DNA from: Thermoanaerobaculia bacterium
Lineage (GTDB): Bacteria; Acidobacteriota; Thermoanaerobaculia; Gp7-AA8
Reading direction: 5' to 3'
DNA length: 64,000 nucleotides
NCBI GenBank assembly: GCA_035525215.1
Contig: DATLEY010000088.1
Location: 8,159 to 72,158 of the forward strand
Position numbers and translations under genes: made by a program. Shown in pieces: positions 1 through 64,000 of the stretch; within the stretch, counting starts at the first letter, position 1; the number at the start of each line of letters is the position of its first letter. The notes beneath the pieces are model-generated. The model was given only the letters and a program-made list of their open reading frames with translations, ran no database searches and was not told where the DNA came from.

Positions 1-226
1 TCTGATCCTGACCGACATCAACATGCCGGTCATGGACGGTCTCAAGCTGGTGAGCCTGGTGCGTCAGAACGCCCAGACCCGGGCGATTCCGATCATCATC
101 ATCACGACCGAGGGAGCCGAGGAAGACCGCGAGCGCGGTCTGGCCCTCGGAGCCAACGCGTACATCTCGAAGCCGATTCAGTCGTCCCACCTGATCAAGA
201 CGATCTCGGACCTGCTCCCCGCGTGA
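1..226 (+). CDS. response regulator receiver (CheY-like) domain, C-terminal fragment; 5' end lies outside the window
   Basis: The ORF runs off the window start. The translation MPVMDGLKLVSLVRQ...IIIITTEGAEEDRERGLALGANAYISKP is a typical receiver-domain C-terminal half (conserved K in the YISKP motif). Confidence 0.6.
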   Translation, partial: LILTDINMPVMDGLKLVSLVRQNAQTRAIPIIIITTEGAEEDRERGLALGANAYISKPIQSSHLIKTISDLLPA

Positions 227-230
227 GGTT

Positions 231-968
231 CTAGAACACCGGGTGGAGCAGCTTGAGCACGAACATCGCGGCGATTCCTCCGAGGAAAAAGACCCCGATC
301 CGGGAGCCCTTTTCGAGGTTGCGATTCATCTCCGGCAGCAGCTCATAGGCTCCGATGTAGATGAAGGTTCCCGCCGAGAAGTAGATCAGCCAGCCGACGA
401 CCCATTCCACTCCCTCTCCCGCGCGTTGAATCGTCAATTCCGCGATGAGGACGCCGGCGGGGATCGCCAGGAGAAGCACGGCGAGCAGGGCGATGATCCG
501 CCTCTTCGAATAGCCGCCGTGGTAGAGCAGGATGCTGACGGCAAAGGTCGTCGGCATCTTGTGGAGAGCCAGCGCGATGAAGATGGCAGGCCCGGCATCG
601 GGAATGTGATGGCCGGAGCCGAGAGCGATGCCGTCGACCAGGTCATGGACCGTCATCCCGAGAAAGGCCAGAAGACCAATCTCGTGGAACCCGCCTTCTT
701 CTTCGGCATGGGGATGGCGCAGGGCGACCTGTTCCAGAATGTAGAGGGCAAGGAAGCCGACCACGACCATGCCGAAGCCCCGCCCGCCCGCGAGCTCGTA
801 TCCCTCGGGAATCATGTGCAGGAAGGCCGCTCCGAGGATCGCTCCCGCGCTGAATGCGATCCAGCGGTGAGCCGTGCGGTGATCCCAGTCGAAGAAAAGG
901 GGAGCGAGCCCCGCGATGAACCCGGCGGCCACGATGATCAGACTGAGCAGGTAGGGCGAGGCGTCCAT
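231..968 (-). CDS. ZIP family divalent metal (zinc) transporter
   Basis: 245 aa polytopic membrane protein with the ZIP signature HDLVDGIALG and His-rich loops (HPHAEEEGGFHE). Confidence 0.8.
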   Translation of the reverse strand: MDASPYLLSLIIVAAGFIAGLAPLFFDWDHRTAHRWIAFSAGAILGAAFLHMIPEGYELAGGRGFGMVVVGFLALYILEQVALRHPHAEEEGGFHEIGLLAFLGMTVHDLVDGIALGSGHHIPDAGPAIFIALALHKMPTTFAVSILLYHGGYSKRRIIALLAVLLLAIPAGVLIAELTIQRAGEGVEWVVGWLIYFSAGTFIYIGAYELLPEMNRNLEKGSRIGVFFLGGIAAMFVLKLLHPVF

Positions 969-980
969 CGGTCAGAGTCT

Positions 981-1012
981 GAACGCAGAACGCAGAACGC
1001 AGAACGCAGAAC
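981..1012. repeat. tandem heptamer GAACGCA x4.5 in the 5' leader of the ZIP transporter gene
   Basis: The direct sequence gaacgca gaacgca gaacgca gaacgca gaac lies between the ferredoxin stop (1037) and the ZIP start (968). Confidence 0.8.
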
Positions 1013-1036
1013 TTAGAAGCGTTCGGATTCTCGATC

Positions 1037-1510
1037 TCACCGGCCGGTATTCGAAAAGAGAAAGTCCGGCATGTACGCCTTCAACTGCGTGGGAGCGTCG
1101 GGAACGACGATGGCGTCCTTGTCGCAGACCGATTCGCAAAGGCGGCAGGCGACGCATTTCTTTTCGTCCACAGCAGCGATCTTGTAATGATTGGCGACCG
1201 TCTCATCGTCGGCGTCGACCATCTCGATGCAGAGGAACGGGCAGATGTCGACGCAGAACTCGCACCCGGTGCAGAGCTCCTTGATGACCTGGGCTTTCGG
1301 GATGTCCTTCGGCTTGATGCGGGGGATGAGGTCACCATGCTGATTCTGGATGGCGTCGACGGGGCAGTAGATCCCGCAGACCGAACAGTCGATACAGCGG
1401 TCGGGGTGGATGTAGTACATCCCCTTGGACTGTCCCCAGATCGTGTTCGTCGGGCATTTGATCTCGCAAACGCCGCAGCCGATGCACGTCTCGGTGATGT
1501 AATGAGGCAT
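1037..1510 (-). CDS. ferredoxin with four [4Fe-4S]-binding CxxCxxCxxxCP/D motifs
   Basis: 157 aa. The motifs are CIGCGVCEIKCP, CIDCSVCGIYCP, CTGCEFCVDICP and CVACRLCESVCD. Confidence 0.85.
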   Translation of the reverse strand: MPHYITETCIGCGVCEIKCPTNTIWGQSKGMYYIHPDRCIDCSVCGIYCPVDAIQNQHGDLIPRIKPKDIPKAQVIKELCTGCEFCVDICPFLCIEMVDADDETVANHYKIAAVDEKKCVACRLCESVCDKDAIVVPDAPTQLKAYMPDFLFSNTGR

Positions 1511-1598
1511 TCCCCCGCCTTTCGCGGATCAAATTAGCATTCGCCCGCCCGCACCGGCAAGAACCGGAACAGCGGCCGCGGTATTCGATCGGCCCGGA

Positions 1599-2468
1599 TC
1601 AGGGGGCGGGAGCCGCGAGAGCCGCTCGCGCGGCTGCTCGGACACGGAGACTCGGATCCGACCCGGCCAGGGCCGTGAGAGGAGGTCTCGCCTCCTCCGG
1701 AGCGAGAGCCCGGTAGGCGGGGATCGCCTGAATCATGATCTCCTCGATCTGATCCTCGCGGATCTCCGGGATGGCAGCGAGCTCGGAGCGGTCGACCATT
1801 CTGCGCAGCGTTCCGAGACCCGAGGGGTCCTCGAGAGAGGCGAGGGCGAGGGCCGCGTTGAAGCGGACATCGGCGACGGGGTCCTGGAGGGCGGAGCGAA
1901 GTGACGGGATCGCCTCGCGGGCTCCCAGGCGGCCGAGCGCATAAGCGGCCGATTTGCGAAGGGCCGCATCGTCCGAGCGCTGAAGAATGTCCTGAATCCG
2001 CGGCGCGGCGCGGGAGTCACCGATCTCGGCGAGCGCGAGAACCGCGTAGAGCCTCGTCTCCGGGTCCGGATCGTCGAGAGCTCGAGTGAGCACGGGGACG
2101 GCGCGCGGGTCGCCGAGCTTCCCGAGAACCATGGCCAGATACCGGCGCACGCGGGGATCGTCGGAGCCGGAATCCTGGTAGATCGAGATGACGTCCTGCG
2201 CGAGGTTGGGATGCGAAGAGGCTTCGCCGCGCTGGATGGCCATGGCCAGCTGATAGGCGGCTTGCCAGCGGCGGGTCGAGCTGCCCGATTGGATCGCGCC
2301 GAGATACGAAGGAATCTCCTCGCGCTCACTGGCGAGAGAGCCGAACAGCAGGAACACCCCGACGCCGATCGCGACGACGACGAGCGGGAAGACGACGAAC
2401 TGCAGAAGAATGGTACGGGCGGACTCGCGGGGAACGTCCGATGACTTCTCGCTCATGTGGTGCGGCAT
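1599..2468 (-). CDS. HEAT-repeat (PBS lyase-like) protein with N-terminal transmembrane anchor
   Basis: 289 aa. An N-terminal hydrophobic helix is followed by repeated A-rich ...ALG..GD..A...L...L.D HEAT-like units (e.g. VRRYLAMVLGKLGDPRAVPVL, ALRKSAAYALGRLGAREAIPSL). Confidence 0.6.
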   Translation of the reverse strand: MPHHMSEKSSDVPRESARTILLQFVVFPLVVVAIGVGVFLLFGSLASEREEIPSYLGAIQSGSSTRRWQAAYQLAMAIQRGEASSHPNLAQDVISIYQDSGSDDPRVRRYLAMVLGKLGDPRAVPVLTRALDDPDPETRLYAVLALAEIGDSRAAPRIQDILQRSDDAALRKSAAYALGRLGAREAIPSLRSALQDPVADVRFNAALALASLEDPSGLGTLRRMVDRSELAAIPEIREDQIEEIMIQAIPAYRALAPEEARPPLTALAGSDPSLRVRAAARAALAAPAP

Positions 2469-2557
2469 GTTGATCGGCGCGTGCGCGCGATGTCAAGAAC
2501 TAACCTCTCGTTCCGTCACACAATTACGCGCGCTCGTCTCTTGACACATCACCGTGC
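2469..2557. promoter_or_regulatory. divergent intergenic region between the HEAT-repeat gene (-) and the respiratory superoperon (+); -35-like TTGACA at 2542-2547
   Basis: 89 bp non-coding gap between divergent starts. It contains tcTTGACAcatcaccg. This is a candidate promoter only; no -10 element could be assigned confidently. Confidence 0.25.
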
Positions 2558-3178
2558 ATGACGGAGACTACGCGTCGAGTCAATCCCGCTCCAGAACGAT
2601 CGTTGATGGCGAACGAAACGACGCCTTATCGAATGCAGCCGAAGACACCGCTCGCAGGGAGCGCGGCTTCGGACATCCGCGAGCAGGGTGAGGTGACTCG
2701 CCGCGGATTCTTCGGGTGGGTGACCGTCGCCTGGGTGGCTCTGGCCGCCGCGCTCGGCGGGCTCGCCAGCATCACCGGCCGCTTCTTCTTTCCGAACGTC
2801 CTTTTCGAGCCGATCTCCAAGTTCAAGGCGGGATCCCCCGGGGAATACGCCTCGGGCGAAGTCGACGAGCGCTGGAAGGAAAAGTTCGGCGTCTGGGTGG
2901 TTCGAGACGACCGCTCCATCTACGCGCTGATCACGACCTGCACGCATCTGGGATGCACTCCGAACTGGCTGGCGTCCCAGAACAAATTCAAATGCCCCTG
3001 CCACGGCAGCGGCTTTTACCGGACCGGAATGAATTTCGAGGGCCCGGCTCCTCGTCCGCTCGAGCGGGCGCAGATCTACGTCGATCCCTCAGACGGTCAG
3101 ATCGTCATCGATAAATCGAGACAGTTCCTTCAGGAGCGGGGCGAGTGGTCCGATCCTGAGTCATTTCTGCTCGTGTAG
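2558..3178 (+). CDS. Rieske [2Fe-2S] subunit of a cytochrome bc-type complex, Tat-exported
   Basis: Twin-arginine motif TRRGFFGW followed by a TM helix. Rieske boxes CTHLGC and CPCHGSGF are present. An alternative ATG start exists at 2606. Confidence 0.9.
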   Translation: MTETTRRVNPAPERSLMANETTPYRMQPKTPLAGSAASDIREQGEVTRRGFFGWVTVAWVALAAALGGLASITGRFFFPNVLFEPISKFKAGSPGEYASGEVDERWKEKFGVWVVRDDRSIYALITTCTHLGCTPNWLASQNKFKCPCHGSGFYRTGMNFEGPAPRPLERAQIYVDPSDGQIVIDKSRQFLQERGEWSDPESFLLV

Positions 3179-3260
3179 TTGGGCGCTGCTTCGGGCGGCC
3201 GAGAGCACCGGTTGAGTCGAAGTCGGACTTCAGCCGGATTTCAGGGGGATATCGAGGTCG

Positions 3261-4046
3261 ATGGAGAGACTACGGGTCGTTCAGCAGGGGATCGTCAACT
3301 CGCAGATCTGGAAATCGATCTTCCGGGTCGGCATCCCGAACACCAACCGCAAGCGCGTCCTGGCGGTTCTCGGCTCGCTGTTCCTTCACCTTCATCCCGT
3401 CAAGGTCAGGCGCTCCGGGATCCGGATGAGCTACACCTGGTGCATGGGAGGGACTTCCTTCTTCCTCTTCCTGGTGGAGACGGTCACCGGCCTCCTGCTG
3501 ATGTTCTATTACCGTCCCACCATCGAGTACGCCTATACCGACATCATGGATCTGCGGGAGCAGGCTCCTTTCGGAATCATGCGCGAGATGCACCGCTGGG
3601 GCGCGCACGCCATGGTCATCGCGGTCTGGCTCCACATGTTCCGCGTCTTCATGACCGGCTCGTACAAGCCGCCCCGTGAGTTCAACTGGAACGTGGGCGT
3701 CATTCTCCTGGTGCTGACGCTCCTGCTCTCGTTCACCGGGTATCTGCTGCCGTGGGACCAGCTGGCGATCTGGGCCATCACGGTCGGCGCGAACATGGCG
3801 CGCGCCACGCCGGGCGTCGGAAACGAAGGTCCCCTGGCCGGCCTTCTGATGCTGGGGGACGTCCGGCTGGTCCACGCCGGAGACGACGCGCGATTCGCGC
3901 TGCTGGGAGGTCGCTTCGTCGGCGCCTCCACGCTTCTCCGTTTCTATGTTCTTCACTGCGTGGCGATTCCGATCGTCGCGGCATTCCTGATGGCGATTCA
4001 TTTCTGGCGCGTGCGGAAAGATGGAGGAATCTCGGGACCCCTCTGA
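3261..4046 (+). CDS. cytochrome b, N-terminal heme-binding half (cytochrome b6-like)
   Basis: Contains HRWGAHAM and WLHMFR, the pattern [13 protein letters not shown], and VLHCVAIP...MAIHFW. Four His ligands are spread over four helices as in cytochrome b6. Confidence 0.9.
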
Positions 4047-4100
4047 CCGGCGGGGGTTGCCCCCTCGGTCACCGGCGACACATAGCGGCTGGAACGAACG

Positions 4101-5324
4101 ATGGAAACGATCAAGAATCTGGTCAACCTGCTGTCGGGAGCGGCGATCTCGTTCCTGCTGCTTTCGTTCGTCTTCGGGTTCGTCGTCTATTTCAATCTGA
4201 TGGATGGGAACCTGCGGACGCGCGTAGGGAAGATTTTCCTGATCATCGGCGTCCTGACCACCCTTGCAGGGTTCATCTTCGCGCCCCTCTTTTTCCTTGG
4301 CCTCGCCTACCTCGCCTGCCTCTTCCTTCTCGCGCATCTCGGGCCAAAGCTCTGGGATCCGAAGGTCGGACTGATCATCCTCGTGACGTCTCTCGTCGGC
4401 TTCGCCCTGTCGATGTTCGATCGCGACTTCTTCCTGATCGCCGCCAAGCCGGACAACGTCCCGATCGCCGCGATGATCTTTCTTCTCGGGTTTTTCACAT
4501 GGGTCGCTCTCGGAAAGGCCTACAAGAACGACCAGCAGATCGCCTCGGGCGGCGTGCCGTGGGAGAAGACCGAGTCCGACGAAAAGCTGTTCACCTGGCC
4601 GGATCTCGTCTACACCGAGCTGCTCTGCATGATTCTCATCACGGTGCTGATGATCATCTGGTCGATGGCTCTTCCGGCGCCGCTCGAAGAACCCGCCAAC
4701 CCCACCACCTCCCCGAATCCAGCCAAGGCTCCCTGGTACTTCCTCGGCCTGCAGGAGATGCTGGTCTACTTCGATCCATGGCTGGCCGGCGTCTTCCTGC
4801 CGACCCTGATCGTGGTGGGGCTGATGGCGATTCCGTATATCGACACGAATCCGAAGGGGAACGGCTATTACTCCTTCCGCGAGAGAAAGTGGGAGATCGG
4901 AGTCTTCCTTTACGGATTCCTCGTTCTCTGGTCGTTCCTGATCATCACCGGAACGTTTCTCCGGGGGCCGAACTGGAACTTCTTCGGCCCCTTCGAATAC
5001 TGGGATCCGAACAAGCTCGTTCCCCTGGTGAACGTGAATCTCTCGGAGCTGATCTGGGTCAAGCTCTTCGGCGTGGCATTGCCGGAGTTCTGGCTGGTTC
5101 GTGAGATTTTCGGCATTGCGCTGGTGCTGGGGTATGTGGCACTGCCTCCGCTGATGGCGCGCACGGTGTTCAGGCGCTTCTATCTGAAGATGGGACCGCC
5201 GCGTTTCTACGTCGGCGCCATGCTCTTTCTGATGATGCTCTCGCTGCCGATCAAGATGGCTTTGCGGTGGCTGTTCAATCTGAAGTATCTGGTTGCAATT
5301 CAGGAGTATTTTTTCAATATCTAG
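4101..5324 (+). CDS. cytochrome b C-terminal half / subunit IV-like membrane subunit (extended, 407 aa)
   Basis: The motif PWYFLGLQEMLVYF corresponds to the PEWY-region of cytochrome b / subunit IV. There are many TM helices and no CxxCH. Confidence 0.8.
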   Translation: METIKNLVNLLSGAAISFLLLSFVFGFVVYFNLMDGNLRTRVGKIFLIIGVLTTLAGFIFAPLFFLGLAYLACLFLLAHLGPKLWDPKVGLIILVTSLVGFALSMFDRDFFLIAAKPDNVPIAAMIFLLGFFTWVALGKAYKNDQQIASGGVPWEKTESDEKLFTWPDLVYTELLCMILITVLMIIWSMALPAPLEEPANPTTSPNPAKAPWYFLGLQEMLVYFDPWLAGVFLPTLIVVGLMAIPYIDTNPKGNGYYSFRERKWEIGVFLYGFLVLWSFLIITGTFLRGPNWNFFGPFEYWDPNKLVPLVNVNLSELIWVKLFGVALPEFWLVREIFGIALVLGYVALPPLMARTVFRRFYLKMGPPRFYVGAMLFLMMLSLPIKMALRWLFNLKYLVAIQEYFFNI

Positions 5325-5365
5325 AGTGGCGTCTGAGACGCCACGACAGCGGCTGAGGAGCCGGC

Positions 5366-8300
5366 GTGAAACCCCAGGAACCGATCCCGCATAACTACAG
5401 AATGTCGACGCTGAACAAGGTTTTCGCCTTGTCCAGCCTCGCGCTGCTCGCACTGGTCGGGGCGATGGTCATGTACGACTATGCGAGGGGGTGGAAGAGG
5501 TTCCAGCTGGAGTTTCTGAGAGTCCAGCGTGACCGCATCACACAGCAGCTCGAAGTGGCGCGGCGGGCGACCGGCGAAGAACAGCTCCGCGCCCTCGACC
5601 AGCGGATGAGGGAAGGGGAGGCGGACATCGCGCGGAAGCGCGCCGAGCTCCGCGAGGCCGAGGATACGGTGCGGGAGTGGGAAGGACGGCATTACCGCGC
5701 CGACCAGGACTTCCGGTTCGCCAAGGCTGTTCTCGACTCGCTCCGTTACGAGGCGGAGGTTCTCGCCCTCCGGAAGGCCCGGGGATGGGAAGGGAAGCAG
5801 CAGGAGTTCCGCGAGCAGGAAACGCGGGTCGAGCGGCTGAAGCTGGTGCTCGAGGACGTCTCGGCCAGCCGGGACGCCGCCCTGGCCCGGCGAGACGGCA
5901 TTCTCTCGCGGATCGCCGAGATCGAACGGGAAAAGAAGGATCTGCTCGCCGACGTGGAACTGCTGGAGAAGCAGCTGGCCACCGTGGATTTCAAGCGTCC
6001 GGAGTTTCTGCTCCTGAACATGCCACTGCTGGACTTCGTCAGCCCCACGCTGAAAGTCGAGCAGGTCGTGCTCAACGACATGTTCGTGGACATGAACTAC
6101 ATGGTGGTTCCGCGGGTGGATCGCTGCATGACCTGCCACAAGGGGATCGATCGGCCCGGCTTCGAATCCCGAGAAGAGGCTCAGCGGCTCATCGCGGAGC
6201 TGGAAGGAAAGCTCGACGGCTTCCAGATCGCGCCGGATCGCATCGCGGACACCATGGCGCGAATCGAGCAGCTGAGGCCCATTGCGGAAGCGCGCAGGAA
6301 TCTGAGAAATCCGTATCGAACCCATCCTCGCCTCGACATGTTCGTCGGTTCGGCGTCTCCGCATCCTCTTCTCGAATACGGCTGCACCTCCTGCCACCGC
6401 GGCCTGGATCGCGCCACGGATTTCGCGCGAGCGGGGCACACGCCCTCCTCGGAAGAGCAGCAGAAGCGATGGGAAGAACATTACGGATGGAAGCGTCAGC
6501 CATTCCTCGAATCGCCGATGCATCCCCGGCAGTACTTCGAGGCGTCATGCATCAAGTGTCACAGCGGGGAGGTCCGCGTCGACGAGGCGGATCGGATCAG
6601 CGAAGGCACTCAGATGATCGAGCTGTACGGGTGCGCCGGCTGCCACAAGATCGACAACTGGCGCTTCCAGGATCTGCGCAAGCCGGGCCCCGATCTTCGG
6701 GGCATCGCCGAAAAGACTTCTCCGGAATGGACGGTGCGCTGGCTGACCAATCCCAAAGACTTCCGCGCAACGACGCGGATGCCGTCCTTTTTCTATCTGA
6801 GGAACATGGTCGGCCCCCATATCGGACCGGCAGAACGCGAATCGAACGAGAAAAAGCAGAACGCGGAGATTCAGGCCATCGTCGCCTATCTCTTCGCGAA
6901 CTCGACGCGCAGGGGATGGCCTGAGGGCCCTTCCGGCGATCCGGCGCGCGGCGCGGCTCTGGTGGACACGGTCGGATGCTATGGCTGCCACGTGGCCCAG
7001 GAGACGGTGACGGATTCGGCGGGCGCGGTGCGCACCGCGAACCGCGACGACTTCCCGCTGGAGCGGAACTACGGATTCAACCTGGTGGGCACCGGGACCA
7101 AAACGCGTTCCGACTGGCTCTTTCACTGGCTGAAAAATCCGCGGAATTACTACCAGCAGGCCCCGATGCCGGATTTGAGGCTGACCGATCAGGAAGCCGC
7201 CGACATCACTGCGTGGCTGATGTCGCTGCGGAAGCCTGACTTCATGAACATGCCCGTGGCGCCGGCCGATCGGGCCGCCCTCAGCGAGCTGTCGCGCTCC
7301 TACATGATCACGTCGATGACCGAGCGCGAGACCGACGCCCGCCTGGCATCGATGACCAGTCAGCAGCAGCTCGTGTTCCTCGGCCAGCGGACGATCGAGA
7401 AGTACGGCTGCTTCGGGTGTCACGACATCAAGGGATTCGAAGATGCCAAACCGATCGGCACCGAGCTGACCATCGAGGGATCGAAGAACATCCATCTCTT
7501 CGATTTCGGTTTCGTCCACGATTTCGAGACGGAGTCGGGCGAACACGAGCACGTGCTGCACACCGTCCCCTCCTGGATCTACGCCAAGGTGAGAAGCCCC
7601 CGCGTCTTTGACGATCAGCGGGAGAGGGGCTATCACGACAAGCTGAAGATGCCGAACTTCTTCTTCACCAGGAACGAAGCGGAGGCCGTGACCGGCGTGG
7701 TGCTCGGTCTGACCAAGGATCGCGTGGCCCCCGAGCGCATCGCCGCGAGAACCAGTGAAGCCCGCGTGGCGCAGGAAGGACGGAAGCTGGTCTCGCAGAA
7801 CAACTGCAGGGCCTGTCACGTCGTGGATGGTCACGGCGGCGCCATCGCTCAGACCGTCGAGGATCCGGGAATGCTTCCCCCTGATCTGGGTCCGGAAGGA
7901 TCCCGTGTCCAAAGCGACTGGCTCTTCGCCTTCCTCAAGGATCCGACCGTGATGGCGCTGCGTCCATGGCTCGGCGCCCGGATGCCGACCTTCCATTTCT
8001 CGGACGGAGAGGCGGACAAGATCACTCGCTACTTCGCCGCCGACGCCAACGTCCCCACGTTCGAGACCGACGATGGCATCTCTCCGCATCCCCAGAGCGC
8101 CGCGGTCGGGGGAATCGTGTTCGACATGCTCCGCTGCGCTCAGTGCCATCCAACTCAGGCCGTCGCGGCCACCGCGGAAGCGGATCTGGCCTCCCTCGCT
8201 CCGAACCTGCAGCTTTCCCGCGAGCGGCTCCGTCACGATTGGGTGCCCGACTGGATCCTGCGCCCCAATGAGATCGTCCCGGGCACCAGGATGCCGACGA

Positions 8301-8626
8301 ACTTTCCGCGGAACGCCGAGACAGGCGAGTACGAATCGCCTCTGACTCTGGCGATCGGCTCGCCCCAGTTCGCGTCGTACCGTCAGGCCCTTCTCCAGCA
8401 TTTCCGCAGCGAAGAGGAAATGCTGCAGGCGCTGGCCGACGCTCCCAGGATCAGCCATCATCTCCGGGACTACATCTGGACGATTGGAATTCGCTCGATG
8501 CCGCCGGCTCGAGATCCGGTCGAAGAACCGCCGCCATACACTCCGGAAACGCCTCCGCCGGCCCCAGCCCCGGGAGTTCAGAGCACCAGTCTCCGGGTCC
8601 CGGGCGGGGAAACGCCGGGAAGGTAA
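5366..8626 (+). CDS. membrane-anchored octaheme c-type cytochrome (coiled-coil N-terminus plus concatenated cytochrome c domains)
   Basis: 1086 aa. There is an N-terminal TM helix (LSSLALLALVGAMVMY) followed by about 200 aa of R/E-rich coiled coil. Eight CxxCH motifs are present (CMTCH, CTSCH, CIKCH, CAGCH, CYGCH, CFGCH, CRACH, CAQCH). Five downstream (R)MP(S/N/T)F Met-ligand-like loops suggest His/Met class I domains. A GGAGCC Shine-Dalgarno lies 8 nt before the GTG start. Confidence 0.85.
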   Translation: MKPQEPIPHNYRMSTLNKVFALSSLALLALVGAMVMYDYARGWKRFQLEFLRVQRDRITQQLEVARRATGEEQLRALDQRMREGEADIARKRAELREAEDTVREWEGRHYRADQDFRFAKAVLDSLRYEAEVLALRKARGWEGKQQEFREQETRVERLKLVLEDVSASRDAALARRDGILSRIAEIEREKKDLLADVELLEKQLATVDFKRPEFLLLNMPLLDFVSPTLKVEQVVLNDMFVDMNYMVVPRVDRCMTCHKGIDRPGFESREEAQRLIAELEGKLDGFQIAPDRIADTMARIEQLRPIAEARRNLRNPYRTHPRLDMFVGSASPHPLLEYGCTSCHRGLDRATDFARAGHTPSSEEQQKRWEEHYGWKRQPFLESPMHPRQYFEASCIKCHSGEVRVDEADRISEGTQMIELYGCAGCHKIDNWRFQDLRKPGPDLRGIAEKTSPEWTVRWLTNPKDFRATTRMPSFFYLRNMVGPHIGPAERESNEKKQNAEIQAIVAYLFANSTRRGWPEGPSGDPARGAALVDTVGCYGCHVAQETVTDSAGAVRTANRDDFPLERNYGFNLVGTGTKTRSDWLFHWLKNPRNYYQQAPMPDLRLTDQEAADITAWLMSLRKPDFMNMPVAPADRAALSELSRSYMITSMTERETDARLASMTSQQQLVFLGQRTIEKYGCFGCHDIKGFEDAKPIGTELTIEGSKNIHLFDFGFVHDFETESGEHEHVLHTVPSWIYAKVRSPRVFDDQRERGYHDKLKMPNFFFTRNEAEAVTGVVLGLTKDRVAPERIAARTSEARVAQEGRKLVSQNNCRACHVVDGHGGAIAQTVEDPGMLPPDLGPEGSRVQSDWLFAFLKDPTVMALRPWLGARMPTFHFSDGEADKITRYFAADANVPTFETDDGISPHPQSAAVGGIVFDMLRCAQCHPTQAVAATAEADLASLAPNLQLSRERLRHDWVPDWILRPNEIVPGTRMPTNFPRNAETGEYESPLTLAIGSPQFASYRQALLQHFRSEEEMLQALADAPRISHHLRDYIWTIGIRSMPPARDPVEEPPPYTPETPPPAPAPGVQSTSLRVPGGETPGR

Positions 8627-8687
8627 TGACATAATCGACGACGCCGGAGGAACGCTCTCCGGCACTTTCTCAAGGAGCCCTGAAGAC

Positions 8688-9500
8688 ATGACGATGAAAC
8701 GATTTTTGACGATTCTGCTCGCAGCCGCGATCACCACGATGATCGCTTGTGGCGGCGGTGGAGAAACCGCAGCGTACGAGGAAGACGAAGAGCTCGAGGA
8801 GATCGTCTCGGCGGGCGGATCCGCCACGGCGGCGAGCGGGGGAGGGGCGGCCGCGGCCGTCGCCAACGCGGGGACGATCACCGGCGCCGTCACCCTGGCC
8901 GGCAATCCCGCTCCGCAATCGACGATTCAGATGGGGGCGGATCCCGCCTGTCAGGCCGCCCATAGCTCGCCTGTGCATGCCCAGAATGTCGTGGTCAATC
9001 CCGCCGGACAGCTTGCCAATGTGTTCGTCTATGTGAAGGATTTCCGGGGCGCCGCTCCAAAGCCGACCGAGCCCGCCATTCTCGACCAGCGCGGCTGCCA
9101 GTACTTCCCGCACGTCGGCGGCGTGCAGGTCGGCCAGACCCTTCGCATCCGGAACAGCGATCCCACGCTCCACAACGTTCACGCGATGCCGAAGGTGAAC
9201 CGCGAGTTCAACATCGGACAGCCGGTTCAGGGAATGACCACCGACAAGGTGTTCGACAAGCCGGAGGTCATGGTCCCCTTCAAGTGCGATGTTCATAACT
9301 GGATGAGCTCCTATCTGGCCGTGCTGCCGCATCCCTATTTCGGGACTTCCAATGAGCAGGGGAGCTTCCAGATCGCGAATCTCCCTCCGGGGACCTACAC
9401 GCTCGAAGCGTGGCACGAGAAGTTCGGGACGCAGACCCAGCAGGTGACGGTCGCTCCGAACGAGCAGAAGCAGGTCAGTTTCTCGTTCAATGCATCGTAA
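8688..9500 (+). CDS. lipoprotein with cupredoxin-like (type-1 copper, His/Cys/His/Met) signature embedded in a transthyretin/CarboxypepD_reg-like beta-sandwich
   Basis: Lipobox LAAAITTMIAC. Putative Cu ligands are LHNVHAM ... FKCDVHNWM (C-x2-H-x2-M, the amicyanin spacing). N- and C-terminal strands GTITGAVTLAGNP and PPGTYTLEAW...QVTV resemble carboxypeptidase regulatory-like domains. Start at 8688 (AAGGAG Shine-Dalgarno 10 nt upstream), not the 8484 ORF start. Confidence 0.4.
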   Translation: MTMKRFLTILLAAAITTMIACGGGGETAAYEEDEELEEIVSAGGSATAASGGGAAAAVANAGTITGAVTLAGNPAPQSTIQMGADPACQAAHSSPVHAQNVVVNPAGQLANVFVYVKDFRGAAPKPTEPAILDQRGCQYFPHVGGVQVGQTLRIRNSDPTLHNVHAMPKVNREFNIGQPVQGMTTDKVFDKPEVMVPFKCDVHNWMSSYLAVLPHPYFGTSNEQGSFQIANLPPGTYTLEAWHEKFGTQTQQVTVAPNEQKQVSFSFNAS

Positions 9501-9557
9501 GAAGAGCGGAGTGGCAACGCTCGGGACACTACCGTCGATCTCCTTGGAGGAACAGGG

Positions 9558-11429
9558 ATGGCTGTGAAGCGCCAGATCAGGGTCGGCAAAAGCTGGATGA
9601 GCCCGAAGGAAGCGGAGGTCGCGCTCCGCGAAGCCCTCCGTGCTCAGAAGGAAGAGGAGCGCGCCCACGGCCACGCCCATTCCTTCTGGAGAACTTACGT
9701 ATTCTCGATCGATCACAAGGTGATCGGCATTCAGTACGCCCTCACCGCCCTCTCCTTTCTCCTCATCGGCTTCGGAATGATGTTGCTGATGCGGTGGCAG
9801 CTGGGGTGGCCGGGCCAGCCGATCCCCGGCGTGGGGGGGATGCTGGGCGAAGCGAACGCGCCGGGCGGCATCATGCTCCCCGAGTTCTACAACTCTCTCG
9901 GCGCGATGCATGGAACGATCATGGTCTTCCTCGGGATCGTTCCCCTCGCCGTTGGCGCCTTCGGCAACTACGTCGTGCCGCTGCAGATCGGAGCGCCGGA
10001 CATGGCGTTTCCGAAGCTGAACATGGCGTCGTACTGGACCTTCCTTCCGGGAGGCGTGATCATCCTGCTCAGCTTTCTAGCTCCGGGCGGCGCTCCGAAC
10101 TCCGGATGGACATCCTACCCGCCGCTTTCGGTGATTGCGACCCACGGCCAGACATTCTGGCTCGTGGGGATGGTCTTCCTGATCACGTCATCACTCCTCG
10201 GGTCGGTGAACTTCATCGTGACGATCATCCAGCTGCGCGCGCCGGGGCTGACGTACATGCGACTTCCCTTCTTCGTCTGGGCGCAGCTGGTCACCGCCTT
10301 CCTGCTGCTGCTCGCCTTCCCGCCCCTCGAAGCGGCCGCGGTGCTCCAGTTGATGGACCGGCTGGCGGATACGAGTTTCTTCATGCCGAGCGGGCTGGTC
10401 GTGGGCGGGCAGGTCGTGGAGATCGCGGGGGGTGGCAATCCGCTTCTCTGGCAGCATCTCTTCTGGTTCCTGGCCCACCCCGAGGTCTACGTTCTGATTC
10501 TTCCCGCCCTCGGGATCATCGCCGAGGTGATCGCGAACAACACTCGCAAGCCACTGTGGGGCTATCGCGCCATGGTTTTCGCGACGGTGTTTCTCGGATT
10601 CATGTCGTTCGTGGTCTGGGCCCACCATATGTTCATGACCGGCATGGGGACCGCGCTCAGCGCTTTCTTCCAGACGACGACGATGATCATCTCGGTGCCG
10701 TCGGTCGTCATTCTGACCGCGCTCTTCATCTCGCTCTGGGGCGGATCGATTCGCTTCAACACGCCGATGCTGTTCGCGCTGGCGTTCCTCCCCATGTTCG
10801 GAATCGGAGGATTGACCGGACTCCCGCTCGGCCTCGCGGCGGCGGACATTCATCTTCACGACACGTACTACGTGATCGGACACTTCCATTACGTCGTGGC
10901 CCCGGGAACGATCTTCGCGATGTTCGCCGGCATCTACTACTGGTTCCCGAAGGTCACCGGAAGGAAGATGAGCGACAAGCTCGGGAAGATGCACTTCTGG
11001 ACCTCGCTCGTGTTCATCAACGGGGTGTTCTTCCCGATGTTCATTCAGGGGCTCGCCGGTGTCTCCCGCCGGCTGTGGGATGGGGGTGAGCAGTACGCGC
11101 ATGCCGGCCCGGTCCTGCACCTGAACAAGTTCATGTCGATCTCGGCGTTCCTGCTTCTGATTGCGCAGGTTCCGTTCCTGATCAACTTCTTCAAGAGCAT
11201 GTTCTGGGGAGAGAAGGTCGGCTCCAATCCGTGGGATGCGACGACGATCGAATGGGCCGCGGCTCCCTCGCCCCCGGTGGCGCACGGAAACTTCCACGAG
11301 CTGCCGGTCGTGCACCGCGGACCTTACGAGTACAACCCGCCCGACGAAAATGTCGAGTTTCTGCCGCAGCATGTCGCGTCGGGAAGCGGCCCGGGACCTG
11401 GATTACCGCAGCACGCCGTGGCTCCATGA
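9558..11429 (+). CDS. ctaD: heme-copper (aa3-type) cytochrome c oxidase subunit I
   Basis: 623 aa, 12+ TM helices. The signatures [22 protein letters not shown] and HFHYV...[13 protein letters not shown] (His ligands of heme a / a3-CuB) are present. Confidence 0.95.
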   Translation: [623 protein letters not shown]

Positions 11430-11455
11430 GAGTGGATCTTCGAGGAGATTGACCG

Positions 11456-12052
11456 ATGGAAATGGAGATTCCCTACACCGTCGAGGAGAGACCCGACACC
11501 GGGCTATACAACGGCAAGCTCGGGATCTGGCTCTTTCTCGCATCCGAGTTCATGCTGTTCGGCGCCCTCTTTTCCGCGCTGATCATGATGCGAACCGGGG
11601 CGATCTCCTGGCCGCACGGCTACACGCTTCTGAATGTTCCACTGGCGACATTGAACACCTTCGTACTGATCGCGTCCTCGGTCACGGTCGTCCTGGCGTG
11701 GGCCAACTTCCGCCTGGGTGATTTCGCCAAGGGCCGGATGTACCTCATCGCCACGCTGGCCTGCGGCTTCGGCTTCATGATCATCAAGGCGATCGAGTAC
11801 GGGACCAAGTTCTCGCACCATCTCTATCCGGCTGAGAACAACTTCTACGCGATCTATTACACGATGACGGGCCTCCACGGCCTCCACGTGGTGGGCGGGA
11901 TGATCGTCTTCGCTTATCTGATCTGGCCTGGAGCGAAGCTGTGGAGCCACGACCGGCAGCGTTACATCAACCGTGTCGAGACGACCGGTCTTTACTGGCA
12001 TTTCGTCGATCTGGTGTGGATCTTTCTTTTCCCGACACTCTACCTGCTCTGA
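11456..12052 (+). CDS. ctaE: cytochrome c oxidase subunit III
   Basis: 198 aa. Contains LGIWLFLASEFMLFGALF and the C-terminal HFVDLVWIFLF, typical of COX3. Confidence 0.9.
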   Translation: MEMEIPYTVEERPDTGLYNGKLGIWLFLASEFMLFGALFSALIMMRTGAISWPHGYTLLNVPLATLNTFVLIASSVTVVLAWANFRLGDFAKGRMYLIATLACGFGFMIIKAIEYGTKFSHHLYPAENNFYAIYYTMTGLHGLHVVGGMIVFAYLIWPGAKLWSHDRQRYINRVETTGLYWHFVDLVWIFLFPTLYLL

Positions 12053-12085
12053 TTCCATCGCCGGGAAGGCCCTGAGAGGAGACGC

Positions 12086-12436
12086 ATGAGCGGAAACAGT
12101 CCCGAGCAGATCCGGCACGAGACCCGGATCTACCTCACGGTCTTCGCGGCCCTCGCCGCTCTGACCGTGGTCACGGTCGCCGTCAGCTATCTGCATCTGA
12201 GCGGCTGGCGGGCCATCGCCCTTGCACTCTTCATCGCGGGCATCAAGGGGTTTCTGGTCGCCGGCTACTTCATGCACCTGTTGAGCGAGAAGAAACTGGT
12301 GTACGCCATCCTGGCCGTGGCGACGGCCTTCTTTCTGCTGCTGATCTGGATTCCGTACACCGAGAAGGATTCGCAGGATGCAGCGCGCGCGGCGGCCATC
12401 GCGGGAGAAACCGCGCCGGCGGAGAACGGTCATTGA
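12086..12436 (+). CDS. ctaF: cytochrome c oxidase subunit IV (prokaryotic CtaF/CyoD family)
   Basis: 116 aa, three TM helices, GYFMHL motif shared with CyoD/CtaF. Confidence 0.65.
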   Translation: MSGNSPEQIRHETRIYLTVFAALAALTVVTVAVSYLHLSGWRAIALALFIAGIKGFLVAGYFMHLLSEKKLVYAILAVATAFFLLLIWIPYTEKDSQDAARAAAIAGETAPAENGH

Positions 12437-12439
12437 TCC

Positions 12440-12637
12440 ATGTCCCTCCGGGTCTTTCACATCGTCTTCATCATCGCCTCGATCGCCCTGTCGGTCGGGG
12501 TAGGGGTGTGGGCGGTCCGGTTTTATCAGGAAGCCGGAGGGATGAGCTGGCTGGCGATGGCGATCATTTTCTTCGTCCTCGCCGTGGCGCTCGTGCTCTA
12601 CGGAGTGCGGGTCTGGGAAAAGCTGAAGGAGGTGTGA
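12440..12637 (+). CDS. small two-helix membrane protein, oxidase-operon associated, unknown function
   Basis: 65 aa. Starts 4 nt after the ctaF stop and has two hydrophobic helices. No recognisable family. Confidence 0.35.
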   Translation: MSLRVFHIVFIIASIALSVGVGVWAVRFYQEAGGMSWLAMAIIFFVLAVALVLYGVRVWEKLKEV

Positions 12638-12639
12638 GG

Positions 12640-12912
12640 ATGACGAAATTCAGGCGTGCTCTCGTTCTCACGGCTCTGGTGCTCGCCGCGAGCCTGGTGC
12701 CGGACCCGGCCTTTGCCTGCGGTGTCTGCTACGGAGATCCCGACTCGCCGATGACGGAGGGAATGAACAACGGAATCCTGGTCCTGCTTGGATTCGTGGG
12801 AATCGTGCAGGTGGGATTCGTCGCTCTCTTCTGGAACTTCAGAAAGCGCGCGAGGGAGCACACGCGCAAGAATGACTTCCGGCTGATCGCCGGCGGGAAG
12901 GAAGAGCATTGA
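12640..12912 (+). CDS. small membrane protein with signal-peptide-like N-terminus and CGVCYGDPDSPM CxxC motif
   Basis: 90 aa. An AGGAGG Shine-Dalgarno lies 8 nt before the ATG at 12640. The sequence is MTKFRRALVLTALVLAASLVPDPAFA then a CxxC then a TM helix. Possible metal (Cu) handling protein. Confidence 0.4.
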   Translation: MTKFRRALVLTALVLAASLVPDPAFACGVCYGDPDSPMTEGMNNGILVLLGFVGIVQVGFVALFWNFRKRAREHTRKNDFRLIAGGKEEH

Positions 12913-12967
12913 TCCGCGGAACGCGAGCTGCAGGTCCGGCATCGATGAGTGAAAAGGGGAGGCGGCC

Positions 12968-13732
12968 ATGAGAGAGTTTCTCGCCCGCTACATGCCGACC
13001 GACGCGTCGGCTCATGGACAGAATCTCGACACGATCAGCGCACTCGTGCACTGGCTGATGTTCATCCTTCTGGTCGGCTGGGGATTGTATTTCATCTTCG
13101 TGCTCTGGCGATTCCGGGCAAGCCGCAACCCCAAGGCGAGCTACCACGGAGTGAAGTCGAAGATCTCGACCTACTCCGAGGCTGGCATCGTGGTGGTGGA
13201 AGCGATTCTGCTGATCGGATTCTCGATCCCCGCCTGGTCCCGATGGGTGGAGCCGCCTCCGGCGGGGTCGAACCCCATCGAAATCCGGGTCGTTGCGGAA
13301 CAGTTCGCCTGGAACGTCCATTACCCGGGGCCGGACGGAGTTTTCGGAAGGGTGGACTCCTCGTTGGTCTCGGCGACGAATCCGCTGGGACTCGACCCGG
13401 CCGATCGCAAGGGAGCCGACGACATTCTTTCCATCAACCAGCTCCACCTTCCCGTGAACCGCCCCGTCATCGTGAGACTTTCCTCGAAGGACGTCATTCA
13501 TTCCTTCGCCCTTCCGACGATGAGGGTCAAGCAGGACGCGATTCCCGGGATGGAGATCCAGGTGTATTTCACTCCGGTCCGGACGAACGGCGAGGAGCGG
13601 TGGGAAATCGCTTGCGCTCAACTTTGCGGTCTGGGACACTACCGAATGCGCGGCTTTCTGACCGTGCACACCGAGGAAGAATTCGCGGCCTGGCTCGGAG
13701 AGAACGCTCCGGCGCCGGCGCCCGTGGGTTAA
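12968..13732 (+). CDS. ctaC: cytochrome c oxidase subunit II with CuA centre and no fused cytochrome c domain
   Basis: CuA ligand pattern HSFALP ... CAQLCGLGHYRM. Two N-terminal TM helices. The protein ends about 25 aa after the CuA site. Confidence 0.9.
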   Translation: MREFLARYMPTDASAHGQNLDTISALVHWLMFILLVGWGLYFIFVLWRFRASRNPKASYHGVKSKISTYSEAGIVVVEAILLIGFSIPAWSRWVEPPPAGSNPIEIRVVAEQFAWNVHYPGPDGVFGRVDSSLVSATNPLGLDPADRKGADDILSINQLHLPVNRPVIVRLSSKDVIHSFALPTMRVKQDAIPGMEIQVYFTPVRTNGEERWEIACAQLCGLGHYRMRGFLTVHTEEEFAAWLGENAPAPAPVG

Positions 13733-13762
13733 CCGCCCGAGAACAAGCCAGTCCACTAAGTC

Positions 13763-14719
13763 ATGGATCATCCCACCCAATCAACGGGCCGCTGGTTGCG
13801 GTCATACACGAAGCTCGTCGCGGCGGCGACACTCTTCCTCATCTATGCCGGAGCGATGGTCACCTCGACCGGCTCGGGACTGGCCGTTCCCGACTGGCCT
13901 CTCTCCTACGGCATGCTCATGCCGCCTATGGTCGGAGGAATCTTCTACGAGCATGGCCACCGGATGGTGGCCGCGACGGTCGGACTGCTGACACTGATCC
14001 AGGCATTCTGGCTTCAGAAGCGCGCACCCCGTCCTTTCGTGCGGAAGCTCGGATGGATCGCTCTCGCCGCCGTCATCGTGCAGGGACTCCTCGGCGGACT
14101 CACCGTCATCTTTCTTCTTCCGAAGACGATCTCGATCTCGCACGCCGCCCTCGCCGAGATTTTCTTCTGCATCACCATCTCGATCGCATTCTTCAGCTCT
14201 CGCTTCTACGAGGGACTCTCTTCGAGAAAGGAGAGCGGAACGGCAGATGCTCGAGTCGCGACCAGGGCGCTGGTCGCGATCGTATTCGTCCAGATTCTTC
14301 TGGGCGCCTGGATGAGGCACCTCGGCGCAGGACTGGCCATCCCCGATTTTCCGCTCGCGTTCGGACGGCTCGTTCCCCAGCTCGATTCGATCGAGATCGT
14401 CTCGAATTTTCTTCATCGCGTCGGCGCGATCGCCGTCGTCGTGGTCGCGCTGATTGCAGGAGGGAAGATCCGGAAGGCCGGCGAGCCGCTGCTCCTGCGA
14501 TTCTGGTGGGGCCTGATCGCCCTGATCGGCGTGCAGATCACCCTCGGGGCCTTCACGATCTGGAGCGAGAAAGAGCCGATCGTGACGAGCTTTCACGTGA
14601 TGACCGGAGCGGCAACCCTGGCGTTGACCCTGATCCTCGCGTTGACGGCAGGATCCCTGGCCAGATCCGGCGGGCCCGTCGTTCGGGAGAGCTACGAGCA
14701 GGCGGAGGCCACGGCATGA
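13763..14719 (+). CDS. ctaA: heme A synthase (CtaA/COX15 family)
   Basis: 318 aa, 8 TM helices. Contains the conserved motifs DWPLSYG, EHGHRM and HAALAEI, with repeated His pairs in the two halves. Confidence 0.8.
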   Translation: MDHPTQSTGRWLRSYTKLVAAATLFLIYAGAMVTSTGSGLAVPDWPLSYGMLMPPMVGGIFYEHGHRMVAATVGLLTLIQAFWLQKRAPRPFVRKLGWIALAAVIVQGLLGGLTVIFLLPKTISISHAALAEIFFCITISIAFFSSRFYEGLSSRKESGTADARVATRALVAIVFVQILLGAWMRHLGAGLAIPDFPLAFGRLVPQLDSIEIVSNFLHRVGAIAVVVVALIAGGKIRKAGEPLLLRFWWGLIALIGVQITLGAFTIWSEKEPIVTSFHVMTGAATLALTLILALTAGSLARSGGPVVRESYEQAEATA

Positions 14720-15603
14720 CCGAGCTCGTTCTCGAGACCCGAAGCCGGACGTTCGCCGCGGTGGCCTCGGATTATCTCGAGCTCTCCAAGGCGAGGATCG
14801 TCCTCATGGTTCTGGTCACGACAGCTGCCGGGTATCTGGTGGCGGCGTCCAGCCTGGATCCCGGAATGTTGTTTCACCTACTGGCCGGCACCGCGCTGGT
14901 GGCGGGCGGAACGAACGCCCTGAATCAGTGGTGGGAGCGCGGGCTGGATGGACGGATGGCGCGGACGAGAAACCGTCCGCTTCCCTCCGGAAGGATGACC
15001 AGTCGCGTTGCGCTCGCATTCTCCGTCGGAATCTCGGTGGCCGGCATCGCCTACCTCGCGATTCTGGTCAATCCCCTGGCCTCCCTGCTCTCCTTCGCCA
15101 CGCTCGCCAGCTATCTCTTCGTCTACACGCCGATGAAGACGAGGTCGACCCTCTGCACGCTGGTCGGAGCCGCACCGGGGGCTGTTCCTCCGATGATCGG
15201 TTATGCCGCGGCGACAGGGGTGATCGACGCGAGAAGCTGGAGTCTTTTCGCCCTGATGTTCGCCTGGCAGCTTCCTCACTTCCTGGCGTTGAGCTGGATC
15301 TATCGCGAGGATTACGCGCGCGGCGGATTCCGGATGCTTTCCGTCGAGGATGAGAGCGGCGCCGCGGTGGGGCGGCAGGCGGTGGCGTGGAGTCTCGCCC
15401 TTCTCGTCGCGAGCACTGTCCCGGTCTGGCTCGGCCTGGCGGGACTCGCCTACGCGCTGGCCGCCGGAGTGGCAGGCTTCGCTCTTCTCGGCTCCGCGGC
15501 GCGATTCGCCTTCAGGATGAGCGCCGGAACGGCACGGACGCTTTTCATGGGATCGAACGTCTATCTGATCGTCGTCATGGTCGCCCTGGTGATCGGAGCC
15601 TGA
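14716..15603 (+). CDS. ctaB: protoheme IX farnesyltransferase (heme O synthase)
   Basis: UbiA-family signatures GTNALNQWWERGLDGRMARTRNRPLPSGR and YLFVYTPMK. The ATG at 14716 overlaps the ctaA stop. The rest of the long 12949..15603 ORF is artefactual. Confidence 0.9.
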   Translation: MTELVLETRSRTFAAVASDYLELSKARIVLMVLVTTAAGYLVAASSLDPGMLFHLLAGTALVAGGTNALNQWWERGLDGRMARTRNRPLPSGRMTSRVALAFSVGISVAGIAYLAILVNPLASLLSFATLASYLFVYTPMKTRSTLCTLVGAAPGAVPPMIGYAAATGVIDARSWSLFALMFAWQLPHFLALSWIYREDYARGGFRMLSVEDESGAAVGRQAVAWSLALLVASTVPVWLGLAGLAYALAAGVAGFALLGSAARFAFRMSAGTARTLFMGSNVYLIVVMVALVIGA

Positions 15604-15648
15604 TCGGTCGCCCCCGAGCCGAGTACACTCAGTGAACGGGAAGCCGAA

Positions 15649-16209
15649 GTGAGACTCAGATCCCTTTTCCTCCTCTTGGTCTTCGCGGCCATCACGGCCT
15701 GCAAGCCTGCCGTGGAGCTGCCCATTCTCTATCCCGTTCCACCGACCCGTCTGATTGCCGACGATGGCCGGCAGCTTTCCACCGAGTCGCTCGCCGGGCA
15801 GGTCGCCATCTACGACTTCATCTTCACGCGGTGCGGCGCCACCTGCCCGATGATGACCCGCGCGATGCAGGAGCTGACGCGGAAGTTTCCCGACGACGCG
15901 CCCATCCGCTTCGTGTCCGTGACCGTCGATCCGGAGCACGACACGCCGGAAGTCCTGGCTCGATACGCGGAAACGCACCGCAATGACCAGCGGTGGATGT
16001 TTCTGACCGGAACGCGTGAGGACGTCATCGATCTCTCGGTGAAGGGATTCAAGCTGGCCGCGGGCGATCCAGTCGAGGGGCTGGAGCCGTTCCTTCACAG
16101 CACGCGCTTCGTCCTGGTGGACAAGGAAGGAAACATCCGAGGCTACTACGACAGCATCGAGAAGGAAGCGATGGCGAAGTTGGTGGACGACGCGAAGGCG
16201 CTTCTGTAA
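15649..16209 (+). CDS. SCO1/SenC copper chaperone lipoprotein
   Basis: Lipobox ITAC. Thioredoxin-like CxxxC motif FTRCGATCP. Conserved downstream His (LEPFLHS). Confidence 0.85.
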   Translation: MRLRSLFLLLVFAAITACKPAVELPILYPVPPTRLIADDGRQLSTESLAGQVAIYDFIFTRCGATCPMMTRAMQELTRKFPDDAPIRFVSVTVDPEHDTPEVLARYAETHRNDQRWMFLTGTREDVIDLSVKGFKLAAGDPVEGLEPFLHSTRFVLVDKEGNIRGYYDSIEKEAMAKLVDDAKALL

Positions 16210-16211
16210 TC

Positions 16212-16628
16212 ATGGACTGGATCCGGCAGCTCCCGACGCTGAACGCGACGCTCAATGCGACGAGCGGCGTGCTTCTGGTTCTCGGCTACCTCCAGATCCG
16301 CCGTGGCGACGTCGCCCGGCACCGAAGGCTGATGCTCTCCGCCTGCATCGTCTCCGCGCTTTTCCTGGTGAGCTATCTGACGTATCACTTCTTTGCAGGC
16401 TCGACACGTTTTCAGGGCCAGGGGTGGATCAGGCCGGTCTACTTTTCGATCCTGATCTCTCACACGATTCTCGCGACGGCCATCCTTCCCATGGTCCTGG
16501 TGACGGTGTGGCACGGCCTCCGGATGAATGTCGACCGCCATCGCCGCATTGCGCGCTGGACGTATCCTCTCTGGCTCTACGTCAGCGCGACCGGCGTGAT
16601 CGTCTACCTGATGCTGTACCGGATGTAG
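16212..16628 (+). CDS. DUF420 membrane protein (CtaM-like oxidase assembly factor)
   Basis: 138 aa, four TM helices. A small family commonly found adjacent to SCO/cta genes. Confidence 0.65.
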   Translation: MDWIRQLPTLNATLNATSGVLLVLGYLQIRRGDVARHRRLMLSACIVSALFLVSYLTYHFFAGSTRFQGQGWIRPVYFSILISHTILATAILPMVLVTVWHGLRMNVDRHRRIARWTYPLWLYVSATGVIVYLMLYRM

Positions 16629-16701
16629 AGTGCTGAGTGCTGAGTGACGGTGGGTGATGACCATCGAGCACGAAAAGCGTGGCGGCGTCGCGGGCGGGTG
16701 G

Positions 16702-16932
16702 GAGTCATTCAGAGGCCGCACGGGAGGACGAGCTGGAGAGACGCTTGGTCTCGCGGCCGAAGAATCTCAGAATGCGCAGGCCGTCATCGGGTTCTTGTGC
16801 CGGTGCAGTTGCATCGTACGAACGCATCTGGACGAGAATAAGAATCCGAGATCGATCATCCCGGCTGAGATTCTTCGGCCGCGAGACCAATCGTGGCGGT
16901 ACTTCGTTCTCCCGTGCGGCCTCTGAATGACC
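16702..16932 (+). repeat. nested-palindromic intergenic repeat element, copy A (about 231 bp, MITE/REP-like)
   Basis: Terminal inverted repeats GGTCATTCAGAGGCCGCACGGGAG ... CCCGTGCGGCCTCTGAATGACC. Inner inverted repeats GGTCTCGCGGCCGAAGAATCTCAGAATGCG ... CTGAGATTCTTCGGCCGCGAGACC. Near-identical to copies at 31563, 52278 and 59660. Confidence 0.9.
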
Positions 16933-16986
16933 CGCCCGTTTTGCCTACGACGGCCGGGCCCCGGCGTCAACGCTCAGGCCGCGTCT

Positions 16987-17526
16987 CTACGCCTCCGTCG
17001 CCGGTTCGCTGACGGCGACGCTGCCCGACATCCGGTCGGCCAGACTGCGGCGCTCGCCGAAAAGAGCGGGAAGGAATCCGATGCCCGCGGTGGCGAGAGA
17101 GAGCAGGGTTCCCAGCCATCGGCGGGCGGCTGCTGGCACATCGACCGGCGAGCCGTCCTCGCTCACGATCGAGTGCTCGAAGATCGTCGCGCCGATGGTC
17201 CTTCCCCAGATCAGCCAGCATCCGGCGAAGTACACGAACGAGAGGAGCAGCAGGAACGCAATCAACGCGATCGAGGGAACGGGCTCGTCGATCAGTGAGG
17301 CCATCACCGAGGAGCGCTGCGGGAGAAGGGGACTGAGTGCGAGAAAGAGGGCGATGAAGAGGGAGACGTCGGTGATGAATCCGAGGCTTCGCCGGAGAAT
17401 CGGCGCCGGCACGATCTCCTGCGGAGCGGCGACCGGCAACTCGCCGGGCGGATCGTCGGAGATTGGAGAGTGATCGCTTCCCGGCGTCGGCTCGGGGATC
17501 AGCTCGATCTCATCGAAGCGGGGCAC
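16987..17526 (-). CDS. RDD-family membrane protein
   Basis: 179 aa. Pro-rich N-terminus, then three TM helices, with conserved R/D/D positions (RRSLGFITD ... AGCWLIWGRT ... ERRSLADR). Confidence 0.5.
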   Translation of the reverse strand: MPRFDEIELIPEPTPGSDHSPISDDPPGELPVAAPQEIVPAPILRRSLGFITDVSLFIALFLALSPLLPQRSSVMASLIDEPVPSIALIAFLLLLSFVYFAGCWLIWGRTIGATIFEHSIVSEDGSPVDVPAAARRWLGTLLSLATAGIGFLPALFGERRSLADRMSGSVAVSEPATEA

Positions 17527-17545
17527 GATCTCCTCGGATCCGGGG

Positions 17546-19831
17546 TCATTGTCTCGGCTGCAGATACTTCACGAAGATGCGGTAGAGGAGGTCCTTGCTG
17601 GTTGTTTCGTAGCGAATCGCCAGCTCGCGCGCCCGCCTGGCCAGGGCGTCGTCGGGATTGGTGGCCAAAACCTGATCGAACGCCGCGACCGCATCGGTCA
17701 GCCGCTCCTCCTGCAGTGCTCTGACGCCGATGTTGAAACGAGCCCGGTCGATGAGCTGGCGCGCATTCACATTATCGGGATTCTCCGCGAGAAGTGCTTC
17801 GGCGGCGGCGATGGACTCGGTGTAATTGCCGCTCTTGAGCAGATTCGCCGCATCCTCGAGACGGGCGGCATGAGCGATGGCGCGCTGATAAACCGACTGT
17901 ACATCCGGTGGGAGCTGCTGAATGGACGCCGCCTGCTCGAAGGCCGCGCGCGCTGTGACGTAGTCGTTCGCAAGGAAAGCCTGGCGTCCTTTTTCGATCT
18001 GCTCCTGGAAGACCTCCGCCGCGGGACGCCCGGCGATCGTCCCCGCCCCGGCGGCCTTTCTCGATTTGAGATCCGCGACGTAGGCGAGCGCGTCGTCGTG
18101 ACGGGGATGATCGAGGGGAACCGCGAGAAGCATGGCGATGGCCTGATCGATCTGTCCCCGTTCCACCATCTGCTGGGCGCGGGCAACCGGATCATCGCGG
18201 AGCGCGGCGGAATCGCCCGAGTCGGAGAGAAAGATCTTCCACGCCGCCAACCCGAGGCCCAGCAGGACGACGAGCCCGATCGCTCCGAAGATCAGGGTTT
18301 TGGAGCGTCCGCCCGAAGCGGCCGCAACGGGACGGGTCTTCGAGTCGACCTCGTCGTCATCCTGCGGAGGCCGGCGAGCCTCGCCGGGGGTAGGGGGCAC
18401 GAGGACTTCCTCGGACATCCCTCCTGACGGCTCGTCGAGAAAGAGCGCCTCATCGAAGGGGTGCGAGCCGCCGGAGGGTCTCGCGGCCGCTGTCGCCGGA
18501 GCGGCAGCAATGCCCCCTGCAGGCATCAGGTCGATCTCGGCGAGACGCTCCATGGCCGCGGCGTTGGCCGGGTCGAGCTCCAGAATTTTCTGATTCGCCT
18601 TACGAGCGCCAGCGGCGTCGCCGCGCTGCATGAGCAAGGTGGCTTCTTCGGAGAGATCGTCGACATGAGCGTCGATCTCCATCTTCCGGAGTCGCGCTTT
18701 CTCGATTCTTTGCGAAGCCTGATCGTTCGTGACGTCGATGAGAAAAATGCGTGACCAGACATCGATCGCCTTCTGATACTCCTGCCTCTTGACCGCCTCG
18801 TCGCCCTGTCGGAGATAGTCCTCGATGCGCGACCGATCCTCGCTGGAGAGATCGACCGAGCCGGCTGCAAAATCGAACGTGTCTCCGCTTGCCTGCTCCG
18901 CAGCCTCTTGAGCCGTGGCGCCACCGAATCCGTGAAGCCCGGGGGACGTCTTTCCGATCGTGATCTGCGGACCCTCGTCCTTGTCCTCTTCGAATGTGAA
19001 TCCGAAGTCCGAAGCCGGTGCCGCCGACCTTCCTCCCTCGGCCGGGGAGCTCTGACCGGAGTCCACGACGAAAGAGTCGGAAGTCGAGAAGCCCGATGGG
19101 TCCGGGCCCGTCGGTTTTTCGGTGTGGTCGGCACTGAAGGATCCGAAGTCGAACTCCGGCGCAGCCGGTGACGCCGGCGTCCCGGCCGGAGAATTGTCGG
19201 TACCGAACGAGGCGAAGGGATCGAACGAGGGGGAGGGTGGCGGCGCCGATGCGGACTGATCGGCTTCGCGTCCGAGGCGCTCGATCTCGGGATGATCGGG
19301 ATCGAGAGCTCGGGCCTTTTCGAGGATGGTGCGAGCTCCGGCCGTGTTGCCGTTCTCGATGGCGGTCCGGGCTTTCACGAGAAACTGTTGAATGAATGGC
19401 TCGGCCTCGATCCGCTCGCTCGCTTCCTCCGCGATCCGCTGCGCTTCCTCGTTGGTCATGTCCGCGCGGAGCACCGCGGAGGCGAGATCGGCCGCGCGCT
19501 GGAACTGCCTGGCAGCAAAGGCGGCCCGCGCTTCCCCGAGACCCCCGCTGCCGGATCCTGTTCCCGTCGCACCCCCGGCCGGCTGGATCCGAAGATCGCG
19601 AACGTCGATCGGCGCGCCCGGATCGTTCGCTTTCTGCAGCAGCTGTTTGGCGGGACCGAACTGCGGATCCATCTTCAGAACGAACTCGCAGCCAACCACG
19701 ACGTCGTCGAGGAGGCCCTGGTCGTAGAGGTCGAGCGTCTGGCTGAAGGTCGTGAGGACGCGTTGCTTGACGTCATCCGCCAGGGAAGAGTTGCCGGGGT
19801 ATCCATTCGTCACAGAATCGCTCCTTGGCAC
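17546..19831 (-). CDS. large TPR-repeat protein with central TM helix and Pro/Ser/Gly-rich low-complexity regions
   Basis: 761 aa. Multiple TPR-like units (e.g. AIENGNTAGARTILEKARALDPDHPE, AGARKANQKILELDPANAAAMERLAEI, AVAAFDQVLATNPDDALARRA). Single TM helix TLIFGAIGLVVLLGLGLAAWKIF. Contains FDFGSF-type repeats. Confidence 0.7.
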   Translation of the reverse strand: MPRSDSVTNGYPGNSSLADDVKQRVLTTFSQTLDLYDQGLLDDVVVGCEFVLKMDPQFGPAKQLLQKANDPGAPIDVRDLRIQPAGGATGTGSGSGGLGEARAAFAARQFQRAADLASAVLRADMTNEEAQRIAEEASERIEAEPFIQQFLVKARTAIENGNTAGARTILEKARALDPDHPEIERLGREADQSASAPPPSPSFDPFASFGTDNSPAGTPASPAAPEFDFGSFSADHTEKPTGPDPSGFSTSDSFVVDSGQSSPAEGGRSAAPASDFGFTFEEDKDEGPQITIGKTSPGLHGFGGATAQEAAEQASGDTFDFAAGSVDLSSEDRSRIEDYLRQGDEAVKRQEYQKAIDVWSRIFLIDVTNDQASQRIEKARLRKMEIDAHVDDLSEEATLLMQRGDAAGARKANQKILELDPANAAAMERLAEIDLMPAGGIAAAPATAAARPSGGSHPFDEALFLDEPSGGMSEEVLVPPTPGEARRPPQDDDEVDSKTRPVAAASGGRSKTLIFGAIGLVVLLGLGLAAWKIFLSDSGDSAALRDDPVARAQQMVERGQIDQAIAMLLAVPLDHPRHDDALAYVADLKSRKAAGAGTIAGRPAAEVFQEQIEKGRQAFLANDYVTARAAFEQAASIQQLPPDVQSVYQRAIAHAARLEDAANLLKSGNYTESIAAAEALLAENPDNVNARQLIDRARFNIGVRALQEERLTDAVAAFDQVLATNPDDALARRARELAIRYETTSKDLLYRIFVKYLQPRQ

Positions 19832-20006
19832 CGTGGGCGTCCCTCACGGTGTGCGCATATCCATCCACGCGCGAGCCTCGGCTCGCGGTGTCGGCAGGTT
19901 TCGAGAGTTCGATGGAAATGCAGGCTGAGCTGAATTATAACAAAGCGCCTCGCCGGAAGCCGGGGGGTCCGGACGGCGAAATCGACGGGGTTTCGGAGGT
20001 TGATTC

Positions 20007-20384
20007 ATGGATTTTCTCGCAACTCCTGGCGCGCCGGCTGCGATCGGCCCCTATTCGCAGGCCGTTCGATCCGGTCGGATGATCTTCACCTCGGGGCAGA
20101 TTCCGCTCGATCCCGAGACGGGGGAGCTGGTCACGTCCGATTTCGATGCGATGACCCGTCGTGTATTCGAGAATCTCAAGGCGGTTCTCGCGAGCGGGGG
20201 GGCATCCTTCAGCAACGTGGTCAAGGCTACTGTCTTTCTCGAGTCGATGTCGGACTTCCAGCAGCTCAATGCGATCTACGCCGAATATTTCGGCGATCAC
20301 AAGCCTGCTCGGAGCACGGTCGCCGTCTCCCAGCTCCCGAAAGGAGCCAGGGTCGAGATCGATCTCATCGCGATCGTGGAGTGA
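20007..20384 (+). CDS. ridA: RidA/YjgF-family reactive enamine/imine deaminase
   Basis: 125 aa. Contains APAAIGPYSQAV ... GQIPLDPETGELV ... ARSTVAVSQLPKGARVEID. Full-length match to the YjgF/RidA family pattern. Confidence 0.85.
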   Translation: MDFLATPGAPAAIGPYSQAVRSGRMIFTSGQIPLDPETGELVTSDFDAMTRRVFENLKAVLASGGASFSNVVKATVFLESMSDFQQLNAIYAEYFGDHKPARSTVAVSQLPKGARVEIDLIAIVE

Positions 20385-20609
20385 TCAATTGGGAAATCGC
20401 TGACCGCGCCGTGGGCGGAGGTGCGAGGGCCTGGCTCTCAGGCTCGTCAGTCCTCGGAGTTTATTTCGATGTAAATGCATCAAAGTAATGGCCTTAGGTC
20501 TCGCGAAGGAGAGGGACGCGTTCGGGATGGAAAGGGCGGCGATTTTGGCGTCGCGATTGCTAATGTCAGATAACATCATTCCGGCTCAATCGCCGGCGGA
20601 TGACCCTGA

Positions 20610-21875
20610 ATGCGCAAACTCCTCTTTCCAGCTCTCCTGGTGGCCTTACTGACCCCCCTGCAGGCAGAGGGAGCCGTGCGTTTGACATACGAACTGGATC
20701 GCGGGACGACCGAGGTGAGTTGGCCGGCCACTGCCTTCCCGATTCCCGTCGCGATCAACCGCGCGGCGGCCCAGAACCTCCCTGCAGGTGAAGCATTGAT
20801 CCGCGGGGCGTTCGACTCCTGGGAGGGGGTCGAAGCGAGCGTCGTCGCTTTCCGCCACACGGGACTCACGGATGCGAAAGCTGGGCGCGATGGCATCAAC
20901 GTCGTCGCGATCAATGACTCGCTCTTCGAGACCAGCGGCTTTCTCGCCTATACGACGACCTGGTTCGACGACAAGACCGGCCAGATGCGCGAGGTCGACA
21001 TTCAGATCGACTCCTCCGTGACGAAGAAAGGCGTGGGGCTTCAGACCCTGATTCAGCACGAAATTGGTCATCTTCTCGGCTTCGATCACTCCGGAGTCAT
21101 CTCCTCGGTGATGTATCCCTGGGTGGGCCCGGACGATGCGGGAGGGTTCGACAGTGACGACAGGATCGGCTTGAGCGCAGCGTACCCGGCGGCGGGCAAG
21201 CTCGCGAAGCCCTCGCTTCGGGGCGAGGTTCGCTTGCCGGGTGGCGGGGTCTTCGGCGCACAGGTCGTGGCCATGGACGCGCACGGCGCCGTTTCTTCGG
21301 CGCTCACGCGAAAGGACGGATCGTTCGAGATTCTCGGTCTCCCGCCGGGGACGTACCGCCTCTACGCCGAGCCGCTGGACGGCCCGGTGAAAGGGAGCGA
21401 CCTGTCGGGCATCTGGCGGTCAGGCACGGAGACCGGCTTCCGCACGGCGTTCAGCGACCCGATCGAAGTCGGCCTGGAGAGTGAGATCGATGGGATCTCG
21501 CTCTCGGTGACCAACCTTCCCTCGGATTTGAATCCGCGGTGGGTTTCAGCGTTCGCTCCAGGATCGAGCTCGATCCGGATGAGCAGCAACGCCGTGACGG
21601 TCAAGGCGGGTAGCCGCGTGTCGATTGCCGTCGGGGGAGATGGTTTCGTCAGCGGGCTCACCGAGTTCGAGGTGCTGAACCTGGCGTTCAGACGCGTCTC
21701 CGAGTTCACGTACGCCACGAATTTCATGCACGCGGAATTCGAGATCGCCCCGACCGCGAAGAGCTGCTCCGCCGTAATCGTCGCGCGAAATGGAAGCGAC
21801 TCGGCGGCGCTCACGGGCGCGCTCCGGGTCGCCGAAGCGAGTGCGGGCGGGCGAGGTCGCGCGGTCCGGCGCTGA
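20610..21875 (+). CDS. secreted zinc metalloprotease, matrixin/metzincin-like, with C-terminal beta-sandwich (CarboxypepD_reg-like) domains
   Basis: Signal peptide MRKLLFPALLVALLTPLQAEG. Zinc motif HEIGHLLGFDHSGVISSVMY (HExxHxxGxxH plus Met-turn). Downstream GSFEILGLPPGTYRLYA. Confidence 0.75.
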   Translation: MRKLLFPALLVALLTPLQAEGAVRLTYELDRGTTEVSWPATAFPIPVAINRAAAQNLPAGEALIRGAFDSWEGVEASVVAFRHTGLTDAKAGRDGINVVAINDSLFETSGFLAYTTTWFDDKTGQMREVDIQIDSSVTKKGVGLQTLIQHEIGHLLGFDHSGVISSVMYPWVGPDDAGGFDSDDRIGLSAAYPAAGKLAKPSLRGEVRLPGGGVFGAQVVAMDAHGAVSSALTRKDGSFEILGLPPGTYRLYAEPLDGPVKGSDLSGIWRSGTETGFRTAFSDPIEVGLESEIDGISLSVTNLPSDLNPRWVSAFAPGSSSIRMSSNAVTVKAGSRVSIAVGGDGFVSGLTEFEVLNLAFRRVSEFTYATNFMHAEFEIAPTAKSCSAVIVARNGSDSAALTGALRVAEASAGGRGRAVRR

Positions 21876-21887
21876 TATCTGGGGGAT

Positions 21888-22661
21888 TCAGGTCGATCGC
21901 AAAGCCAGGGCAAGCCGATCAAACTCCTGGAGACCCAGCCGTTCGGCTCTGATGTCTGCCGGGAGCCCGATTCCCTCGATCGCCGCCGTGATTCGATCGC
22001 GGCCCGCATCGTTCCACTGAAGGAGGTTGTTGACCAGCGTCTTGCGGCGCATTCGAAAGGATGCCGACACAAGACTCTCAACCTCATCGATCGACGTGAG
22101 GAGATCTCGCGAAATCGGGTCGAGCACGACGACGGCGCTGTGAACTTTCGGCCGGGGATGAAAAGAGCCGGGAGCGAGAGTGATCAGAATCCGCGCAACG
22201 GCGCGAAGGGCGACCGACAGCGTGAGATATCCGTACTCATCGTCGCCCGGGGCGGCGGTCAACTTCTCCGCGACCTCGCGCTGGAACATGAAAACGGCGC
22301 GCCGCCAGTGCTCCGAGGCGACGACTCTCCGGACGATTGGCGTCGCTACGTTGTAGGGGAGGTTGCCGATCGCGCGGTAGGGGACCGCGGGCAGCTCGGC
22401 ATCGGTGGCGTCGGTCTCAGCGATCTCGACGCGGCCATGGTCGAACCGCTCCCGCAAGCGGGGAACGAGCGAGGGATCGATTTCCCACGCGATCAGCGGG
22501 TTCGGAAGTTCCGCGAGCTTCTCGGTGAGGGCACCCTCTCCCGGTCCGATCTCGAGGATAAGGTCTTGCGGATCGGGAGCGAGCGCTGCGACGATGGTGT
22601 CCGCGGCACCCCGGTTTCTGAGGAAATTCTGTCCCCACTTCTTCTGCGGTCGATGGGCCAT
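21888..22661 (-). CDS. rsmA: 16S rRNA (adenine1518/1519-N6)-dimethyltransferase
   Basis: Contains KKWGQNFL and ILEIGPGEGALT (SAM-binding), with a full-length KsgA/RsmA pattern. Confidence 0.9.
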   Translation of the reverse strand: MAHRPQKKWGQNFLRNRGAADTIVAALAPDPQDLILEIGPGEGALTEKLAELPNPLIAWEIDPSLVPRLRERFDHGRVEIAETDATDAELPAVPYRAIGNLPYNVATPIVRRVVASEHWRRAVFMFQREVAEKLTAAPGDDEYGYLTLSVALRAVARILITLAPGSFHPRPKVHSAVVVLDPISRDLLTSIDEVESLVSASFRMRRKTLVNNLLQWNDAGRDRITAAIEGIGLPADIRAERLGLQEFDRLALALRST

Positions 22662-22769
22662 GCGAAATTCTCGATGCTTCGCCTCCGATTACACGAGGCG
22701 TGCCGTCGCGGTCTGCGGCAGGATCCTCGCAGCGGAAGCGGGTAGATCGGCTTGAAAGGATACGGAAGA

Positions 22770-23084
22770 ATGAAACAGATTGGAGAAGCAGAGTTCGACG
22801 CGGCGATCGCGAAGGGTCCCGTGCTCATCGACTTCAGCGCGGAGTGGTGCGGCCCCTGTAAGACGATGATGCCGGTGATCGAGAAGCTCGCGAACGAGTA
22901 TCGTGGACGACTGGAGGTCTTCACGGTCGACATCGACCAGGATCCGGCGCTGGCCGCGAGGAACGGAGTCATGAGCGTGCCGACCATGATCGTGATCCGG
23001 GATGGGAAGGCGGTCGAGCGGGTGGTGGGCGCCGTGTCGGAGCGGGATCTCCGGAGCAGGATCGAGCCGCACCTGGGAGCCTGA
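22770..23084 (+). CDS. trxA: thioredoxin
   Basis: WCGPCK active site. 104 aa from the ATG at 22770, with an AAGGA Shine-Dalgarno upstream. The ORF extends to 22752. Confidence 0.9.
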   Translation: MKQIGEAEFDAAIAKGPVLIDFSAEWCGPCKTMMPVIEKLANEYRGRLEVFTVDIDQDPALAARNGVMSVPTMIVIRDGKAVERVVGAVSERDLRSRIEPHLGA

Positions 23085-23088
23085 GCCG

Positions 23089-24084
23089 ATGACCGCGGAT
23101 CCCCGCGCAGCGCAGGAAATGATGGCGGCCGGCCATGAGGCGATCGGCCGGCTGCGGCGCGAAGTCTCGAAGGCGGTGGTGGGACAGGAGCGGATTCTCG
23201 ACCGGCTGACCGTCGCCCTTCTGATCCGGGGACACGTCCTGGTCGAGGGGTTGCCGGGCCTCGCGAAGACCCTCACCGTCAAGACGCTCGCGTCGTCGGT
23301 TGCGGGCAGCTTCAAGCGAGTGCAGTTCACTCCCGATCTCCTTCCAGCCGACATCACCGGAACGCAGATCTTCGATCCCGCCGGGGGGACATTCAGCCCG
23401 CGGCTCGGTCCCATCTTCGCGAACTTTCTGCTCGCGGACGAGATCAACCGCGCGCCGGCAAAGGTGCAGTCGGCGCTTCTCGAAGCGATGCAGGAGCGCC
23501 AGGTGACGATCGGGGAGGCGAGCCATCGGCTCCCCGAGCCATTCGTCGTGGTGGCGACGCAGAACCCGATCGAGCAGGAGGGAACATTCGCGCTCCCCGA
23601 GGCCCAGCTCGACCGGTTCGTGATGAAGTTGAGGGTCGGATATCCCACACGCGAACAGGAAGAGCGAATGCTGCGTCTCTATCTCGACCCGATCGCCGAA
23701 GTTCCGCTCATCGAGCCGGTGATCTCGCTCGAGGGAGTGCGGAGGCTGTCTGGGCTGATCAGCGCCGTGCATCTCGATGAGCGGATTTCCCGCTACGTGA
23801 TCGATATCGTGAACGCCACCCGTTCGCCGCTTCAGTACGGGCTCGCTCCGATCGCGCCGATGATCGAGTACGGGGCATCCCCGAGAGCCACCCTGGCCCT
23901 CGCGCACGTGTCCAAGGGACATGCATTCCTCGAAGGACGGGCTTTCGTGACCCCAGAAGACGTGAAGGAGACCGCGGCGGACGTGCTGCGCCACCGCCTG
24001 ATCCTGACCTATGAAGCGGCCGCGGATCAGGTGACCGCGGATCAGATCATCGATCGAGTGCTGGGGTCGGTCAACGTGCCATGA
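23089..24084 (+). CDS. MoxR-family AAA+ ATPase
   Basis: Walker A GLPGLAKT. Walker B/sensor LLADEINRAPAKVQSALLEAMQE. Typical MoxR length of 331 aa. Confidence 0.9.
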   Translation: MTADPRAAQEMMAAGHEAIGRLRREVSKAVVGQERILDRLTVALLIRGHVLVEGLPGLAKTLTVKTLASSVAGSFKRVQFTPDLLPADITGTQIFDPAGGTFSPRLGPIFANFLLADEINRAPAKVQSALLEAMQERQVTIGEASHRLPEPFVVVATQNPIEQEGTFALPEAQLDRFVMKLRVGYPTREQEERMLRLYLDPIAEVPLIEPVISLEGVRRLSGLISAVHLDERISRYVIDIVNATRSPLQYGLAPIAPMIEYGASPRATLALAHVSKGHAFLEGRAFVTPEDVKETAADVLRHRLILTYEAAADQVTADQIIDRVLGSVNVP

Positions 24085-24971
24085 TTTCGCTTTTCCGGCG
24101 ACGACCGCCGCATCGCGCGGAGATTCCGGTGCGGCGACGTGTCCGCGAACTGGAGATCGTAACCTCTCGCCTGATTCGCGCGGGATTCGCCGGTCAGTAT
24201 CACGCCGCATTTCATGGCCGGGGAATCGAGTTCGCGCAGGTTCGTGAGTATCAGCCCGGTGACGACGTGAGGGTCATCGACTGGAACGTGACGGCGCGAA
24301 CGGGAGTCCCTCACGTCAAGCAATTCGTGGAAGAGCGGGATCTGACGGTGATTCTGGCCATCGATCTCTCGGGCTCGATGGGCTTCGGATCGATCGACCG
24401 CCGGAAGGCGGATCTCGCCGCTGAACTGACTTCGGTGCTCTCCTACGCGGCCACGCAGAATGACGACCGGGTCGGACTTCTCACGTTCGATTCCTCCGTG
24501 CGCAGCTGGATCCAGCCACGCCGTGGACGGCGTCACGTGGAGACCGTGGTGCGCCGCGTTCTCCTCGATTCGGAGAAGCCTGCGCAGCGAGCCGATTTCG
24601 ACCGGATGAGCGCATTCGTCAGCGCGGTCGTGATCAAGCGTGCCGTCATCCTCGTTCTTTCGGACTTCTTCGACCGATCGGCGATCACTCCGCTGTCGCG
24701 TCTGCGGGTCAAGCATGATGTGATCGCTCTGGTGCTCGGAGATCCTCGCGAACAACGCCTTCCCGATCACGGTCTCATCGATCTGCTCGACAGCGAGAGC
24801 GGCCAGATGAAAAGGGTCGACCTTTCGGCGGCCCGCGCCCGGCTTCACGCTCAATCCGCCCTCGCTCAGTTGGAGCGAAAGGGAATTGACGCGGTCTCGC
24901 TTTCCACCGCGGAGCCTTATGAGCGCTCGCTGATCCGCTTCTTCGATCTCCGGACCCGGAGGCGGCGATGA
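24081..24971 (+). CDS. DUF58 protein (MoxR-associated, VWA-like)
   Basis: The DUF58 core REYQPGDDVRVIDWNVTARTG and a VWA-like DLSGSM motif. Overlaps the moxR stop. Confidence 0.8.
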   Translation: MISLFRRRPPHRAEIPVRRRVRELEIVTSRLIRAGFAGQYHAAFHGRGIEFAQVREYQPGDDVRVIDWNVTARTGVPHVKQFVEERDLTVILAIDLSGSMGFGSIDRRKADLAAELTSVLSYAATQNDDRVGLLTFDSSVRSWIQPRRGRRHVETVVRRVLLDSEKPAQRADFDRMSAFVSAVVIKRAVILVLSDFFDRSAITPLSRLRVKHDVIALVLGDPREQRLPDHGLIDLLDSESGQMKRVDLSAARARLHAQSALAQLERKGIDAVSLSTAEPYERSLIRFFDLRTRRRR

Positions 24972-25750
24972 GCGCGCTCCTCCTCCTTTTTCTCGCGGCG
25001 GGTATTCCCGTTCATGTGAGTCCCGCCGCCGCCACCGTCGGCGATCCAATCCGTGTCGTTTTCGCAGGAGATGCGGCAGGCACCGTGACGCTCGACCCAT
25101 CGGAGGAGTACGAGGTCGTCGATCACCTCCCCGACGGGGTCGTGATCCGCTCCTTCAAACCAGGACCGATCACCCTGTCGGGCACGGTCGCCCGGGCCGG
25201 AGGCGGATACCGCTTCGGACCCCTCGAGCTGGAGATTCATTCGATACTCGGAGAGAACGACTCGCTGGAGCCCGCGCCTCTCAGGCCACCGAAGTCGCTT
25301 CCTCCGAACCGCGTGGCGTGGGGGGCGATCGGGATCGCAGGATTGGTGGCGGCGCTGCTCTGGTACGCCGTCGCGCGCGCTTCAGCAGCCACGGCCGCGC
25401 CGGTCATGCGGAAGACGGCGGCGCGGCCTCCTTCCGTGGAACTGCTCGGTGCGCTCGACGCGGCGCAATCGATGGATCGCGCCGCGGCACTGATCGCAGT
25501 CGGCGCGGCAACACGCCGATTTCTCGCTCGCGTGGAGCCCTCCTGGAGCCTCGATCGCACTTCGAAGGAGCTGAAGGTCGAGCTCTCGAACCACGGACTC
25601 GATGGGGAGACCCTCACCACGGTCGATCTCGCGTTGATGGAGGCCGATCTCGAAAAGTTCTCTCCCTGGGGAGCCCCGGAGATCGACCGCGACGAGCTCA
25701 TTGCCAGGGTGCGGAAGCTCGTCTCTCTCGACAGGGGAGCTGGCGCATGA
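24968..25750 (+). CDS. Bat-operon membrane protein, possibly DUF4381-like
   Basis: 260 aa. Contains a TM helix (IGIAGLVAALLWYAV) plus an N-terminal cleavable signal peptide. Assignment is by its position between DUF58 and the BatA-like VWA gene; the family name is uncertain. Confidence 0.4.
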   Translation: MSALLLLFLAAGIPVHVSPAAATVGDPIRVVFAGDAAGTVTLDPSEEYEVVDHLPDGVVIRSFKPGPITLSGTVARAGGGYRFGPLELEIHSILGENDSLEPAPLRPPKSLPPNRVAWGAIGIAGLVAALLWYAVARASAATAAPVMRKTAARPPSVELLGALDAAQSMDRAAALIAVGAATRRFLARVEPSWSLDRTSKELKVELSNHGLDGETLTTVDLALMEADLEKFSPWGAPEIDRDELIARVRKLVSLDRGAGA

Positions 25751-26748
25751 GATTCGGTTCGCCGCTCTGGCTTCTGCTCCTGATTCCCATCGCCGCGCGA
25801 TGGGTGATCGCGCTTCTCGATCGCCGCCGGAGGGAAGGGTCCTTTACTTTCTCCTCTCTCGGTCTGATCGACGGCGGAGGTTCCTGGCGGAGCGGAACGT
25901 CCTGGATGCCGCTGTTGCTCGAAAGCATCGCGCTCGCGCTTCTGGTCATCGCGCTCGCGCGCCCTCAGGAGATCCACCCCATGGCTCAGGACCGGCGGGG
26001 CATCGACGTCGTCATCGCGCTCGATGCGTCGGGGAGCATGGCGGCGGAGGACTTCCAGCCGCAAAACCGCTTCGAGGTGGCCAAAGAGATGATCGGCGAG
26101 TTCATCGATCTCCGGAACGACGATCGGATCGGGATCGTCACCTTCGGCCAGAGAGCGGCTACTCGCGTGCCGGTGACCTTCGACCGGCGCGTTGCGCGGG
26201 AGGTGCTCGCTGGAGTCGAGGTGGGGGAAAACGGGGACGGCACGGCGATCGGCACCGCGATCGCGACAGCGGTCAATCGCCTGAGCCGGTCACCCGCGCG
26301 GAGCCGGGTGATCGTTCTCCTGACCGACGGCGTGAACAATTCGGGATCGATCGAACCGCCAGCGGCTGCGGAGCTGGCGCGGGAGCTGGGGATCCGGCTC
26401 TATGCGATCGGCGTCGGAAGCTACGGACCCGTGCCGGTGCCCATCCGCATGCAGAGCAGGATCACGGGCGAGATCGAGATCGTCTACCAGACGATTCGAG
26501 CGGATCTCGACGACGCCATGCTGACCAGCATCGCCGAAAGAACGGGAGGGGAGTACTTCCGCGCGACCGATGAGCAGGCGCTCGCGGACATCCTCCGAAC
26601 GATCGACCGGTTGGAGAAGAGCCGCCTGGCCGCCCCTCCGGAGCTCCTCGCCGAGGAGCTCTACCGCGTTCCACTGATCCTGGGGCTCTCGATTCTCGTC
26701 ATCGCGCTTCTCACGGGAGAAACGATATGGATGCGATTGGCGGCCTGA
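25747..26748 (+). CDS. VWA-domain membrane protein (BatA-like)
   Basis: N-terminal TM helices, then the VWA MIDAS motif DASGSM and IVLLTDGVNNSG. Confidence 0.8.
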   Translation: MRFGSPLWLLLLIPIAARWVIALLDRRRREGSFTFSSLGLIDGGGSWRSGTSWMPLLLESIALALLVIALARPQEIHPMAQDRRGIDVVIALDASGSMAAEDFQPQNRFEVAKEMIGEFIDLRNDDRIGIVTFGQRAATRVPVTFDRRVAREVLAGVEVGENGDGTAIGTAIATAVNRLSRSPARSRVIVLLTDGVNNSGSIEPPAAAELARELGIRLYAIGVGSYGPVPVPIRMQSRITGEIEIVYQTIRADLDDAMLTSIAERTGGEYFRATDEQALADILRTIDRLEKSRLAAPPELLAEELYRVPLILGLSILVIALLTGETIWMRLAA

Positions 26749-27707
26749 CGTTCGGAGAACGGGAGCTGTTGGCCCTGATGGCCTCGCTGCCGCTGGCCGC
26801 GTGGTTTCTTCTGGCCCGGGAGCGGGTCCGCCGGCGCCGTTCTGAATCGTTCGCATCGGTGAGAATCCGAGGTCTCAGATTTCCGGCGCGGCCGTTGCGG
26901 CCGTGGGTTCTTCTCTTCGGAATCGTCTTCGCGCTGCTGGCTCTGGCAGGCCCGCGGCTCGGGCATGAGCTCCAACCGGCCATGGAAGACCAGGGCTCGA
27001 TGGTCATCGCGATCGACGTCTCCAGCAGCATGGCCGCGGAAGATCTCGGCGTTTCGAGATTGACCGCCGCGAAAGTCGTGGCGCGCCGGATCCTCGGTGC
27101 CGAATCGGGCCGGGTGGCCCTGGTGGCGTTCGAATCCGTCGGCCAGCTCATGTCTCCGCTCACCACGGATGGACCTGCGCTCGTGGATCTGGTGGAAACC
27201 CTGATACCGGGCGAGCTCTCCATTCCAGGCTCGGATCTCGGCGCCGCCATCCTGACCGCCGTTGATTATCTGGAACGCAGCGGGTCAGGGGAGCGGGAGG
27301 TCGTCCTGCTCAGCGACGGCGAGGATCAGGGAAGCCTTCTGGATCGAGCGCTCGTGGCCGCCGAAGAAAAAGGGATCCGCGTTTCGACGGTGCTGGTCGG
27401 CTCGGAAACTGGCGCGACGATCCCTTCCGGTGACGGCGTGCTGGAGGACGAGTCCGGCAGAGAGGTGATCTCGGCCGCCGACGCGGCCACCATGAGACGG
27501 ATCGCCGGTCAGACCGGCGGAGCGTTCGTGCCGAATCCATTCGATGAAGCGAGCCTCGAGAGCGCCGTCATCCGGACGACATCCTCCGAGATCTCCTCTG
27601 AAGAAGGGCGAATGCTTCGCGTTCCGGTGGAGCGCTTTCAGTGGCCTCTGGCCGCCGCGATTTTCTCGTTTCTTTTCGGCTCCTATCTCCACCGGGGTGC
27701 GGAATGA
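26727..27707 (+). CDS. VWA-domain membrane protein (BatB-like)
   Basis: N-terminal TM helix, then DVSSSM and VVLLSDGEDQGS VWA motifs. Confidence 0.8.
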   Translation: MDAIGGLTFGERELLALMASLPLAAWFLLARERVRRRRSESFASVRIRGLRFPARPLRPWVLLFGIVFALLALAGPRLGHELQPAMEDQGSMVIAIDVSSSMAAEDLGVSRLTAAKVVARRILGAESGRVALVAFESVGQLMSPLTTDGPALVDLVETLIPGELSIPGSDLGAAILTAVDYLERSGSGEREVVLLSDGEDQGSLLDRALVAAEEKGIRVSTVLVGSETGATIPSGDGVLEDESGREVISAADAATMRRIAGQTGGAFVPNPFDEASLESAVIRTTSSEISSEEGRMLRVPVERFQWPLAAAIFSFLFGSYLHRGAE

Positions 27708-28342
27708 AGCCGATCATCATGCTCGCTCTGGCCGCCACGATCGGTGCTCTGCCGATCTTCCGCGCCGGAAACTCGCACCGCATGACCGAGGAGGGAAGGC
27801 GGGCATTCGCCGTTTCGGACCCGGCAGCAGCGGCAAGAAGTTTCGCTCTGGCGGACCAGTGGTCGGCGGATCCCATCGCTTCGTTCAATGCAGGGACGGC
27901 GAGCATTGCCGCCGGAAATGTCGAGGAGGGATCGAGGCTGCTCGCGGAGCTCTCGGCCGAATCCGGCGCGCTGGCCACCGATGCCCTCTTCAACCAGGGG
28001 GGCGCCGCGATGCTGCGCGAGCAGTGGGATGATGCGATCTCGAGTTACATAGAAGTCCTGAAGCGGAGCCCCCGGGATCTCGACGCCAAGCGCAATCTCG
28101 AGATCGCGCTCAGGAGAAATTCTCCGTCTCCCGAGGAGTCGGGTGCGGGGGCGCCGCAGCCTCAGCCCTCGGATCCCGACGAGAGCCCGGAGCAGGAAAC
28201 TCCTTCGCCGTCCGAGCCAGAGGAGGGTGAAACGCAGATGCCCGCGGAAGAGATCCTCCGCTCGATCGCGCAACAGGAGCGTGAAGAGATCCAACGGATG
28301 CGCCGAGAGAAGGCTCCGCATCGCAGGGTCCTCGGATGGTGA
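27704..28342 (+). CDS. TPR-repeat protein (BatC-like)
   Basis: The ATG at 27704 lies inside the 27641 ORF. Signal/TM N-terminus, then TPR-like helices and a C-terminal acidic region with a QQEREE motif. Confidence 0.55.
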   Translation: MKPIIMLALAATIGALPIFRAGNSHRMTEEGRRAFAVSDPAAAARSFALADQWSADPIASFNAGTASIAAGNVEEGSRLLAELSAESGALATDALFNQGGAAMLREQWDDAISSYIEVLKRSPRDLDAKRNLEIALRRNSPSPEESGAGAPQPQPSDPDESPEQETPSPSEPEEGETQMPAEEILRSIAQQEREEIQRMRREKAPHRRVLGW

Positions 28343-29916
28343 ATGCGCCGAGAGCCGGCGTCATCCTTCTTCTATCGCTTGCTTTGTCGAGCGGCCTGTT
28401 CGCGGACACCATCCAGATCGAGAACGCCACCGTGAGGGTAGGCGACCGGTTCCCGTTCACCGTGCTTCTGGAGGGAGATAGTGCGGAGGCTGGATCGGTC
28501 AGGATCGAGCTGAAGAACGTCGAGATCTACGGGCCAGCCGACGTTTCGCGGGAATACAGGTTCACTCCGGAGGGAAGCCGGAACGTGAAGGCGCTGACCT
28601 ACGAAGCGCGAGCCCTGGCTCCGGGAATGGGGCAGATCGGCCCGGTCCGGTTCACGATCCGCGGAGTGGAGCGCGTAGTACCGCCGATCCGGGTTCGCGT
28701 GCTTCCGGTCCGTTCCGAGTCCGAGATCCGGGGGGAGGGGGCGCTCGCGCGGATGGAGCGATCCGGACGGGAGCCGGTCGCTCTGGAAGCCGAGATCGAT
28801 CCGATGCGAGCGCGCATCGGCGAGCAGATCGTGGTCGAATGGGTCCTCTACGCGCGCGAGTCGACCACTGATCCGGCGCTGGTCGAGCTCCCATCACTCG
28901 ACGGCTTCTGGGTCGAAGAGATTCCGACGCGCGGCTCCTTTTCCACGGTCTGGAAAGACGGACGAGAGGCAACCCGGACGCTCATCCGCCGGGTTGCGCT
29001 CTTTCCGATGCGAAGCGGCGTCCTCGAGATCCCGCCGATGGCGGTGCGAGTCGGCATCTTCGGACAGCGCGGCCCCTTCAGCCGCCTCCCGTTCGGCTCG
29101 GGTCTTCTGAATGTGATCCGGGAATCGGAGCCTCGCCAGGTCGTCGTGGATCCTCTCCCCGCGGGAATCGATCTGGTCGGCGACTTCACCATGCGATGCT
29201 CCGAGCCGCGCGCGATCGGTGCGGGACCAGTCGGTTTCCGAGTGACGCTCGAAGGCGATGGCAATCTCCGGTCCGCCCCTCCGCCTCGCCTCGCCGGTTC
29301 CATCGCCGGCGAAGTGACCGTGGAGGAGGGATCGCTGGACATCGATCGCCGCGGTCAGCGGATCCGGATGACCCGGTCGTGGGATTTCGTGATCATTCCG
29401 AAAGAGCGGAAACAGTTCACGGTTCCCGCGATCGAGCTCGTGAGCTGGAGTCCGTCGCTCAACGAGCGCGTCTCCCTCCGCTGCGGGGCCTCAGCCGTGA
29501 CATTCGCGGCGAACCCTTCGCCGACGCCACACGCGGGGGGCTCGCGCTCGCGGCTGGGGGTGGTCGGAGAGCCGCGGGCCCGACGATGGCCGCTCATGGC
29601 GGGCGGGGTGATTCTGATCGCGGGTCTTCTCGCGTGGCTCGGCGTCGCGAGGACGCAGGGGCGGGCCGGGCCGCTGGAGCGCCGGATTCTCGACAGGGCG
29701 AACGAGCCGGCTCGGATGCGGGAGGAATTGAAGGCGATGCTGCGGGAACGGGGACTCGATCCGCACGGGCTCTTCCGCGCGGACTCGGCGCTGGCGGATT
29801 CTTATCGAGCACTTTCCTCCCTGATCGACGTTCTGGAGAAAGAGCCTTGGGAGAAGGAGAGATCCGAGGCGGATCTGCGGCGGCGCGTGAGAGAAATCGT
29901 ACGGAGACTGCCGTAG
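28336..29916 (+). CDS. BatD-like (oxygen tolerance) protein
   Basis: 526 aa. N-terminal signal peptide, large periplasmic region, C-terminal TM helix (MAGGVILIAGLLAWLGV) and a cytoplasmic tail. Last gene of the Bat-type operon. Confidence 0.6.
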   Translation: MVNAPRAGVILLLSLALSSGLFADTIQIENATVRVGDRFPFTVLLEGDSAEAGSVRIELKNVEIYGPADVSREYRFTPEGSRNVKALTYEARALAPGMGQIGPVRFTIRGVERVVPPIRVRVLPVRSESEIRGEGALARMERSGREPVALEAEIDPMRARIGEQIVVEWVLYARESTTDPALVELPSLDGFWVEEIPTRGSFSTVWKDGREATRTLIRRVALFPMRSGVLEIPPMAVRVGIFGQRGPFSRLPFGSGLLNVIRESEPRQVVVDPLPAGIDLVGDFTMRCSEPRAIGAGPVGFRVTLEGDGNLRSAPPPRLAGSIAGEVTVEEGSLDIDRRGQRIRMTRSWDFVIIPKERKQFTVPAIELVSWSPSLNERVSLRCGASAVTFAANPSPTPHAGGSRSRLGVVGEPRARRWPLMAGGVILIAGLLAWLGVARTQGRAGPLERRILDRANEPARMREELKAMLRERGLDPHGLFRADSALADSYRALSSLIDVLEKEPWEKERSEADLRRRVREIVRRLP

Positions 29917-29948
29917 GGGATGAGGCTAGACGAGCGATTTAAGGGATC

Positions 29949-29973
29949 AGGGTAGAGGAGCGAGGGAAGAGGG
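29949..29973. repeat. purine-rich GGGTAGAGGAGCGAGGGAAGAGGGA motif flanking repeat copy B
   Basis: The same motif occurs at 52228-52259 and, inverted, at 52547-52587. A related GAGGAGAGGAAGAGGGTGGAGAC occurs at 58883-58908. Confidence 0.6.
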
Positions 29974-30018
29974 AAAAACAGATCCCAAGCTCGTAGCGGC
30001 ATATCGCGTGCGGGTGGG

Positions 30019-30249
30019 GGTCATTCAGAGGCCGCACGCGCCAGTCGCGCAGAACACCCAATGGTGCCGCGGCCGAAGAATCTCAGCCGCGATGATCGCT
30101 GTCGGGTCCTTATACACGTCCAGATGCGTTCTTACGATGCGGGTGCGCAGGCACAAGAACCCGATGACGGTTTGCGCATTCTGAGATTCTTCGGCCGCGA
30201 GACCAATCACTCCGCGACTTCGGTCTCGCCGTGCGGCCTCTGAATGACC
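30019..30249 (-). repeat. nested-palindromic repeat element, copy B (core in inverted orientation)
   Basis: Same terminal inverted repeats as copy A. The core GCGGCCGAAGAATCTCAGCCGCGATGATCGCTGTCGGG... is the reverse complement of the cores of copies A, C, E and F. Confidence 0.9.
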
Positions 30250-30282
30250 CGCCGTCCCCGCGGGCATCGAGGCCCCGTGTAG

Positions 30283-31449
30283 TTAGGTCCCAACCGCCTT
30301 CATGGCGATCGCGTAGACCTCTCGCAGCGGGATGTTCTCGCGGCGGGCGATCTCGGCGCACGATTCAAACTCGGGGGAGAAGATCTGCCTCTCCTGCCAG
30401 CGGCTCTTCTTGAACCGGACCGGTCCAAGCGGGGTTTCCACCGTCACGATTTCCCGTTCGAGCTCGATCCGCTGCATCGGAACAAAGCGAAGTCCGATGG
30501 TGCTGGTCTCCGCAAAGATGGTGGCGACAATTCGATCCTTTTCTTCGGGCCGGGCCAGCACGGCGACGAGAGTCCCGGGGCGATTCTTCTTCATCTGCAC
30601 CGACTCAAACGTGACGTCGAGAGCGCCGCTGTCGAACAGCCGTTCCATCGTCCATCCGAGGATCTCGGGGGTGAGGTCGTCGATCTGGAACTCGATGGCG
30701 ACGACGTCCGAAACCCGAGAAGCCCCACCCTCGGCGCCCCAGAGCGCGCGCACCGCATTCGCGAAACGCTTCACATCCCGGGCACCGAGTCCGTATCCGA
30801 CTTTTTCCAGCGTCATTGGCGGCTGGGGTCCGAACGCGGTGACGTACTCCCGGAGAATCAGGGCACCGGTCGGCGTGCAGTACTCTCCCTGCAGATCGAG
30901 CTGGAAGATCGGAACACCAAGCAGCAGGTCCGCGGTCGCCGGTGCCGGAATCGGAATCGAGCCGTGACGGGTCTCCACGCGGCCGCTCCCGACGTGAACC
31001 GCGGAAGCCATCACCCGATCGGGAGCGAGATTCTCCATCGCCACGGCGACTCCGACGATGTCGACGATCGAATCGATGGCGCCGACCTCGTGAAGGTGCA
31101 CTTTCTCCACCGGCAGGCCATGAATCTTCGCCTCCGATTCACAAATCCGCTTAAACATCGAAATGCTTCTGCGCTCGGCCTCGGATGAGAGGCCGCGGTC
31201 CTTGACCAGTGTGATGAGGTCGTGGAGATTGCGGTGGACTCGCTTCTCGTCTTCGTGAATCTTCACGTCGAAGCGCGTGCCTGAGATTCCCGCCCGGGTC
31301 GCTCGCGAGATCCCGATCTCGTAGCCATCGAAAGGAAGCTTCGCGAGCTCGCGCCGGATCAGGTCCGGGTCGACACCGAGCTCGATCAGTGCGGCGATCG
31401 TCATGTCACCGGCGATTCCGGCCGTGCAGTCGAGATAGAGGAGCGTCAT
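30283..31449 (-). CDS. larC: LarC-family nickel-pincer cofactor biosynthesis protein (DUF111, nickel insertase)
   Basis: N-terminal LYLDCTAGIAGDM signature of the DUF111/LarC family, 388 aa. No larA, larB or larE is nearby. Confidence 0.8.
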   Translation of the reverse strand: MTLLYLDCTAGIAGDMTIAALIELGVDPDLIRRELAKLPFDGYEIGISRATRAGISGTRFDVKIHEDEKRVHRNLHDLITLVKDRGLSSEAERRSISMFKRICESEAKIHGLPVEKVHLHEVGAIDSIVDIVGVAVAMENLAPDRVMASAVHVGSGRVETRHGSIPIPAPATADLLLGVPIFQLDLQGEYCTPTGALILREYVTAFGPQPPMTLEKVGYGLGARDVKRFANAVRALWGAEGGASRVSDVVAIEFQIDDLTPEILGWTMERLFDSGALDVTFESVQMKKNRPGTLVAVLARPEEKDRIVATIFAETSTIGLRFVPMQRIELEREIVTVETPLGPVRFKKSRWQERQIFSPEFESCAEIARRENIPLREVYAIAMKAVGT

Positions 31450-31562
31450 TGCGGGAAGAGTACAACGGCGGGGGCCTCGGCTCCGTCGAGGAGGCGAGAA
31501 AGATTTCTAGGAGACCAGGGGCGGACGTCGCAGGGAAAGGGTTGCACGGAACGGCCGGGGGG

Positions 31563-31794
31563 GGGTCATTCAGAGGCCGCACGGGAGGACGAGGTTGAGA
31601 GACGATTGGTCTCGCGGCCGAAGAATCTCAGAATGCGCAGGCCGCCATCGGGTTCTTGTGCCGGTGCACTCGCGTCGTACGATCGCGTCTGGACGTGCGT
31701 AAGAATCCGACAGCGACCATCGCATTCTGAGATTCTTCGGCCGCAGCACCATCTCATATTCTGCGCCGGTGTCCCGTGCGGCCTCTGAATGACC
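31563..31794 (+). repeat. nested-palindromic repeat element, copy C
   Basis: Full-length copy. It starts 9 nt after the stop of the GT-C gene (minus strand) and lies 114 nt upstream of the larC start. Confidence 0.9.
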
Positions 31795-31803
31795 CCCGCG
31801 CGG

Positions 31804-33129
31804 CTACGAGTTTTCCGCTCTGATTTCCGGGATGTTCTCTGGAAACTTCGTCGCCACGACATGGTAGAGAAGCGCCCCAATGAATGCCGCCGCCACCGCC
31901 ATGCTGATGTTCTTCCCCACCAGCCCGTGCGCTGGCTCTCCCCAGAAGGCGGTAAACGGATCCGTCGCGGCACAAAAATTCACGATGAAGCCGGACAGGA
32001 ACAATCCGAAGAAGAGTGGCTTCGTCCCCCGTAATGAGTAGAAGAAGGCTACGAGCGGCACGGCGAGTGCTGGCAGCGCCGGCAGGAGCAAACGCGTAGC
32101 ATAGGAGGAGCCGCCCCGCCAATCGACCCACGCTGCCGTGAGTGCGAAGTACGAGAAGAAGGCGATCGCTGCGCTGATGCGCAAGCTGTTTGGAATCCTC
32201 CCACCCCGCAGCCAGCCCGTCGATCCAATCGCGAGCAGCGGGGCGAACCAGAGGAGTCCGTGCGCAGGATCGAAGATCAGCCCAGCCGCCCCGCCGACGG
32301 GATCACCGACGGTGAACGTCTGGAATGTCGAAAAGGGGGTTCCAACCAGAAGGTAATTTTTCCCAGCGAATAGAAGGGCAAAAAATAAGGGGCCAATCGC
32401 GAGCACGGCAGATTTGCGAATGCCCAGTTCACGGATGCATCCGAAGACGATTGCGAACACAAGGAGAAGAGCCGTTTCCTTCATCGCAATGGTCAGTCCC
32501 AGAAAAAAAGAGGCGAGAATCATCCGATTGCTCACGATGCAGACAACACTGAAGACCGCGAATGACCATGTGAAGGGCTCGGTGAAGAATGTCCGGCTGT
32601 AAAACCAAAGCGGTGATCCGAAGTAGACGCAGAGAGTGATCAGAGCGGCATCGCGCATGGTTTCCGTGACCGTGCAGAGCAGTCGCCAAAAAAGCACCAG
32701 CCCGGCGAAAGTCACGACCAGAGTGAGAGCGCCCAGCAAAGCGTCGGGGGCGCTGCCCGGATTGATGCGCTGATTCACCGCGATCAAGGGCGCCGCAAGA
32801 AACGGAAGCCCGAGTGGATGCGCGAAGACTTCCGCGTCCTCGATCCGGCGGACGTGGCGGTCGAGTCGCTTGCCAGCTGCCTTCTTGCCGGCAATGTTCG
32901 ATCCCGCTTGAACGTCGTCATAGTCATCCCGAAGGTCAACGTCACGGTCGACGCCAAGGGAGTGTGCCATCAGGGCGTAGTGAGGCTCGTCACCGCCGAC
33001 CAAAGAGGGGCGATTCGCGAATGGTAGCAAATGGAACAAGAAGAGCACGAGGAGCCAGGGACGCAGTCCTCGAATCGACGCAGTCGACGGTAGAGTCATT
33101 TCTCGACTCGCAATCGTAGAGTATGTCAA
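31804..33129 (-). CDS. polytopic membrane protein, putative GT-C-fold glycosyltransferase
   Basis: 441 aa, about 11-13 TM helices. An acidic motif GGDEPHYA sits in the first extracytoplasmic loop, as in ArnT/PMT-like enzymes. Assignment is by architecture only. Confidence 0.45.
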   Translation of the reverse strand: MTYSTIASREMTLPSTASIRGLRPWLLVLFLFHLLPFANRPSLVGGDEPHYALMAHSLGVDRDVDLRDDYDDVQAGSNIAGKKAAGKRLDRHVRRIEDAEVFAHPLGLPFLAAPLIAVNQRINPGSAPDALLGALTLVVTFAGLVLFWRLLCTVTETMRDAALITLCVYFGSPLWFYSRTFFTEPFTWSFAVFSVVCIVSNRMILASFFLGLTIAMKETALLLVFAIVFGCIRELGIRKSAVLAIGPLFFALLFAGKNYLLVGTPFSTFQTFTVGDPVGGAAGLIFDPAHGLLWFAPLLAIGSTGWLRGGRIPNSLRISAAIAFFSYFALTAAWVDWRGGSSYATRLLLPALPALAVPLVAFFYSLRGTKPLFFGLFLSGFIVNFCAATDPFTAFWGEPAHGLVGKNISMAVAAAFIGALLYHVVATKFPENIPEIRAENS

Positions 33130-33154
33130 AGAATTGGGGAGAAGAGCGGAGCGA

Positions 33155-33901
33155 TCATCCTGTCAACATTTGCTGGAGCAGATCGTGCGATTTCAGCTCG
33201 TACCCGAGGAAGTTGCGCCGCAGCCAGCGGGCGAAGGCGCGGATCTCGAAGATGAGCTCCGGACGAGGGGAAGCCACCGCGAACTCTTCGACCGGCTGGC
33301 GCAGGATCGCCGCGATGCCGGCGACGACGTCATTCGGCACGACTTTCCCCACGCTCCTCCCACATTCGTCGCAGAGAAAGACTCCGCGGAGCTCGTCGTA
33401 TCGGAGGGCGCTGGAGAGCGGCCGCTGGCAATCGGCGCATTCGCGGATCGAAGGAAAGATGCCGGCGAGCCGCAGCATCCAGATCTCGAACCAGGCGAGG
33501 AGGGGCTCGACGGGGACTCCCTCCAGGAGAGCGTTCGAGGTCCGGTCGAGCAGCCGGTAAAGCAGCTCGGCGGGATCGTGAGCGAGCGCGAAGGTATCGA
33601 CGTTCTCGGCGATGTAGGTGGCTGCAAGGCTGGGGACGAGATGCTGCTGAGCGCTGAAGAGGGACCGGATGAGGTCGATCGCCTCGATGCGGACCACTTC
33701 CTCGGTTTCTTTCTCGTACCAGGTGAGATGAACCTTGGTCAAAGGCTCGAGCGACGCACCGAAACGGCTTCTCGCGCTGCGGGCTCCGTACGCCCAACCC
33801 TTCATTTTTCCGTGGTCGGGGGTCAGGAAGACGACCAGCTTGTCGCGCTCTCGCGAAGCGTACGTGTAGAGAATGATCGCTTCGCTCTTTTCCGGTCGCA
33901 C
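33155..33901 (-). CDS. recO: DNA repair protein RecO
   Basis: OB-fold N-terminus (AIILYTYASRERDKLVVFLTPDHGKMKGWA) and a zinc finger CADCQRP...CDEC. Confidence 0.85.
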   Translation of the reverse strand: MRPEKSEAIILYTYASRERDKLVVFLTPDHGKMKGWAYGARSARSRFGASLEPLTKVHLTWYEKETEEVVRIEAIDLIRSLFSAQQHLVPSLAATYIAENVDTFALAHDPAELLYRLLDRTSNALLEGVPVEPLLAWFEIWMLRLAGIFPSIRECADCQRPLSSALRYDELRGVFLCDECGRSVGKVVPNDVVAGIAAILRQPVEEFAVASPRPELIFEIRAFARWLRRNFLGYELKSHDLLQQMLTG

Positions 33902-33969
33902 GGTTCTATCGTAATCGAGACGGCAGCTCGCTCGGGTCGACTCCCAACCCTGCTAGGATCTTCTTCCCA

Positions 33970-34683
33970 ATGAGCGAGACCGTGTTCATCCATCCCGCGG
34001 AGGCCCGGCGCCGCTTCGAAGAGTTCGCGAATGGGGAGATCGATGACGGCAACCTCGTGGAGGGCGCGCTCCTGATCGCCCTCGAGGAGTATCCGGCGAT
34101 CGACGTGGAATCCTATGTCTGCCGACTCGACGAGCTCGCCGATCGCATTGCGAAACGTGGCAGTCCGGAGGAGCCGGACATCTTCCGTCTCGGGCATCTT
34201 CACTACGAGCTTTTCGACATCGAGGGGTTCAGCGGTAACGAGAGCGACTACTACGACGTGAGGAACTCGTTTCTCAACGAAGTCATCGATCGGAAGCTCG
34301 GCCTGCCGATCACTCTCTCGATCGTCTTTCTCCACGTCGCTCATCGCGTCGGGATGACCGCGAGCGGTGTCGGCCTGCCTGGCCATTTCATCGTCAAGGT
34401 GCAGTTCCCGCTGAGTGAGATCTACGTCGATCCCTTCCATGCCGGACGCACTCTGACCATCGGCGAGATCGACACCATGATCGGGGAGATGAGCGGGGGA
34501 GAGATGAGGCTTCGCTCCCAGTTCCTCCGTGGGTGGAGCGGGCGTGAGATTCTCGTACGGGTCCTCTCGAATCTGCAGAAGGGCTATCAGCGCTCCGGTG
34601 ACAAGCGGAAAGCCTTGAGCGCGGAAGAGCGAATCGCCATACTGAGCCGCTTCGCCGGGCCGGTCGAGACCGGACAACCGTGA
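33970..34683 (+). CDS. transglutaminase-like/SirB1-YchA family protein (UPF0162)
   Basis: The conserved block NSFLNEVIDRKLGLPITLSIVFLHVAHRVGMTASGVGLPGHFIVKV resembles the YchA/SirB1 N-terminal domain. Confidence 0.55.
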   Translation: MSETVFIHPAEARRRFEEFANGEIDDGNLVEGALLIALEEYPAIDVESYVCRLDELADRIAKRGSPEEPDIFRLGHLHYELFDIEGFSGNESDYYDVRNSFLNEVIDRKLGLPITLSIVFLHVAHRVGMTASGVGLPGHFIVKVQFPLSEIYVDPFHAGRTLTIGEIDTMIGEMSGGEMRLRSQFLRGWSGREILVRVLSNLQKGYQRSGDKRKALSAEERIAILSRFAGPVETGQP

Positions 34684-34741
34684 GCCCGGCCGTTCCGAAG
34701 CCTGACCCACCGCATCATCGAGTGAGCCCCTGGAGGTCCTG

Positions 34742-35995
34742 ATGGGAACCCGCACCCCGAAACCGAAGCCTGCGACGAAGAAGAGCGCTGGAAAATCCGA
34801 GCCCAAAAAGAAAGCCGAGAAACAGCCGGAACGGCACTCGACTTTTCTCAAGGGAAACCGGATCAATCCCGAGCCGATCCGCAAGGGTGTCAGGGTCGCC
34901 GACCTGATCGACAACGCCTTCACTTCCTACAACGCGGGACGTCTCCGGGAGGCCTGCAGGCTGCTCAACGAGAAGATGCTCGGAGACGACTGCACGGTCG
35001 GCGTATCGCTCAGCGGGGCGCTGACGCCGACGGGGATGGGAAAGTCGGTGCTGATTCCGCTGATCGAGGCGGGCTTCATCGACTGGATCGTCTCCACCGG
35101 CGCGAATCTCTATCACGACGCCCACTTCGGGATCGGTCTCAAGCTCCATTATGGGTCGCCGTTCCTCGACGACACGAAGCTCCGATCCGAGGGCGTGGTT
35201 CGGATCTACGACATCCTGTTCGACTATCACGTGCTCCTCGATACCGATCGGTTCTTCCGCACCGTTCTCTCGCAGCCGGAGTTCAGCGGCCCGATGTCGA
35301 CCGCGGAGTTCCACCACCGCGTCGGCCGGTATGTGCATGAGACGGAGAAGAAGCTCGGCATCGGGACCGTCTCGCTTCTCTCCGCGGCTTATCAGTACGA
35401 CGTGCCGATCTACACCTCGTCGCCCGGAGATTCTTCGATCGGGATGAACGTGGCCGGGCTGCAGCTCTCTGGCTCCACATTCATGTTCGACGTCTCGGCG
35501 GACGTGAACGAAACGGCCTCGATCGTTCTGGAAGCGAAGCGGGGAGGGGGAAAGTCCGGGGTGATGCTCATCGGGGGCGGCAGCCCGAAGAACTTCATGC
35601 TGCAGACCGAGCCGCAGATCCAGGAAGTGCTCATGATCGACGAAGAAGGGCACGACTACTTTCTGCAGATCACGGACGCCCGGCCGGATACCGGCGGGTT
35701 GTCGGGTGCGACGCCGGGAGAAGCCGTCTCCTGGGGAAAAGTGCGGCCCGATACTCTCCCGGACGCGGTGGTTTGTTACTCCGATTCGACGATCGCGCTG
35801 CCGATGCTCGCGGCGTATGCGCTCGACCGCCATCCGAAGCGGAAACCGAAACGGCTGTTCAGGCGGCGGGGGGCCATGCTCGCGGCGCTGCGGAAGGCTT
35901 TCGATGAGGCGCGAAGCCGGCCCGGGCAGCGCTCCTGGACGGAGATCGAGGAAGACATGGGCGGCGAGATGCGCGGCGGCACCATGAACCGGTGA
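34742..35995 (+). CDS. deoxyhypusine synthase-like protein (DHS/homospermidine synthase family)
   Basis: Lys-rich N-terminus, then the conserved DHS core [39 protein letters not shown] and GGGSPKNF. Confidence 0.8.
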
Positions 35996-36155
35996 AATCT
36001 TGACTTCATTACCGCCTGCTCGTACTCTCTCGGTCCGATGAGCACCTACGAGACGCTGCATCTCCATGAAGGCTGGTGGCGCGACCGGTCTTAGGGGACG
36101 CTGTATCTCGCGCCCCCACCGATCCGGGAGGGGCGCTCTCGAGCCGAATTCGGCA

Positions 36156-36192
36156 ATCAGGCCTCTTCCCGTGACGGAAGGGGCTTTTTGAT
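36156..36192 (+). terminator. possible rho-independent terminator after the DHS-like gene
   Basis: An imperfect hairpin CTTCCCGTGACGGAAGGGG is followed by CTTTTTGATTTTT. Confidence 0.3.
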
Positions 36193-36207
36193 TTTTCGGA
36201 TCGAGGC

Positions 36208-37638
36208 ATGGCCAGAATCGTTTTGACAGTTCACGAGGAAACGCCCGAGGAGGCGCTCGCGCAGATTCGCGCGTGGAGCGAGACCGCGGACGCCGTCGAG
36301 TTGCGGCTGGATGCCTTCGCGGACTCAGGGAGCGCGGTCGATTTCGACAGCTTCCGCCGGGCATTTTCCGGGACGCTGATCGCGACGCGACGGGGAGGGG
36401 GGATGGCGCCCGGCGAGGCACGAAGAGCGATCGCAGCGGGCTTCGATCTCATCGATCTGGAGCTCGAGACCGGAAAAGATCTCTCGCCGTTCGATGATCT
36501 CCTCCCGAGATCGATCCTCTCATTCCACGACTTCGCCGGAGTCCCCGATCTCGCGCCACTCCTTCATTCGATGCTTCGGTCCGGGGCCGCTCACGTGAAG
36601 GTTGCCGTGACTCCCTCGACATTCGACGAGGATCGCCGCCTGCTGGCGACTCTTCAGGGCGTGAACGCCTGGAATCTGACGCTCTTCGGGATGGGATCGC
36701 GTGGTCTTTACAGCCGGATCCTCGCTCCCTTCTTCGGCAGCGAGCTGACGTTCGTGAGCGTTCCGGGGCGTCCCGCCGCGCCCGGCCAGCTCTCCGTCGA
36801 GCGGGCGGCGGTTTTGTGGGGGGATGGAAGTCAGGACATCCCGGAGGCGCTCTTTGCCGTCGTAGGGAATCCTGCCGCGCACTCGCTCTCTCCGGCGATC
36901 CACAATGCGCGCTTCCGCGCGGCGGGGGCGCCGGCGGCCTATTCGATCATCGAGACTGAATCTTTCCAGGAAGTGGCAGAGGCCCTCATGCGCGGCGACG
37001 AGCTCGCTCCACGCGGAATCAGCATCACCGCCCCCTTCAAGGAGGAGGCGTTCGCCTTCGCGCGCCGGCATGGAGCCACGATCTCGTCGCGCGCTTCCGC
37101 CTGCGGTTCGATCAATACCCTGATGCGAACGCCGGATGCGAAGCTGCTCGCCGACAATACCGACGTCGAGGGCATCTCCCGCAATCTGCCGGACGGCTCG
37201 CTTGCCGCTTCCGCCGTGATCGGTTCGGGAGGGACGTCGCGTGCGGCGATTCTCGCGCTTCGCGAGCGCGGATCGGCGGTCACTGTGTTCGCGAGACGCC
37301 CCGACCGCATTGCCGAATTCGCCTCTCTCCGCGGAGCAAAGGTTCGTTCCCTCGAGGAGCTGCGGGCTTTCCGGGGAGATGTCCTCGTGAATACGGTGAG
37401 CGGAGACGCACTCGTGGAGATGCCGGATCCCGAAGCGTTGCGGGGTTGCCGTGTGATCGACGTTTCGTATGCCGCCGGGCGTCTGGCGAAGCTGGCGGAG
37501 TTGAGAGACGCCGGAGTGGAAGCAATCGGCGGGATCGAGGTTCTGGAGGCTCAGGCCGATGCGCAGAACGAGCTTTTCATCGGGTCGCTGGAGATGCGGC
37601 CGGGCGTAGAACGAGACAGGAAGGTTCATTCGAGATGA
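36208..37638 (+). CDS. aroDE: bifunctional 3-dehydroquinate dehydratase (type I) / shikimate dehydrogenase
   Basis: N-terminal AroD-like half. C-terminal AroE signature VVGNPAAHSLSPAIHNARF and NAD(P) fold GSGGTSRAAILAL. Confidence 0.85.
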   Translation: MARIVLTVHEETPEEALAQIRAWSETADAVELRLDAFADSGSAVDFDSFRRAFSGTLIATRRGGGMAPGEARRAIAAGFDLIDLELETGKDLSPFDDLLPRSILSFHDFAGVPDLAPLLHSMLRSGAAHVKVAVTPSTFDEDRRLLATLQGVNAWNLTLFGMGSRGLYSRILAPFFGSELTFVSVPGRPAAPGQLSVERAAVLWGDGSQDIPEALFAVVGNPAAHSLSPAIHNARFRAAGAPAAYSIIETESFQEVAEALMRGDELAPRGISITAPFKEEAFAFARRHGATISSRASACGSINTLMRTPDAKLLADNTDVEGISRNLPDGSLAASAVIGSGGTSRAAILALRERGSAVTVFARRPDRIAEFASLRGAKVRSLEELRAFRGDVLVNTVSGDALVEMPDPEALRGCRVIDVSYAAGRLAKLAELRDAGVEAIGGIEVLEAQADAQNELFIGSLEMRPGVERDRKVHSR

Positions 37639-38921
37639 CGAAACATGCAGGGCTTCCCGGGTTCCGTGACTTCTTTCCGGAGGAGATGTCGCGCCGAGAG
37701 CAGATCTTCGAGGCGTGGGAGGAAGTGGTCCGCAAGTTCGGCTTCGAGCTCTACGACGGTCCTCCGCTGGAGTCGCTCGATCTCTACATCGAAAAGTCGG
37801 GGCCTGAGATCGTGAATCAGCTCTTCAACTTCACCGACAAGGGAGGGCGGGAGGTCGCTCTCCGTCCCGAGATGACTCCAACCCTGGTGCGGATGGTGGG
37901 AACCCGGATCAAGGGAATGGCGCGACCGGTCCGATGGGCCTCGATGCCCCAGCTCTTCCGATACGAGAAGCAGCAGCGAGGACGGCTGAGAGAGCACTTC
38001 CAGCTCAACATGGACATCATCGGAGAGGAGTCGGTGCTGGCGGACGCCGACCTTCTCGCGGCGGCGCTCGAGGTTCTGCGCCTTCTCGGGCTTCAACCGT
38101 CCGACGTCGTGGCCCGGGTATCCGACCGCCGTCTGCTGACGGCGGCCCTTCTGGAAGAAGGAATCGCGGAGAAAGACCTTCAGACCGCTTACGCCATCAT
38201 CGACAAGATCGAGCGCGAGCCTCGCGCTTCCCTTCTGGAGCGGCTGGCCGCGCTCGGCCTCAATTCGGATCGTGCCGAAAAAGTCCTCGCGATCACCGAC
38301 CTCGATCTGAAGGGACTTCGCGAGCGGTACGGCTCGAAACCGGAAATCCAGCTTGTGCTCGCCCACCTCGATGAATACTTCGCGGCGCTTACCGCGCTCG
38401 GCTTCGGAGAGTGGGTCGCCTTCGACATGAAGATCGTCAGGGGGCTCGCGTACTACACCGGGATCGTTTTCGAGATCTTCGATCGCAAAGGACAGCTGCG
38501 CGCGATCTGCGGAGGGGGACGCTACGACCAGCTCTTCTCCTCTCTGGCCGGCATCGATGTTCCTGCTCTGGGATTCGGCTTCGGCGACGTCGTTCTCGGC
38601 GAGCTGCTGAAAGAGAGAAAGCTCGATCGAAGCGGCGGCCGTTCGGTCGACGTCGCCGTCATCGCGGTGAGCGATGAGGTCCGGGAAGACGCGCTACGTC
38701 TGGTCTCGCGTTTGCGCGCGGCCGGCTGCTCCGTGATTTATCCCTATCGCGCCGCGGGAGTGGGCAAGGCGCTGAAGAGCGCGGCAGCTGCTGGAGCGCG
38801 CGAGGCCGTCGTCCTCGGGCCTGATGAAGTCAGCCGTGGCGAGCTGGTCGTCAAGGATCTCGCGGCGGGAACTGAACGGAAGATGCGAAGCGAGGATTAC
38901 GTGGGCGGAGGGAAAGAGTGA
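37635..38921 (+). CDS. hisS: histidine--tRNA ligase
   Basis: Class II aaRS motifs (EALRPEMTPTLVRMV, FQLNMDIIG, GGGRYDQL) plus a C-terminal anticodon-binding domain. ATGA overlap with the aroDE stop. Confidence 0.9.
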   Translation: MTKHAGLPGFRDFFPEEMSRREQIFEAWEEVVRKFGFELYDGPPLESLDLYIEKSGPEIVNQLFNFTDKGGREVALRPEMTPTLVRMVGTRIKGMARPVRWASMPQLFRYEKQQRGRLREHFQLNMDIIGEESVLADADLLAAALEVLRLLGLQPSDVVARVSDRRLLTAALLEEGIAEKDLQTAYAIIDKIEREPRASLLERLAALGLNSDRAEKVLAITDLDLKGLRERYGSKPEIQLVLAHLDEYFAALTALGFGEWVAFDMKIVRGLAYYTGIVFEIFDRKGQLRAICGGGRYDQLFSSLAGIDVPALGFGFGDVVLGELLKERKLDRSGGRSVDVAVIAVSDEVREDALRLVSRLRAAGCSVIYPYRAAGVGKALKSAAAAGAREAVVLGPDEVSRGELVVKDLAAGTERKMRSEDYVGGGKE

Positions 38922-38949
38922 TCGGCCCGGTCGCTCTCCGGAACTAGTG

Positions 38950-40452
38950 ATGGATCTCGACGCCGCCCAGCTCGACGCCCTCCGGCGGGATTACGACGTG
39001 ATCCCGCTCGTGCGGATCCTCAACGCCGATACGATCACTCCCGTCGCCGCGTTCGCCGCGCTCGCGGAGAGAAAAAGCGAGGCGTTCCTGCTCGAATCCG
39101 TGGAACGAGGGGAGTCGATCGGCCGGTATTCGTTCGCAGGCGCCGATCCGCGGCGAAGCATGACCATCCGGAAGTCGTCGGCGGATCCGCGCGAAGCTCT
39201 GAGGAATGAGCTGGTTCCGCTTCGAGTCTACGGGGAAGAGGCGCTTCCCCCGTTTTTCGGCGGCGCGGTCGGATGGCTCGGCTACGGCGCCGCCTGCTGG
39301 AGTGAGAAGCTCCCCGATCGCCATTCGGCTCCCGATTCCGTCGACGCTGAGCTGCTTTTCTTCGACCAAGTCGTCGCGTTCGATCATCTGCGTCAGCGGC
39401 TCTACGTCTGCGCGAACCTCTTCGCCGCGGATGAGCGGTCCAGCCACGATCTGCTGAACGAGGCGCGCTCGCGGCTGGACTCGATGACCACCCGCCTTTC
39501 GGAGGCGAAGGCAGATCTCTCTCCTCTGCTCGATGAAGGCGATGTGGAGCTCGGGGCCCTCACTTCGCGCGAGGACTTCTGCGAGGCGGTCGCCGCCGCG
39601 AAGCGGGACATCGAGGCCGGCGAGATCTTCCAGGTGGTGCTCTCGCAGCGATGGGTCGCTCCCTATCCATCGTCGGAGGCACTCGCTCTCTATCGGGCCC
39701 TCCGTTCCGTGAATCCTTCTCCCTACATGTTTCTCCTCCGCACCCGTGAGCGGACTCTCGTCGGGGCATCTCCCGAGATGCTCGTCCGGATCGAGAAGGA
39801 GAAGATCACGGCACGGCCGATCGCGGGGACGCGACGTCGCGGAGCGACCGCGGACGAAGACCGCGCGCTCGCCGATGAGCTTCTCGCGGACGAGAAGGAA
39901 AACGCGGAACACCTCATGCTCGTCGATCTGGGCCGCAACGATCTCTCCCGCGTCTGTCGTGCCGGAAGCGTCGAAGTCACCGAGTTCAGAAAAGTGGAGC
40001 GATACAGCCACGTCATGCACCTGGTCAGCTCCGTCGAGGGACGGCTTCGGCCGGGCGTCGCCGCTTCGGATGCTCTCCTTGCGGCCTTTCCCGCAGGCAC
40101 GGTGAGCGGCGCTCCGAAGATTCGGGCCATGGAGCTGATCGACCGGTACGAGCCGGTCCGCAGGAACGCCTACGCGGGCGCGATCCTGTACGCCGGCTTT
40201 TCGGGGAACCTCGATTCATGCATTGCGATTCGCACCGTGGTCCTGGAGGGAGATCGAGCTCTCGTGCAGGCCGGTGCCGGAATCGTGTACGACTCGAAGC
40301 CCGAGCTCGAGTACGACGAGACGGTGGGGAAAGCCGGAGCTCTGGTTCGCGCGCTCCGCATTGCCACGGCCGCCTCGAGGCCTGGAGACTCTCGATCCAG
40401 TCGCGATCGAAGGCCGGCGGAAGCGACGACTGGCCCGGAGGAGCGGCGGTGA
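38950..40452 (+). CDS. trpE: anthranilate synthase component I
   Basis: Chorismate-binding enzyme signatures (LLESVERGESIGRYSFAG, GAPKIRAMELIDRYE, NAYAGAILYAGFSGNLDSCIAIRT). Confidence 0.9.
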   Translation: MDLDAAQLDALRRDYDVIPLVRILNADTITPVAAFAALAERKSEAFLLESVERGESIGRYSFAGADPRRSMTIRKSSADPREALRNELVPLRVYGEEALPPFFGGAVGWLGYGAACWSEKLPDRHSAPDSVDAELLFFDQVVAFDHLRQRLYVCANLFAADERSSHDLLNEARSRLDSMTTRLSEAKADLSPLLDEGDVELGALTSREDFCEAVAAAKRDIEAGEIFQVVLSQRWVAPYPSSEALALYRALRSVNPSPYMFLLRTRERTLVGASPEMLVRIEKEKITARPIAGTRRRGATADEDRALADELLADEKENAEHLMLVDLGRNDLSRVCRAGSVEVTEFRKVERYSHVMHLVSSVEGRLRPGVAASDALLAAFPAGTVSGAPKIRAMELIDRYEPVRRNAYAGAILYAGFSGNLDSCIAIRTVVLEGDRALVQAGAGIVYDSKPELEYDETVGKAGALVRALRIATAASRPGDSRSSRDRRPAEATTGPEERR

Positions 40453-41069
40453 TCCTCTTCATCGATAACTACGATTCGTTCACCTACAACCTCGTGCATC
40501 TCTTCGAGCGCGCGGGAGGGGTCGGCATCGATGTCGTTCGGAACGACGCGTTCGATGTCGAGAGAGTGATCCAGCGGCGTCCCTCAGCCATTGTGATTTC
40601 TCCCGGGCCGGGTGTCCCGTCGCGGGCGGGCAAAATCGTCGATCTCATCAGGGCTGCGGGCTCGATCCCTCTTCTCGGCGTCTGTCTCGGGCATCAGGCG
40701 ATCGCCGAGGCTCTGGGGGGAAGGGTCGTCCCGGCTTCGGTCCCCCGGCACGGCAAGGTCGACAGGATCCGCCATCAGGGCGGCGGTCTTCTCGCGGATT
40801 GCCCGGACCCGCTGGAGGCGGTCCGTTATCACTCGCTCGTCGCGGAGAGGTCTTCGTTGCCATCGGAGCTGACTGTGGACGCCGCTACTGAGGATGGGGT
40901 GGTCATGGCGATGTCGCATCGAACGCGCCCGCTGTTCGGACTGCAGTTCCATCCGGAGTCTCATGGATCCTCCGAGGGCCTCCGGATCGCTCGCAACTTC
41001 CTGGTTCTCGGCAATCAGTGGGGCGCACGCTGTGCGCCGCTACGCTCTGGTGAAGGAGCAGAACCGTGA
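40449..41069 (+). CDS. trpG: anthranilate synthase component II (glutamine amidotransferase)
   Basis: GTG start overlapping the trpE stop. GATase class I catalytic Cys in LLGVCLGHQAI and catalytic His in HPES. Confidence 0.9.
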   Translation: MILFIDNYDSFTYNLVHLFERAGGVGIDVVRNDAFDVERVIQRRPSAIVISPGPGVPSRAGKIVDLIRAAGSIPLLGVCLGHQAIAEALGGRVVPASVPRHGKVDRIRHQGGGLLADCPDPLEAVRYHSLVAERSSLPSELTVDAATEDGVVMAMSHRTRPLFGLQFHPESHGSSEGLRIARNFLVLGNQWGARCAPLRSGEGAEP

Positions 41070-42097
41070 TCAGCGAGTCGATCCGGCGGATCATCGATGG
41101 CCATCACCTCAGCCGGGCCGAGAGCGAAGCTCTGTTCGGTGAGGTGATGAACGGATCTGCCAGCGAGGTTCAGAAGACGGCGCTTCTGATCGGGCTCCGG
41201 ATGAAAGGGGAGACGATCGAAGAGATCACCGGTGCGGCGGCCGCGATGCGCCGACGAGTCATCGCCTTGGATGTCGACGGGGAGAACCTGGTGGACACCT
41301 GCGGGACGGGTGGCGACGGCAAGGGGACGCTGAACGTTTCGACGATCGCCGCGATCGTGGCGGCCGCGGCCGGCGTCACCATCGCGAAGCACGGCAACCG
41401 AGCGGTCTCATCATCCTGCGGGAGCGCGGACGTTCTGATGGCTCTGGGGGTTCGGATCGATCTCGACGCGCGGCAGATGAAAACGGTCCTCGATCGAGTG
41501 GGGCTCTCGTTCCTCTTTGCGCCGCGGCTCCACCCCGCCACGGCCGCGGTGTCGGCTGTCCGGAAGGAGCTCGGCCTCCGCACGATCTTCAACCTGCTCG
41601 GACCTCTCACGAACCCCGCGGGAGCCGCGCGGCAGGTCGTCGGTGTCTATGCAGCGGAGCTGGTTCCGAAGATTGGCGAGGTGCTGCGTGCTCTCGGCAC
41701 GCGACACGCGCTGGTGGTGCACAGCGAAGAAGGGCTGGATGAGATTTCTCCATCTGCCCCGACCGAAGTCTGCGAAGTGAAACGGGGGGAGGTGCCGCGT
41801 AGCTTTCGCATCACCCCCGAGGAGATCGGGTTGTCCGGAGCCTCATCGTCACTGGACCTGCAGGGGGGAGACGCGGCGACCAACGCCCGCCTGGCCCGCG
41901 AGATCCTCGAGGGGTCGCCCGGCGCGGGACGGGACGCTGTCCTGGCGAATGCCGGAGCAGCGATCTATGTCGGCGGCGTGACCCCGTCGATTCGCGAAGG
42001 GGTCGATGTGGCCCGGAAGGCAATCGACGAGGGGCGGGCGCTTGCGAAGCTCGAGGAGCTGATCGCGGCTACGGTGGAAGAGGCGGCCGCGGAATGA
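41066..42097 (+). CDS. trpD: anthranilate phosphoribosyltransferase
   Basis: Contains DTCGTGGDGKGTLNVST and IAKHGNRAVSSSCGSADVL. GTG start overlapping the trpG stop. Confidence 0.9.
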   Translation: MISESIRRIIDGHHLSRAESEALFGEVMNGSASEVQKTALLIGLRMKGETIEEITGAAAAMRRRVIALDVDGENLVDTCGTGGDGKGTLNVSTIAAIVAAAAGVTIAKHGNRAVSSSCGSADVLMALGVRIDLDARQMKTVLDRVGLSFLFAPRLHPATAAVSAVRKELGLRTIFNLLGPLTNPAGAARQVVGVYAAELVPKIGEVLRALGTRHALVVHSEEGLDEISPSAPTEVCEVKRGEVPRSFRITPEEIGLSGASSSLDLQGGDAATNARLAREILEGSPGAGRDAVLANAGAAIYVGGVTPSIREGVDVARKAIDEGRALAKLEELIAATVEEAAAE

Positions 42098-43479
42098 CGA
42101 TCCTCGATGAGTTGGCCGCCTCCAGCCGCGATCTGATGCGTGATTTGGATCCTGTGAAACTGCTCCGGCGGGCAGAAGAAGTCTCGCGCACACGTACGCG
42201 TCATCGCTTTCGCCGCCACCTCGCGGGGAGAGCGATGTTTCCGCGGCTGATTGCCGAAATCAAAGCGGCGTCGCCCTCCGCGGGTCCTATCGCCGCCGAT
42301 CCCGACGTCGCGGCGATCGCGGCGGCCTACCGCCGCGGGGGAGCCGCAGCGATTTCCGTCGTCGCGGAGCCTCTCCGCTTCCAGGGCTCCACGGATTGGA
42401 TCGCGCCGGCTGCTGAATCGTCCGGACTCCCCGTACTGATGAAGCATTTCGTGACCGACGAGCGGCTGGCTCTGCACGGCGTCGCCAGCGGAGCGGAGGC
42501 CATCCTCCTGATCGCCGCGCTTCTCCAAACGGACGCGATGCGACGGCTCATCACGATGCTCGACGAGCTCGGCGTCGACGCGCTGGTCGAAGTTCACGAC
42601 GAAGAAGAGATCGATCGGGCACTGGACGCTGGAGCGCGAATCCTGGGCGTGAACAATCGCGACCTTCGGAACTTCACCGTGGACCTCGGCACGTCCGAAC
42701 GTCTGATTGGGCGGATTCCGCGCGAATGCCTCCGCGTCGCCGAGAGCGGCATCCGTTCGCGCGGCGACGCGCTGCGGCTGGCTCGCGCCGGTTTCGACGC
42801 GGTCCTGGTGGGGGAGCATCTTCTCCGTCAAAGCAATCACGAGACCGCGGCGCGCGAGCTTGCCGGTCCTCCCGCGGTAAAGATCTGCGGGATCACGCGA
42901 GTCGAGGATGCCGAGACAGCCGCTGAAGCCGGTGCCGCATTCATCGGGCTGGTGTTCGCGCCAGGTTCACCACGCCGTCTGGAGCCGTCCCGCTCTCGCG
43001 CGATCGCGGATGCTGCACGCGGCCGCAACCCCGCTCTGCGCGTCGTCGGAGTCTTCCGGGACCAGACCCCGGAGGAAGTCTCTCGAATCTCGGACGAGGC
43101 TGGAGTCGACTTGATTCAGCTGCATGGGGATGAAGAGGCCGAGCGTTTCGCCGGAGGGCGACCGATCATTCGAGCGGTACGGGTCGGGAAGGCGGTCCCA
43201 CGCCTGGCCTCCGATCAGGTTTCGCAATGGATCTTGTTCGACCATTCTTCTCCCTCCGGGGGAGGCGCCGGAGTCGCATTCGACTGGTCTATTCTCGACT
43301 CGACTGCTCACGAGCATCCCCGGTTTCTCGCCGGCGGGCTGAATCCCGGCAACGTTGCGGCTGCGATACGCCGGGTGCGACCGGAAGCGGTGGATGTGTC
43401 GACCGGCGTCGAGACGTCGCCAGGCATCAAGAGCGCTGAGAAGATCCGCGCCTTCATCGAGGAGGTCAATCGGACATGA
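42094..43479 (+). CDS. trpCF: bifunctional indole-3-glycerol-phosphate synthase / phosphoribosylanthranilate isomerase
   Basis: N-terminal TrpC ([22 protein letters not shown]). C-terminal TrpF ([27 protein letters not shown]). 461 aa. Confidence 0.9.
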
Positions 43480-44684
43480 AGCTTCCGGACAGGAAGGGAT
43501 TCTTCGGAGAGTTCGGGGGGAGGTTCGTTCCCGAGACGCTGATGGCGCCGCTCGAGGATCTCGAGCTCGCGTGGAAGGCGTCAAGGAGAGATCGATGGTT
43601 CAAGAGCGAACTGGAGGCGCTGCTTCGAGATTTCGTCGGGCGCCCCACGCCGATTTCCGAGGCTTCGCGGTTCGCAAGCGAATGCGGAGATCTGCGGCTG
43701 TTTCTCAAGCGCGAAGATTTGAATCACACCGGCGCGCACAAGATCAACAACGCCCTGGGGCAGGCACTGCTGGCCCGGCAGATGGAGAAGAGCCGGGTCA
43801 TCGCCGAGACGGGTGCGGGTCAGCATGGCGTGGCCACGGCGACGGCGTGCGCGCTGCTCGGTCTGGAATGCGTCGTATACATGGGCGAAGTCGACATGGT
43901 GCGGCAGGAGCTGAATGTCTTCCGGATGCGGTTGCTCGGAGCCGAAGTCGTTCCGGTGACGAGTGGCAGCCGGACCCTGAAAGACGCGATCAACGAGGCT
44001 CTCCGCGACTGGGTCACGAATGTCTCCACGACGCATTACATCATCGGCTCGGTTCTCGGACCGCATCCCTATCCGGTCATGGTGCGCGACTTCCAGTCGG
44101 TGATCGGACGAGAGGCGCTCGGACAGATGCGGACGAGGGTTGGCGGATTGCCCGATGTGGCGATCGCATGCGTAGGAGGCGGCTCGAACGCCATCGGGAT
44201 GTTTCATCCTTTTCTCGATGAAAAAGTGCGACTCATCGGGGTCGAGGCCGGCGGGAAAGGGACCGGGCCCGGCGAGCACGCCGCGCGTTTCGCCGGCGGA
44301 GCCGCCGGCGTCCTTCACGGCACGCGGTCGATGATCCTGCAGGACTCGTCCGGACAGATTTCGGAGACGCACTCGATCTCCGCGGGTCTCGACTATCCGT
44401 CGGTGGGGCCCGAGCATGCATTTCTGAAGGAAAGCGGTCGCATCGAGTTCGCGCGCTGCAGCGATGACACGGCTCTCGAGGCTTTCCGGAAACTCTCCTC
44501 ACTGGAAGGGATCATTCCCGCTCTGGAGTCCTCTCATGCCCTCGGATATCTCCTCGAGCATGGAAAAGAGCTCCCTCCCGGGTCGACCGTTCTCGTGAAT
44601 CTCTCCGGCCGAGGCGATAAGGACGTCCCCCAGATCGCCGCTCTCGATCGCGCGACGGCCGACCGCGGAGCGACCAGATCATGA
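43476..44684 (+). CDS. trpB: tryptophan synthase beta chain
   Basis: Contains GGRFVPETL, the PLP Lys motif HTGAHKINN and GGGSNAIG. Confidence 0.95.
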
Positions 44685-45511
44685 GGCGTATCCGTCGAAG
44701 CTTCGCCGCGATGCGCCGCGAGGGGCGCTGCGGCCTGATCGCGTACATCACCTGCGGGGATCCGTCGCTGGACGCGTCGGTCGAGATCGCGCTCGAGCTC
44801 GAGAACGCCGGAGCCGACCTGCTGGAGCTCGGAGTCCCATTCTCCGATCCGATCGCTGACGGGCCGGTGATTCAGGCCGCTTCGCAGAGGGCAATCGAAA
44901 GAGGGACGACTCTCGCTTCGGTGATCGAAGTTGCGCGGAGAATTCGAGCCTCGTCCGAGATTCCGCTCATCCTGTTCTCCTACCTGAATCCGATCCTCCG
45001 CTATGGGATGGAGCGGTTCGCGCATGATGCTGCGGCCGCGGGAATCGATGGCGTGTTGCTGACTGATCTGCCGGCGGAATCGGCCGATTCGTCCAGGAAG
45101 GTGCTGAAGAAAGCCGGCCTGGCGACGATCTTCCTTCTGGCGCCGACCTCGACTCCACCGCGAATCAGAATGGCCGACCGGGCATCCCAGGGTTTCGTCT
45201 ATTACGTCTCGACGACGGGAGTCACGGGAGCCCGGCGCGATCTCGCTCCGGATCTCATCAGCCGGCTCGATGAGATTCGACGCTCGCTCCGGAATCCGAT
45301 CGCAGTCGGCTTCGGCATCTCGACCGGGGATCAGTTCGCGACCCTCGCGCCGCACTGCGATGCGGTGGTCGTCGGAAGCGCGATCGTACGGGCCATCGCC
45401 GATGGGCCGCCGGAGAGTGCTCCGGATCGCGCCGCCGCGATGGTGCGGGAGATTCTGGGCGGCGAGCGGACACAGCGAGGGATCGTATCGAGAGCGGAGG
45501 GGAGTATCTGA
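44681..45511 (+). CDS. trpA: tryptophan synthase alpha chain
   Basis: Contains [10 protein letters not shown] and [17 protein letters not shown]. Confidence 0.9.
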
Positions 45512-46551
45512 TGGTCATCATCATGAACAAGGGAGCGGGTGAGGAAGAGATCGCTGCCGTCAGCCTGGAGGTCCGCAACCGCGGTTTTGGAGTTCACCGT
45601 TCCGACGGCGCCGAGCAGACCGTTCTCGGGATCGCCGGCGAGGTCCTGGGGATCGATCCTCGGACGTTCGAGAGCCTGCCGGGCGTGCAGGAAGTCGTCC
45701 TGCTCACCGAGCCCTACAAGCTCGCCAGCCTCGGATTCCGACGGAAACGCTCGGTGATCCGTGTCGGAGAGATCGAGATCGGCGGCCCCGAGGTCGTGAT
45801 CATGGCTGGACCATGCACGATCGAAGGGGAGGAGCAGCTTTATCGCAGCGCCGAGTCGGTGGCGAAAGCCGGCGCGAGGATTCTCCGGGGAGGAGCATTC
45901 AAGCCGCGGACATCTCCCTACTCGTTTCAGGGTCCGGGGATCGCCGGGCTGGAGCTGCTTCGAAGAGTCGGCGACGAGATGGGGATGGCCACGATCTCCG
46001 AGGTCATGGAAGCCGGACAGATCGAGCCGATGCTCCCCTTCGTCGACATCCTGCAGGTGGGAACGCGAAACATGCAGAACTACAACCTGCTTGCGGCGCT
46101 GGGGAAAGTGAATCGTCCGGTGCTGCTCAAGCGTGGAATGTCGGCCACCGTTCAGGAATGGCTGCTCGCCGCCGAGTACATCATGGCGGGAGGAAATCAC
46201 GATGTGATCCTCTGTGAGCGTGGAATCCGTACCTTCGAGACCTCGCTGAGAAACACGCTCGACCTGTCGGCGGTCCCGATGGTTCAGTCGCTCTCGCATT
46301 TGCCCGTGATCGTCGACCCATCTCATGCCACTGGAAGACGGGACATGGTGACTCCGCTGGCGCGCGCGGCGGTCGCCGTCGGTGCCGACGGACTGCTGAT
46401 CGAAGTCCACCACGATCCGGATGCCGCTCGGTGCGACGGTCCCCAGTCGTTGCGCCCGGCCGAATTCGCGAGCCTCATGGGGGAGCTCCGGCTGATCGTC
46501 CAGGCGGTCGGACGAAGGGTCTCGGAGGAGTCCGCGGCCTCCTTGCCCTGA
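45511..46551 (+). CDS. aroF: 3-deoxy-7-phosphoheptulonate (DAHP) synthase, class I-beta with N-terminal regulatory ferredoxin-like domain
   Basis: About 70-aa N-terminal domain, then the KDO8P/DAHP-I-beta core ([39 protein letters not shown]). TGATG overlap with the trpA stop. Confidence 0.85.
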
Positions 46552-46603
46552 TTCGCAGCCGGGGGGGGCGATGCTGAGCGAAGCGACGCTAACCGTGCCG
46601 GGA

Positions 46604-46670
46604 GTCAGATTCTTCGGCCGCGAGACCAATCGTCTCGCCACTTCGGTCCCCCGTGCGGCCTCTGAATGAC
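46604..46670 (+). repeat. partial (right-half) copy D of the nested-palindromic repeat element
   Basis: GTCAGATTCTTCGGCCGCGAGACCAATCGTCTCGCCACTTCGGTCCCCCGTGCGGCCTCTGAATGAC matches the right inner inverted repeat plus the right terminal inverted repeat of copy A. The left half is absent. Confidence 0.8.
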
Positions 46671-46791
46671 TTCCGGCGCGGTTCGCGCCGCTGCGCAGTC
46701 GGCCTGCCTGGCATGGAGGTAAACTCCCAGCTCGTGTACACGCTGGAGCGTGTCTCAACGTCCAATCCGAAAGAAGAGGAGAGGTGACGTG

Positions 46792-48087
46792 ATGGATCCG
46801 ATTGTCTGGGACCGCGCGGCCGCGGCACATCTTTATCGACGAGCAGCCTTCGGCACAACGCCTGAAGATCTGGTTCGTGCTCTCGATGAGGGGCTGGAGG
46901 GAACGGTCGACCGCCTGCTCGACTTCGAAGCGGTGGACGACTCCGCGCTCGATCAACGCCTTGCTTCGTTCGATCTCGAAACGATCGGGGGACTGGTTGG
47001 ATGGTGGCTTACTCGGATGATCTTCACAAGGCGACCCCTGGAAGAACGACTGACCTGGTTCCTTCATGACCACTTCGCGACGTCGTACGGAAAAGTCCAG
47101 GACACGGGATGGATGCTTCAGCAGAATCAGCTCCTGCGGCGATTCGCACTCGGCAATTTCACCGAGCTCACGATCGAAATCTCACGCGATCCGGCGATGC
47201 TGGTCTGGCTGGACAATTTCCTGAATCGCAAGGAGAAGCCGAACGAGAATTTCGGCCGCGAGCTCCTCGAGCTATTCACGCTCGGCCACGGAAACTTCAG
47301 CGAAGAGGACGTCAGCGCCTCGGTTCGGGCATTCACCGGCTGGACCATCTCCCGGCAGAGGAGGACGTTTCTCTTCGTCGACGCGTTCCACGATCATGGC
47401 TCGAAGACGTTTCTCGGGCGAACCGGGGACTGGAACGGCGACGACATCGTGCGCTTTGCCTGCGCCGAACCGGCTCATGGGCGACTGATCGCCGGAAAGC
47501 TCTTCGAATTTCTGGGACACGCCAATCCGGATCATCATCTCGTCGACCACCTGGCCGGCGCTTACCTGGAGGCAGGGACCTCTCTCAGAACGCTGGTCAG
47601 GGAAATCCTGACATCGAGCGCGTTCTACTCCGAAGCTTCCATTCGTTCCTCCGTCCTCTCACCGGTCGAGTACCTCGTCGGAACGATCCGGCAGCTGGAG
47701 ATCAATGCCGATGTCACCCGCTTTGCCCTCGGCGTGCTTCGGACGCAGGGACAGGTCCCGTTCTTCCCGCCCGACGTGGATGGATGGCCCGCGGGGATGG
47801 CATGGATCAACTCGGGGAGTCTGCTCAGCCGGATGAATTTTGCCGCGCTGGTTACGTCCTCGGCGGATCCAGTGGTCCTGCTGGAAAGAAGCGCCGACAC
47901 GCCCGCTGAGCTGGTCGAATCGCTCCTGAAAAGGCTCGGTCCTTTCGACGTGCCAGAGGCGACACGCCGCGAGCTCGAGAACTATGTGTCCGCGGAGGGG
48001 AGCCTGCCTGCCGGAGCTGAACTGACGACCAAGATGAAGGGCCTGACGCATCTGATCCTTTCTCTGCCTGAAGCCCAGATGTCGTGA
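46792..48087 (+). CDS. DUF1800 family protein
   Basis: Conserved DUF1800 blocks (LVWLDNFLNRKEKPNENFGRELLELFTLGHGNFSEEDV, FTGWTI). ATG at 46792 with a GGAGAGG Shine-Dalgarno. The ORF extends upstream to a GTG at 46750. Confidence 0.75.
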   Translation: MDPIVWDRAAAAHLYRRAAFGTTPEDLVRALDEGLEGTVDRLLDFEAVDDSALDQRLASFDLETIGGLVGWWLTRMIFTRRPLEERLTWFLHDHFATSYGKVQDTGWMLQQNQLLRRFALGNFTELTIEISRDPAMLVWLDNFLNRKEKPNENFGRELLELFTLGHGNFSEEDVSASVRAFTGWTISRQRRTFLFVDAFHDHGSKTFLGRTGDWNGDDIVRFACAEPAHGRLIAGKLFEFLGHANPDHHLVDHLAGAYLEAGTSLRTLVREILTSSAFYSEASIRSSVLSPVEYLVGTIRQLEINADVTRFALGVLRTQGQVPFFPPDVDGWPAGMAWINSGSLLSRMNFAALVTSSADPVVLLERSADTPAELVESLLKRLGPFDVPEATRRELENYVSAEGSLPAGAELTTKMKGLTHLILSLPEAQMS

Positions 48088-48097
48088 AGGAGAGCTC

Positions 48098-49351
48098 ATG
48101 AAGGCGAATCGGCGGGAATTCCTGAAGATCGGTGGCGCAGCGGTCACCATTTCATTTCTCGGAGCTCGGGAGATTCTGGCCACCTCCGCCTCGGGCCAGC
48201 GGGTTGTCGTCGTCGTGCAGCTCGCGGGCGGCAACGACGCCATCAACACCTTCATCCCCTACACGGATCCCCGATACCGATCGCTCCGTCCCACGCTGGC
48301 CGTCAGCGATCAGGCCATCCTCAAGGTGGACTCCAGAATGGGGATGCATCCCTCGCTTTCCGGAGTTGTCGACCTCTACGCCCGGGGAAAATTCGCGTTC
48401 ATCAACAACGTCGGCTTCGGCGGACTGGATCGATCGCACTTCCATTGCCAGGACGTCTGGCAGAGCGGATTCGAGGAGGGACATGGACATGGATCCGGAT
48501 CGGGCGGATGGCTCGGACGATACGCGGATCTCTATCTGAGTCCCGCGGCGAGCTCGATCACCAGTCTTGCGATCGGCAGCCGCGTTCCGCTGGGACTCTC
48601 GGCCGGGGAAGTGATCCCGGTCGCCCTCACCAGTGCCGAGAACTATGACGTGTTGACGAATCCCCTCAGCGCGGACGATCGCCCCGAATGGATAAGCGCG
48701 ATTCGCAGTTCCTATGCGGCCGGCGGACGGGACGGAACGCTCGATGAAATCAGAATCAATGGCGAGTCGATGTTCCAGTCGATCGACCTGATGGCGACGA
48801 TTCCGTCGCCCTCGGTGACGGTGACGTACCCGCAATCGGCGCTGGGACGGGGGCTCGAGCTGGTGGCCAGAACCCTCCATGCCGACCTCGGGACACGACT
48901 GGTCTGGGTAGCCTCAGGAGGCTTCGATACGCACAGCACCCAGACGGGGACCCATGCCAATCTCCTCAGCGATGTCTCAGATTCGCTGGCCTCCTTCCAG
49001 GCGGATCTGGAAAGCCGCGGAATCTCGGAGCGTGTGGTCGTGATGGCCTGGTCTGAATTCGGCCGCCGCGCTCAGGAAAATGCGAGCGGCGGGACGGATC
49101 ATGGAAAAGCGGGATCCGTCTTTCTGCTCGGAGATGGAATCAAGGGTGGCTCGTTCTACGGTGAAGTTCCAGGCCTCGATGCTCTGGACGATGGCGACCT
49201 TCCGACGCAGATCGACTTCAGATCCGTTTACTGGACGCTCATCGAGTCCTGGCTCGGCAATGATCCCGAGCCGGTCCTTCATGGGCGTTATGCGAACCTG
49301 GGGTTCATCGAGAAGGAGACGGTTGGCCGGCGGCGCGTCGTCAGGCGATGA
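48098..49351 (+). CDS. DUF1501 family protein (sulfatase-like fold) with Tat signal
   Basis: Twin-arginine signal NRREFLKIGGAAVTI, then the DUF1501 core (LAGGNDAINT, GGFDTHS). Typical partner of DUF1800. Confidence 0.8.
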   Translation: MKANRREFLKIGGAAVTISFLGAREILATSASGQRVVVVVQLAGGNDAINTFIPYTDPRYRSLRPTLAVSDQAILKVDSRMGMHPSLSGVVDLYARGKFAFINNVGFGGLDRSHFHCQDVWQSGFEEGHGHGSGSGGWLGRYADLYLSPAASSITSLAIGSRVPLGLSAGEVIPVALTSAENYDVLTNPLSADDRPEWISAIRSSYAAGGRDGTLDEIRINGESMFQSIDLMATIPSPSVTVTYPQSALGRGLELVARTLHADLGTRLVWVASGGFDTHSTQTGTHANLLSDVSDSLASFQADLESRGISERVVVMAWSEFGRRAQENASGGTDHGKAGSVFLLGDGIKGGSFYGEVPGLDALDDGDLPTQIDFRSVYWTLIESWLGNDPEPVLHGRYANLGFIEKETVGRRRVVRR

Positions 49352-49498
49352 TGCGACGTCCGGCGTGTCCGCGCGGGCTGCTCCTACAGGGGTGCGTGAA
49401 TGACCCCCCTTCCCCGCGGCCCGCCCTCCACGCGAGTGTTTAGAGGCCCGTACGGGATGCAGTCGATCGGTCCTCGGACTTATGTTAAAAGCGGCACG

Positions 49499-49714
49499 AT
49501 GAACGGAGAGGAAATCCCGCGGGACCTGCAGGGCCGGACAGGGAAACATTCCTGCATCGTCTGCCTCCGCGTGATTCCCGCGGACGAGTATTTCCGCAAC
49601 GATTTCATCTGCGACGACTGCATCGAGGTTGCGGACGGTTCGTCGGACGGGGAGACGGGGAGGGATGAAAGCGCCGGCGAATCCGTGATGAAGTCGAGCG
49701 CCGGGGGCGAGTGA
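49499..49714 (+). CDS. small zinc-ribbon-like protein (CIVC ... CDDC), hypothetical
   Basis: 71 aa from the ATG at 49499. Two CxxC pairs about 17 aa apart and an acidic tail. The stop overlaps the GT4 start. Weak evidence. Confidence 0.3.
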   Translation: MNGEEIPRDLQGRTGKHSCIVCLRVIPADEYFRNDFICDDCIEVADGSSDGETGRDESAGESVMKSSAGGE

Positions 49715-50823
49715 GCGAGCTCTCGCAGATGCGGGTTGCCGTGGTCCACGACTGGCTCACCGGCCAGCGCGGAGGCGAGCATGTCCTCGAGGCGATCCTC
49801 GAGCTGGTTCCCTCCGCGGAGATCTTCACCCTCTTCCACTTCCCCGGCCGCGTCTCCGCGGCGATCGAGAGACACCCGATTCGAACGAGTGCCCTCCAGG
49901 CGTGGGCCCTCCGTGTTCCCGATTACCGCCACCTTCTGCCGTTCTTTCCTCGGGCGGTGGAGCGGTGGGATCTGAGCGGCTTCGATCTGGTGATCTCCTC
50001 CAGCCACTGCGTGGCGAAGGGAGTCCAGAGCGAGGCTCCGCACCTCAGCTACTGCCACACGCCGATGCGGTACATCTGGGACCGTTTCGACGATTACTTT
50101 CCCCGATCACGTCCCCTTCGGCGGATGGCGGGGAAGGCGATCGCACCATGGCTGCGCCGATGGGATCGCGCCAGTTCTTCGCGCGTCGATCATTTCGTCG
50201 CCAACTCCGCCTTCGTGGCCGATCGGATCCGGCGCTTTTACGGACGGGAGGCGGAAGTGATTCACCCATTCGTGGACGCCCGCTTTTTCGAGCCGCCTCT
50301 CCGCCAGAATCGTGAATCTTTCCATCTCGTTCTCTCGGCCCTCGTCCCGTACAAGCGCATCGATCTCGCGATTGAAGCGGCGGCGCGGGGAGGGGAACGA
50401 TTGATCATCGCCGGCTCGGGTCCGGGCCTCGAGGAACTATCGAAGAAGGCCGGCCCGAACGTCGAGCTGCGCGGATGGGTCACCGATGGCGAGATCCTCG
50501 ACCTGCTGAGCCGGGCTACCAGTCTGATCATTCCGGGCATCGAGGACTTCGGGATTACCGCGCTCGAGGCGCTGGCCTCTGGAACGCCTGTCGTCTCGAT
50601 TGCCGCCGGAGGAGTGCCGGAATCCATCGTTCACGAATCCTCGGGTATTCTCCTCGAGGAGATGAATGCGGAATCGCTGCTCGGAGGGATGCGCGAAGCA
50701 GCATCGCGACCGTGGGACCGCGCTGCCATGCGCGCGCGCGCGGAAGGGTTCAGCCGGCGACGTTTCCAGGATGAGCTCCGTAATTCGATCCAGAGGGTCG
50801 TGGCGGGAGGCCGCCGGGGATGA
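49711..50823 (+). CDS. glycosyltransferase family 4 (GT-B, retaining)
   Basis: C-terminal GT4 motifs (ERLIIAGSGPG ... IPGIEDFGITALEALASGTPVV). Alternative ATG at 49729. Confidence 0.8.
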   Translation: MSELSQMRVAVVHDWLTGQRGGEHVLEAILELVPSAEIFTLFHFPGRVSAAIERHPIRTSALQAWALRVPDYRHLLPFFPRAVERWDLSGFDLVISSSHCVAKGVQSEAPHLSYCHTPMRYIWDRFDDYFPRSRPLRRMAGKAIAPWLRRWDRASSSRVDHFVANSAFVADRIRRFYGREAEVIHPFVDARFFEPPLRQNRESFHLVLSALVPYKRIDLAIEAAARGGERLIIAGSGPGLEELSKKAGPNVELRGWVTDGEILDLLSRATSLIIPGIEDFGITALEALASGTPVVSIAAGGVPESIVHESSGILLEEMNAESLLGGMREAASRPWDRAAMRARAEGFSRRRFQDELRNSIQRVVAGGRRG

Positions 50824-52223
50824 TTCAGAGGAAGTACGAGCGGCTCGCAGCCGTCTATGTGATCAATGACGTCGCCGCCTCGGCGATGGCGCTGATGATG
50901 GCGTATTGGCTGCGGTTCGCCGTTCAGGTGATTCCCCTGACCAAAGGACCGCAGGAGCTCGCGATCTACGCGCGGATCCTTCCTCTGGTTTTGCTGGTGT
51001 TCCCTCTCGCCTTCGCCTTTCAGGGTCTCTACAGGATCCGGCCGACTCGTCGTCCAGTGGAGGAATGGGTCGCGGTGACTGCGGCTACGGTTCTCGGGTC
51101 GCTGGCTCTTTCCGGAATCCTCCTCTGGTTTCGCCCTGAGGGGGTGCTCGTGGAGTACTCCCGAGCAATGCTTGGTCTCTTCGTGGTGTGCGAGATCGTG
51201 CTCGTCATGGCAGGCCGGACGCTCGTCCGGCGCGCGATGCAGCGGCGGTATCGGGCGGGTCGCAGCCTCGAACGGGTGCTGGTGGCCGGGAGCGGCGAGC
51301 TGGCGAAAGCCGTGGTGGCCAGACTGCGGTCCCATCAGGAGCTCGGGTTTTCGCTGGCCGGCTATGTCTCCGAAGAAGGGGCGATCGAAGGGCTGCCCCG
51401 GCTCGGATCCCTGGCCGACGCAGGGAAGGTCGTCACGGCCGAAGGAATCGACCATGTGTTCGTGGCGCTGCCGCACGGTTCGTCGTCGCAGATGATGGAG
51501 CTGCTCGACCGGTTGACCCGGGAAACGATCGCGTCGCTGCACGTCGTCCCCGACCTTCTGCAGTTCATGGCCATTCGCTCGCGAGTCGAGGACGTGGACG
51601 GCCTTCCGACGATCAACCTCTCGGAGACGCCGCTCGACGGCTGGAGCCTCGCACTGAAGCGGCTGTTCGATCTCGCTTTCGCGGCGATCGCGTTGATCCT
51701 TCTCGCTCCCCTGATGCTGATCGTTGCGCTGCTGATCCGCCTCGAGGATCGAGGGCCGGTGTTCTACCGGCAGATCCGCATGGGCCTCGACGGCGTCGCC
51801 TTCCAGATTCTGAAGTTCCGATCCATGCGCATCGACGCGGAGACGGACTCGGGAGCGAAGTGGGCGGATCGTGAAGATCCGCGGCGGACGCGGATGGGGC
51901 GATGGATCCGCGCCTGGTCGCTCGACGAGCTGCCACAGCTGCTCAACGTGATTCTGGGCGAGATGAGCCTCGTCGGTCCCCGGCCCGAGAGGCCCGAGTT
52001 CGTCGCGCTTTTCCGCGCCGAGTATCCGCACTACATGCTTCGGCACAAGGTTCGAGCGGGAATGACCGGGTGGGCGCAGGTCCACGGCTGGAGGGGAAAC
52101 ACTTCCGTGAGGATGCGCCTCGAGCACGACCTCTATTACATCGAGAACTGGTCGCTTCTGCTGGACCTCAAGATCCTTCTGATGACGCTCCGCCACGGGC
52201 TGAAGCACGAGAATGCGTATTGA
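50820..52223 (+). CDS. undecaprenyl-phosphate hexose-1-phosphate transferase (bacterial sugar transferase, WbaP/EpsB-like)
   Basis: Four to five N-terminal TM helices, a Rossmann-like middle domain, and the C-terminal signature DELPQLLNVILGEMSLVGPRPERPEFV. ATGA overlap with the GT4 stop. Confidence 0.85.
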   Translation: MIQRKYERLAAVYVINDVAASAMALMMAYWLRFAVQVIPLTKGPQELAIYARILPLVLLVFPLAFAFQGLYRIRPTRRPVEEWVAVTAATVLGSLALSGILLWFRPEGVLVEYSRAMLGLFVVCEIVLVMAGRTLVRRAMQRRYRAGRSLERVLVAGSGELAKAVVARLRSHQELGFSLAGYVSEEGAIEGLPRLGSLADAGKVVTAEGIDHVFVALPHGSSSQMMELLDRLTRETIASLHVVPDLLQFMAIRSRVEDVDGLPTINLSETPLDGWSLALKRLFDLAFAAIALILLAPLMLIVALLIRLEDRGPVFYRQIRMGLDGVAFQILKFRSMRIDAETDSGAKWADREDPRRTRMGRWIRAWSLDELPQLLNVILGEMSLVGPRPERPEFVALFRAEYPHYMLRHKVRAGMTGWAQVHGWRGNTSVRMRLEHDLYYIENWSLLLDLKILLMTLRHGLKHENAY

Positions 52224-52227
52224 GGCA

Positions 52228-52259
52228 GGGAAGAGGGTAGACGAGCGAGGGAAGAGGGA
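52228..52259. repeat. purine-rich GGGAAGAGGGTAGACGAGCGAGGGAAGAGGGA motif immediately 3' of the sugar transferase stop, flanking repeat copy E
   Basis: See 29949-29973. An inverted partner lies at 52547-52587. Confidence 0.6.
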
Positions 52260-52277
52260 GATCGAGCGGGGGAGGCG

Positions 52278-52508
52278 GGTCATTCAGAGGCCGCACGGGA
52301 GACCGGAGTGGCGGGAAGAATGGTCTCGCGGCCGAAGAATCTCAGAATGCGTAGACCGTTGTCGGATTCTTGTGCCGGTGCACTCGCATCCTAGGAACGC
52401 GTCTGTACGTGTATAAGAACCCGACAGCGATCATCGCGGCTGAGATTCTTCGGCCGCGACGCCCAGCTCATATTCTGCCCGGCTGACGCGTGCGGCCTCT
52501 GAATGACC
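52278..52508 (+). repeat. nested-palindromic repeat element, copy E
   Basis: Full-length copy between the convergent sugar-transferase (+) and hemL (-) genes. Both flanks carry the purine-rich motif in inverted orientation. Confidence 0.9.
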
Positions 52509-52546
52509 CACCACCCTCACGCCTTCTGCCTGCGAACGCCGCCTCT

Positions 52547-52587
52547 CCCTCTCCCCTCGCTCCTCTACCCTCTTCCCTGAACTTCCC
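52547..52587. repeat. inverted copy of the purine-rich motif (CCCTCTCCCCTCGCTCCTCTACCCTCTTCCCTG), immediately 3' of the hemL stop on the minus strand
   Basis: Its reverse complement is CAGGGAAGAGGGTAGAGGAGCGAGGGGAGAGGG. Confidence 0.6.
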
Positions 52588-53886
52588 TCACTTCTCGAAT
52601 TCCCAGACGATCTTCTTGAAGCCGCGGTCGGCGCGCTCGACGATCTGCTGAACGTCCTTCTTGGCGTGAGCGGAGGAGAAGAAGGCCGCCTCGAATTGTG
52701 AGGGGGGGAGATAGACGCCGTCGTTGAGCATGAGGTGGAAGAAACGACTGAACTTTTCGAGATTGGATTGGCGGGCCGACTCGAGGTCCACGACCGGCCC
52801 CTCCGCGAAGAAGATCGTCCACATCGAGCCGACGCGGTTCAGCGTCACGGCGATCCGGTGCTTCGCGGCGGCCTTCCGGATTCCTTGATCGAACTCCGAT
52901 GATCGGAGCTCGAGCTCCTTGTAAATGCCCTCGTTCTTGAGAATGCTGAGCGTCGACTTCCCGGCCGCAACCGCGAGCGGATTTCCGGAAAGCGTCCCGG
53001 CCTGATACATCGGACCGACTGGCGACACCAGATCCATCAACGCTCTGGGACCCGCGTACGCGGCGAGAGGAAGACCCCCACCGATGATTTTTCCGAGGGT
53101 CGTGATGTCGGGCGACACGTCGTAGAGCGTCTGCGCTCCTCCCCATGAGACGCGAAACCCGGTCATCACCTCGTCGAAGATCAGAAGGGTCCCGGTCGAG
53201 TCGCAGAGACGTCGCAGCCCGCTGAGAAAGCCGTCCGCCGGCGGGATGCATCCCATGTTTCCGGCGACCGGCTCGACGATGATCGCCGCAAACTCTTTCG
53301 GAAGCTCGTTGAGAATCCGCTCCACCGCACCGAGGTCGTTGTAAGGAGCGCTGTGGGTGAGCGCAGCCAGTTCCGGGGGGACTCCGGCGGAGTCGGGCTT
53401 GCCGAAGGTGAGGCCGCCCGATCCGGCAGTGACCAGAAGCGAGTCGACATGCCCGTGATAGCCGCCGTCGAATTTCAGGATCCTCTTTCTCCCGGTGGCC
53501 GCTCGCGCCAGCCGGACCGCGCTCATGGTGGCCTCTGTCCCCGAGTTCACGAGCCTGACCATCTCCACTGAGGGGAAGGCGTCGATGATGATCTCCGCGA
53601 GATCGATCTCCGCCGCCGTCGGCGCGCCGTACGAGAATCCCTTCGTTGCCGCTTTCTTCACCGCTTCGACCACGTAACGATGTGCGTGTCCAAGGATCAG
53701 CGGACCCCACGACCCTACACAGTCGATGTACTGGAGGTTATCGACGTCGAAGATGCGCGATCCCTGTCCCTGATCGATGAAGGGCGGCGTGCCGCCGACG
53801 GCTTTGAACGCTCGCACGGGAGAGTTCACGCCGCCAGGAATCAGCTCTTGAGCTTTTTGAAAGAGAGTCTCGGATTGTTTGCCCAT
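52588..53886 (-). CDS. hemL: glutamate-1-semialdehyde 2,1-aminomutase
   Basis: Contains GGVNSPVRAF and DEVMTGFR, with the PLP Lys region. ATG at 53886 inside the longer 54072 ORF. Confidence 0.9.
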   Translation of the reverse strand: MGKQSETLFQKAQELIPGGVNSPVRAFKAVGGTPPFIDQGQGSRIFDVDNLQYIDCVGSWGPLILGHAHRYVVEAVKKAATKGFSYGAPTAAEIDLAEIIIDAFPSVEMVRLVNSGTEATMSAVRLARAATGRKRILKFDGGYHGHVDSLLVTAGSGGLTFGKPDSAGVPPELAALTHSAPYNDLGAVERILNELPKEFAAIIVEPVAGNMGCIPPADGFLSGLRRLCDSTGTLLIFDEVMTGFRVSWGGAQTLYDVSPDITTLGKIIGGGLPLAAYAGPRALMDLVSPVGPMYQAGTLSGNPLAVAAGKSTLSILKNEGIYKELELRSSEFDQGIRKAAAKHRIAVTLNRVGSMWTIFFAEGPVVDLESARQSNLEKFSRFFHLMLNDGVYLPPSQFEAAFFSSAHAKKDVQQIVERADRGFKKIVWEFEK

Positions 53887-53939
53887 CGCCGGCGGATTAT
53901 ACGGGTCCGCGCGATTCGGCTTTCGCCCTGCGGCGGATC

Positions 53940-54887
53940 TCACCCTGTCGGCTTCTCCTCGGACCACTCGCGTACGGAGATCCAGCTTCCGATGAAGCCC
54001 GCGAAGATCCCACCGCCCACCAGCATGAGGATCTTCGGCCAGGGAAGAAAGGTGGTGAAAAGAAAGCTCCACAGGAGCGCGCTCCCGGGCCCGATCGCGC
54101 GCTCTCCTGCGAGGAACGCTCCCCAGAGGATCGCGATGGCCAGCACTCCTCCGAACAGACCCTGCATCAACCCTTCGACCAGAAACGGACCCCGGATGAT
54201 CCGCTCGGTCGCGCCGACCAGCCGCATGATGTCGATCTCTTCACGGTAGAGGACCATGGTCAGCCGGATCACATTGGCGATCGTGAAGATCGCAGCGAGG
54301 GCGAGGATCCCTCCGGCGATCCATCCCGCCAGATTGATCGCGTCGACGAGCTTTCTCATCCGCACGATCCAGTCCCAGTCGAACTGAACGTCCTCTACCG
54401 CCGCATGCCCGCGAATGGAGGCAATGCGCCGGCTCAGCTCGAGCGATCCGTGAAAGTGCGCCGGGATCTCGACCTCGATCGACGGAGGAAAGGGACTCTG
54501 ATCGAGCTCGTCGACGATGCCCCCCAGATCGCGGAAGCTTGTCTTGAAGCGGCGAAGTGCCTCGTCCCGGTCGACCATGGTTCTCGTGGAAAAAGCGGGG
54601 AAGGCGTCCAGTTCCTGCTGAAGTGACCGAACCTGCTCTCCGGGCGCATCCGTTTTGAGGTAGATGGTCAGACGCGAGCGCTGCTGCCATCGTCCGACGG
54701 CGCGATCGAGGTTCTCGGCCAGGAGAAGGAACGCGCCGAGAATGACGAGAGCGATCGCAATCATCGCGATCGAGACGAAACTGGTTTTGCGCGAGATCCA
54801 GATCCGGCGGAGCGCCTCCCGAAAGAAATATCCGACCGTCGAGCGGGAGGCCAGGGCGGGGTCGCTGTCGCGGGATCGCGAGGACAT
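53940..54887 (-). CDS. ftsX: cell division ABC transporter permease FtsX
   Basis: 315 aa. N-terminal TM helix, a periplasmic domain and three C-terminal TM helices. Contains the MRLVGAT motif. Directly follows ftsE. Confidence 0.85.
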
Positions 54888-55601
54888 CTACCAGCTCATG
54901 AAATCGCCGGATCGCTCCGGCTGGGGGAGCTCCGTCACCACCGGTCGTTCGTCGATGAGACGTCCGCCTTCGAGCCGGAGCGTTCGTTTGCCGGCCGCGC
55001 GGATGAGAGTCTCATCGTGGGTGGCCAGGAGCACGGTGGATCCTCGGACGTTCGCATCGAGAAAAATCTGGAGGATCTCCCGGGAGAGCTCGGGATCCAG
55101 ATTCCCGGTCGGCTCATCGGCGACGAGAACACGGGGGTCGTTGATCAGCGCGCGAGCGATGGCTACACGCTGCTGCTCGCCGCCCGACAGCTGCCGGGGA
55201 TAGGAATTGAGCTTCTGCTGCAGATTGACAGCGCGCAGTACCGCATACGCTTTTCTTTTCTGTTCCTTCGCGGGAGTTCCGAGGATGGTCATCACGAAGG
55301 CGAGGTTCTCGAGAACGGTCATCCGGTCGAGCAGCTTGAAGTCCTGGAAGACCATGCCGACCTCGCGGCGGAAGAAGGGAAGGTGGGCGCGCTTCATCGC
55401 GGCGAGATTCCGGCCGTTCACGACGATCTGTCCCTCGCTCGGGACGAGTTGGCGCAGCACCAGTTTGAGGAGGGTCGATTTACCCGCGCCCGAGGGACCG
55501 GTCAGAAAGACGAACTCCCCCTTCTCGATCTGGACGTTCACGTCCCTCAGCGCTACGTTCTCACGATCGAACCGCTTGGTGACGTGATAGAAGTGAATCA
55601 C
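54888..55601 (-). CDS. ftsE: cell division ATP-binding protein FtsE
   Basis: Walker [13 protein letters not shown] signature [14 protein letters not shown] and Walker [13 protein letters not shown]. The GTG start at 55601 gives 237 aa. The listed ORF extends further upstream. Confidence 0.9.
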
Positions 55602-55765
55602 GGGAACGATGATAACGCGGCGGGGCTGTGGTTGTGGCGCCGGCCTCCGGCCGGTTGGCGTGAAGAGTGGCGGGCGGCGTCCCGCCGCCCAGCCCCGATC
55701 CAGGAACGGCGGGCTCACGCACCCTGTCTGCTGAAAGCCGGCGCCCCGGAGAAGCGCTCACACAG

Positions 55766-56578
55766 TCAGATCGCTTCGACGATCCGCTTCATCAATCCGA
55801 CGAACTGCTTCTCGACGCGCGCGGTCGTCTCCAGCACCTCCGCGTGAGTCAGCTTCTGCGGGAGGATCCCGGCAGCCATGTTCGTGATGCAGGAAATCCC
55901 GAGCACGGGGATCTGCATGTGCGAGAAGGCGATCGCTTCAGGGACGGTCGACATCCCCGTGGCGTCCGCACCGAGGATCCTGAAGGCGCGGATCTCGGCG
56001 GGGGTCTCATAGGCGGGACCGGGGAGCCCGGCGTAGACCCCTACCTGCAGCTCGATTCCCTCCGCCGCGGCAGCCTGCCTTGCGATGGCGCGGAGCGCCT
56101 CCGGATAGACCGCGGTCATGTCGGGAAACCGGGCTCCGAGCTCGTCGAGATTCTTTCCTCGGAGAGGGTGGCTTTCGAAAAAATTCAGATGATCGCTGAT
56201 CAGCATCAGGTCGCCGGCGGAGAACGATGCATTGATGCCCCCGGCCGCATTCGTGATGACCGCGGTGCCGATGCCGAGGCGTCCCAGGACCCGCGGAAGG
56301 AAGACGACCTCCGGCATCTCGAACCCTTCGTAGTAGTGAACGCGTCCCTGCATCACCGCCAGCTGGGTCCCCCCGATCGTTCCGAAGACGAGCTTTCCCG
56401 AGTGTCCGGTGACACTGGAGACCGGAGCGCCGGGGATCTCGCTGTAGCGGACGGCCGTCGGATTTTCGACAGCATCGGCGAAGGCTCCGAGGCCGGAACC
56501 GAGAATGACGCCGATGGACGGGCGGAGATCGGTGCGCGTGCGGAGAAACGCAACGGCGCGGTCGATACGGTCGAGCAT
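55766..56578 (-). CDS. punA: purine nucleoside phosphorylase (PNP/MTAP family I)
   Basis: Contains IGVILGSGLG, the HSGKLVFG-type phosphate-binding region and GMSTVPE. Confidence 0.8.
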   Translation of the reverse strand: MLDRIDRAVAFLRTRTDLRPSIGVILGSGLGAFADAVENPTAVRYSEIPGAPVSSVTGHSGKLVFGTIGGTQLAVMQGRVHYYEGFEMPEVVFLPRVLGRLGIGTAVITNAAGGINASFSAGDLMLISDHLNFFESHPLRGKNLDELGARFPDMTAVYPEALRAIARQAAAAEGIELQVGVYAGLPGPAYETPAEIRAFRILGADATGMSTVPEAIAFSHMQIPVLGISCITNMAAGILPQKLTHAEVLETTARVEKQFVGLMKRIVEAI

Positions 56579-56595
56579 GGCGCGGGATTATTGCA

Positions 56596-56756
56596 CTGTG
56601 CCGCCGGCTGGCGCGCGAAGCGCGCTTCATCCGAAGATTTTCGCGGGGGTGGGGGCTGGGCGGCGAGACGCCGCCCGCCACTCTGTACCGCCGGCTTGCA
56701 CGGCCTGAGAGCCCGCGCGCTTCGCGCGCCTTACCGGCCGGAGGCCGGCGGTACAG
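56596..56756. other. GC-rich inverted-duplication / hairpin array between the rluD stop and punA start
   Basis: CTGTGCCGCCGGC...GGCGCGCGAAGCGCGC (56596-56625) is partly repeated at 56683-56695. It is present inverted as GCGCGCTTCGCGCGCC...GCCGGCGGTACAG (56715-56756). The sub-hairpins CCGGCCGGAGGCCGG and GCGCGCTTCGCGCGC are also present. Confidence 0.7.
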
Positions 56757-56761
56757 TAGCT

Positions 56762-57733
56762 TCAGCTCGCCTCGGGGTCGATTCTCGAGCCGATGGCCGC
56801 GAGCAAGGCTCGAAAGTCCTCCGGGAGAGGCGCGCTGACGGTCATGGCGGCGCCGGTTCGCGGATGCGGAAAGGAGAGCCGCCGTGCATGCAGGGCCTGC
56901 CGCGGAAACGAGGCGATGGCCTTCTGAATCTTCTTGTCGGGAATTCCACGCCATTGCGGTCCTGAGTACGCCGGGTCGCCGACGATCGGATGTCCCAGGC
57001 TCTTCAAATGAACCCGGATCTGATGCGTCCTGCCGGTTTTCAGGGTGCAGCGAAGGAGAGCGAGGTAGCGCATCGCTTCGATCGTCTCGTACTCGGTGTG
57101 GGCCCTGCGGCCCGTGGAAACGACCGCCATCCGCTTCCGGTCTCGCGGATCGCGTCCGATGGATCCCTCGATGGAGCCTCGAGAGGGAACGGGGGCGCCG
57201 TAGACCAGTGCGAGGTACGACTTGGTGACCTGGTCGCCGTTCCAGACCGCCGTGAGAGCGCGATGCGCCGCGTCGTTCTTCGCGATGATGACGACCCCGC
57301 TGGTGTCCTTGTCGAGCCGGTGGACGATTCCCGGGCGGAGCTCGCCACCGACACCGCTGAGATCGCCGAGCCGGTACAGAAGGGCGTTGACCAGCGTCCC
57401 GTCTGCATGGCCCGCGGCCGGATGCATGACCAGGCCTGGCGGCTTGTCGATGACCGCGAGATCCTCATCCTCGAACAGGAGGGTCAGAGGAATGTCCTGA
57501 GGGGGGAGGCCTGCGGCGGAGGGGGGAGGGATGGAGACCTCGACCTCGTCGCCCGCCGAGAGGGTCGAGGACTTCCGATCGCAGATGCGCCCGAAGATTG
57601 CAACGCGGCCTTCTTCGATCAGCCTCACCAGTTGATTGCGGCTCCGGCCCGGCAGGAGGAAAACGAGAACCTGGTCGAGGCGCTTTCCGTCATACTCGGC
57701 AGGAATCACAAAATGGTGAATCTCGGGCTCCAC
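56762..57733 (-). CDS. rluD: 23S rRNA pseudouridine synthase, RluD subfamily
   Basis: S4-like N-terminus (RLDQVLVFLLPGRSRNQLVRLIEEGRV) and catalytic motif HRLDKDTSGVVIIAKN. A GTG start at 57733 gives 324 aa. The ORF extends to 57820. Confidence 0.85.
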   Translation of the reverse strand: MEPEIHHFVIPAEYDGKRLDQVLVFLLPGRSRNQLVRLIEEGRVAIFGRICDRKSSTLSAGDEVEVSIPPPSAAGLPPQDIPLTLLFEDEDLAVIDKPPGLVMHPAAGHADGTLVNALLYRLGDLSGVGGELRPGIVHRLDKDTSGVVIIAKNDAAHRALTAVWNGDQVTKSYLALVYGAPVPSRGSIEGSIGRDPRDRKRMAVVSTGRRAHTEYETIEAMRYLALLRCTLKTGRTHQIRVHLKSLGHPIVGDPAYSGPQWRGIPDKKIQKAIASFPRQALHARRLSFPHPRTGAAMTVSAPLPEDFRALLAAIGSRIDPEAS

Positions 57734-57864
57734 TTCCGGCGGAGTATAACGGCGGGAACCGCCGTTCTCGCTGGAGCGGACGTTGTCGCATACAATGTGC
57801 GGTACGCGGTAGACGACCACGGGGCCGTTCGTCGATTACCGGAATTCAAAAGCAAGGGGAAAAC

Positions 57865-58800
57865 ATGAAGAGTAAATTTTCGGTCGCCACCGCGCTGATG
57901 CTCCTGATGGCCACCTCCGCGATGGCCAGCGCCTTCCGGGCCGGCGACGTGGTTTACCTGCCGGCAGCGGGAAAGGCCGCGGGCGCCGCAGGGTCGTTCT
58001 TCCGCACTGACGTCTGGATCTCCAACCTGAGCAATGCAAACGTCGACGTCTGGATCGCGTTCGGCGCCCGCGGCGCCGACAACAGCGGCTCTCCTGCCGC
58101 GGCCATCAAACTGGCGACGCCGCTGGCTCCCAACGAGCGCCGCGAGATCCTCGACATCATGCAGCTCGTCTTCGGTCAGTCGGACCTCGATCCTGCGCGC
58201 GTCGGCCACATGATCTTCTTTTCGTGCCGGGTCGGCGGCAACTGCTCCGACTGCGACACCAACTCGACGGACTGCCTTCCCATCACCGTGGAAGCGCGCA
58301 TTTTCACGACGAGCGCGAGCGGGACTTTCGGTCAGCTCATCCCCGGGATTCCCTGGTACAACTACGTTTCCCCCGATGCGGCCGATCGCCAGCTCCACAA
58401 AGTCTTCATCGTCGGTATTCGCCAGGACCCGGTGAACTTCCGCACCAACATCGGTCTGGTCAACGCCTCCCAGTTCTCCAGCGCCTCGCTTTCGGTGAAG
58501 CTGTTCCAGTCGAACGGCACCCAGTTCGGCAATACCTTTTTCCAGACCCTTCCGCCACTGGGGACAATCCAGCCCAACGTCGGCTCGATGTTCCCCGGAT
58601 TTTCGGGAACGGGAGCCTGGGTCGAGATCGAACAGGCACCCCTCACCAGCGGGAGCGATCCCGGCTTCTTGGCCTATGGCTCGCTGCTCGATAATCGCAG
58701 CAACGATCCGACGTACCTCGAGAGCCAGTACACGCAGCAGATGGATTTCGATTGTGTCTACGGCGCCAAACCAGAGCGCCGGCTCGTGCGACGCCAGTAA
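57865..58800 (+). CDS. secreted hypothetical protein (signal peptide, Cys-containing, N-x-S/T-rich)
   Basis: ATG at 57865 with an AAGGGGA Shine-Dalgarno upstream. Signal peptide MKSKFSVATALMLLMATSAMASA. Five Cys residues. No recognisable family. Confidence 0.5.
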   Translation: MKSKFSVATALMLLMATSAMASAFRAGDVVYLPAAGKAAGAAGSFFRTDVWISNLSNANVDVWIAFGARGADNSGSPAAAIKLATPLAPNERREILDIMQLVFGQSDLDPARVGHMIFFSCRVGGNCSDCDTNSTDCLPITVEARIFTTSASGTFGQLIPGIPWYNYVSPDAADRQLHKVFIVGIRQDPVNFRTNIGLVNASQFSSASLSVKLFQSNGTQFGNTFFQTLPPLGTIQPNVGSMFPGFSGTGAWVEIEQAPLTSGSDPGFLAYGSLLDNRSNDPTYLESQYTQQMDFDCVYGAKPERRLVRRQ

Positions 58801-58828
58801 GACAAGGATTCGGAGATTTGCCGCAAAA

Positions 58829-58862
58829 AGCCGGGCCGCACCTTTGGGTGCGGCCCTTTTCA
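58829..58862 (+). terminator. rho-independent terminator
   Basis: Perfect stem GGGCCGCACC / GGGTGCGGCCC with a TTT loop, followed by TTTTCA, 30 nt after the stop of the secreted protein. Confidence 0.8.
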
Positions 58863-58901
58863 TGGCCACGACTCTGCAGAGGAGGGGAGGAGAGGAAGAG
58901 G

Positions 58902-59582
58902 GTGGAGACTCAAAAAGGGAAAGAGCGCCGGTTCCAGCGGCTCCGCTTCGAGCAGCCGCTGGCTGCGCAGTTCGGGTCCGTCGAAACGGAGGTGCTCGAC
59001 CTCTCCCTCCAGGGCGCCCGCCTGGTCCACCTCCAACCTCTTCAGGCCGGCCGGGAAGCCGACCTGCGGTTTCGTCTGATCGACCGGGAGATCGTGGTTC
59101 GGTCCCTGGTTCTCCGCTGCAAGCTGGAGACTCCGGCGGTCGGGGCGAAGGGCAATCTTTACGCCTCCGGGATCCAGTTCACAGGCTCGGCCGGACCCTT
59201 GCGCGAGGTCATCGCCGAGCGGGTCCTCCATGCACTCGAGGAGCAGGTCGCGAACAAGAGGGGAGACTTCATTCCGCTGGCGGACCGGATGACGATCTTC
59301 CGCTCCGAGGATGTCCTTTCCCTGAAAGTCCCGCCGGGGCAGCAGCATGCCTTTCGTCCTCCGGGGGATGAGTTCGTATTGTGCACGCCCAGCGAGCGGG
59401 GATGGCGGCAGGTCCGGACCCGGGAGCAGCGTCAGCCTCTCGACGGATTCACGGTCTCCGGGTTGGAGGATCCCGCTCACATCGAGCTTCTCTGCGCGAC
59501 CTACCGGAAGTCCGACGAGGAGATGCGGAAGATGATCCGGATGCTCGCTGAGATCAGCGTCGGGATGGCCCAGGGGGTGTGA
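58902..59582 (+). CDS. PilZ-domain protein (putative c-di-GMP receptor)
   Basis: Contains RRFQRLRF (RxxxR) and DLSLQGARL (DxSxxG) PilZ signatures. GTG at 58902 preceded by a purine-rich GGAGGGGAGGAGAGGAAGAGG. Confidence 0.5.
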   Translation: METQKGKERRFQRLRFEQPLAAQFGSVETEVLDLSLQGARLVHLQPLQAGREADLRFRLIDREIVVRSLVLRCKLETPAVGAKGNLYASGIQFTGSAGPLREVIAERVLHALEEQVANKRGDFIPLADRMTIFRSEDVLSLKVPPGQQHAFRPPGDEFVLCTPSERGWRQVRTREQRQPLDGFTVSGLEDPAHIELLCATYRKSDEEMRKMIRMLAEISVGMAQGV

Positions 59583-59659
59583 TTCCGGGGGCCCGGCGCA
59601 ACCGGCGAGGGGGGCTCTGGAGGACCCCGGACCCGGCTGTCAGCGAGGAAGGCAGAGGG

Positions 59660-59888
59660 GGTCATTCTGAGGCCGCACGGGAGACCGCAGTGGCGGTAGG
59701 ATTGGTCTCGCGGCCGAAGAATCTCAGAATGCGCAGGCCGTCCTCGGGTTCTTATGGCGGTGCACTCGCATCGTACGAAGGCGTCTGGACGTGTGCAAGA
59801 ACCCGACAACGATCATCGCGGCTGAGATTCTTCGGCCGCGAGGCCATCTCATATTCTGCGCGGCTGGCGCGTGCGGCCTCTGAATGAC
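59660..59888 (+). repeat. nested-palindromic repeat element, copy F
   Basis: Full-length copy between PilZ (+) and rimP (+). It has a TCATTCtGAGG variant in the left terminal inverted repeat. Confidence 0.9.
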
Positions 59889-60081
59889 ACCCCTCACGGT
59901 TCGCGCCGATGCAAGTTTTTGCGAGTCAATTCGTCGCCCCGCGAAGAGGCTCAACGCGTGGAATGGCTATCAGATACGCCGTGTTGTCGCTTTTGCGCGT
60001 GGGGTGATACCATGCGTATCGACAGCTTTCGATTCATCGCGAAAGCGGCCGACTGGCCGCTTTTTTTATTGCTCGAACGGA

Positions 60082-60549
60082 ATGGCGGAACTTCCTGAAA
60101 AAGTCGCGGAGGAGATCGGCAAGATCGTTACCTCGGAGGGTTTCGAGCTCGTGCACATCGAGTTCAAGCCCAACGGGAGGAACTACTTGCTGCGAATCGA
60201 CGTGGACAAGGAAGGGGGGATCACCCTCGGTGACTGTCAGCTGGTCAGCAACCAGGTCAGCGTCTACCTTGACGTCGAGGACCCCGTTCCCGGGTCGTAC
60301 GACCTCCAGGTCTCCTCGCCCGGCCTGGACAGGAAGTTTTACACCGAATCGGATTACCCGAAGTTCGTGGGGCGGCTGGTGAAAGTGAAAACCTCACGCG
60401 CAATCGGCGGACTCCACGTGATCGTGGGGAGACTGCAGTCGTACGACGGGCAGCAGATCGTCGTGGTGGACGAGAAAACGAAGAGCCGGAAGTCCTACGA
60501 GATTCCGATGGCGGAGATCAAGGAAACACGGCTGGAAGTCGAGATTTAA
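60082..60549 (+). CDS. rimP: ribosome maturation factor RimP
   Basis: Contains GFELVHIEF ... YLLRIDVDKEGGITLGDC ... LQVSSPGLDR. Conserved position upstream of nusA. Confidence 0.85.
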   Translation: MAELPEKVAEEIGKIVTSEGFELVHIEFKPNGRNYLLRIDVDKEGGITLGDCQLVSNQVSVYLDVEDPVPGSYDLQVSSPGLDRKFYTESDYPKFVGRLVKVKTSRAIGGLHVIVGRLQSYDGQQIVVVDEKTKSRKSYEIPMAEIKETRLEVEI

Positions 60550-60608
60550 GAGATCAAAGACGGCGGGACGGCGCGCAGGCGCGTCCCGGCTCAAGGAGCC
60601 ACAGGCGC

Positions 60609-62219
60609 ATGTTCAGCGAGAACGTCGGCAAGGACATCAAAGCCCTCGCGTTCGAGAAATCGATCGATGTGGAGCGAGTTTTCTCGGCTCTCGAGGACGC
60701 TCTTTCGACCGCGGCGAAGAAGTACTACAAAACCCGCGAGCCGATCGAGACGGTCATGGACCGGGAGAGCGGGAACGTCGAGATCTATGTGGTGAAGGAT
60801 GTCGTCGCCACGGAGGAAGAGATCGAGGATCCCAATGCCCAGCTTCTGGTCGAGGACGCGCGCAAGCTCGATCCCGCCGCGGAAGCCGGCTCCAGGCTGA
60901 GGCTGAACTACATTCAGAAGACGGTCGTGGACATCATCGACGACCCTCTGACCGAGATCCGGACCTACGAGGCCCGCAAGATCGAGAAGGACGTCGAGCC
61001 TGGAGATACGGTCCGCATCCCGCTGACCAAGCCCCCTGAGGAGCTCGGACGGATCGCGGCGCAGAGCGCGAAACAGGTTCTTTACCAGAAGGTCCGCGAG
61101 GCCGAGCGGGAGAAGGTTTACCGAGAGTTCGCGAACAAAGTCGGAGAGCTCGAGAACGGTTACGTCAAGCGCTTCGAGCGGGGCGACATGATCGTCGATC
61201 TCAACGGCAAGACGGAGGGAGCCATCCCGCGCTCGCAGCAGTCACGCGCCGAGCGTTATGCAGCCGGCGACCGGATCAAGGCCGTCATCGTCGACGTTCA
61301 CACGCAGCCCAAGGGTCCGCAGGTCATTCTCTCCCGAACCGATCCCCGTCTCCTGATCAAGTTGTTCGAGATGGAAGTGCCGGAGATTTACGACGGCACG
61401 GTGATCATCAAGGGAGCGGTCCGTGAGCCGGGCGAGCGCGCCAAGATCGCGGTCACCTCGCGCGAGCGCGACGTCGATCCGGTCGGCGCATGCGTGGGGG
61501 TCAAGGGAAGCCGCGTGCAGTCGATCATCCGCGAGCTTCGCGGAGAAAAGATCGACATCATCCCCTGGCACGAGGACATCGTCCATTACGCCCAGAACGC
61601 CCTGGCTCCCGCGCGGATCACGCGCGTCAGTGTGACCTCGGACGAGGGGACGCGCCCGAATCTGGACGTCATCGTCGACAACGACCAGCTCTCTCTGGCC
61701 ATCGGCAAGCGCGGCCTCAACGTCCGCCTGGCGGCTGAGCTGATCAGCGGCAAGATCGACATCAAGTCCGAGGAAGAGGTCAAGGGCGAGGTTGCGGATG
61801 CTCTGAGCGCGATGCTTCACCAGGCCATGGCCCAGGCCCGTGCCGAGACGAACGTCCACGACATCGAGGAGATGGACCAGGGCATCGCCGATCTTCTCGA
61901 GGCCGCGGGGTACGACGATCTCGATTCGGTGCTCAATGCCAGCGTCGAGGATCTGACGGCGATTGAAGGAATCGACGAGGATGCGGCCGCTGAAGCGATC
62001 GAGCTGGCCCGACGGCACGAGATGGCCGAAGTCGAGCAGATGCAACCTCCCGCCGATGAGGACGAGGAGACGGAGTACGAAGACGAAGATTACGACGAGG
62101 AGGAGTCTGCCGAAGAGCAGGCCTCCGCGGATGGTGACGAGTCCGGCGGCGAGTCCACGGATGACGAAGAGGCCACGGAGGAAACTCCCGTGGCGACTGA
62201 AGACGTGGAACGTTCATGA
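60609..62219 (+). CDS. nusA: transcription termination/antitermination factor NusA with acidic C-terminal extension
   Basis: N-terminal domain, then S1 (GDMIVDLNGKTEGAIP), then KH1/KH2 (GACVGVKGSRVQSIIREL, GKRGLNVRLAAEL). D/E-rich tail. Confidence 0.95.
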   Translation: MFSENVGKDIKALAFEKSIDVERVFSALEDALSTAAKKYYKTREPIETVMDRESGNVEIYVVKDVVATEEEIEDPNAQLLVEDARKLDPAAEAGSRLRLNYIQKTVVDIIDDPLTEIRTYEARKIEKDVEPGDTVRIPLTKPPEELGRIAAQSAKQVLYQKVREAEREKVYREFANKVGELENGYVKRFERGDMIVDLNGKTEGAIPRSQQSRAERYAAGDRIKAVIVDVHTQPKGPQVILSRTDPRLLIKLFEMEVPEIYDGTVIIKGAVREPGERAKIAVTSRERDVDPVGACVGVKGSRVQSIIRELRGEKIDIIPWHEDIVHYAQNALAPARITRVSVTSDEGTRPNLDVIVDNDQLSLAIGKRGLNVRLAAELISGKIDIKSEEEVKGEVADALSAMLHQAMAQARAETNVHDIEEMDQGIADLLEAAGYDDLDSVLNASVEDLTAIEGIDEDAAAEAIELARRHEMAEVEQMQPPADEDEETEYEDEDYDEEESAEEQASADGDESGGESTDDEEATEETPVATEDVERS

Positions 62220-62263
62220 ACGCGACTTGAGGTCGCAGCCGGCAGGTTCAAGGAGCAGAGCGG

Positions 62264-64000
62264 ATGGCAAAGGTTCGGGTAAGTGATCTGGCGAAGCAGA
62301 TGGGGGTTTCCGACAAGGACCTCATTTTCAAGCTTCAGTCCCTCGGGGTCGAGGTGGAGAACGCCAATGCGTCTCTCGAGCCGGAGGTCATCGTAGCGAT
62401 TCTGTCCGGCAAGAAGCTGGCTTCCCGCCCGCGAAACGTCATCATGCGCGACGACAAGCGTCCCGACGGGGAGCCGGTCAAGGCGCGCAAGATCGTCCGC
62501 CCGCCCCGCCCGATCATCACTCCGCCCAAGCGCGAAGAGTCGGCTCCGGCAGCCACGGAACAGCCGGGCGCTGCCTCTCCGGCACCGATCATTCCGGAAT
62601 TCCTCGAGGCCGCGGAACAGGAAGCGCTGGAAGCAGAGCGCGCCGCCCGCGAGCCCAAGCCTGTCGCGGCTCGCACCCGAACCCCGAAACCGAAGATCAC
62701 CGAGCCTGCGCAGCCCGAGGCTCCGGCAGCGCCGAAACCGCCCGCTCCCGCCTCGGAAGAGTTTCCCTCACCGATCGTCCCTCGTCGTCCCGTCGGCCCC
62801 ACCGGTCCCAGGGCCACAGCGAGCCAGACGGCGCGTCCCAACTACCAGGGGCAGGGACAGTCGCCTCGAGCCGCGGGGGGCGGAACGCCGGCCGGCACCA
62901 GCCTGCGGCCCACCCCTCGTCCTCCTGTTGGTGGTTATCCGCCGGCTCCGCCGCGGCCGACCGGCCCGGCTGGACGTTCCGGGATGTCGGGCACTCCAGG
63001 CCGCGGCGCGCGGCCGATGGGAACACGACCCGCCGGCGGACGGCCCGGCATGGGCGTGCCACCGCCACCGCCCATCGCTCCGCCCTCACCTCTGAACCGG
63101 CGCAAGAAAACGGCGCAGGAAGAGGAGCGTCCCGAAAAGAAGAAGACGACCGGAAAACGGGGGAAGCGCAACGTCGCGACCGAAGAGGACACCGGGTATT
63201 TCACCAAGGGTCCGTTTTCAGCGCAGACGGTTCTCGATGACGACATGCCGGATGCCACGCCGACGAAACCCGTCGACGGAACCGAGGAAGAGGAGAGCAC
63301 CGGGACACAGCGCGCTCCGGCGGCTTCGACTCGTCGCGACGCCCGCAAGCAGGCTGCGCCTGTGAGCGGCCGCGTTCTCGAGTTCAAGAAACCGACCGGC
63401 CGCGTCACCCTCACCGAAGGAGTCACGGTCAAGGAGCTGGCGGACCGGCTCGAGATCAAGGCCAACGATCTCGTCAAACATCTGATGATGAAGAAGGGGT
63501 TGATGGTCAACATCAACCAGCCGCTCGGATCGGATCTTGCGGTCGAGATCGCGAGAGAGCTCGGACTCGAGGCCGAAGTCGTCTCCTTCGAAGAAGCGGT
63601 CGAGCTCGAGGCGATGGAGAAGATGGAAAGCGCCTCCGGCGGCACCGAGTCCCGAGCACCCGTGATCACGGTCATGGGGCACGTGGACCACGGAAAAACC
63701 TCTCTTCTCGATGCGATCCGGGAGACCGACGTCGCCGCAGGCGAAGCGGGTGGGATCACTCAGCACATCGGAGCCTACGCGGTCGAAAAGCGGGGACGGA
63801 AGATCGTCTTCCTCGATACTCCGGGTCACGAGGCATTCACGATGATGCGCGCGCGCGGCGCGAAAGTGACGGACATCGTCATTCTGGTCGTTGCGGCCGA
63901 TGACGGCGTGATGCCTCAGACGCGCGAGGCGATCGATCACGCGCGGGCCGCGAAAGTCCCGATGATCGTCGCGATCAACAAGATCGACAAACCGAATGCG
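62264..64000 (+). CDS. infB: translation initiation factor IF-2, N-terminal part; runs off the window end
   Basis: [29 protein letters not shown]-domain, a long Pro/Ala-rich linker, then the G domain [17 protein letters not shown] ... DTPGHEAF ... NKIDK. No stop before 64000. Confidence 0.9.

Follow-up and report, generated by a model that had tools for sequence, protein, structure and literature searches.

A palindromic repeat family in the window

What are the palindromes of ~230 bp that lie between genes in this stretch of Thermoanaerobaculia DNA (64 kb, here called the window): insertions of a mobile element, structures kept by the host at gene 3′ ends, or repeats of the REP type? The window holds five full copies and one 63-nt solitary unit, and a repeat search recovered the family as both direct and inverted repeats; all six positions given in a preliminary description were borne out, and the family is real. 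For both the 19-mer outer box GTCATTCAGAGGCCGCACG and the 18-mer inner box GCGGCCGAAGAATCTCAG, the window has 11 occurrences where chance predicts 0.01-0.03. Mean column identity among copies is 87-88% and pairwise identity is 78-90%. A profile search of the window with nhmmer revealed no copies beyond these, and no ORF conserved across copies was found. The tally stands at 5.5 copies in 64 kb, with two more in DATKCA01 contigs, and assemblies break at the elements. The features in the window are as follows.

16656..16701, +, extension of copy A: GATGACCATCGAGCACGAAAAGCGTGGCGGCG plus G-rich linker
16699..16935, +, copy A, full doublet: units 16704-16766 (+) and 16869-16931 (-), core 16767-16868
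29950..29974, +, purine-rich flank module of heptamers GGGTAGAGGAGCGAGGGAAGAGGGA, beside copy B
30016..30252, - (forward orientation), copy B, full doublet: units 30020-30082 (+, type 2) and 30185-30248 (-, type 1)
31560..31797, +, copy C, full doublet: units 31565-31627 (+, type 1) and 31731-31793 (-, type 2)
31797..31813, -, type-2-side extension of copy C: AAACTCGTAGCCGCGCG
46608..46670, -, solitary 63-nt unit with type-1 spacer, 57 nt past the aroF stop codon (46551)
52235-52259 (+) and 52546-52570 (-), further occurrences of the purine-rich flank module, around copy D
52275..52511, +, copy D, full doublet: units 52279-52341 (+) and 52444-52507 (-)
59657..59892, +, copy E, full doublet: units 59661-59723 (+, TCT variant) and 59826-59888 (-)
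59889..59918, -, type-2-side extension of copy E: 13-nt G-rich linker, AAACTTGCATCGGCGCGAACCGTGAGGGGT

Every full copy folds into a single ~110-bp hairpin (dG -153 to -164 kcal/mol, z -12 to -15.5), in keeping with the one long hairpin of 110+ bp first proposed for the family. The mirror symmetry claimed for its halves fails in four of the five copies, where the arms carry different spacers (type 1 versus type 2), which gives the element an orientation. Copy B had been described as having an inverted core; it is inverted, but as a whole element and not in the core alone. What had been taken for a half copy at 46604-46670 turned out to be the complete solitary unit listed above.

Every arm consists of a single 63-nt unit, GTCAT-TCA-GA-(long hairpin)-GA-AGA-ATC, with an inner hairpin of 44 nt. 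Each arm also has a second conserved box in its interior, which makes four conserved boxes per element, and two units face each other across a ~105-nt core to form the ~230-bp palindrome. The general pattern, GTCAT-NNN-GA-(G...hairpin...C)-GA-N'N'N'-ATC, fits 11/11 window arms as well as arms in loci L004, L006, L029, L031 and L033, and is built from a short outer stem, two tandem G.A pairs and an inner hairpin that is free in length and sequence. Copy ends carry GGGGGTCATTCAGAGG. On the type-2-spacer side, a conserved extension lies outside the terminal repeat, consisting of CTCGCAGCGGCGC and a G-rich linker, and the family has a few discrete linker types: spacers 1a, 1b and 2, the G-rich linker (0, 13 or 50 nt long) and additional flank modules. 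Copy A is a chimera, with type-1 spacers on both arms and a core in the opposite orientation to that of its L031 ortholog; its extension module also adjoins the type-2 arm in L004 and L006 and is mostly absent from the L031 ortholog, as an indel. The extension of copy C overlaps the end of the upstream GT-C-like ORF, taking in its final codons and its stop codon (31804-31806).

A compact form of the unit in other genomes

The unit measures 63 nt in the Thermoanaerobaculia clade versus 26-34 nt in most genomes. A scan of metagenomic viral contigs placed the compact unit at 120 or more loci, on contigs of 30-66% G+C, and it was also found in the MAG loci L017 and L018 and on plasmids of Planktothrix, Calothrix, Oscillatoria, Hymenobacter, Granulicella and Phocaeicola, the plasmid hosts being cyanobacteria, Bacteroidota and Acidobacteriota. 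Its stems covary: seven different complementary outer triplets were seen, and the outer triplets are complementary in 29/38 unconstrained units, versus an average of 14 (maximum 22) in shuffles. The pair closing the inner hairpin is G-C in 98/104 compact units, and the next pair is C-G in 43, G-C in 20 and T-A in 5. Paired units are arranged head-to-head in 51 cases, versus 16 tail-to-tail and 19 direct. Among the matches listed, 189/228 units lie outside long ORFs, at a median of 40 nt past the stop codon, and the gene junctions that hold units are convergent in 23 cases and divergent in 5.

Judged by this common pattern, each window arm is an enlarged member of a hairpin-unit superfamily that crosses phyla, and the window family is an enlarged doublet restricted to one Thermoanaerobaculia clade. 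The novelty claimed for the family holds in part: the ~230-bp repeat had no match in Rfam, in the plasmid and phage collections or in the literature searched, but it is not isolated, as its arms belong to this widespread superfamily. Since the compact unit occurs across bacterial phyla and viral contigs, the element would be of the REP/REPIN type and not a wholly new kind.

Orthologous copies and their age

Related genomes from sample ERZ1758434, at 84-89% identity to the window in coding DNA, carry orthologous copies at sites A, B and C; the L029 counterpart of copy C, which occupies the same site, matches it at 81% identity with a single gap. When orthologous copies are aligned, 143/148 positions of the four boxes agree, as against 66-73% identity over the remainder of the element and 37-44% in the flanking intergenic DNA, which has many indels. 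Fourfold-degenerate sites are 73.5% identical (274/373), and the element outside the boxes drifts at about the neutral rate. The core is flipped in the site A orthologs, and spacer subtypes are swapped in those of sites B and C. The family is absent from sister genera; in distant relatives, beyond alignment, the batD/larC site is empty in L027 and the DUF420/RDD site is empty in L034 and L035. Neither a transposition event nor a precise empty site was captured among the relatives compared. The copies are old residents shared by related species and not recent insertions.

A proposed REPIN-like repeat

Our preferred reading, to which we give a probability of about 45%, is that the element is a REPIN-like, non-autonomous head-to-head doublet whose hairpin units are recognised by a putative trans-acting enzyme. 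REPINs consist of two inverted REPs, each with a short palindrome, and a variable spacer between them; the REPs are conserved, and the elements are extragenic and persist over millions of years (10.1101/2021.07.10.451892). The window element likewise has two inverted hairpin units with a less conserved spacer, conserved units and a variable middle, lies outside genes, occurs as singlets and doublets without target-site duplications, persists vertically at orthologous sites and forms an old, diverse copy population. At ~230 bp versus ~100 bp, it is more than double the usual REPIN size. Described REPs carry a GTAG or CGTC tag, whereas the window unit has neither; REPINs go with RAYT transposases, and no RAYT was found for the window element; REP families are usually lineage-specific, whereas the present unit sequence is common to phyla and viral contigs.

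The likeness to REP, BIME and ERIC sequences noted in the preliminary description is apt. BIMEs of E. coli and RIMEs of rhizobia are also mosaics of alternating palindromic units with few discrete linker types, located after genes and between convergent genes, but they have no sequence relationship to the window family, which has a fixed two-unit architecture and a long core; gyrase and IHF are known binders of BIMEs. ERIC/IRU and Correia elements, MITE-like imperfect palindromes of 127-155 bp, share with the window element a long imperfect palindrome in transcribed intergenic regions, the lack of an ORF, size variants and a hairpin that could act on mRNA. They differ in having no sequence similarity to it, the Correia-type TA target duplication is missing from the window element, and nested units are found only in the latter. 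The published description of TIRtrons and TIRYT repeats presents long, partly self-complementary, moderately abundant families that occur as singles, dimers or clusters (Di Nocera et al. 2013, PMC3733652), with TIRYTs being RAYT-like genes flanked by long terminal repeats, one group of them specific to Acidobacteria, and with ends that begin with the G-rich motif GGGGWSAS (PMC3733652). Compared with that description only, the ends of the window element are similar, reading GGGGGTCAT, but GGGGTCAT departs from GGGGWSAS at the last position; the TIRYT repeats described there are tied to RAYT-like tyrosine transposases, whereas no TIRYT gene was found with the window element.

If the element is REPIN-like, the inner hairpin would have been enlarged in this Thermoanaerobaculia clade to give the 63-nt unit. 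An enzyme whose gene lies elsewhere in the genome may recognise the conserved foot of the unit hairpin in single-stranded DNA; the most plausible type is an HUH/tyrosine transposase (RAYT, TIRYT or IS200-like), which would copy or move units and doublets without target-site duplications, and insertions would survive solely in DNA directly downstream of genes. Long vertical inheritance would follow, with the four recognition boxes nearly unchanged and the remainder drifting almost neutrally, and recombination between arms could yield the flipped cores and swapped spacers. As transcribed 3′ UTR, either strand is predicted to form the ~110-bp hairpin, which probably hinders read-through and 3′-to-5′ RNA decay at convergent junctions.

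Placement at gene 3′ ends and a possible host function

The conservation of the boxes between orthologs could equally reflect host function. We weighed a structural element that the host keeps for its use at gene 3′ ends, with mobility absent or long extinct, and consider it doubtful; such an element might separate convergent transcripts as a barrier or insulator, protect the 3′ ends of mRNAs or offer binding sites to a DNA- or RNA-binding protein that reads the four boxes. Every copy is intergenic and near a gene 3′ end, in agreement with what was first reported. Copy B lies between the convergent genes batD and larC, copy C between the 3′ end of the GT-C-like gene and the start of larC, copy D between the convergent sugar-transferase gene and hemL, and copy E between the PilZ gene and the rimP leader. 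Three copies do sit between convergent genes; only one of the four such junctions in the window lacks a copy, its gap being just 12 nt, and this pattern favours a host role. The distance initially given, within 9-80 nt of a gene 3′ end, does not apply to batD, which is 102 nt from copy B; the end of larC is 33 nt from the other side of this copy. Persistence at orthologous sites, with boxes nearly identical amid diverged flanks, also fits a host function, and in L034 and L035, which lack the family, the DUF420/RDD gap contains other strong palindromes (-55 and -96 kcal/mol, respectively), so some hairpin is always present there. In addition, folding of the forward strand is favoured over that of the reverse by 2-13 kcal/mol in 7/7 copies, and G.U pairs exceed A.C mismatches 51 to 33.

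Against a host-kept structure, the long hairpin has no covariation (1/78 compensatory pairs, covariation term +0.89), arm-arm complementarity is equal within and between copies (0.70 vs 0.69, p = 0.3), and the drift outside the boxes is close to neutral. The bidirectional terminator suggested earlier has no direct support: compensatory evolution is lacking in the long hairpin, and none of the copies fits the hairpin-plus-T-run consensus, although canonical terminators are present elsewhere in the host. No promoter consensus was found in the copies. Within the window, the copies show no consistent orientation with respect to transcription, and in 68 viral cases among the matches listed, the unit is on the same strand as the flanking genes in 35 and on the opposite strand in 33, which is no bias. 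Moreover, the multi-copy spread to unrelated loci, phyla and viral contigs demands a means of spreading anyway.

Mobility and the remaining alternatives

An ordinary MITE, meaning a deletion derivative of an insertion sequence with a DDE transposase that binds its 19-24-bp terminal inverted repeats, was an option raised at the outset and now seems improbable. The terminal inverted repeats are near-perfect (13/14 ends match exactly), the element is small, multi-copy and free of ORFs, it is missing from sister genera, and it breaks short-read assemblies, with L020, L029 and L033 all terminating inside copies. However, no tested boundary has a target-site duplication, at most 3/9 copies sharing even a 2-nt direct repeat (offsets -2 to +15 nt, lengths 2-10 nt), and the ends are blurred by variable-length G and C runs and by the asymmetric extension outside the terminal repeat. 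Unlike transposase-binding terminal repeats, the arm with its second inner box matches a hairpin unit that is also found alone and in compact form, and the copies are old, as diverged as noted above and common to several species. As previously reported, there is no transposase in the window: Pfam scans of ~50 of its ~52 predicted ORFs returned housekeeping genes only, with no transposase, integrase or Y1 (RAYT) domain. The units in L004 and L006 have no mobilising enzyme next to them, and among the 120 viral loci listed no transposase recurs in the neighbourhood of the units. The two RAYT genes whose flanks were inspected, one on a Chloroflexota and one on a Gloeocapsa plasmid, have GTAG-type REPs on their flanks and not the present unit.

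That the units are small non-coding RNA genes or ribozyme-like RNAs, with CUGA and the tandem G.A pairs flanking the hairpin as a functional RNA motif, is very improbable: the unit stems covary strongly, the flanking bases are conserved and the compact unit weakly resembles the C/D-box RNA sR45 below threshold (25 bits vs a gathering score of 40), but strand bias relative to transcription and a promoter consensus are lacking, no Rfam family reaches threshold for the element or the unit, the hammerhead core (CUGANGA) is absent, and doublets hold units in both orientations.

Copy D is nested in an outer purine-rich palindrome, and the purine-rich heptamer module is probably a separate repeat that adjoins the element.

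The repeat family in the window

The family of intergenic repeats proposed in the preliminary description is real, as the positions reported there came up again in a repeat search, with four to five copies in direct orientation and the corresponding inverted pairs. In the window, the outer 19-mer has 11 occurrences and so does the inner 18-mer, where 0.01-0.03 would be expected by chance, and an nhmmer profile built from nine copies found no further members. The members are:

16702-16932, copy A, full doublet of ~230 bp in the DUF420/RDD gap (site A)
30019-30249, copy B, full doublet in the batD/larC gap (site B)
31563-31794, copy C, full doublet in the GT-C-like/larC gap (site C)
52278-52508, copy D, full doublet
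59660-59888, copy E, full doublet
46608-46670, minus strand, solitary 63-nt unit

The five full copies align over ~235 columns with a mean column identity of 87-88%. Pairwise identity had been put at 85-90%, of which the upper end stands, but the measured range is wider (78-90%). Folding gave one long hairpin per copy, as had been supposed, with a dG of -153 to -164 kcal/mol and a z of -12 to -15.5. The gene setting was also borne out, with members at DUF420/RDD, BatD/LarC, the GT-C-like gene, DAHP synthase, sugar transferase/HemL and PilZ/RimP, and the gene starts around the copies were confirmed. Three of the four convergent junctions in the window hold a copy, and the remaining gap measures just 12 nt. 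The original observation is confirmed, and the interpretation attached to it is partly supported.

The larC gene (product 100% identical to the Thermoanaerobaculia MAG protein HUP65042.1) is flanked by copies B and C in inverted orientation (30019-31794), with the type-1 arms of both pointing towards it. On the far side of copy C, the extension of the element (31804-31813) contains the last codons and the stop of the GT-C-like ORF, as it does in the orthologous locus L029, and the C-terminus of this gene appears to be supplied by the element or its extension.

Anatomy of the element and its unit

The two halves had been described as mirror images; instead, the element is asymmetric, with a type-1 spacer (1a or 1b) in the left arm and a type-2 spacer in the right arm, the exception being copy A, which has a type-1 spacer on both arms. 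Beyond the terminal repeat, the type-2 side carries a conserved extension. Each arm follows the pattern GTCAT-TCA-GA-[G GCCGC ...44 nt... GCGGC C]-GA-AGA-ATC, 63 nt in total, and the window holds 11 such units, namely five pairs and one solo. The last had been called a half copy; it is present, but as a complete unit matching the 63-nt pattern and not as half of an element. In general form, the unit reads GTCAT-NNN-GA-[G..C hairpin]-GA-N'N'N'-ATC, where NNN is complementary to N'N'N', and all 11 arms match it with TCA/AGA or TCT/AGA. Paired units stand head-to-head across a core of ~105 nt; the four boxes (outer and inner in each arm) are invariant, and the core and spacers vary. Each arm also has a local fold of its own, formed by ATTC/GAAT and GGCCGC/GCGGCC plus either GAGACC/GGTCTC or CGCCA/TGGCG. 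The 19-nt terminal inverted repeats are exact at 13 of 14 termini. Outside them are runs of G (left) and C (right), inverted and not direct, that are better read as degenerate element ends.

Relatives carrying the large element

Two contigs of the Thermoanaerobaculia MAG DATKCA01 (L004 and L006) carry copies ~90% identical to those of the window. Among the matches listed in a genome-contig scan with the 18-mer, these two and L017 and L018, discussed below, are the relevant ones; most of the other listed loci were rejected as chance matches in coding DNA, such as the FtsZ motif AAEESQ. The large-element family has no member among the viral contigs scanned with the 18-mer outer box or in the plasmid and phage collections. 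In the JGI metagenomes, a 22-mer had no match and the 18-mer outer box had six, all unrelated, and the concatenated translated frames of the element matched none of 5.8 billion predicted proteins. Two contigs of one Isosphaerales MAG (L005 at 3101 and L011 at 448) share near-identical sequence around the 18-mer GCGGCCGAAGAATCTCAG; the outer box is absent from it, and it is apparently a distinct repeat belonging to that MAG. Three short-read contigs of relatives (L020, L029 and L033) terminate inside copies, and short-read assemblies of this soil lineage are interrupted by the repeats, which also seed spurious ORFs.

A compact unit across phyla

Two loci have forms intermediate between the 63-nt unit and a far more compact one. 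L017, from an unclassified bacterium of 42% G+C, holds a ~135-nt doublet whose units measure 45 and 49 nt; L018, from a Binatia MAG, holds a 26-nt unit in which the two boxes are fused, with GGGCGGCC where the hairpin would be. In viral contigs, the pattern GTCATTCWGAG-N4-14-GAAGAATCT occurs at no fewer than 120 loci, on contigs of 30-66% G+C, where by rough estimate a handful would be expected by chance; the commonest compact form among the viral matches listed is GTCATTCTGAGCGNAGCGAAGAATCT. The compact unit also lies, unannotated, on plasmids of Planktothrix, Calothrix, Oscillatoria, Hymenobacter, Granulicella and Phocaeicola.

The stems of the compact unit covary. Outer triplets among the matches listed include TCT/AGA, CCT/AGG, ACT/AGT, TCC/GGA, GCT/AGC, TTT/AAA and GTT/AAC, and they are complementary in 29 of the 38 listed units that the search pattern leaves unfixed, against a shuffle average of 14. 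The inner hairpin, which ranges from GCGAAGC up to stems of 6 bp, has a closing G-C pair in 98 of 104 distinct listed units, followed by C-G, G-C or T-A. Most listed units (189/228) lie outside long ORFs, with a median distance of 40 nt from the preceding stop codon and with 23 at convergent gaps versus 5 at divergent ones, and their orientation relative to the flanking genes has no strand bias (35 same, 33 opposite). Neighbouring units among these matches are head-to-head in 51 cases, tail-to-tail in 16 and direct in 19. Because the arms of the window family fit the compact-unit pattern and head-to-head doublets prevail, we regard that family as an enlarged version of the common doublet.

Eight compact loci compared with Rfam gave nothing at the gathering threshold except one tRNA, and literature searches for sequence strings of the unit returned only primers and unrelated text. 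The viral loci listed have no recurrent neighbour gene beyond phage structural proteins, and no recurring transposase. Some loci are tandem arrays. On plasmid p1 of Planktothrix agardhii PCC7805 (L157, 3790-4095), three tandem doublets with a 93-nt period directly follow the BREX gene pglX, and viral contig L104 (8500-8980) has five tandem doublets of compact units with an 87-nt period; in both, the two units of a doublet differ in their outer stem, ATTCT/AGAAT versus ATCCT/AGGAT. In L017, a ~240-nt tandem repeat bearing the mini-doublet (4050-4376) abuts a masked run of N in the public record.

Likeness to known systems

Intergenic palindromic repeats such as REP, REPIN, BIME, ERIC and MITE are already a known kind, and the window family opens no new category. 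REPINs consist of an inverted pair of hairpin units around a variable middle, also occur as singlets, lie outside genes and lack a target-site duplication, and their old and diverse copy populations persist vertically (10.1101/2021.07.10.451892). The architecture of the window element matches this description: it is made of two inverted units, each holding its own short palindrome, around a less conserved spacer, folds as one hairpin and persists vertically, with sites A, B and C occupied in relatives, and it shares with REPINs the singlet form, the extragenic position, the lack of a target-site duplication and the old, varied set of copies. REPINs are expected at hundreds of copies per genome; the window, with 5.5 copies per 64 kb, would give such a number by extrapolation. 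However, the units start with GTCAT and end with ATC(T), with no conserved GTAG/CTAC or CGTC tag at either end, and the element measures ~230 bp as opposed to ~100 bp. Because of these differences in tag and size, and because no RAYT was found among the ORFs scanned in the window, L004 and L006, we describe the family as working like a REPIN without assigning it to REPINs. The TIRYT-associated repeats described in Acidobacteria (PMC3733652) are another class with which the element is compatible.

Two points make it more than a routine new family. One is the separation of constrained boxes from neutral drift among orthologous copies, described below; the other is that its arms are tied to a hairpin unit that crosses phyla and is apparently undescribed. 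In one survey (PMC11602168), 97.4% of cellular MITEs did not cross genus boundaries; the breadth of the compact unit, unlike that of such genus-bound elements, points to a shared trans-acting partner. The conservation of the unit's foot, the covariation of its stems and the lack of bias relative to transcription favour recognition of the foot as a single-stranded hairpin by such a factor, for which an HUH/tyrosine transposase would be the most economical guess. We tentatively propose, with a probability of about one in four, that the 26-nt unit is the recognition module of an undescribed cross-phylum hairpin system, which could be either a machinery for mobilisation or a hairpin-binding factor of a host or phage, and that the Thermoanaerobaculia elements are an enlarged, long-retained derivative of it and a standard occupant of convergent junctions. 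If so, the system would be at work in Acidobacteriota, Cyanobacteriota, Bacteroidota and other lineages, together with their viruses.

Orthologous sites and a possible host role

Contigs of sample ERZ1758434 orthologous to parts of the window, with coding DNA 84-89% identical, served for comparison. In a relative, site C is occupied in the same orientation by a copy 81% identical with one gap, and the beginning of a copy is present at site B; at site A, copies were found in two lineages. Around the copies, intergenic DNA has an identity of only 37-44%, with many indels, and fourfold-degenerate sites are 73.5% identical (274/373). In orthologous copies, the four boxes are identical at 143 of 148 positions and the remainder of the element at 66-73%, so that outside the boxes the element drifts at about the neutral rate. 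This comparison separates four constrained boxes from neutral drift, and shows the exact bases to mutate.

Orthologs are not mutual closest relatives, as copy C is 80% identical to the copy at site C of L029, which is itself 86% identical to copy D or to that of L004. Moreover, spacer subtypes are exchanged between orthologs at sites B and C, and the core is flipped at site A. Taken together, these features imply recombination or gene conversion, both between arms and from copy to copy, and the exchange between the window and L029 would fit recombination between copies B and C across larC.

A host role at convergent junctions is a serious rival to the REPIN-like reading, with which it could coexist. 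That the boxes are constrained between species speaks for such a role, as does the fact that some hairpin always occupies these convergent gaps: more distant relatives (71-76% protein identity) have the same gene pairs without the element, and their gaps are filled by other palindromes, often tandem heptamers. One of the roles first suggested, that of a bidirectional terminator, found no direct support, as the consensus of a hairpin followed by a T-run was not found although the host has canonical terminators elsewhere in the window (58833-58856 and 60041-60064). In no copy did a consensus scan identify the long hairpin or an arm hairpin as an intrinsic terminator; the nearest T-run lies ~20 nt past the arm with the type-2 spacer, the sole match inside an element, within the copy A core (16864-16846), has a weak stem of 7 bp, and total matches did not exceed the shuffle expectation.

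Tests of mobility

A classical DDE-type MITE is less likely. The window family does have terminal inverted repeats, but no target-site duplication at any boundary offset: no combination of offset and length gave a direct repeat in more than three of nine copies, and those were just 2 nt. A Pfam scan of ~50 window ORFs and 10 ORFs of L004 and L006 found no transposase and no Y1_Tnp domain, and neither the window nor the fetched loci showed a parent insertion sequence with matching ends. A link to RAYTs through plasmids was rejected, since the RAYT homologues whose flanks were read, on two plasmids, are flanked by GTAG REPs and not by the GTCAT...ATC unit. A stem followed by TTTT can be made out in the joined flanks of copy A, and the flanks are complementary in several copies, which prompted the idea of insertion into pre-existing terminator hairpins; it was discarded because flank complementarity scores 6.6 within versus 6.8 between copies (p = 0.63, 9 copies).

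Possible RNA and coding roles

A dedicated RNA gene is unlikely. In every copy, folding is more favourable for the forward strand than for the reverse, by 2-13 kcal/mol, and G.U pairs outnumber A.C mismatches in the hairpins, but because the copies are not independent, this is only a weak hint of strand-specific RNA selection. The 110-bp hairpin gave no sign of compensatory evolution in RNAalifold (1 compensatory pair of 78, positive covariation term), the arms within a copy are no more complementary than those of different copies, and the elements contain no sigma-70 promoter consensus. The window has no Rfam match at the gathering threshold, in agreement with the failure to recognise the element at the outset; matches below the threshold were confined to generic miRNA precursors with long hairpins and, for the compact unit, sR45, a C/D-box RNA. 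A ribozyme, of the hammerhead or another type, was considered and rejected: GA-[stem]-GAA is similar to one part of the hammerhead core, but CUGANGA is missing and Rfam gave no match. A small protein gene was suggested by an RBS-like GGAG with a following ATG within the extension module, and by ORFs of 87-88 aa through copy A and L006; it was also rejected, as the frame differs among copies, L004 is frameshifted, stops are scattered through the other copies and no ORF is conserved.

Other repeats and signals nearby

Short tandem repeats, mostly heptamers and often in palindromic arrangement, directly follow stop codons in this lineage, and resemble the cyanobacterial STRR repeats. Examples are GAACGCA (x4.5), GTGCTGA (x2-4) and, in relatives, CTAGGAC-type arrays; purine-rich AGGGAAG/AGGGTAG heptamers form an outer palindrome around copy D.

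Short tandem repeats in the window and in relatives
969-1036, short tandem repeat
16632-16650, short tandem repeat
29950-29974, short tandem repeat
52235-52259, short tandem repeat
52546-52570, short tandem repeat
L033, L034 and L035, loci in relatives, short tandem repeats
L027 and L028, loci in relatives, 10-mer and 9-mer repeats after stop codons

Between two minus-strand genes, at 56590-56755, lies a G+C-rich palindrome of ~160 nt (dG -112 kcal/mol) that is not a member of the family. Finally, the rimP leader (59972-60081) contains a promoter-like TTGCGC...GATACCAT and, at 60041-60064, a strong terminator ahead of the rimP ATG at 60082. From this arrangement, it looks like a putative attenuator of the rimP-nusA operon, and the stretch is 94.6% identical in the relative locus L032.

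Follow-up and report, generated by a model that had tools for sequence, protein, structure and literature searches.

G-rich tandem arrays next to stop codons, and a palindromic element beside them, in intergenic spacers of a Thermoanaerobaculia bacterium

Three copies of a G-rich motif follow three stop codons

The window analysed here, a 64,000-nucleotide stretch of a contig from an uncultured soil bacterium of the Thermoanaerobaculia, contains two loci at which a G-rich repeat follows directly upon a stop codon. At the first, the repeat lies behind a gene for a BatD-domain protein (batD); at the second, it is found at both ends of the spacer between a sugar transferase gene and hemL, which are transcribed toward each other (Table 1). 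Translation and Pfam searches confirmed the flanking genes as BatD, Bac_transf, HemL, and PilZ, and at its C-terminus HemL agrees with the length of its relatives to about one residue. An assembly artefact was considered and rejected, the hemL/Bac_transf junction being syntenic in three relatives (L006, L007, and L011).

The first-pass annotation had placed a purine-rich motif immediately 3' of these three stops. This was confirmed by an exact 24-mer, GGGTAGASGAGCGAGGGRAGAGGG, which occurs three times in the window, at 29950-29973 (+), 52235-52258 (+), and 52547-52570 (-); the coordinates given earlier were off by 1-7 nt or included flanking bases. The expected number of such occurrences is zero, and 100 dinucleotide-preserving shuffles produced none versus the three in the window. 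The shorter sub-motif GAGGGAAGAGGG, with at most one mismatch, has five occurrences in the window, every one of them inside the three motif copies. We designated the copies A (batD), B (transferase), and C (hemL) and built an nhmmer profile from all three. Its matches in the window were limited to these copies and one extra unit at batD (E-values of 1.5e-6 for copy A, 3.3e-7 for copy B, and 0.1 for the extra unit). Degenerate copies suspected by eye at ~31527-31545 and ~59640-59659 received no support from the profile and were dropped. The three copies amount to two independent loci (batD and the transferase/hemL spacer) in 64 kb of one genome.

Outside the window, the motif pattern, with 22 specified bases, had no match in collections of genome, metagenome, and viral contigs that do not include the source genome, and the profile had none in 130 kb of relatives' loci. 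The motif sequence is lineage-specific. Rfam at gathering thresholds gave no family anywhere in the window, and a literature search for repeats in Thermoanaerobaculia returned nothing relevant.

Table 1. Features at the motif loci of the window, and the content of the hemL spacer in relatives
Feature	Position	Strand	Evidence
(GAGTGCT) x 2.7 array overlapping the TAG stop of a DUF420 gene	16628-16646	+	TRF, Pfam
BatD-domain gene	28336-29916	+	translation, Pfam BatD
TAG stop of the BatD gene	29914-29916	+	array starts at next base
Array A, unit 1, GGGATGAGGCTAGACGAGCGA, followed by a 5-nt TTTAA insert	29917-29937	+	nhmmer E = 0.1
Motif copy A, unit 2 and partial unit 3; solo, no inverted partner	29943-29975	+	exact 24-mer, nhmmer
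Subterminal segment CTCGTAGCGGC...GGGTGGGG of the palindromic element; real outer boundary	29990-30018	+	flank alignment
Palindromic element copy, inverted relative to the other copies	30019-30249	-	repeat search
Bac_transf sugar transferase gene	50820-52223	+	translation, Pfam
TGA stop of the sugar transferase gene	52221-52223	+	translation, Pfam
Motif copy B, left (outer) arm	52226-52261	+	24-mer, inverted pair, TRF, nhmmer
Palindromic element copy nested between arms B and C	52278-52508	+	repeat search
Motif copy C, right (outer) arm	52544-52579	-	24-mer, inverted pair, nhmmer
TGA stop of hemL (glutamate-1-semialdehyde aminomutase)	52588-52590	-	translation, Pfam
hemL gene	52588-53886	-	translation, Pfam
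PilZ Shine-Dalgarno region and GTG start (58901), within a purine tract	58875-58910	+	purine scan, Pfam
L006 hemL spacer: (GCGTCTGGA) x 7.4 from 8 nt after the hemL stop; its inverse x 5.2 reaches exactly to the transferase stop			
L010 hemL spacer: (TTCTCAG) x 7 and its inverse			
L007 hemL spacer: (GGGAGTC) x 2 after the stop and a different MITE-like element			
L012 hemL spacer: related MITE-like element from a few bases after the hemL stop			
L011 hemL spacer: 73 nt only, no tandem array			

The motif is a degenerate tandem array

The 36-nt motif is ~90% purine, and its earlier description as purine-rich stood insofar as it is rich in purines and in G in the sense of the upstream gene. The description falls short of its organization: the motif consists of degenerate tandem repeats whose 21-nt period comprises three heptamers, and it has four G3 tracts. 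By direct reading, the compound unit is GGGAAGA-GGGTAGA-SGAGCGA; its G3 tracts stand in heptamer register, while one heptamer in three, SGAGCGA, is without a G tract. The internal repetition recognized in the first-pass annotation was borne out by CAGGGAAGAGGG and GAGGGAAGAGGG, which are spaced 21 nt apart, and by TRF, which found a period of 21 nt at 52227-52280 (2.5 copies, 82% matches). A weaker period of 7 nt was found once on each arm, with 65% matches at 52227-52259 and 77% at 52542-52578. The batD array also holds 2.5 units; in the first of these, read directly, 19 of 21 bases agree with the unit GGGAAGAGGGTAGACGAGCGA.

The arrays start close to the stop codons: at 0 nt for batD, 3 nt for the transferase, and immediately for hemL, with the exact 24-mer beginning 12-34 nt past the stops. 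For this motif, the link to stop codons thus holds in 3/3 copies, and all three arrays lie in non-coding DNA within 50 bp of the stop with their G-rich strand in the sense of the upstream gene. Read-through extensions of the proteins, in which the 21 nt would serve as heptad codons, were considered as well and rejected: the copies stand in different frames relative to the stops, and copy A has an in-frame TAG.

The sequence of the motif, which contains AGGAG and several GGA triplets, might also be read as a Shine-Dalgarno-like purine tract or as a protein-binding sponge (e.g. GGA motifs for CsrA) that acts on translation. The only other 30-nt stretch of the window with at least 87% purine, the tract in front of PilZ, is indeed a genuine ribosome-binding region, and it had been listed in the first-pass annotation as a fourth related site. 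As a family member it had to be given up: the profile does not detect homology between the tract and the motif even at E = 100, no such tract precedes the PilZ orthologue in L006, and by our estimate the resemblance is within chance in a near two-letter alphabet. Moreover, no start codon, gene, or plausible ORF follows copies A, B, or C, where the next gene is convergent, and the PilZ tract alone precedes a start as a ribosome-binding site does. Conservation of a block of 24-36 nt far exceeds the need of such a site, and the predicted fold has arms B and C base-paired throughout. We regard an action of the motif on translation initiation or as a sponge as very improbable.

Predicted hairpins, terminators, and G tracts

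Arms B and C are inverted and complementary at 34/36 positions (94%), and their duplex has a predicted energy of -69.8 kcal/mol, whereas the 36-nt motif alone is predicted to form no pairs (0.0 kcal/mol). Since the inverted arms enclose the palindromic element as an apex, the spacer folds from stop codon to stop codon: for its 370 nt, a single hairpin of -243.6 kcal/mol is predicted (z = -16.2), compared with -245.6 kcal/mol for the minus strand and -148 and -136 kcal/mol for the nested element alone. Both stop codons are paired in the predicted hairpin, the one of the transferase at its very base. Copy A at batD, with one arm only, is left unpaired in the predicted RNA fold.

No intrinsic terminator was found in 51800-53000, and 29500-30700 holds only a weak one, located inside batD on the antisense strand. 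The motif spacers differ from an intrinsic terminator in having no U tract. Over the whole window, terminator-like sites are not commoner than in shuffled sequences and about two look convincing; a canonical terminator is present at 58833-58856. The C-rich complement of the motif was also considered as a Rho loading site, which would be conceivable for the solo copy; in the B/C pair, pairing within the stem makes the arm inaccessible, and the idea was set aside.

All three copies contain four G3 tracts in the arrangement G3-N4-G3-N11-G3-N3/4-G3, which is a pattern match only, and make up 3 of the 13 such patterns in the 64 kb. G4Hunter scores across the copies range from 1.29 to 1.65 (1.35 for copy A). 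When quadruplex energies are included, RNAfold predicts that arms B and C, taken in isolation, form a quadruplex. The positions that vary among the copies all fall in the loops of this candidate quadruplex; with three copies, such loop-only variation has an estimated chance probability of ~0.14. One may propose that the motif is a G-quadruplex element, of RNA or DNA, on the coding, non-template strand behind the stop codon, where it would pause RNA polymerase or protect the 3' end. A class of repeats with a comparable location and strand rule exists in Xanthomonas and Nostoc, and its quadruplexes have been shown in vitro (PMC4692102). For the present motif, the predicted stability is marginal because of the 11-nt central loop, a duplex of about -70 kcal/mol competes with the quadruplex in the B/C pair, and the arrays that we found in relatives (GCGTCTGGA, TTCTCAG, GAATGCA) cannot form three-tier quadruplexes. 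As the main explanation, a quadruplex therefore seems improbable to us.

The candidate quadruplex stretch of the motif is the 31-mer GGGAAGAGGGTAGACGAGCGAGGGAAGAGGG.

The palindromic element is separable from the motif

The palindromic element is 231 bp long and MITE-like, and the window has five full copies of it plus a half copy. As had been annotated, each motif copy is flanked by a stop codon on one side and by this element on the other; the distances to the 231-bp unit are 19, 35, and 45 nt. Alignment of the flanks revealed a segment, AAACTCGYAGCGGC, that is conserved outside the inverted ends of the element and is found also in motif-less copies, both in the window and in L002 and L003. 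The true boundary of the element is therefore 0-16 nt from the motif, with the motif outside; on the batD side, it lies 15-16 nt from copy A.

The motif accompanies two of the five full copies, or 3 of 11 element ends when the half copy is counted. It is missing from the other three full copies, from the half copy, and from two copies (L002 and L003) in another Thermoanaerobaculia MAG, which are 83-92% identical to those in the window (92% between one of them and the copy nested in the hemL spacer). As the element occurs without the motif both here and elsewhere, the two repeats are separable. The two motif-adjacent copies are 87% identical, no closer to each other than to other copies, a value that speaks neither for nor against a recent duplication of motif and element as one composite. 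A 19-mer from the element was found at no fewer than five loci (>=5) in genome contigs, and the terminal repeat of the element had no matches in metagenome and viral contigs.

A different heptamer array adjoins another copy of the element: the copy at 16703-16932 is preceded by the (GAGTGCT) array at the DUF420 stop, an architecture like that of the motif with another sequence. Counted by spacer type, an array on a stop-codon side accompanies the element in 3/3 convergent spacers versus 0/3 co-directional ones, these being small numbers.

The B/C region can also be read as a long form of the element. The motif would then be the outer terminal inverted repeat of a composite transposon of ~354 bp (52226-52579), its ~21-bp tandem units, corresponding to two helical turns, would bind a transposase, and the batD copy would have lost one outer arm. 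Taken as a MITE, the region does have terminal inverted repeats, namely the 36-nt arms that bracket the element with 94% complementarity. Relative to the element, copies A and C share both side and orientation, and their spacers are an estimated ~72% similar in a hand alignment; the identity of the motif between loci (89-91%) is near that of the element (87%). A composite mobile unit would likewise account for all three copies being no more than 16 nt from an element boundary, and in L006 array-armed units have been dispersed whole. Nevertheless, the motif-to-element distance is variable, most element copies are without the motif, and other copies are joined to unrelated arrays (16628-16646 and L012). 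No target-site duplication was found around 52226-52579, where the flanks read TGAGG on the left and AACTTCCCTCA on the right and complementarity runs on into the stop codons. Unlike a stand-alone MITE, the two-armed unit exists in a single copy: it was found once, beside one solo arm, in the 64 kb and nowhere in 130 kb of relatives or in the collections scanned. Finally, no transposase was seen among the ~19 of ~53 window proteins that were scanned against Pfam. On balance, we consider the long-form transposon unlikely, and we think the same of the proposals that the tandem units serve as transposase-binding sites and that the batD copy has lost an arm.

Orthologous spacers in relatives carry other arrays

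The next relatives of HemL are at most 82% identical to it, and a search for BatD homologues returned only the protein itself; the comparison with relatives was thus made at the hemL spacer. Beyond this spacer, the transferase gene is found again in L006, L007, and L011, and a different gene in L010 and L012. While the source genome has the present motif in this position, four of the six relatives examined have unrelated inverted arrays or a different MITE-like element (Table 1). The array pairs of L006 and L010 are predicted to fold across their spacers, and both are inverted tandem arrays without the palindromic element. At the 3' end of the transferase gene in the distant relative L012, (CAGTGCN) x 6 stands behind the stop codon, and a related element with the ends GTCATCCTGAGGCCGC comes next.

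Arrays of this type are common in these genomes. We found 22 intergenic arrays in ~67 kb of relatives, mostly as inverted pairs, with periods of 7, 9, or 18 nt and in some cases with super-periods of 14 or 21 nt. They occur in convergent, co-directional, and divergent spacers, some of them near start codons. As some stand between divergent genes, there is no stop-codon rule at the level of the class. L006 also has two copies, ~95% identical, of an element built as (GAATGCA)n-core-(TGCATTC)n, so array-armed elements do get dispersed. We conclude that the motif belongs to the intergenic heptamer-type tandem arrays, usually inverted pairs, that fill the spacers of Thermoanaerobaculia, and that it is one lineage-specific instance of an array phenomenon found across this group.

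These data also bear on the suggestion, made in the first-pass annotation, that the motif is a preferred insertion target. The loops of REP palindromes are known targets of IS1397 and ISKpn1, and the palindromic element could in a like manner actively target the array or its hairpin. All three motif copies are 0-16 nt from the extended boundary of the element, one element copy occupies the middle of the inverted B/C pair, and each element in a convergent spacer has its array on the stop-codon side. The order of stop, array, and related element in L012 and the existence of relatives that have an array hairpin and no element point the same way. Against this stand the number of loci, which is two, and the half of the element copies that have no array nearby. 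Furthermore, convergent spacers are so short (73 nt in L011) that two repeats in one of them are adjacent by necessity. The part of the suggestion that agrees with the data is the probable order of events, with the array first and the element nested in it; a true preference is inseparable from co-accumulation in short convergent spacers, and we rate active targeting as doubtful.

Comparison with known intergenic repeats

The closest known class is that of the G-rich heptamer repeats described by Rehm et al. (2015), with the units GGGAATC in Xanthomonas and GGGGA(C/T)T in Nostoc PCC 7120 (PMC4692102). These repeats are over-represented in non-coding DNA, prefer four units, and are of unknown function; they vary widely between close relatives and yet stay between the same genes, and each Xanthomonas genome has ~70 convergent pairs that could fold into stem-loops (PMC4692102). 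Most of the features compared are common to both; the iteration of a heptamer, at 65-77% matches against 82% for the 21-nt period, is less clear in the motif. The present arrays share with them the G3-4 tracts in heptamer register, typically four in number, the location in non-coding DNA within 50 bp after a stop with the G-rich strand as coding strand, the inverted pairs that are able to fold, and the fast turnover of length and sequence at a kept intergenic position. They differ in four respects. Instead of clean heptamers, the unit of the motif is a degenerate 21-nt compound of three heptamers; a 33-36-nt version of the motif recurs at two loci as a dispersed block; the motif is joined to a mobile palindromic element, whereas the Xanthomonas and Nostoc repeats are generally without mobile-element association (PMC4692102); and the host belongs to another phylum, the Acidobacteriota.

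The motif also resembles the REP, BIME, and REPIN repeats, which are short, lineage-specific, intergenic, and mostly downstream of genes, lie between convergent or co-directional ORFs, fold into larger structures when in opposite pairs, and exist as singlets beside doublets (PMC3733652; PMC3116915). The likeness extends to the intergenic, lineage-specific occurrence, the inverted pair that folds, and the solo copy beside the pair. In contrast to REPs, which are imperfect palindromes of 20-40 bp, the unit of the motif is no palindrome (0.0 kcal/mol), and its GTAG is located inside the unit (GGGTAGA) and not in an unpaired GTAG/CGTC tag at a stem end. The RAYT transposase associated with REP/REPIN was likewise not among the ~19 window proteins scanned.

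Tandem heptamers are known from other bacteria as well. The cyanobacterial STRR heptamers, reportedly described by Mazel and colleagues in 1990, and the TAACTGA repeats of Beggiatoaceae are, like the present arrays, tandem intergenic heptamers of 2 to tens of copies, lineage-specific, and of unresolved function. The TAACTGA direct repeats are located just upstream of starts and are almost never inverted (MacGregor 2015, PMC4679880), whereas the motif arrays follow stop codons and one pair of them is inverted. In architecture only, with inverted arms of short tandem units flanking a core, there is a likeness to FB and Galileo of Drosophila, foldback-type transposons of kilobase scale with internally repetitive terminal inverted repeats and a known transposase (PMC3573991). 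The (GAATGCA)n element of L006 is a small bacterial look-alike of such transposons, and no transposition features were found here.

Proposed model: a slippage-prone array with a later nested element

The explanation that we favor, with a confidence that is about evenly balanced, is that the motif is a slippage-prone array, that its inverted pair forms the base of a long transcribed hairpin, and that the palindromic element is a later, nested insert. In the transferase/hemL spacer, the two inverted copies would form the basal 36-bp stem, and the element in the apex would most likely have arrived later. The existence of motif-less elements on the one hand and of element-less array hairpins in relatives on the other fits this order, with the array hairpin first and the element nested afterwards. 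The arrays would arise and change their length by replication slippage and would be tolerated, or perhaps useful, in short convergent spacers.

As for a role, the array hairpin, once transcribed, may serve at the 3' end as a barrier to read-through or to 3' exonucleases between the convergent genes. With its stem starting right at the stop codon, it might also impede terminating ribosomes, in a REP-like manner. Liang, Rudd, and Deutscher are said to have reported in 2015 that REPs of E. coli situated within ~15 nt of a stop codon stall terminating ribosomes. The solo copy at batD could instead form a G-quadruplex on the sense strand.

Several observations do not sit easily with the slippage-prone array. 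The heptamer periodicity is weak (65-77% matches), which counts against it. Slippage alone does not explain a block of 33-36 nt kept between loci; since this block is conserved as a unit, some mechanism of dispersal is needed. The relatives' arrays are not G-rich, so a G-tract function and a hairpin function cannot both be the unifying principle, and the presence of arrays between divergent genes argues against a dedicated 3'-end role.

A bolder version would see in the fast-evolving array hairpins at stop codons of Thermoanaerobaculia, often with a nested element, a functional 3'-end module that is re-invented time and again, replaces the scarce intrinsic terminators between convergent genes, and tunes termination-coupled ribosome stalling, with the element homing to the arrays. 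We think this improbable.

With the present motif, stop-adjacent G-rich heptamer arrays, so far found in Xanthomonas and Nostoc, are extended to the Acidobacteriota. If the hairpins act as terminators or as modulators of translation termination, they would explain how convergent genes are insulated in genomes with few canonical terminators; if they are simply tolerated selfish or slippage DNA, the finding is an ordinary one. The main value, a modest one, lies in how clearly array hairpins have been exchanged for one another at orthologous spacers, together with the fusion of an array with a mobile element. For MAG assembly and gene calling, too, the palindromes and arrays have consequences, as spurious ORFs extend across them.

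Hairpin repeats in orthologous spacers

Which hairpin repeat colonises a given spacer differs between lineages. The PilZ-RimP spacer holds a copy of the 231-bp palindromic element in the window, whereas the orthologous spacer in L006, a relative's locus syntenic at the hemL/transferase junction, holds a (GAATGCA)n array element. The PNP_UDP_1 phosphorylase gene of the window is flanked by 38-nt inverted repeats (92% complementary), and its L006 orthologue by an 18-mer array pair and a (GAATGCA)n element. In L007 (also syntenic at the junction) and in the distant relative L012, the corresponding 3' spacers are occupied by further palindromic families of MITE-like type. Their ends are GTCATCCCGAGCGTAGCGAGGGATC and GTCATCCTGAGG..., and they have a GTCATYC terminus in common with the palindromic element of the window.

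The L006 unit (~115 nt) is a dispersed, foldback-like element: its two copies are ~95% identical, their inverted arms consist of tandem (GAATGCA)n and (TGCATTC)n heptamers flanking a conserved core, and one of them is flanked by divergent genes. Heptamer arrays were also found in the window, where the partner of the (GAACGCA)n array is a single inverted unit.

Divergence and coding context of the palindromic element

Identity between palindromic element copies is 83-92% across two different MAGs, as high as that among the window copies (83-89%), and a copy with ~73% identity was found in a MAG labelled Rhodothermales. The subterminal segment AAACTCGYAGCGGC, external to the inverted ends, is conserved. 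Copies are traversed by ORFs of 60-80 aa, and the longest-ORF start of RimP (59884) falls within one copy, whereas the Pfam RimP domain does not start until residue 78. At these copies, gene prediction may yield ORFs that are spurious or extended too far.

Many heptamer units in several arrays (L006, L012, the window and L011, another locus with the syntenic junction) contain a GAATG/GAAYG core (GAATGCA, GAACGCA, GAATGAA, GAATGTT, GAATTGA, GGAATGA) similar to the palindromic element terminus (...CTGAATGACC), and the L006 9-mer GCGTCTGGA is present also at the centre of the element. Both likenesses may be coincidental.

Positions of repeats and associated features (L002 and L003, loci in another Thermoanaerobaculia MAG)
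Feature	Locus	Positions	Remark
Palindromic element, full copy	window	16703-16932	
Palindromic element, full copy	window	30019-30249	
Palindromic element, full copy	window	31564-31794	
Palindromic element, half copy	window	46604-46671	
Palindromic element, full copy	window	52278-52508	
Palindromic element, full copy	window	59660-59889	PilZ-RimP spacer
Palindromic element copy	L002	2181-2411	
Palindromic element copy	L003	395-625	
Palindromic element copy	L005	5863-6031	
ORFs through element copies	window	30025-30267 (-); 30061-30243 (+); 31570-31752 (-); 31606-31788 (+)	
RimP, from longest-ORF start	window	59884-60100	overlaps element copy
(GAACGCA) x 4.6 array	window	981-1012	between two co-directional genes
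(GAGTGCT) x 2.7 array	window	16628-16646	overlaps TAG stop of DUF420 gene
38-nt inverted repeats	window	55664-55701 / 56647-56684	flank PNP_UDP_1 gene
PilZ-RimP spacer	L006	2504-3000	(GAATGCA)n array element
(GAATGCA)n element copies	L006	2671-2784; 7053-7173	
Other MITE-like palindromic family	L007	3495-3680	
Other MITE-like palindromic family	L012	11300-11480; 14770-14940
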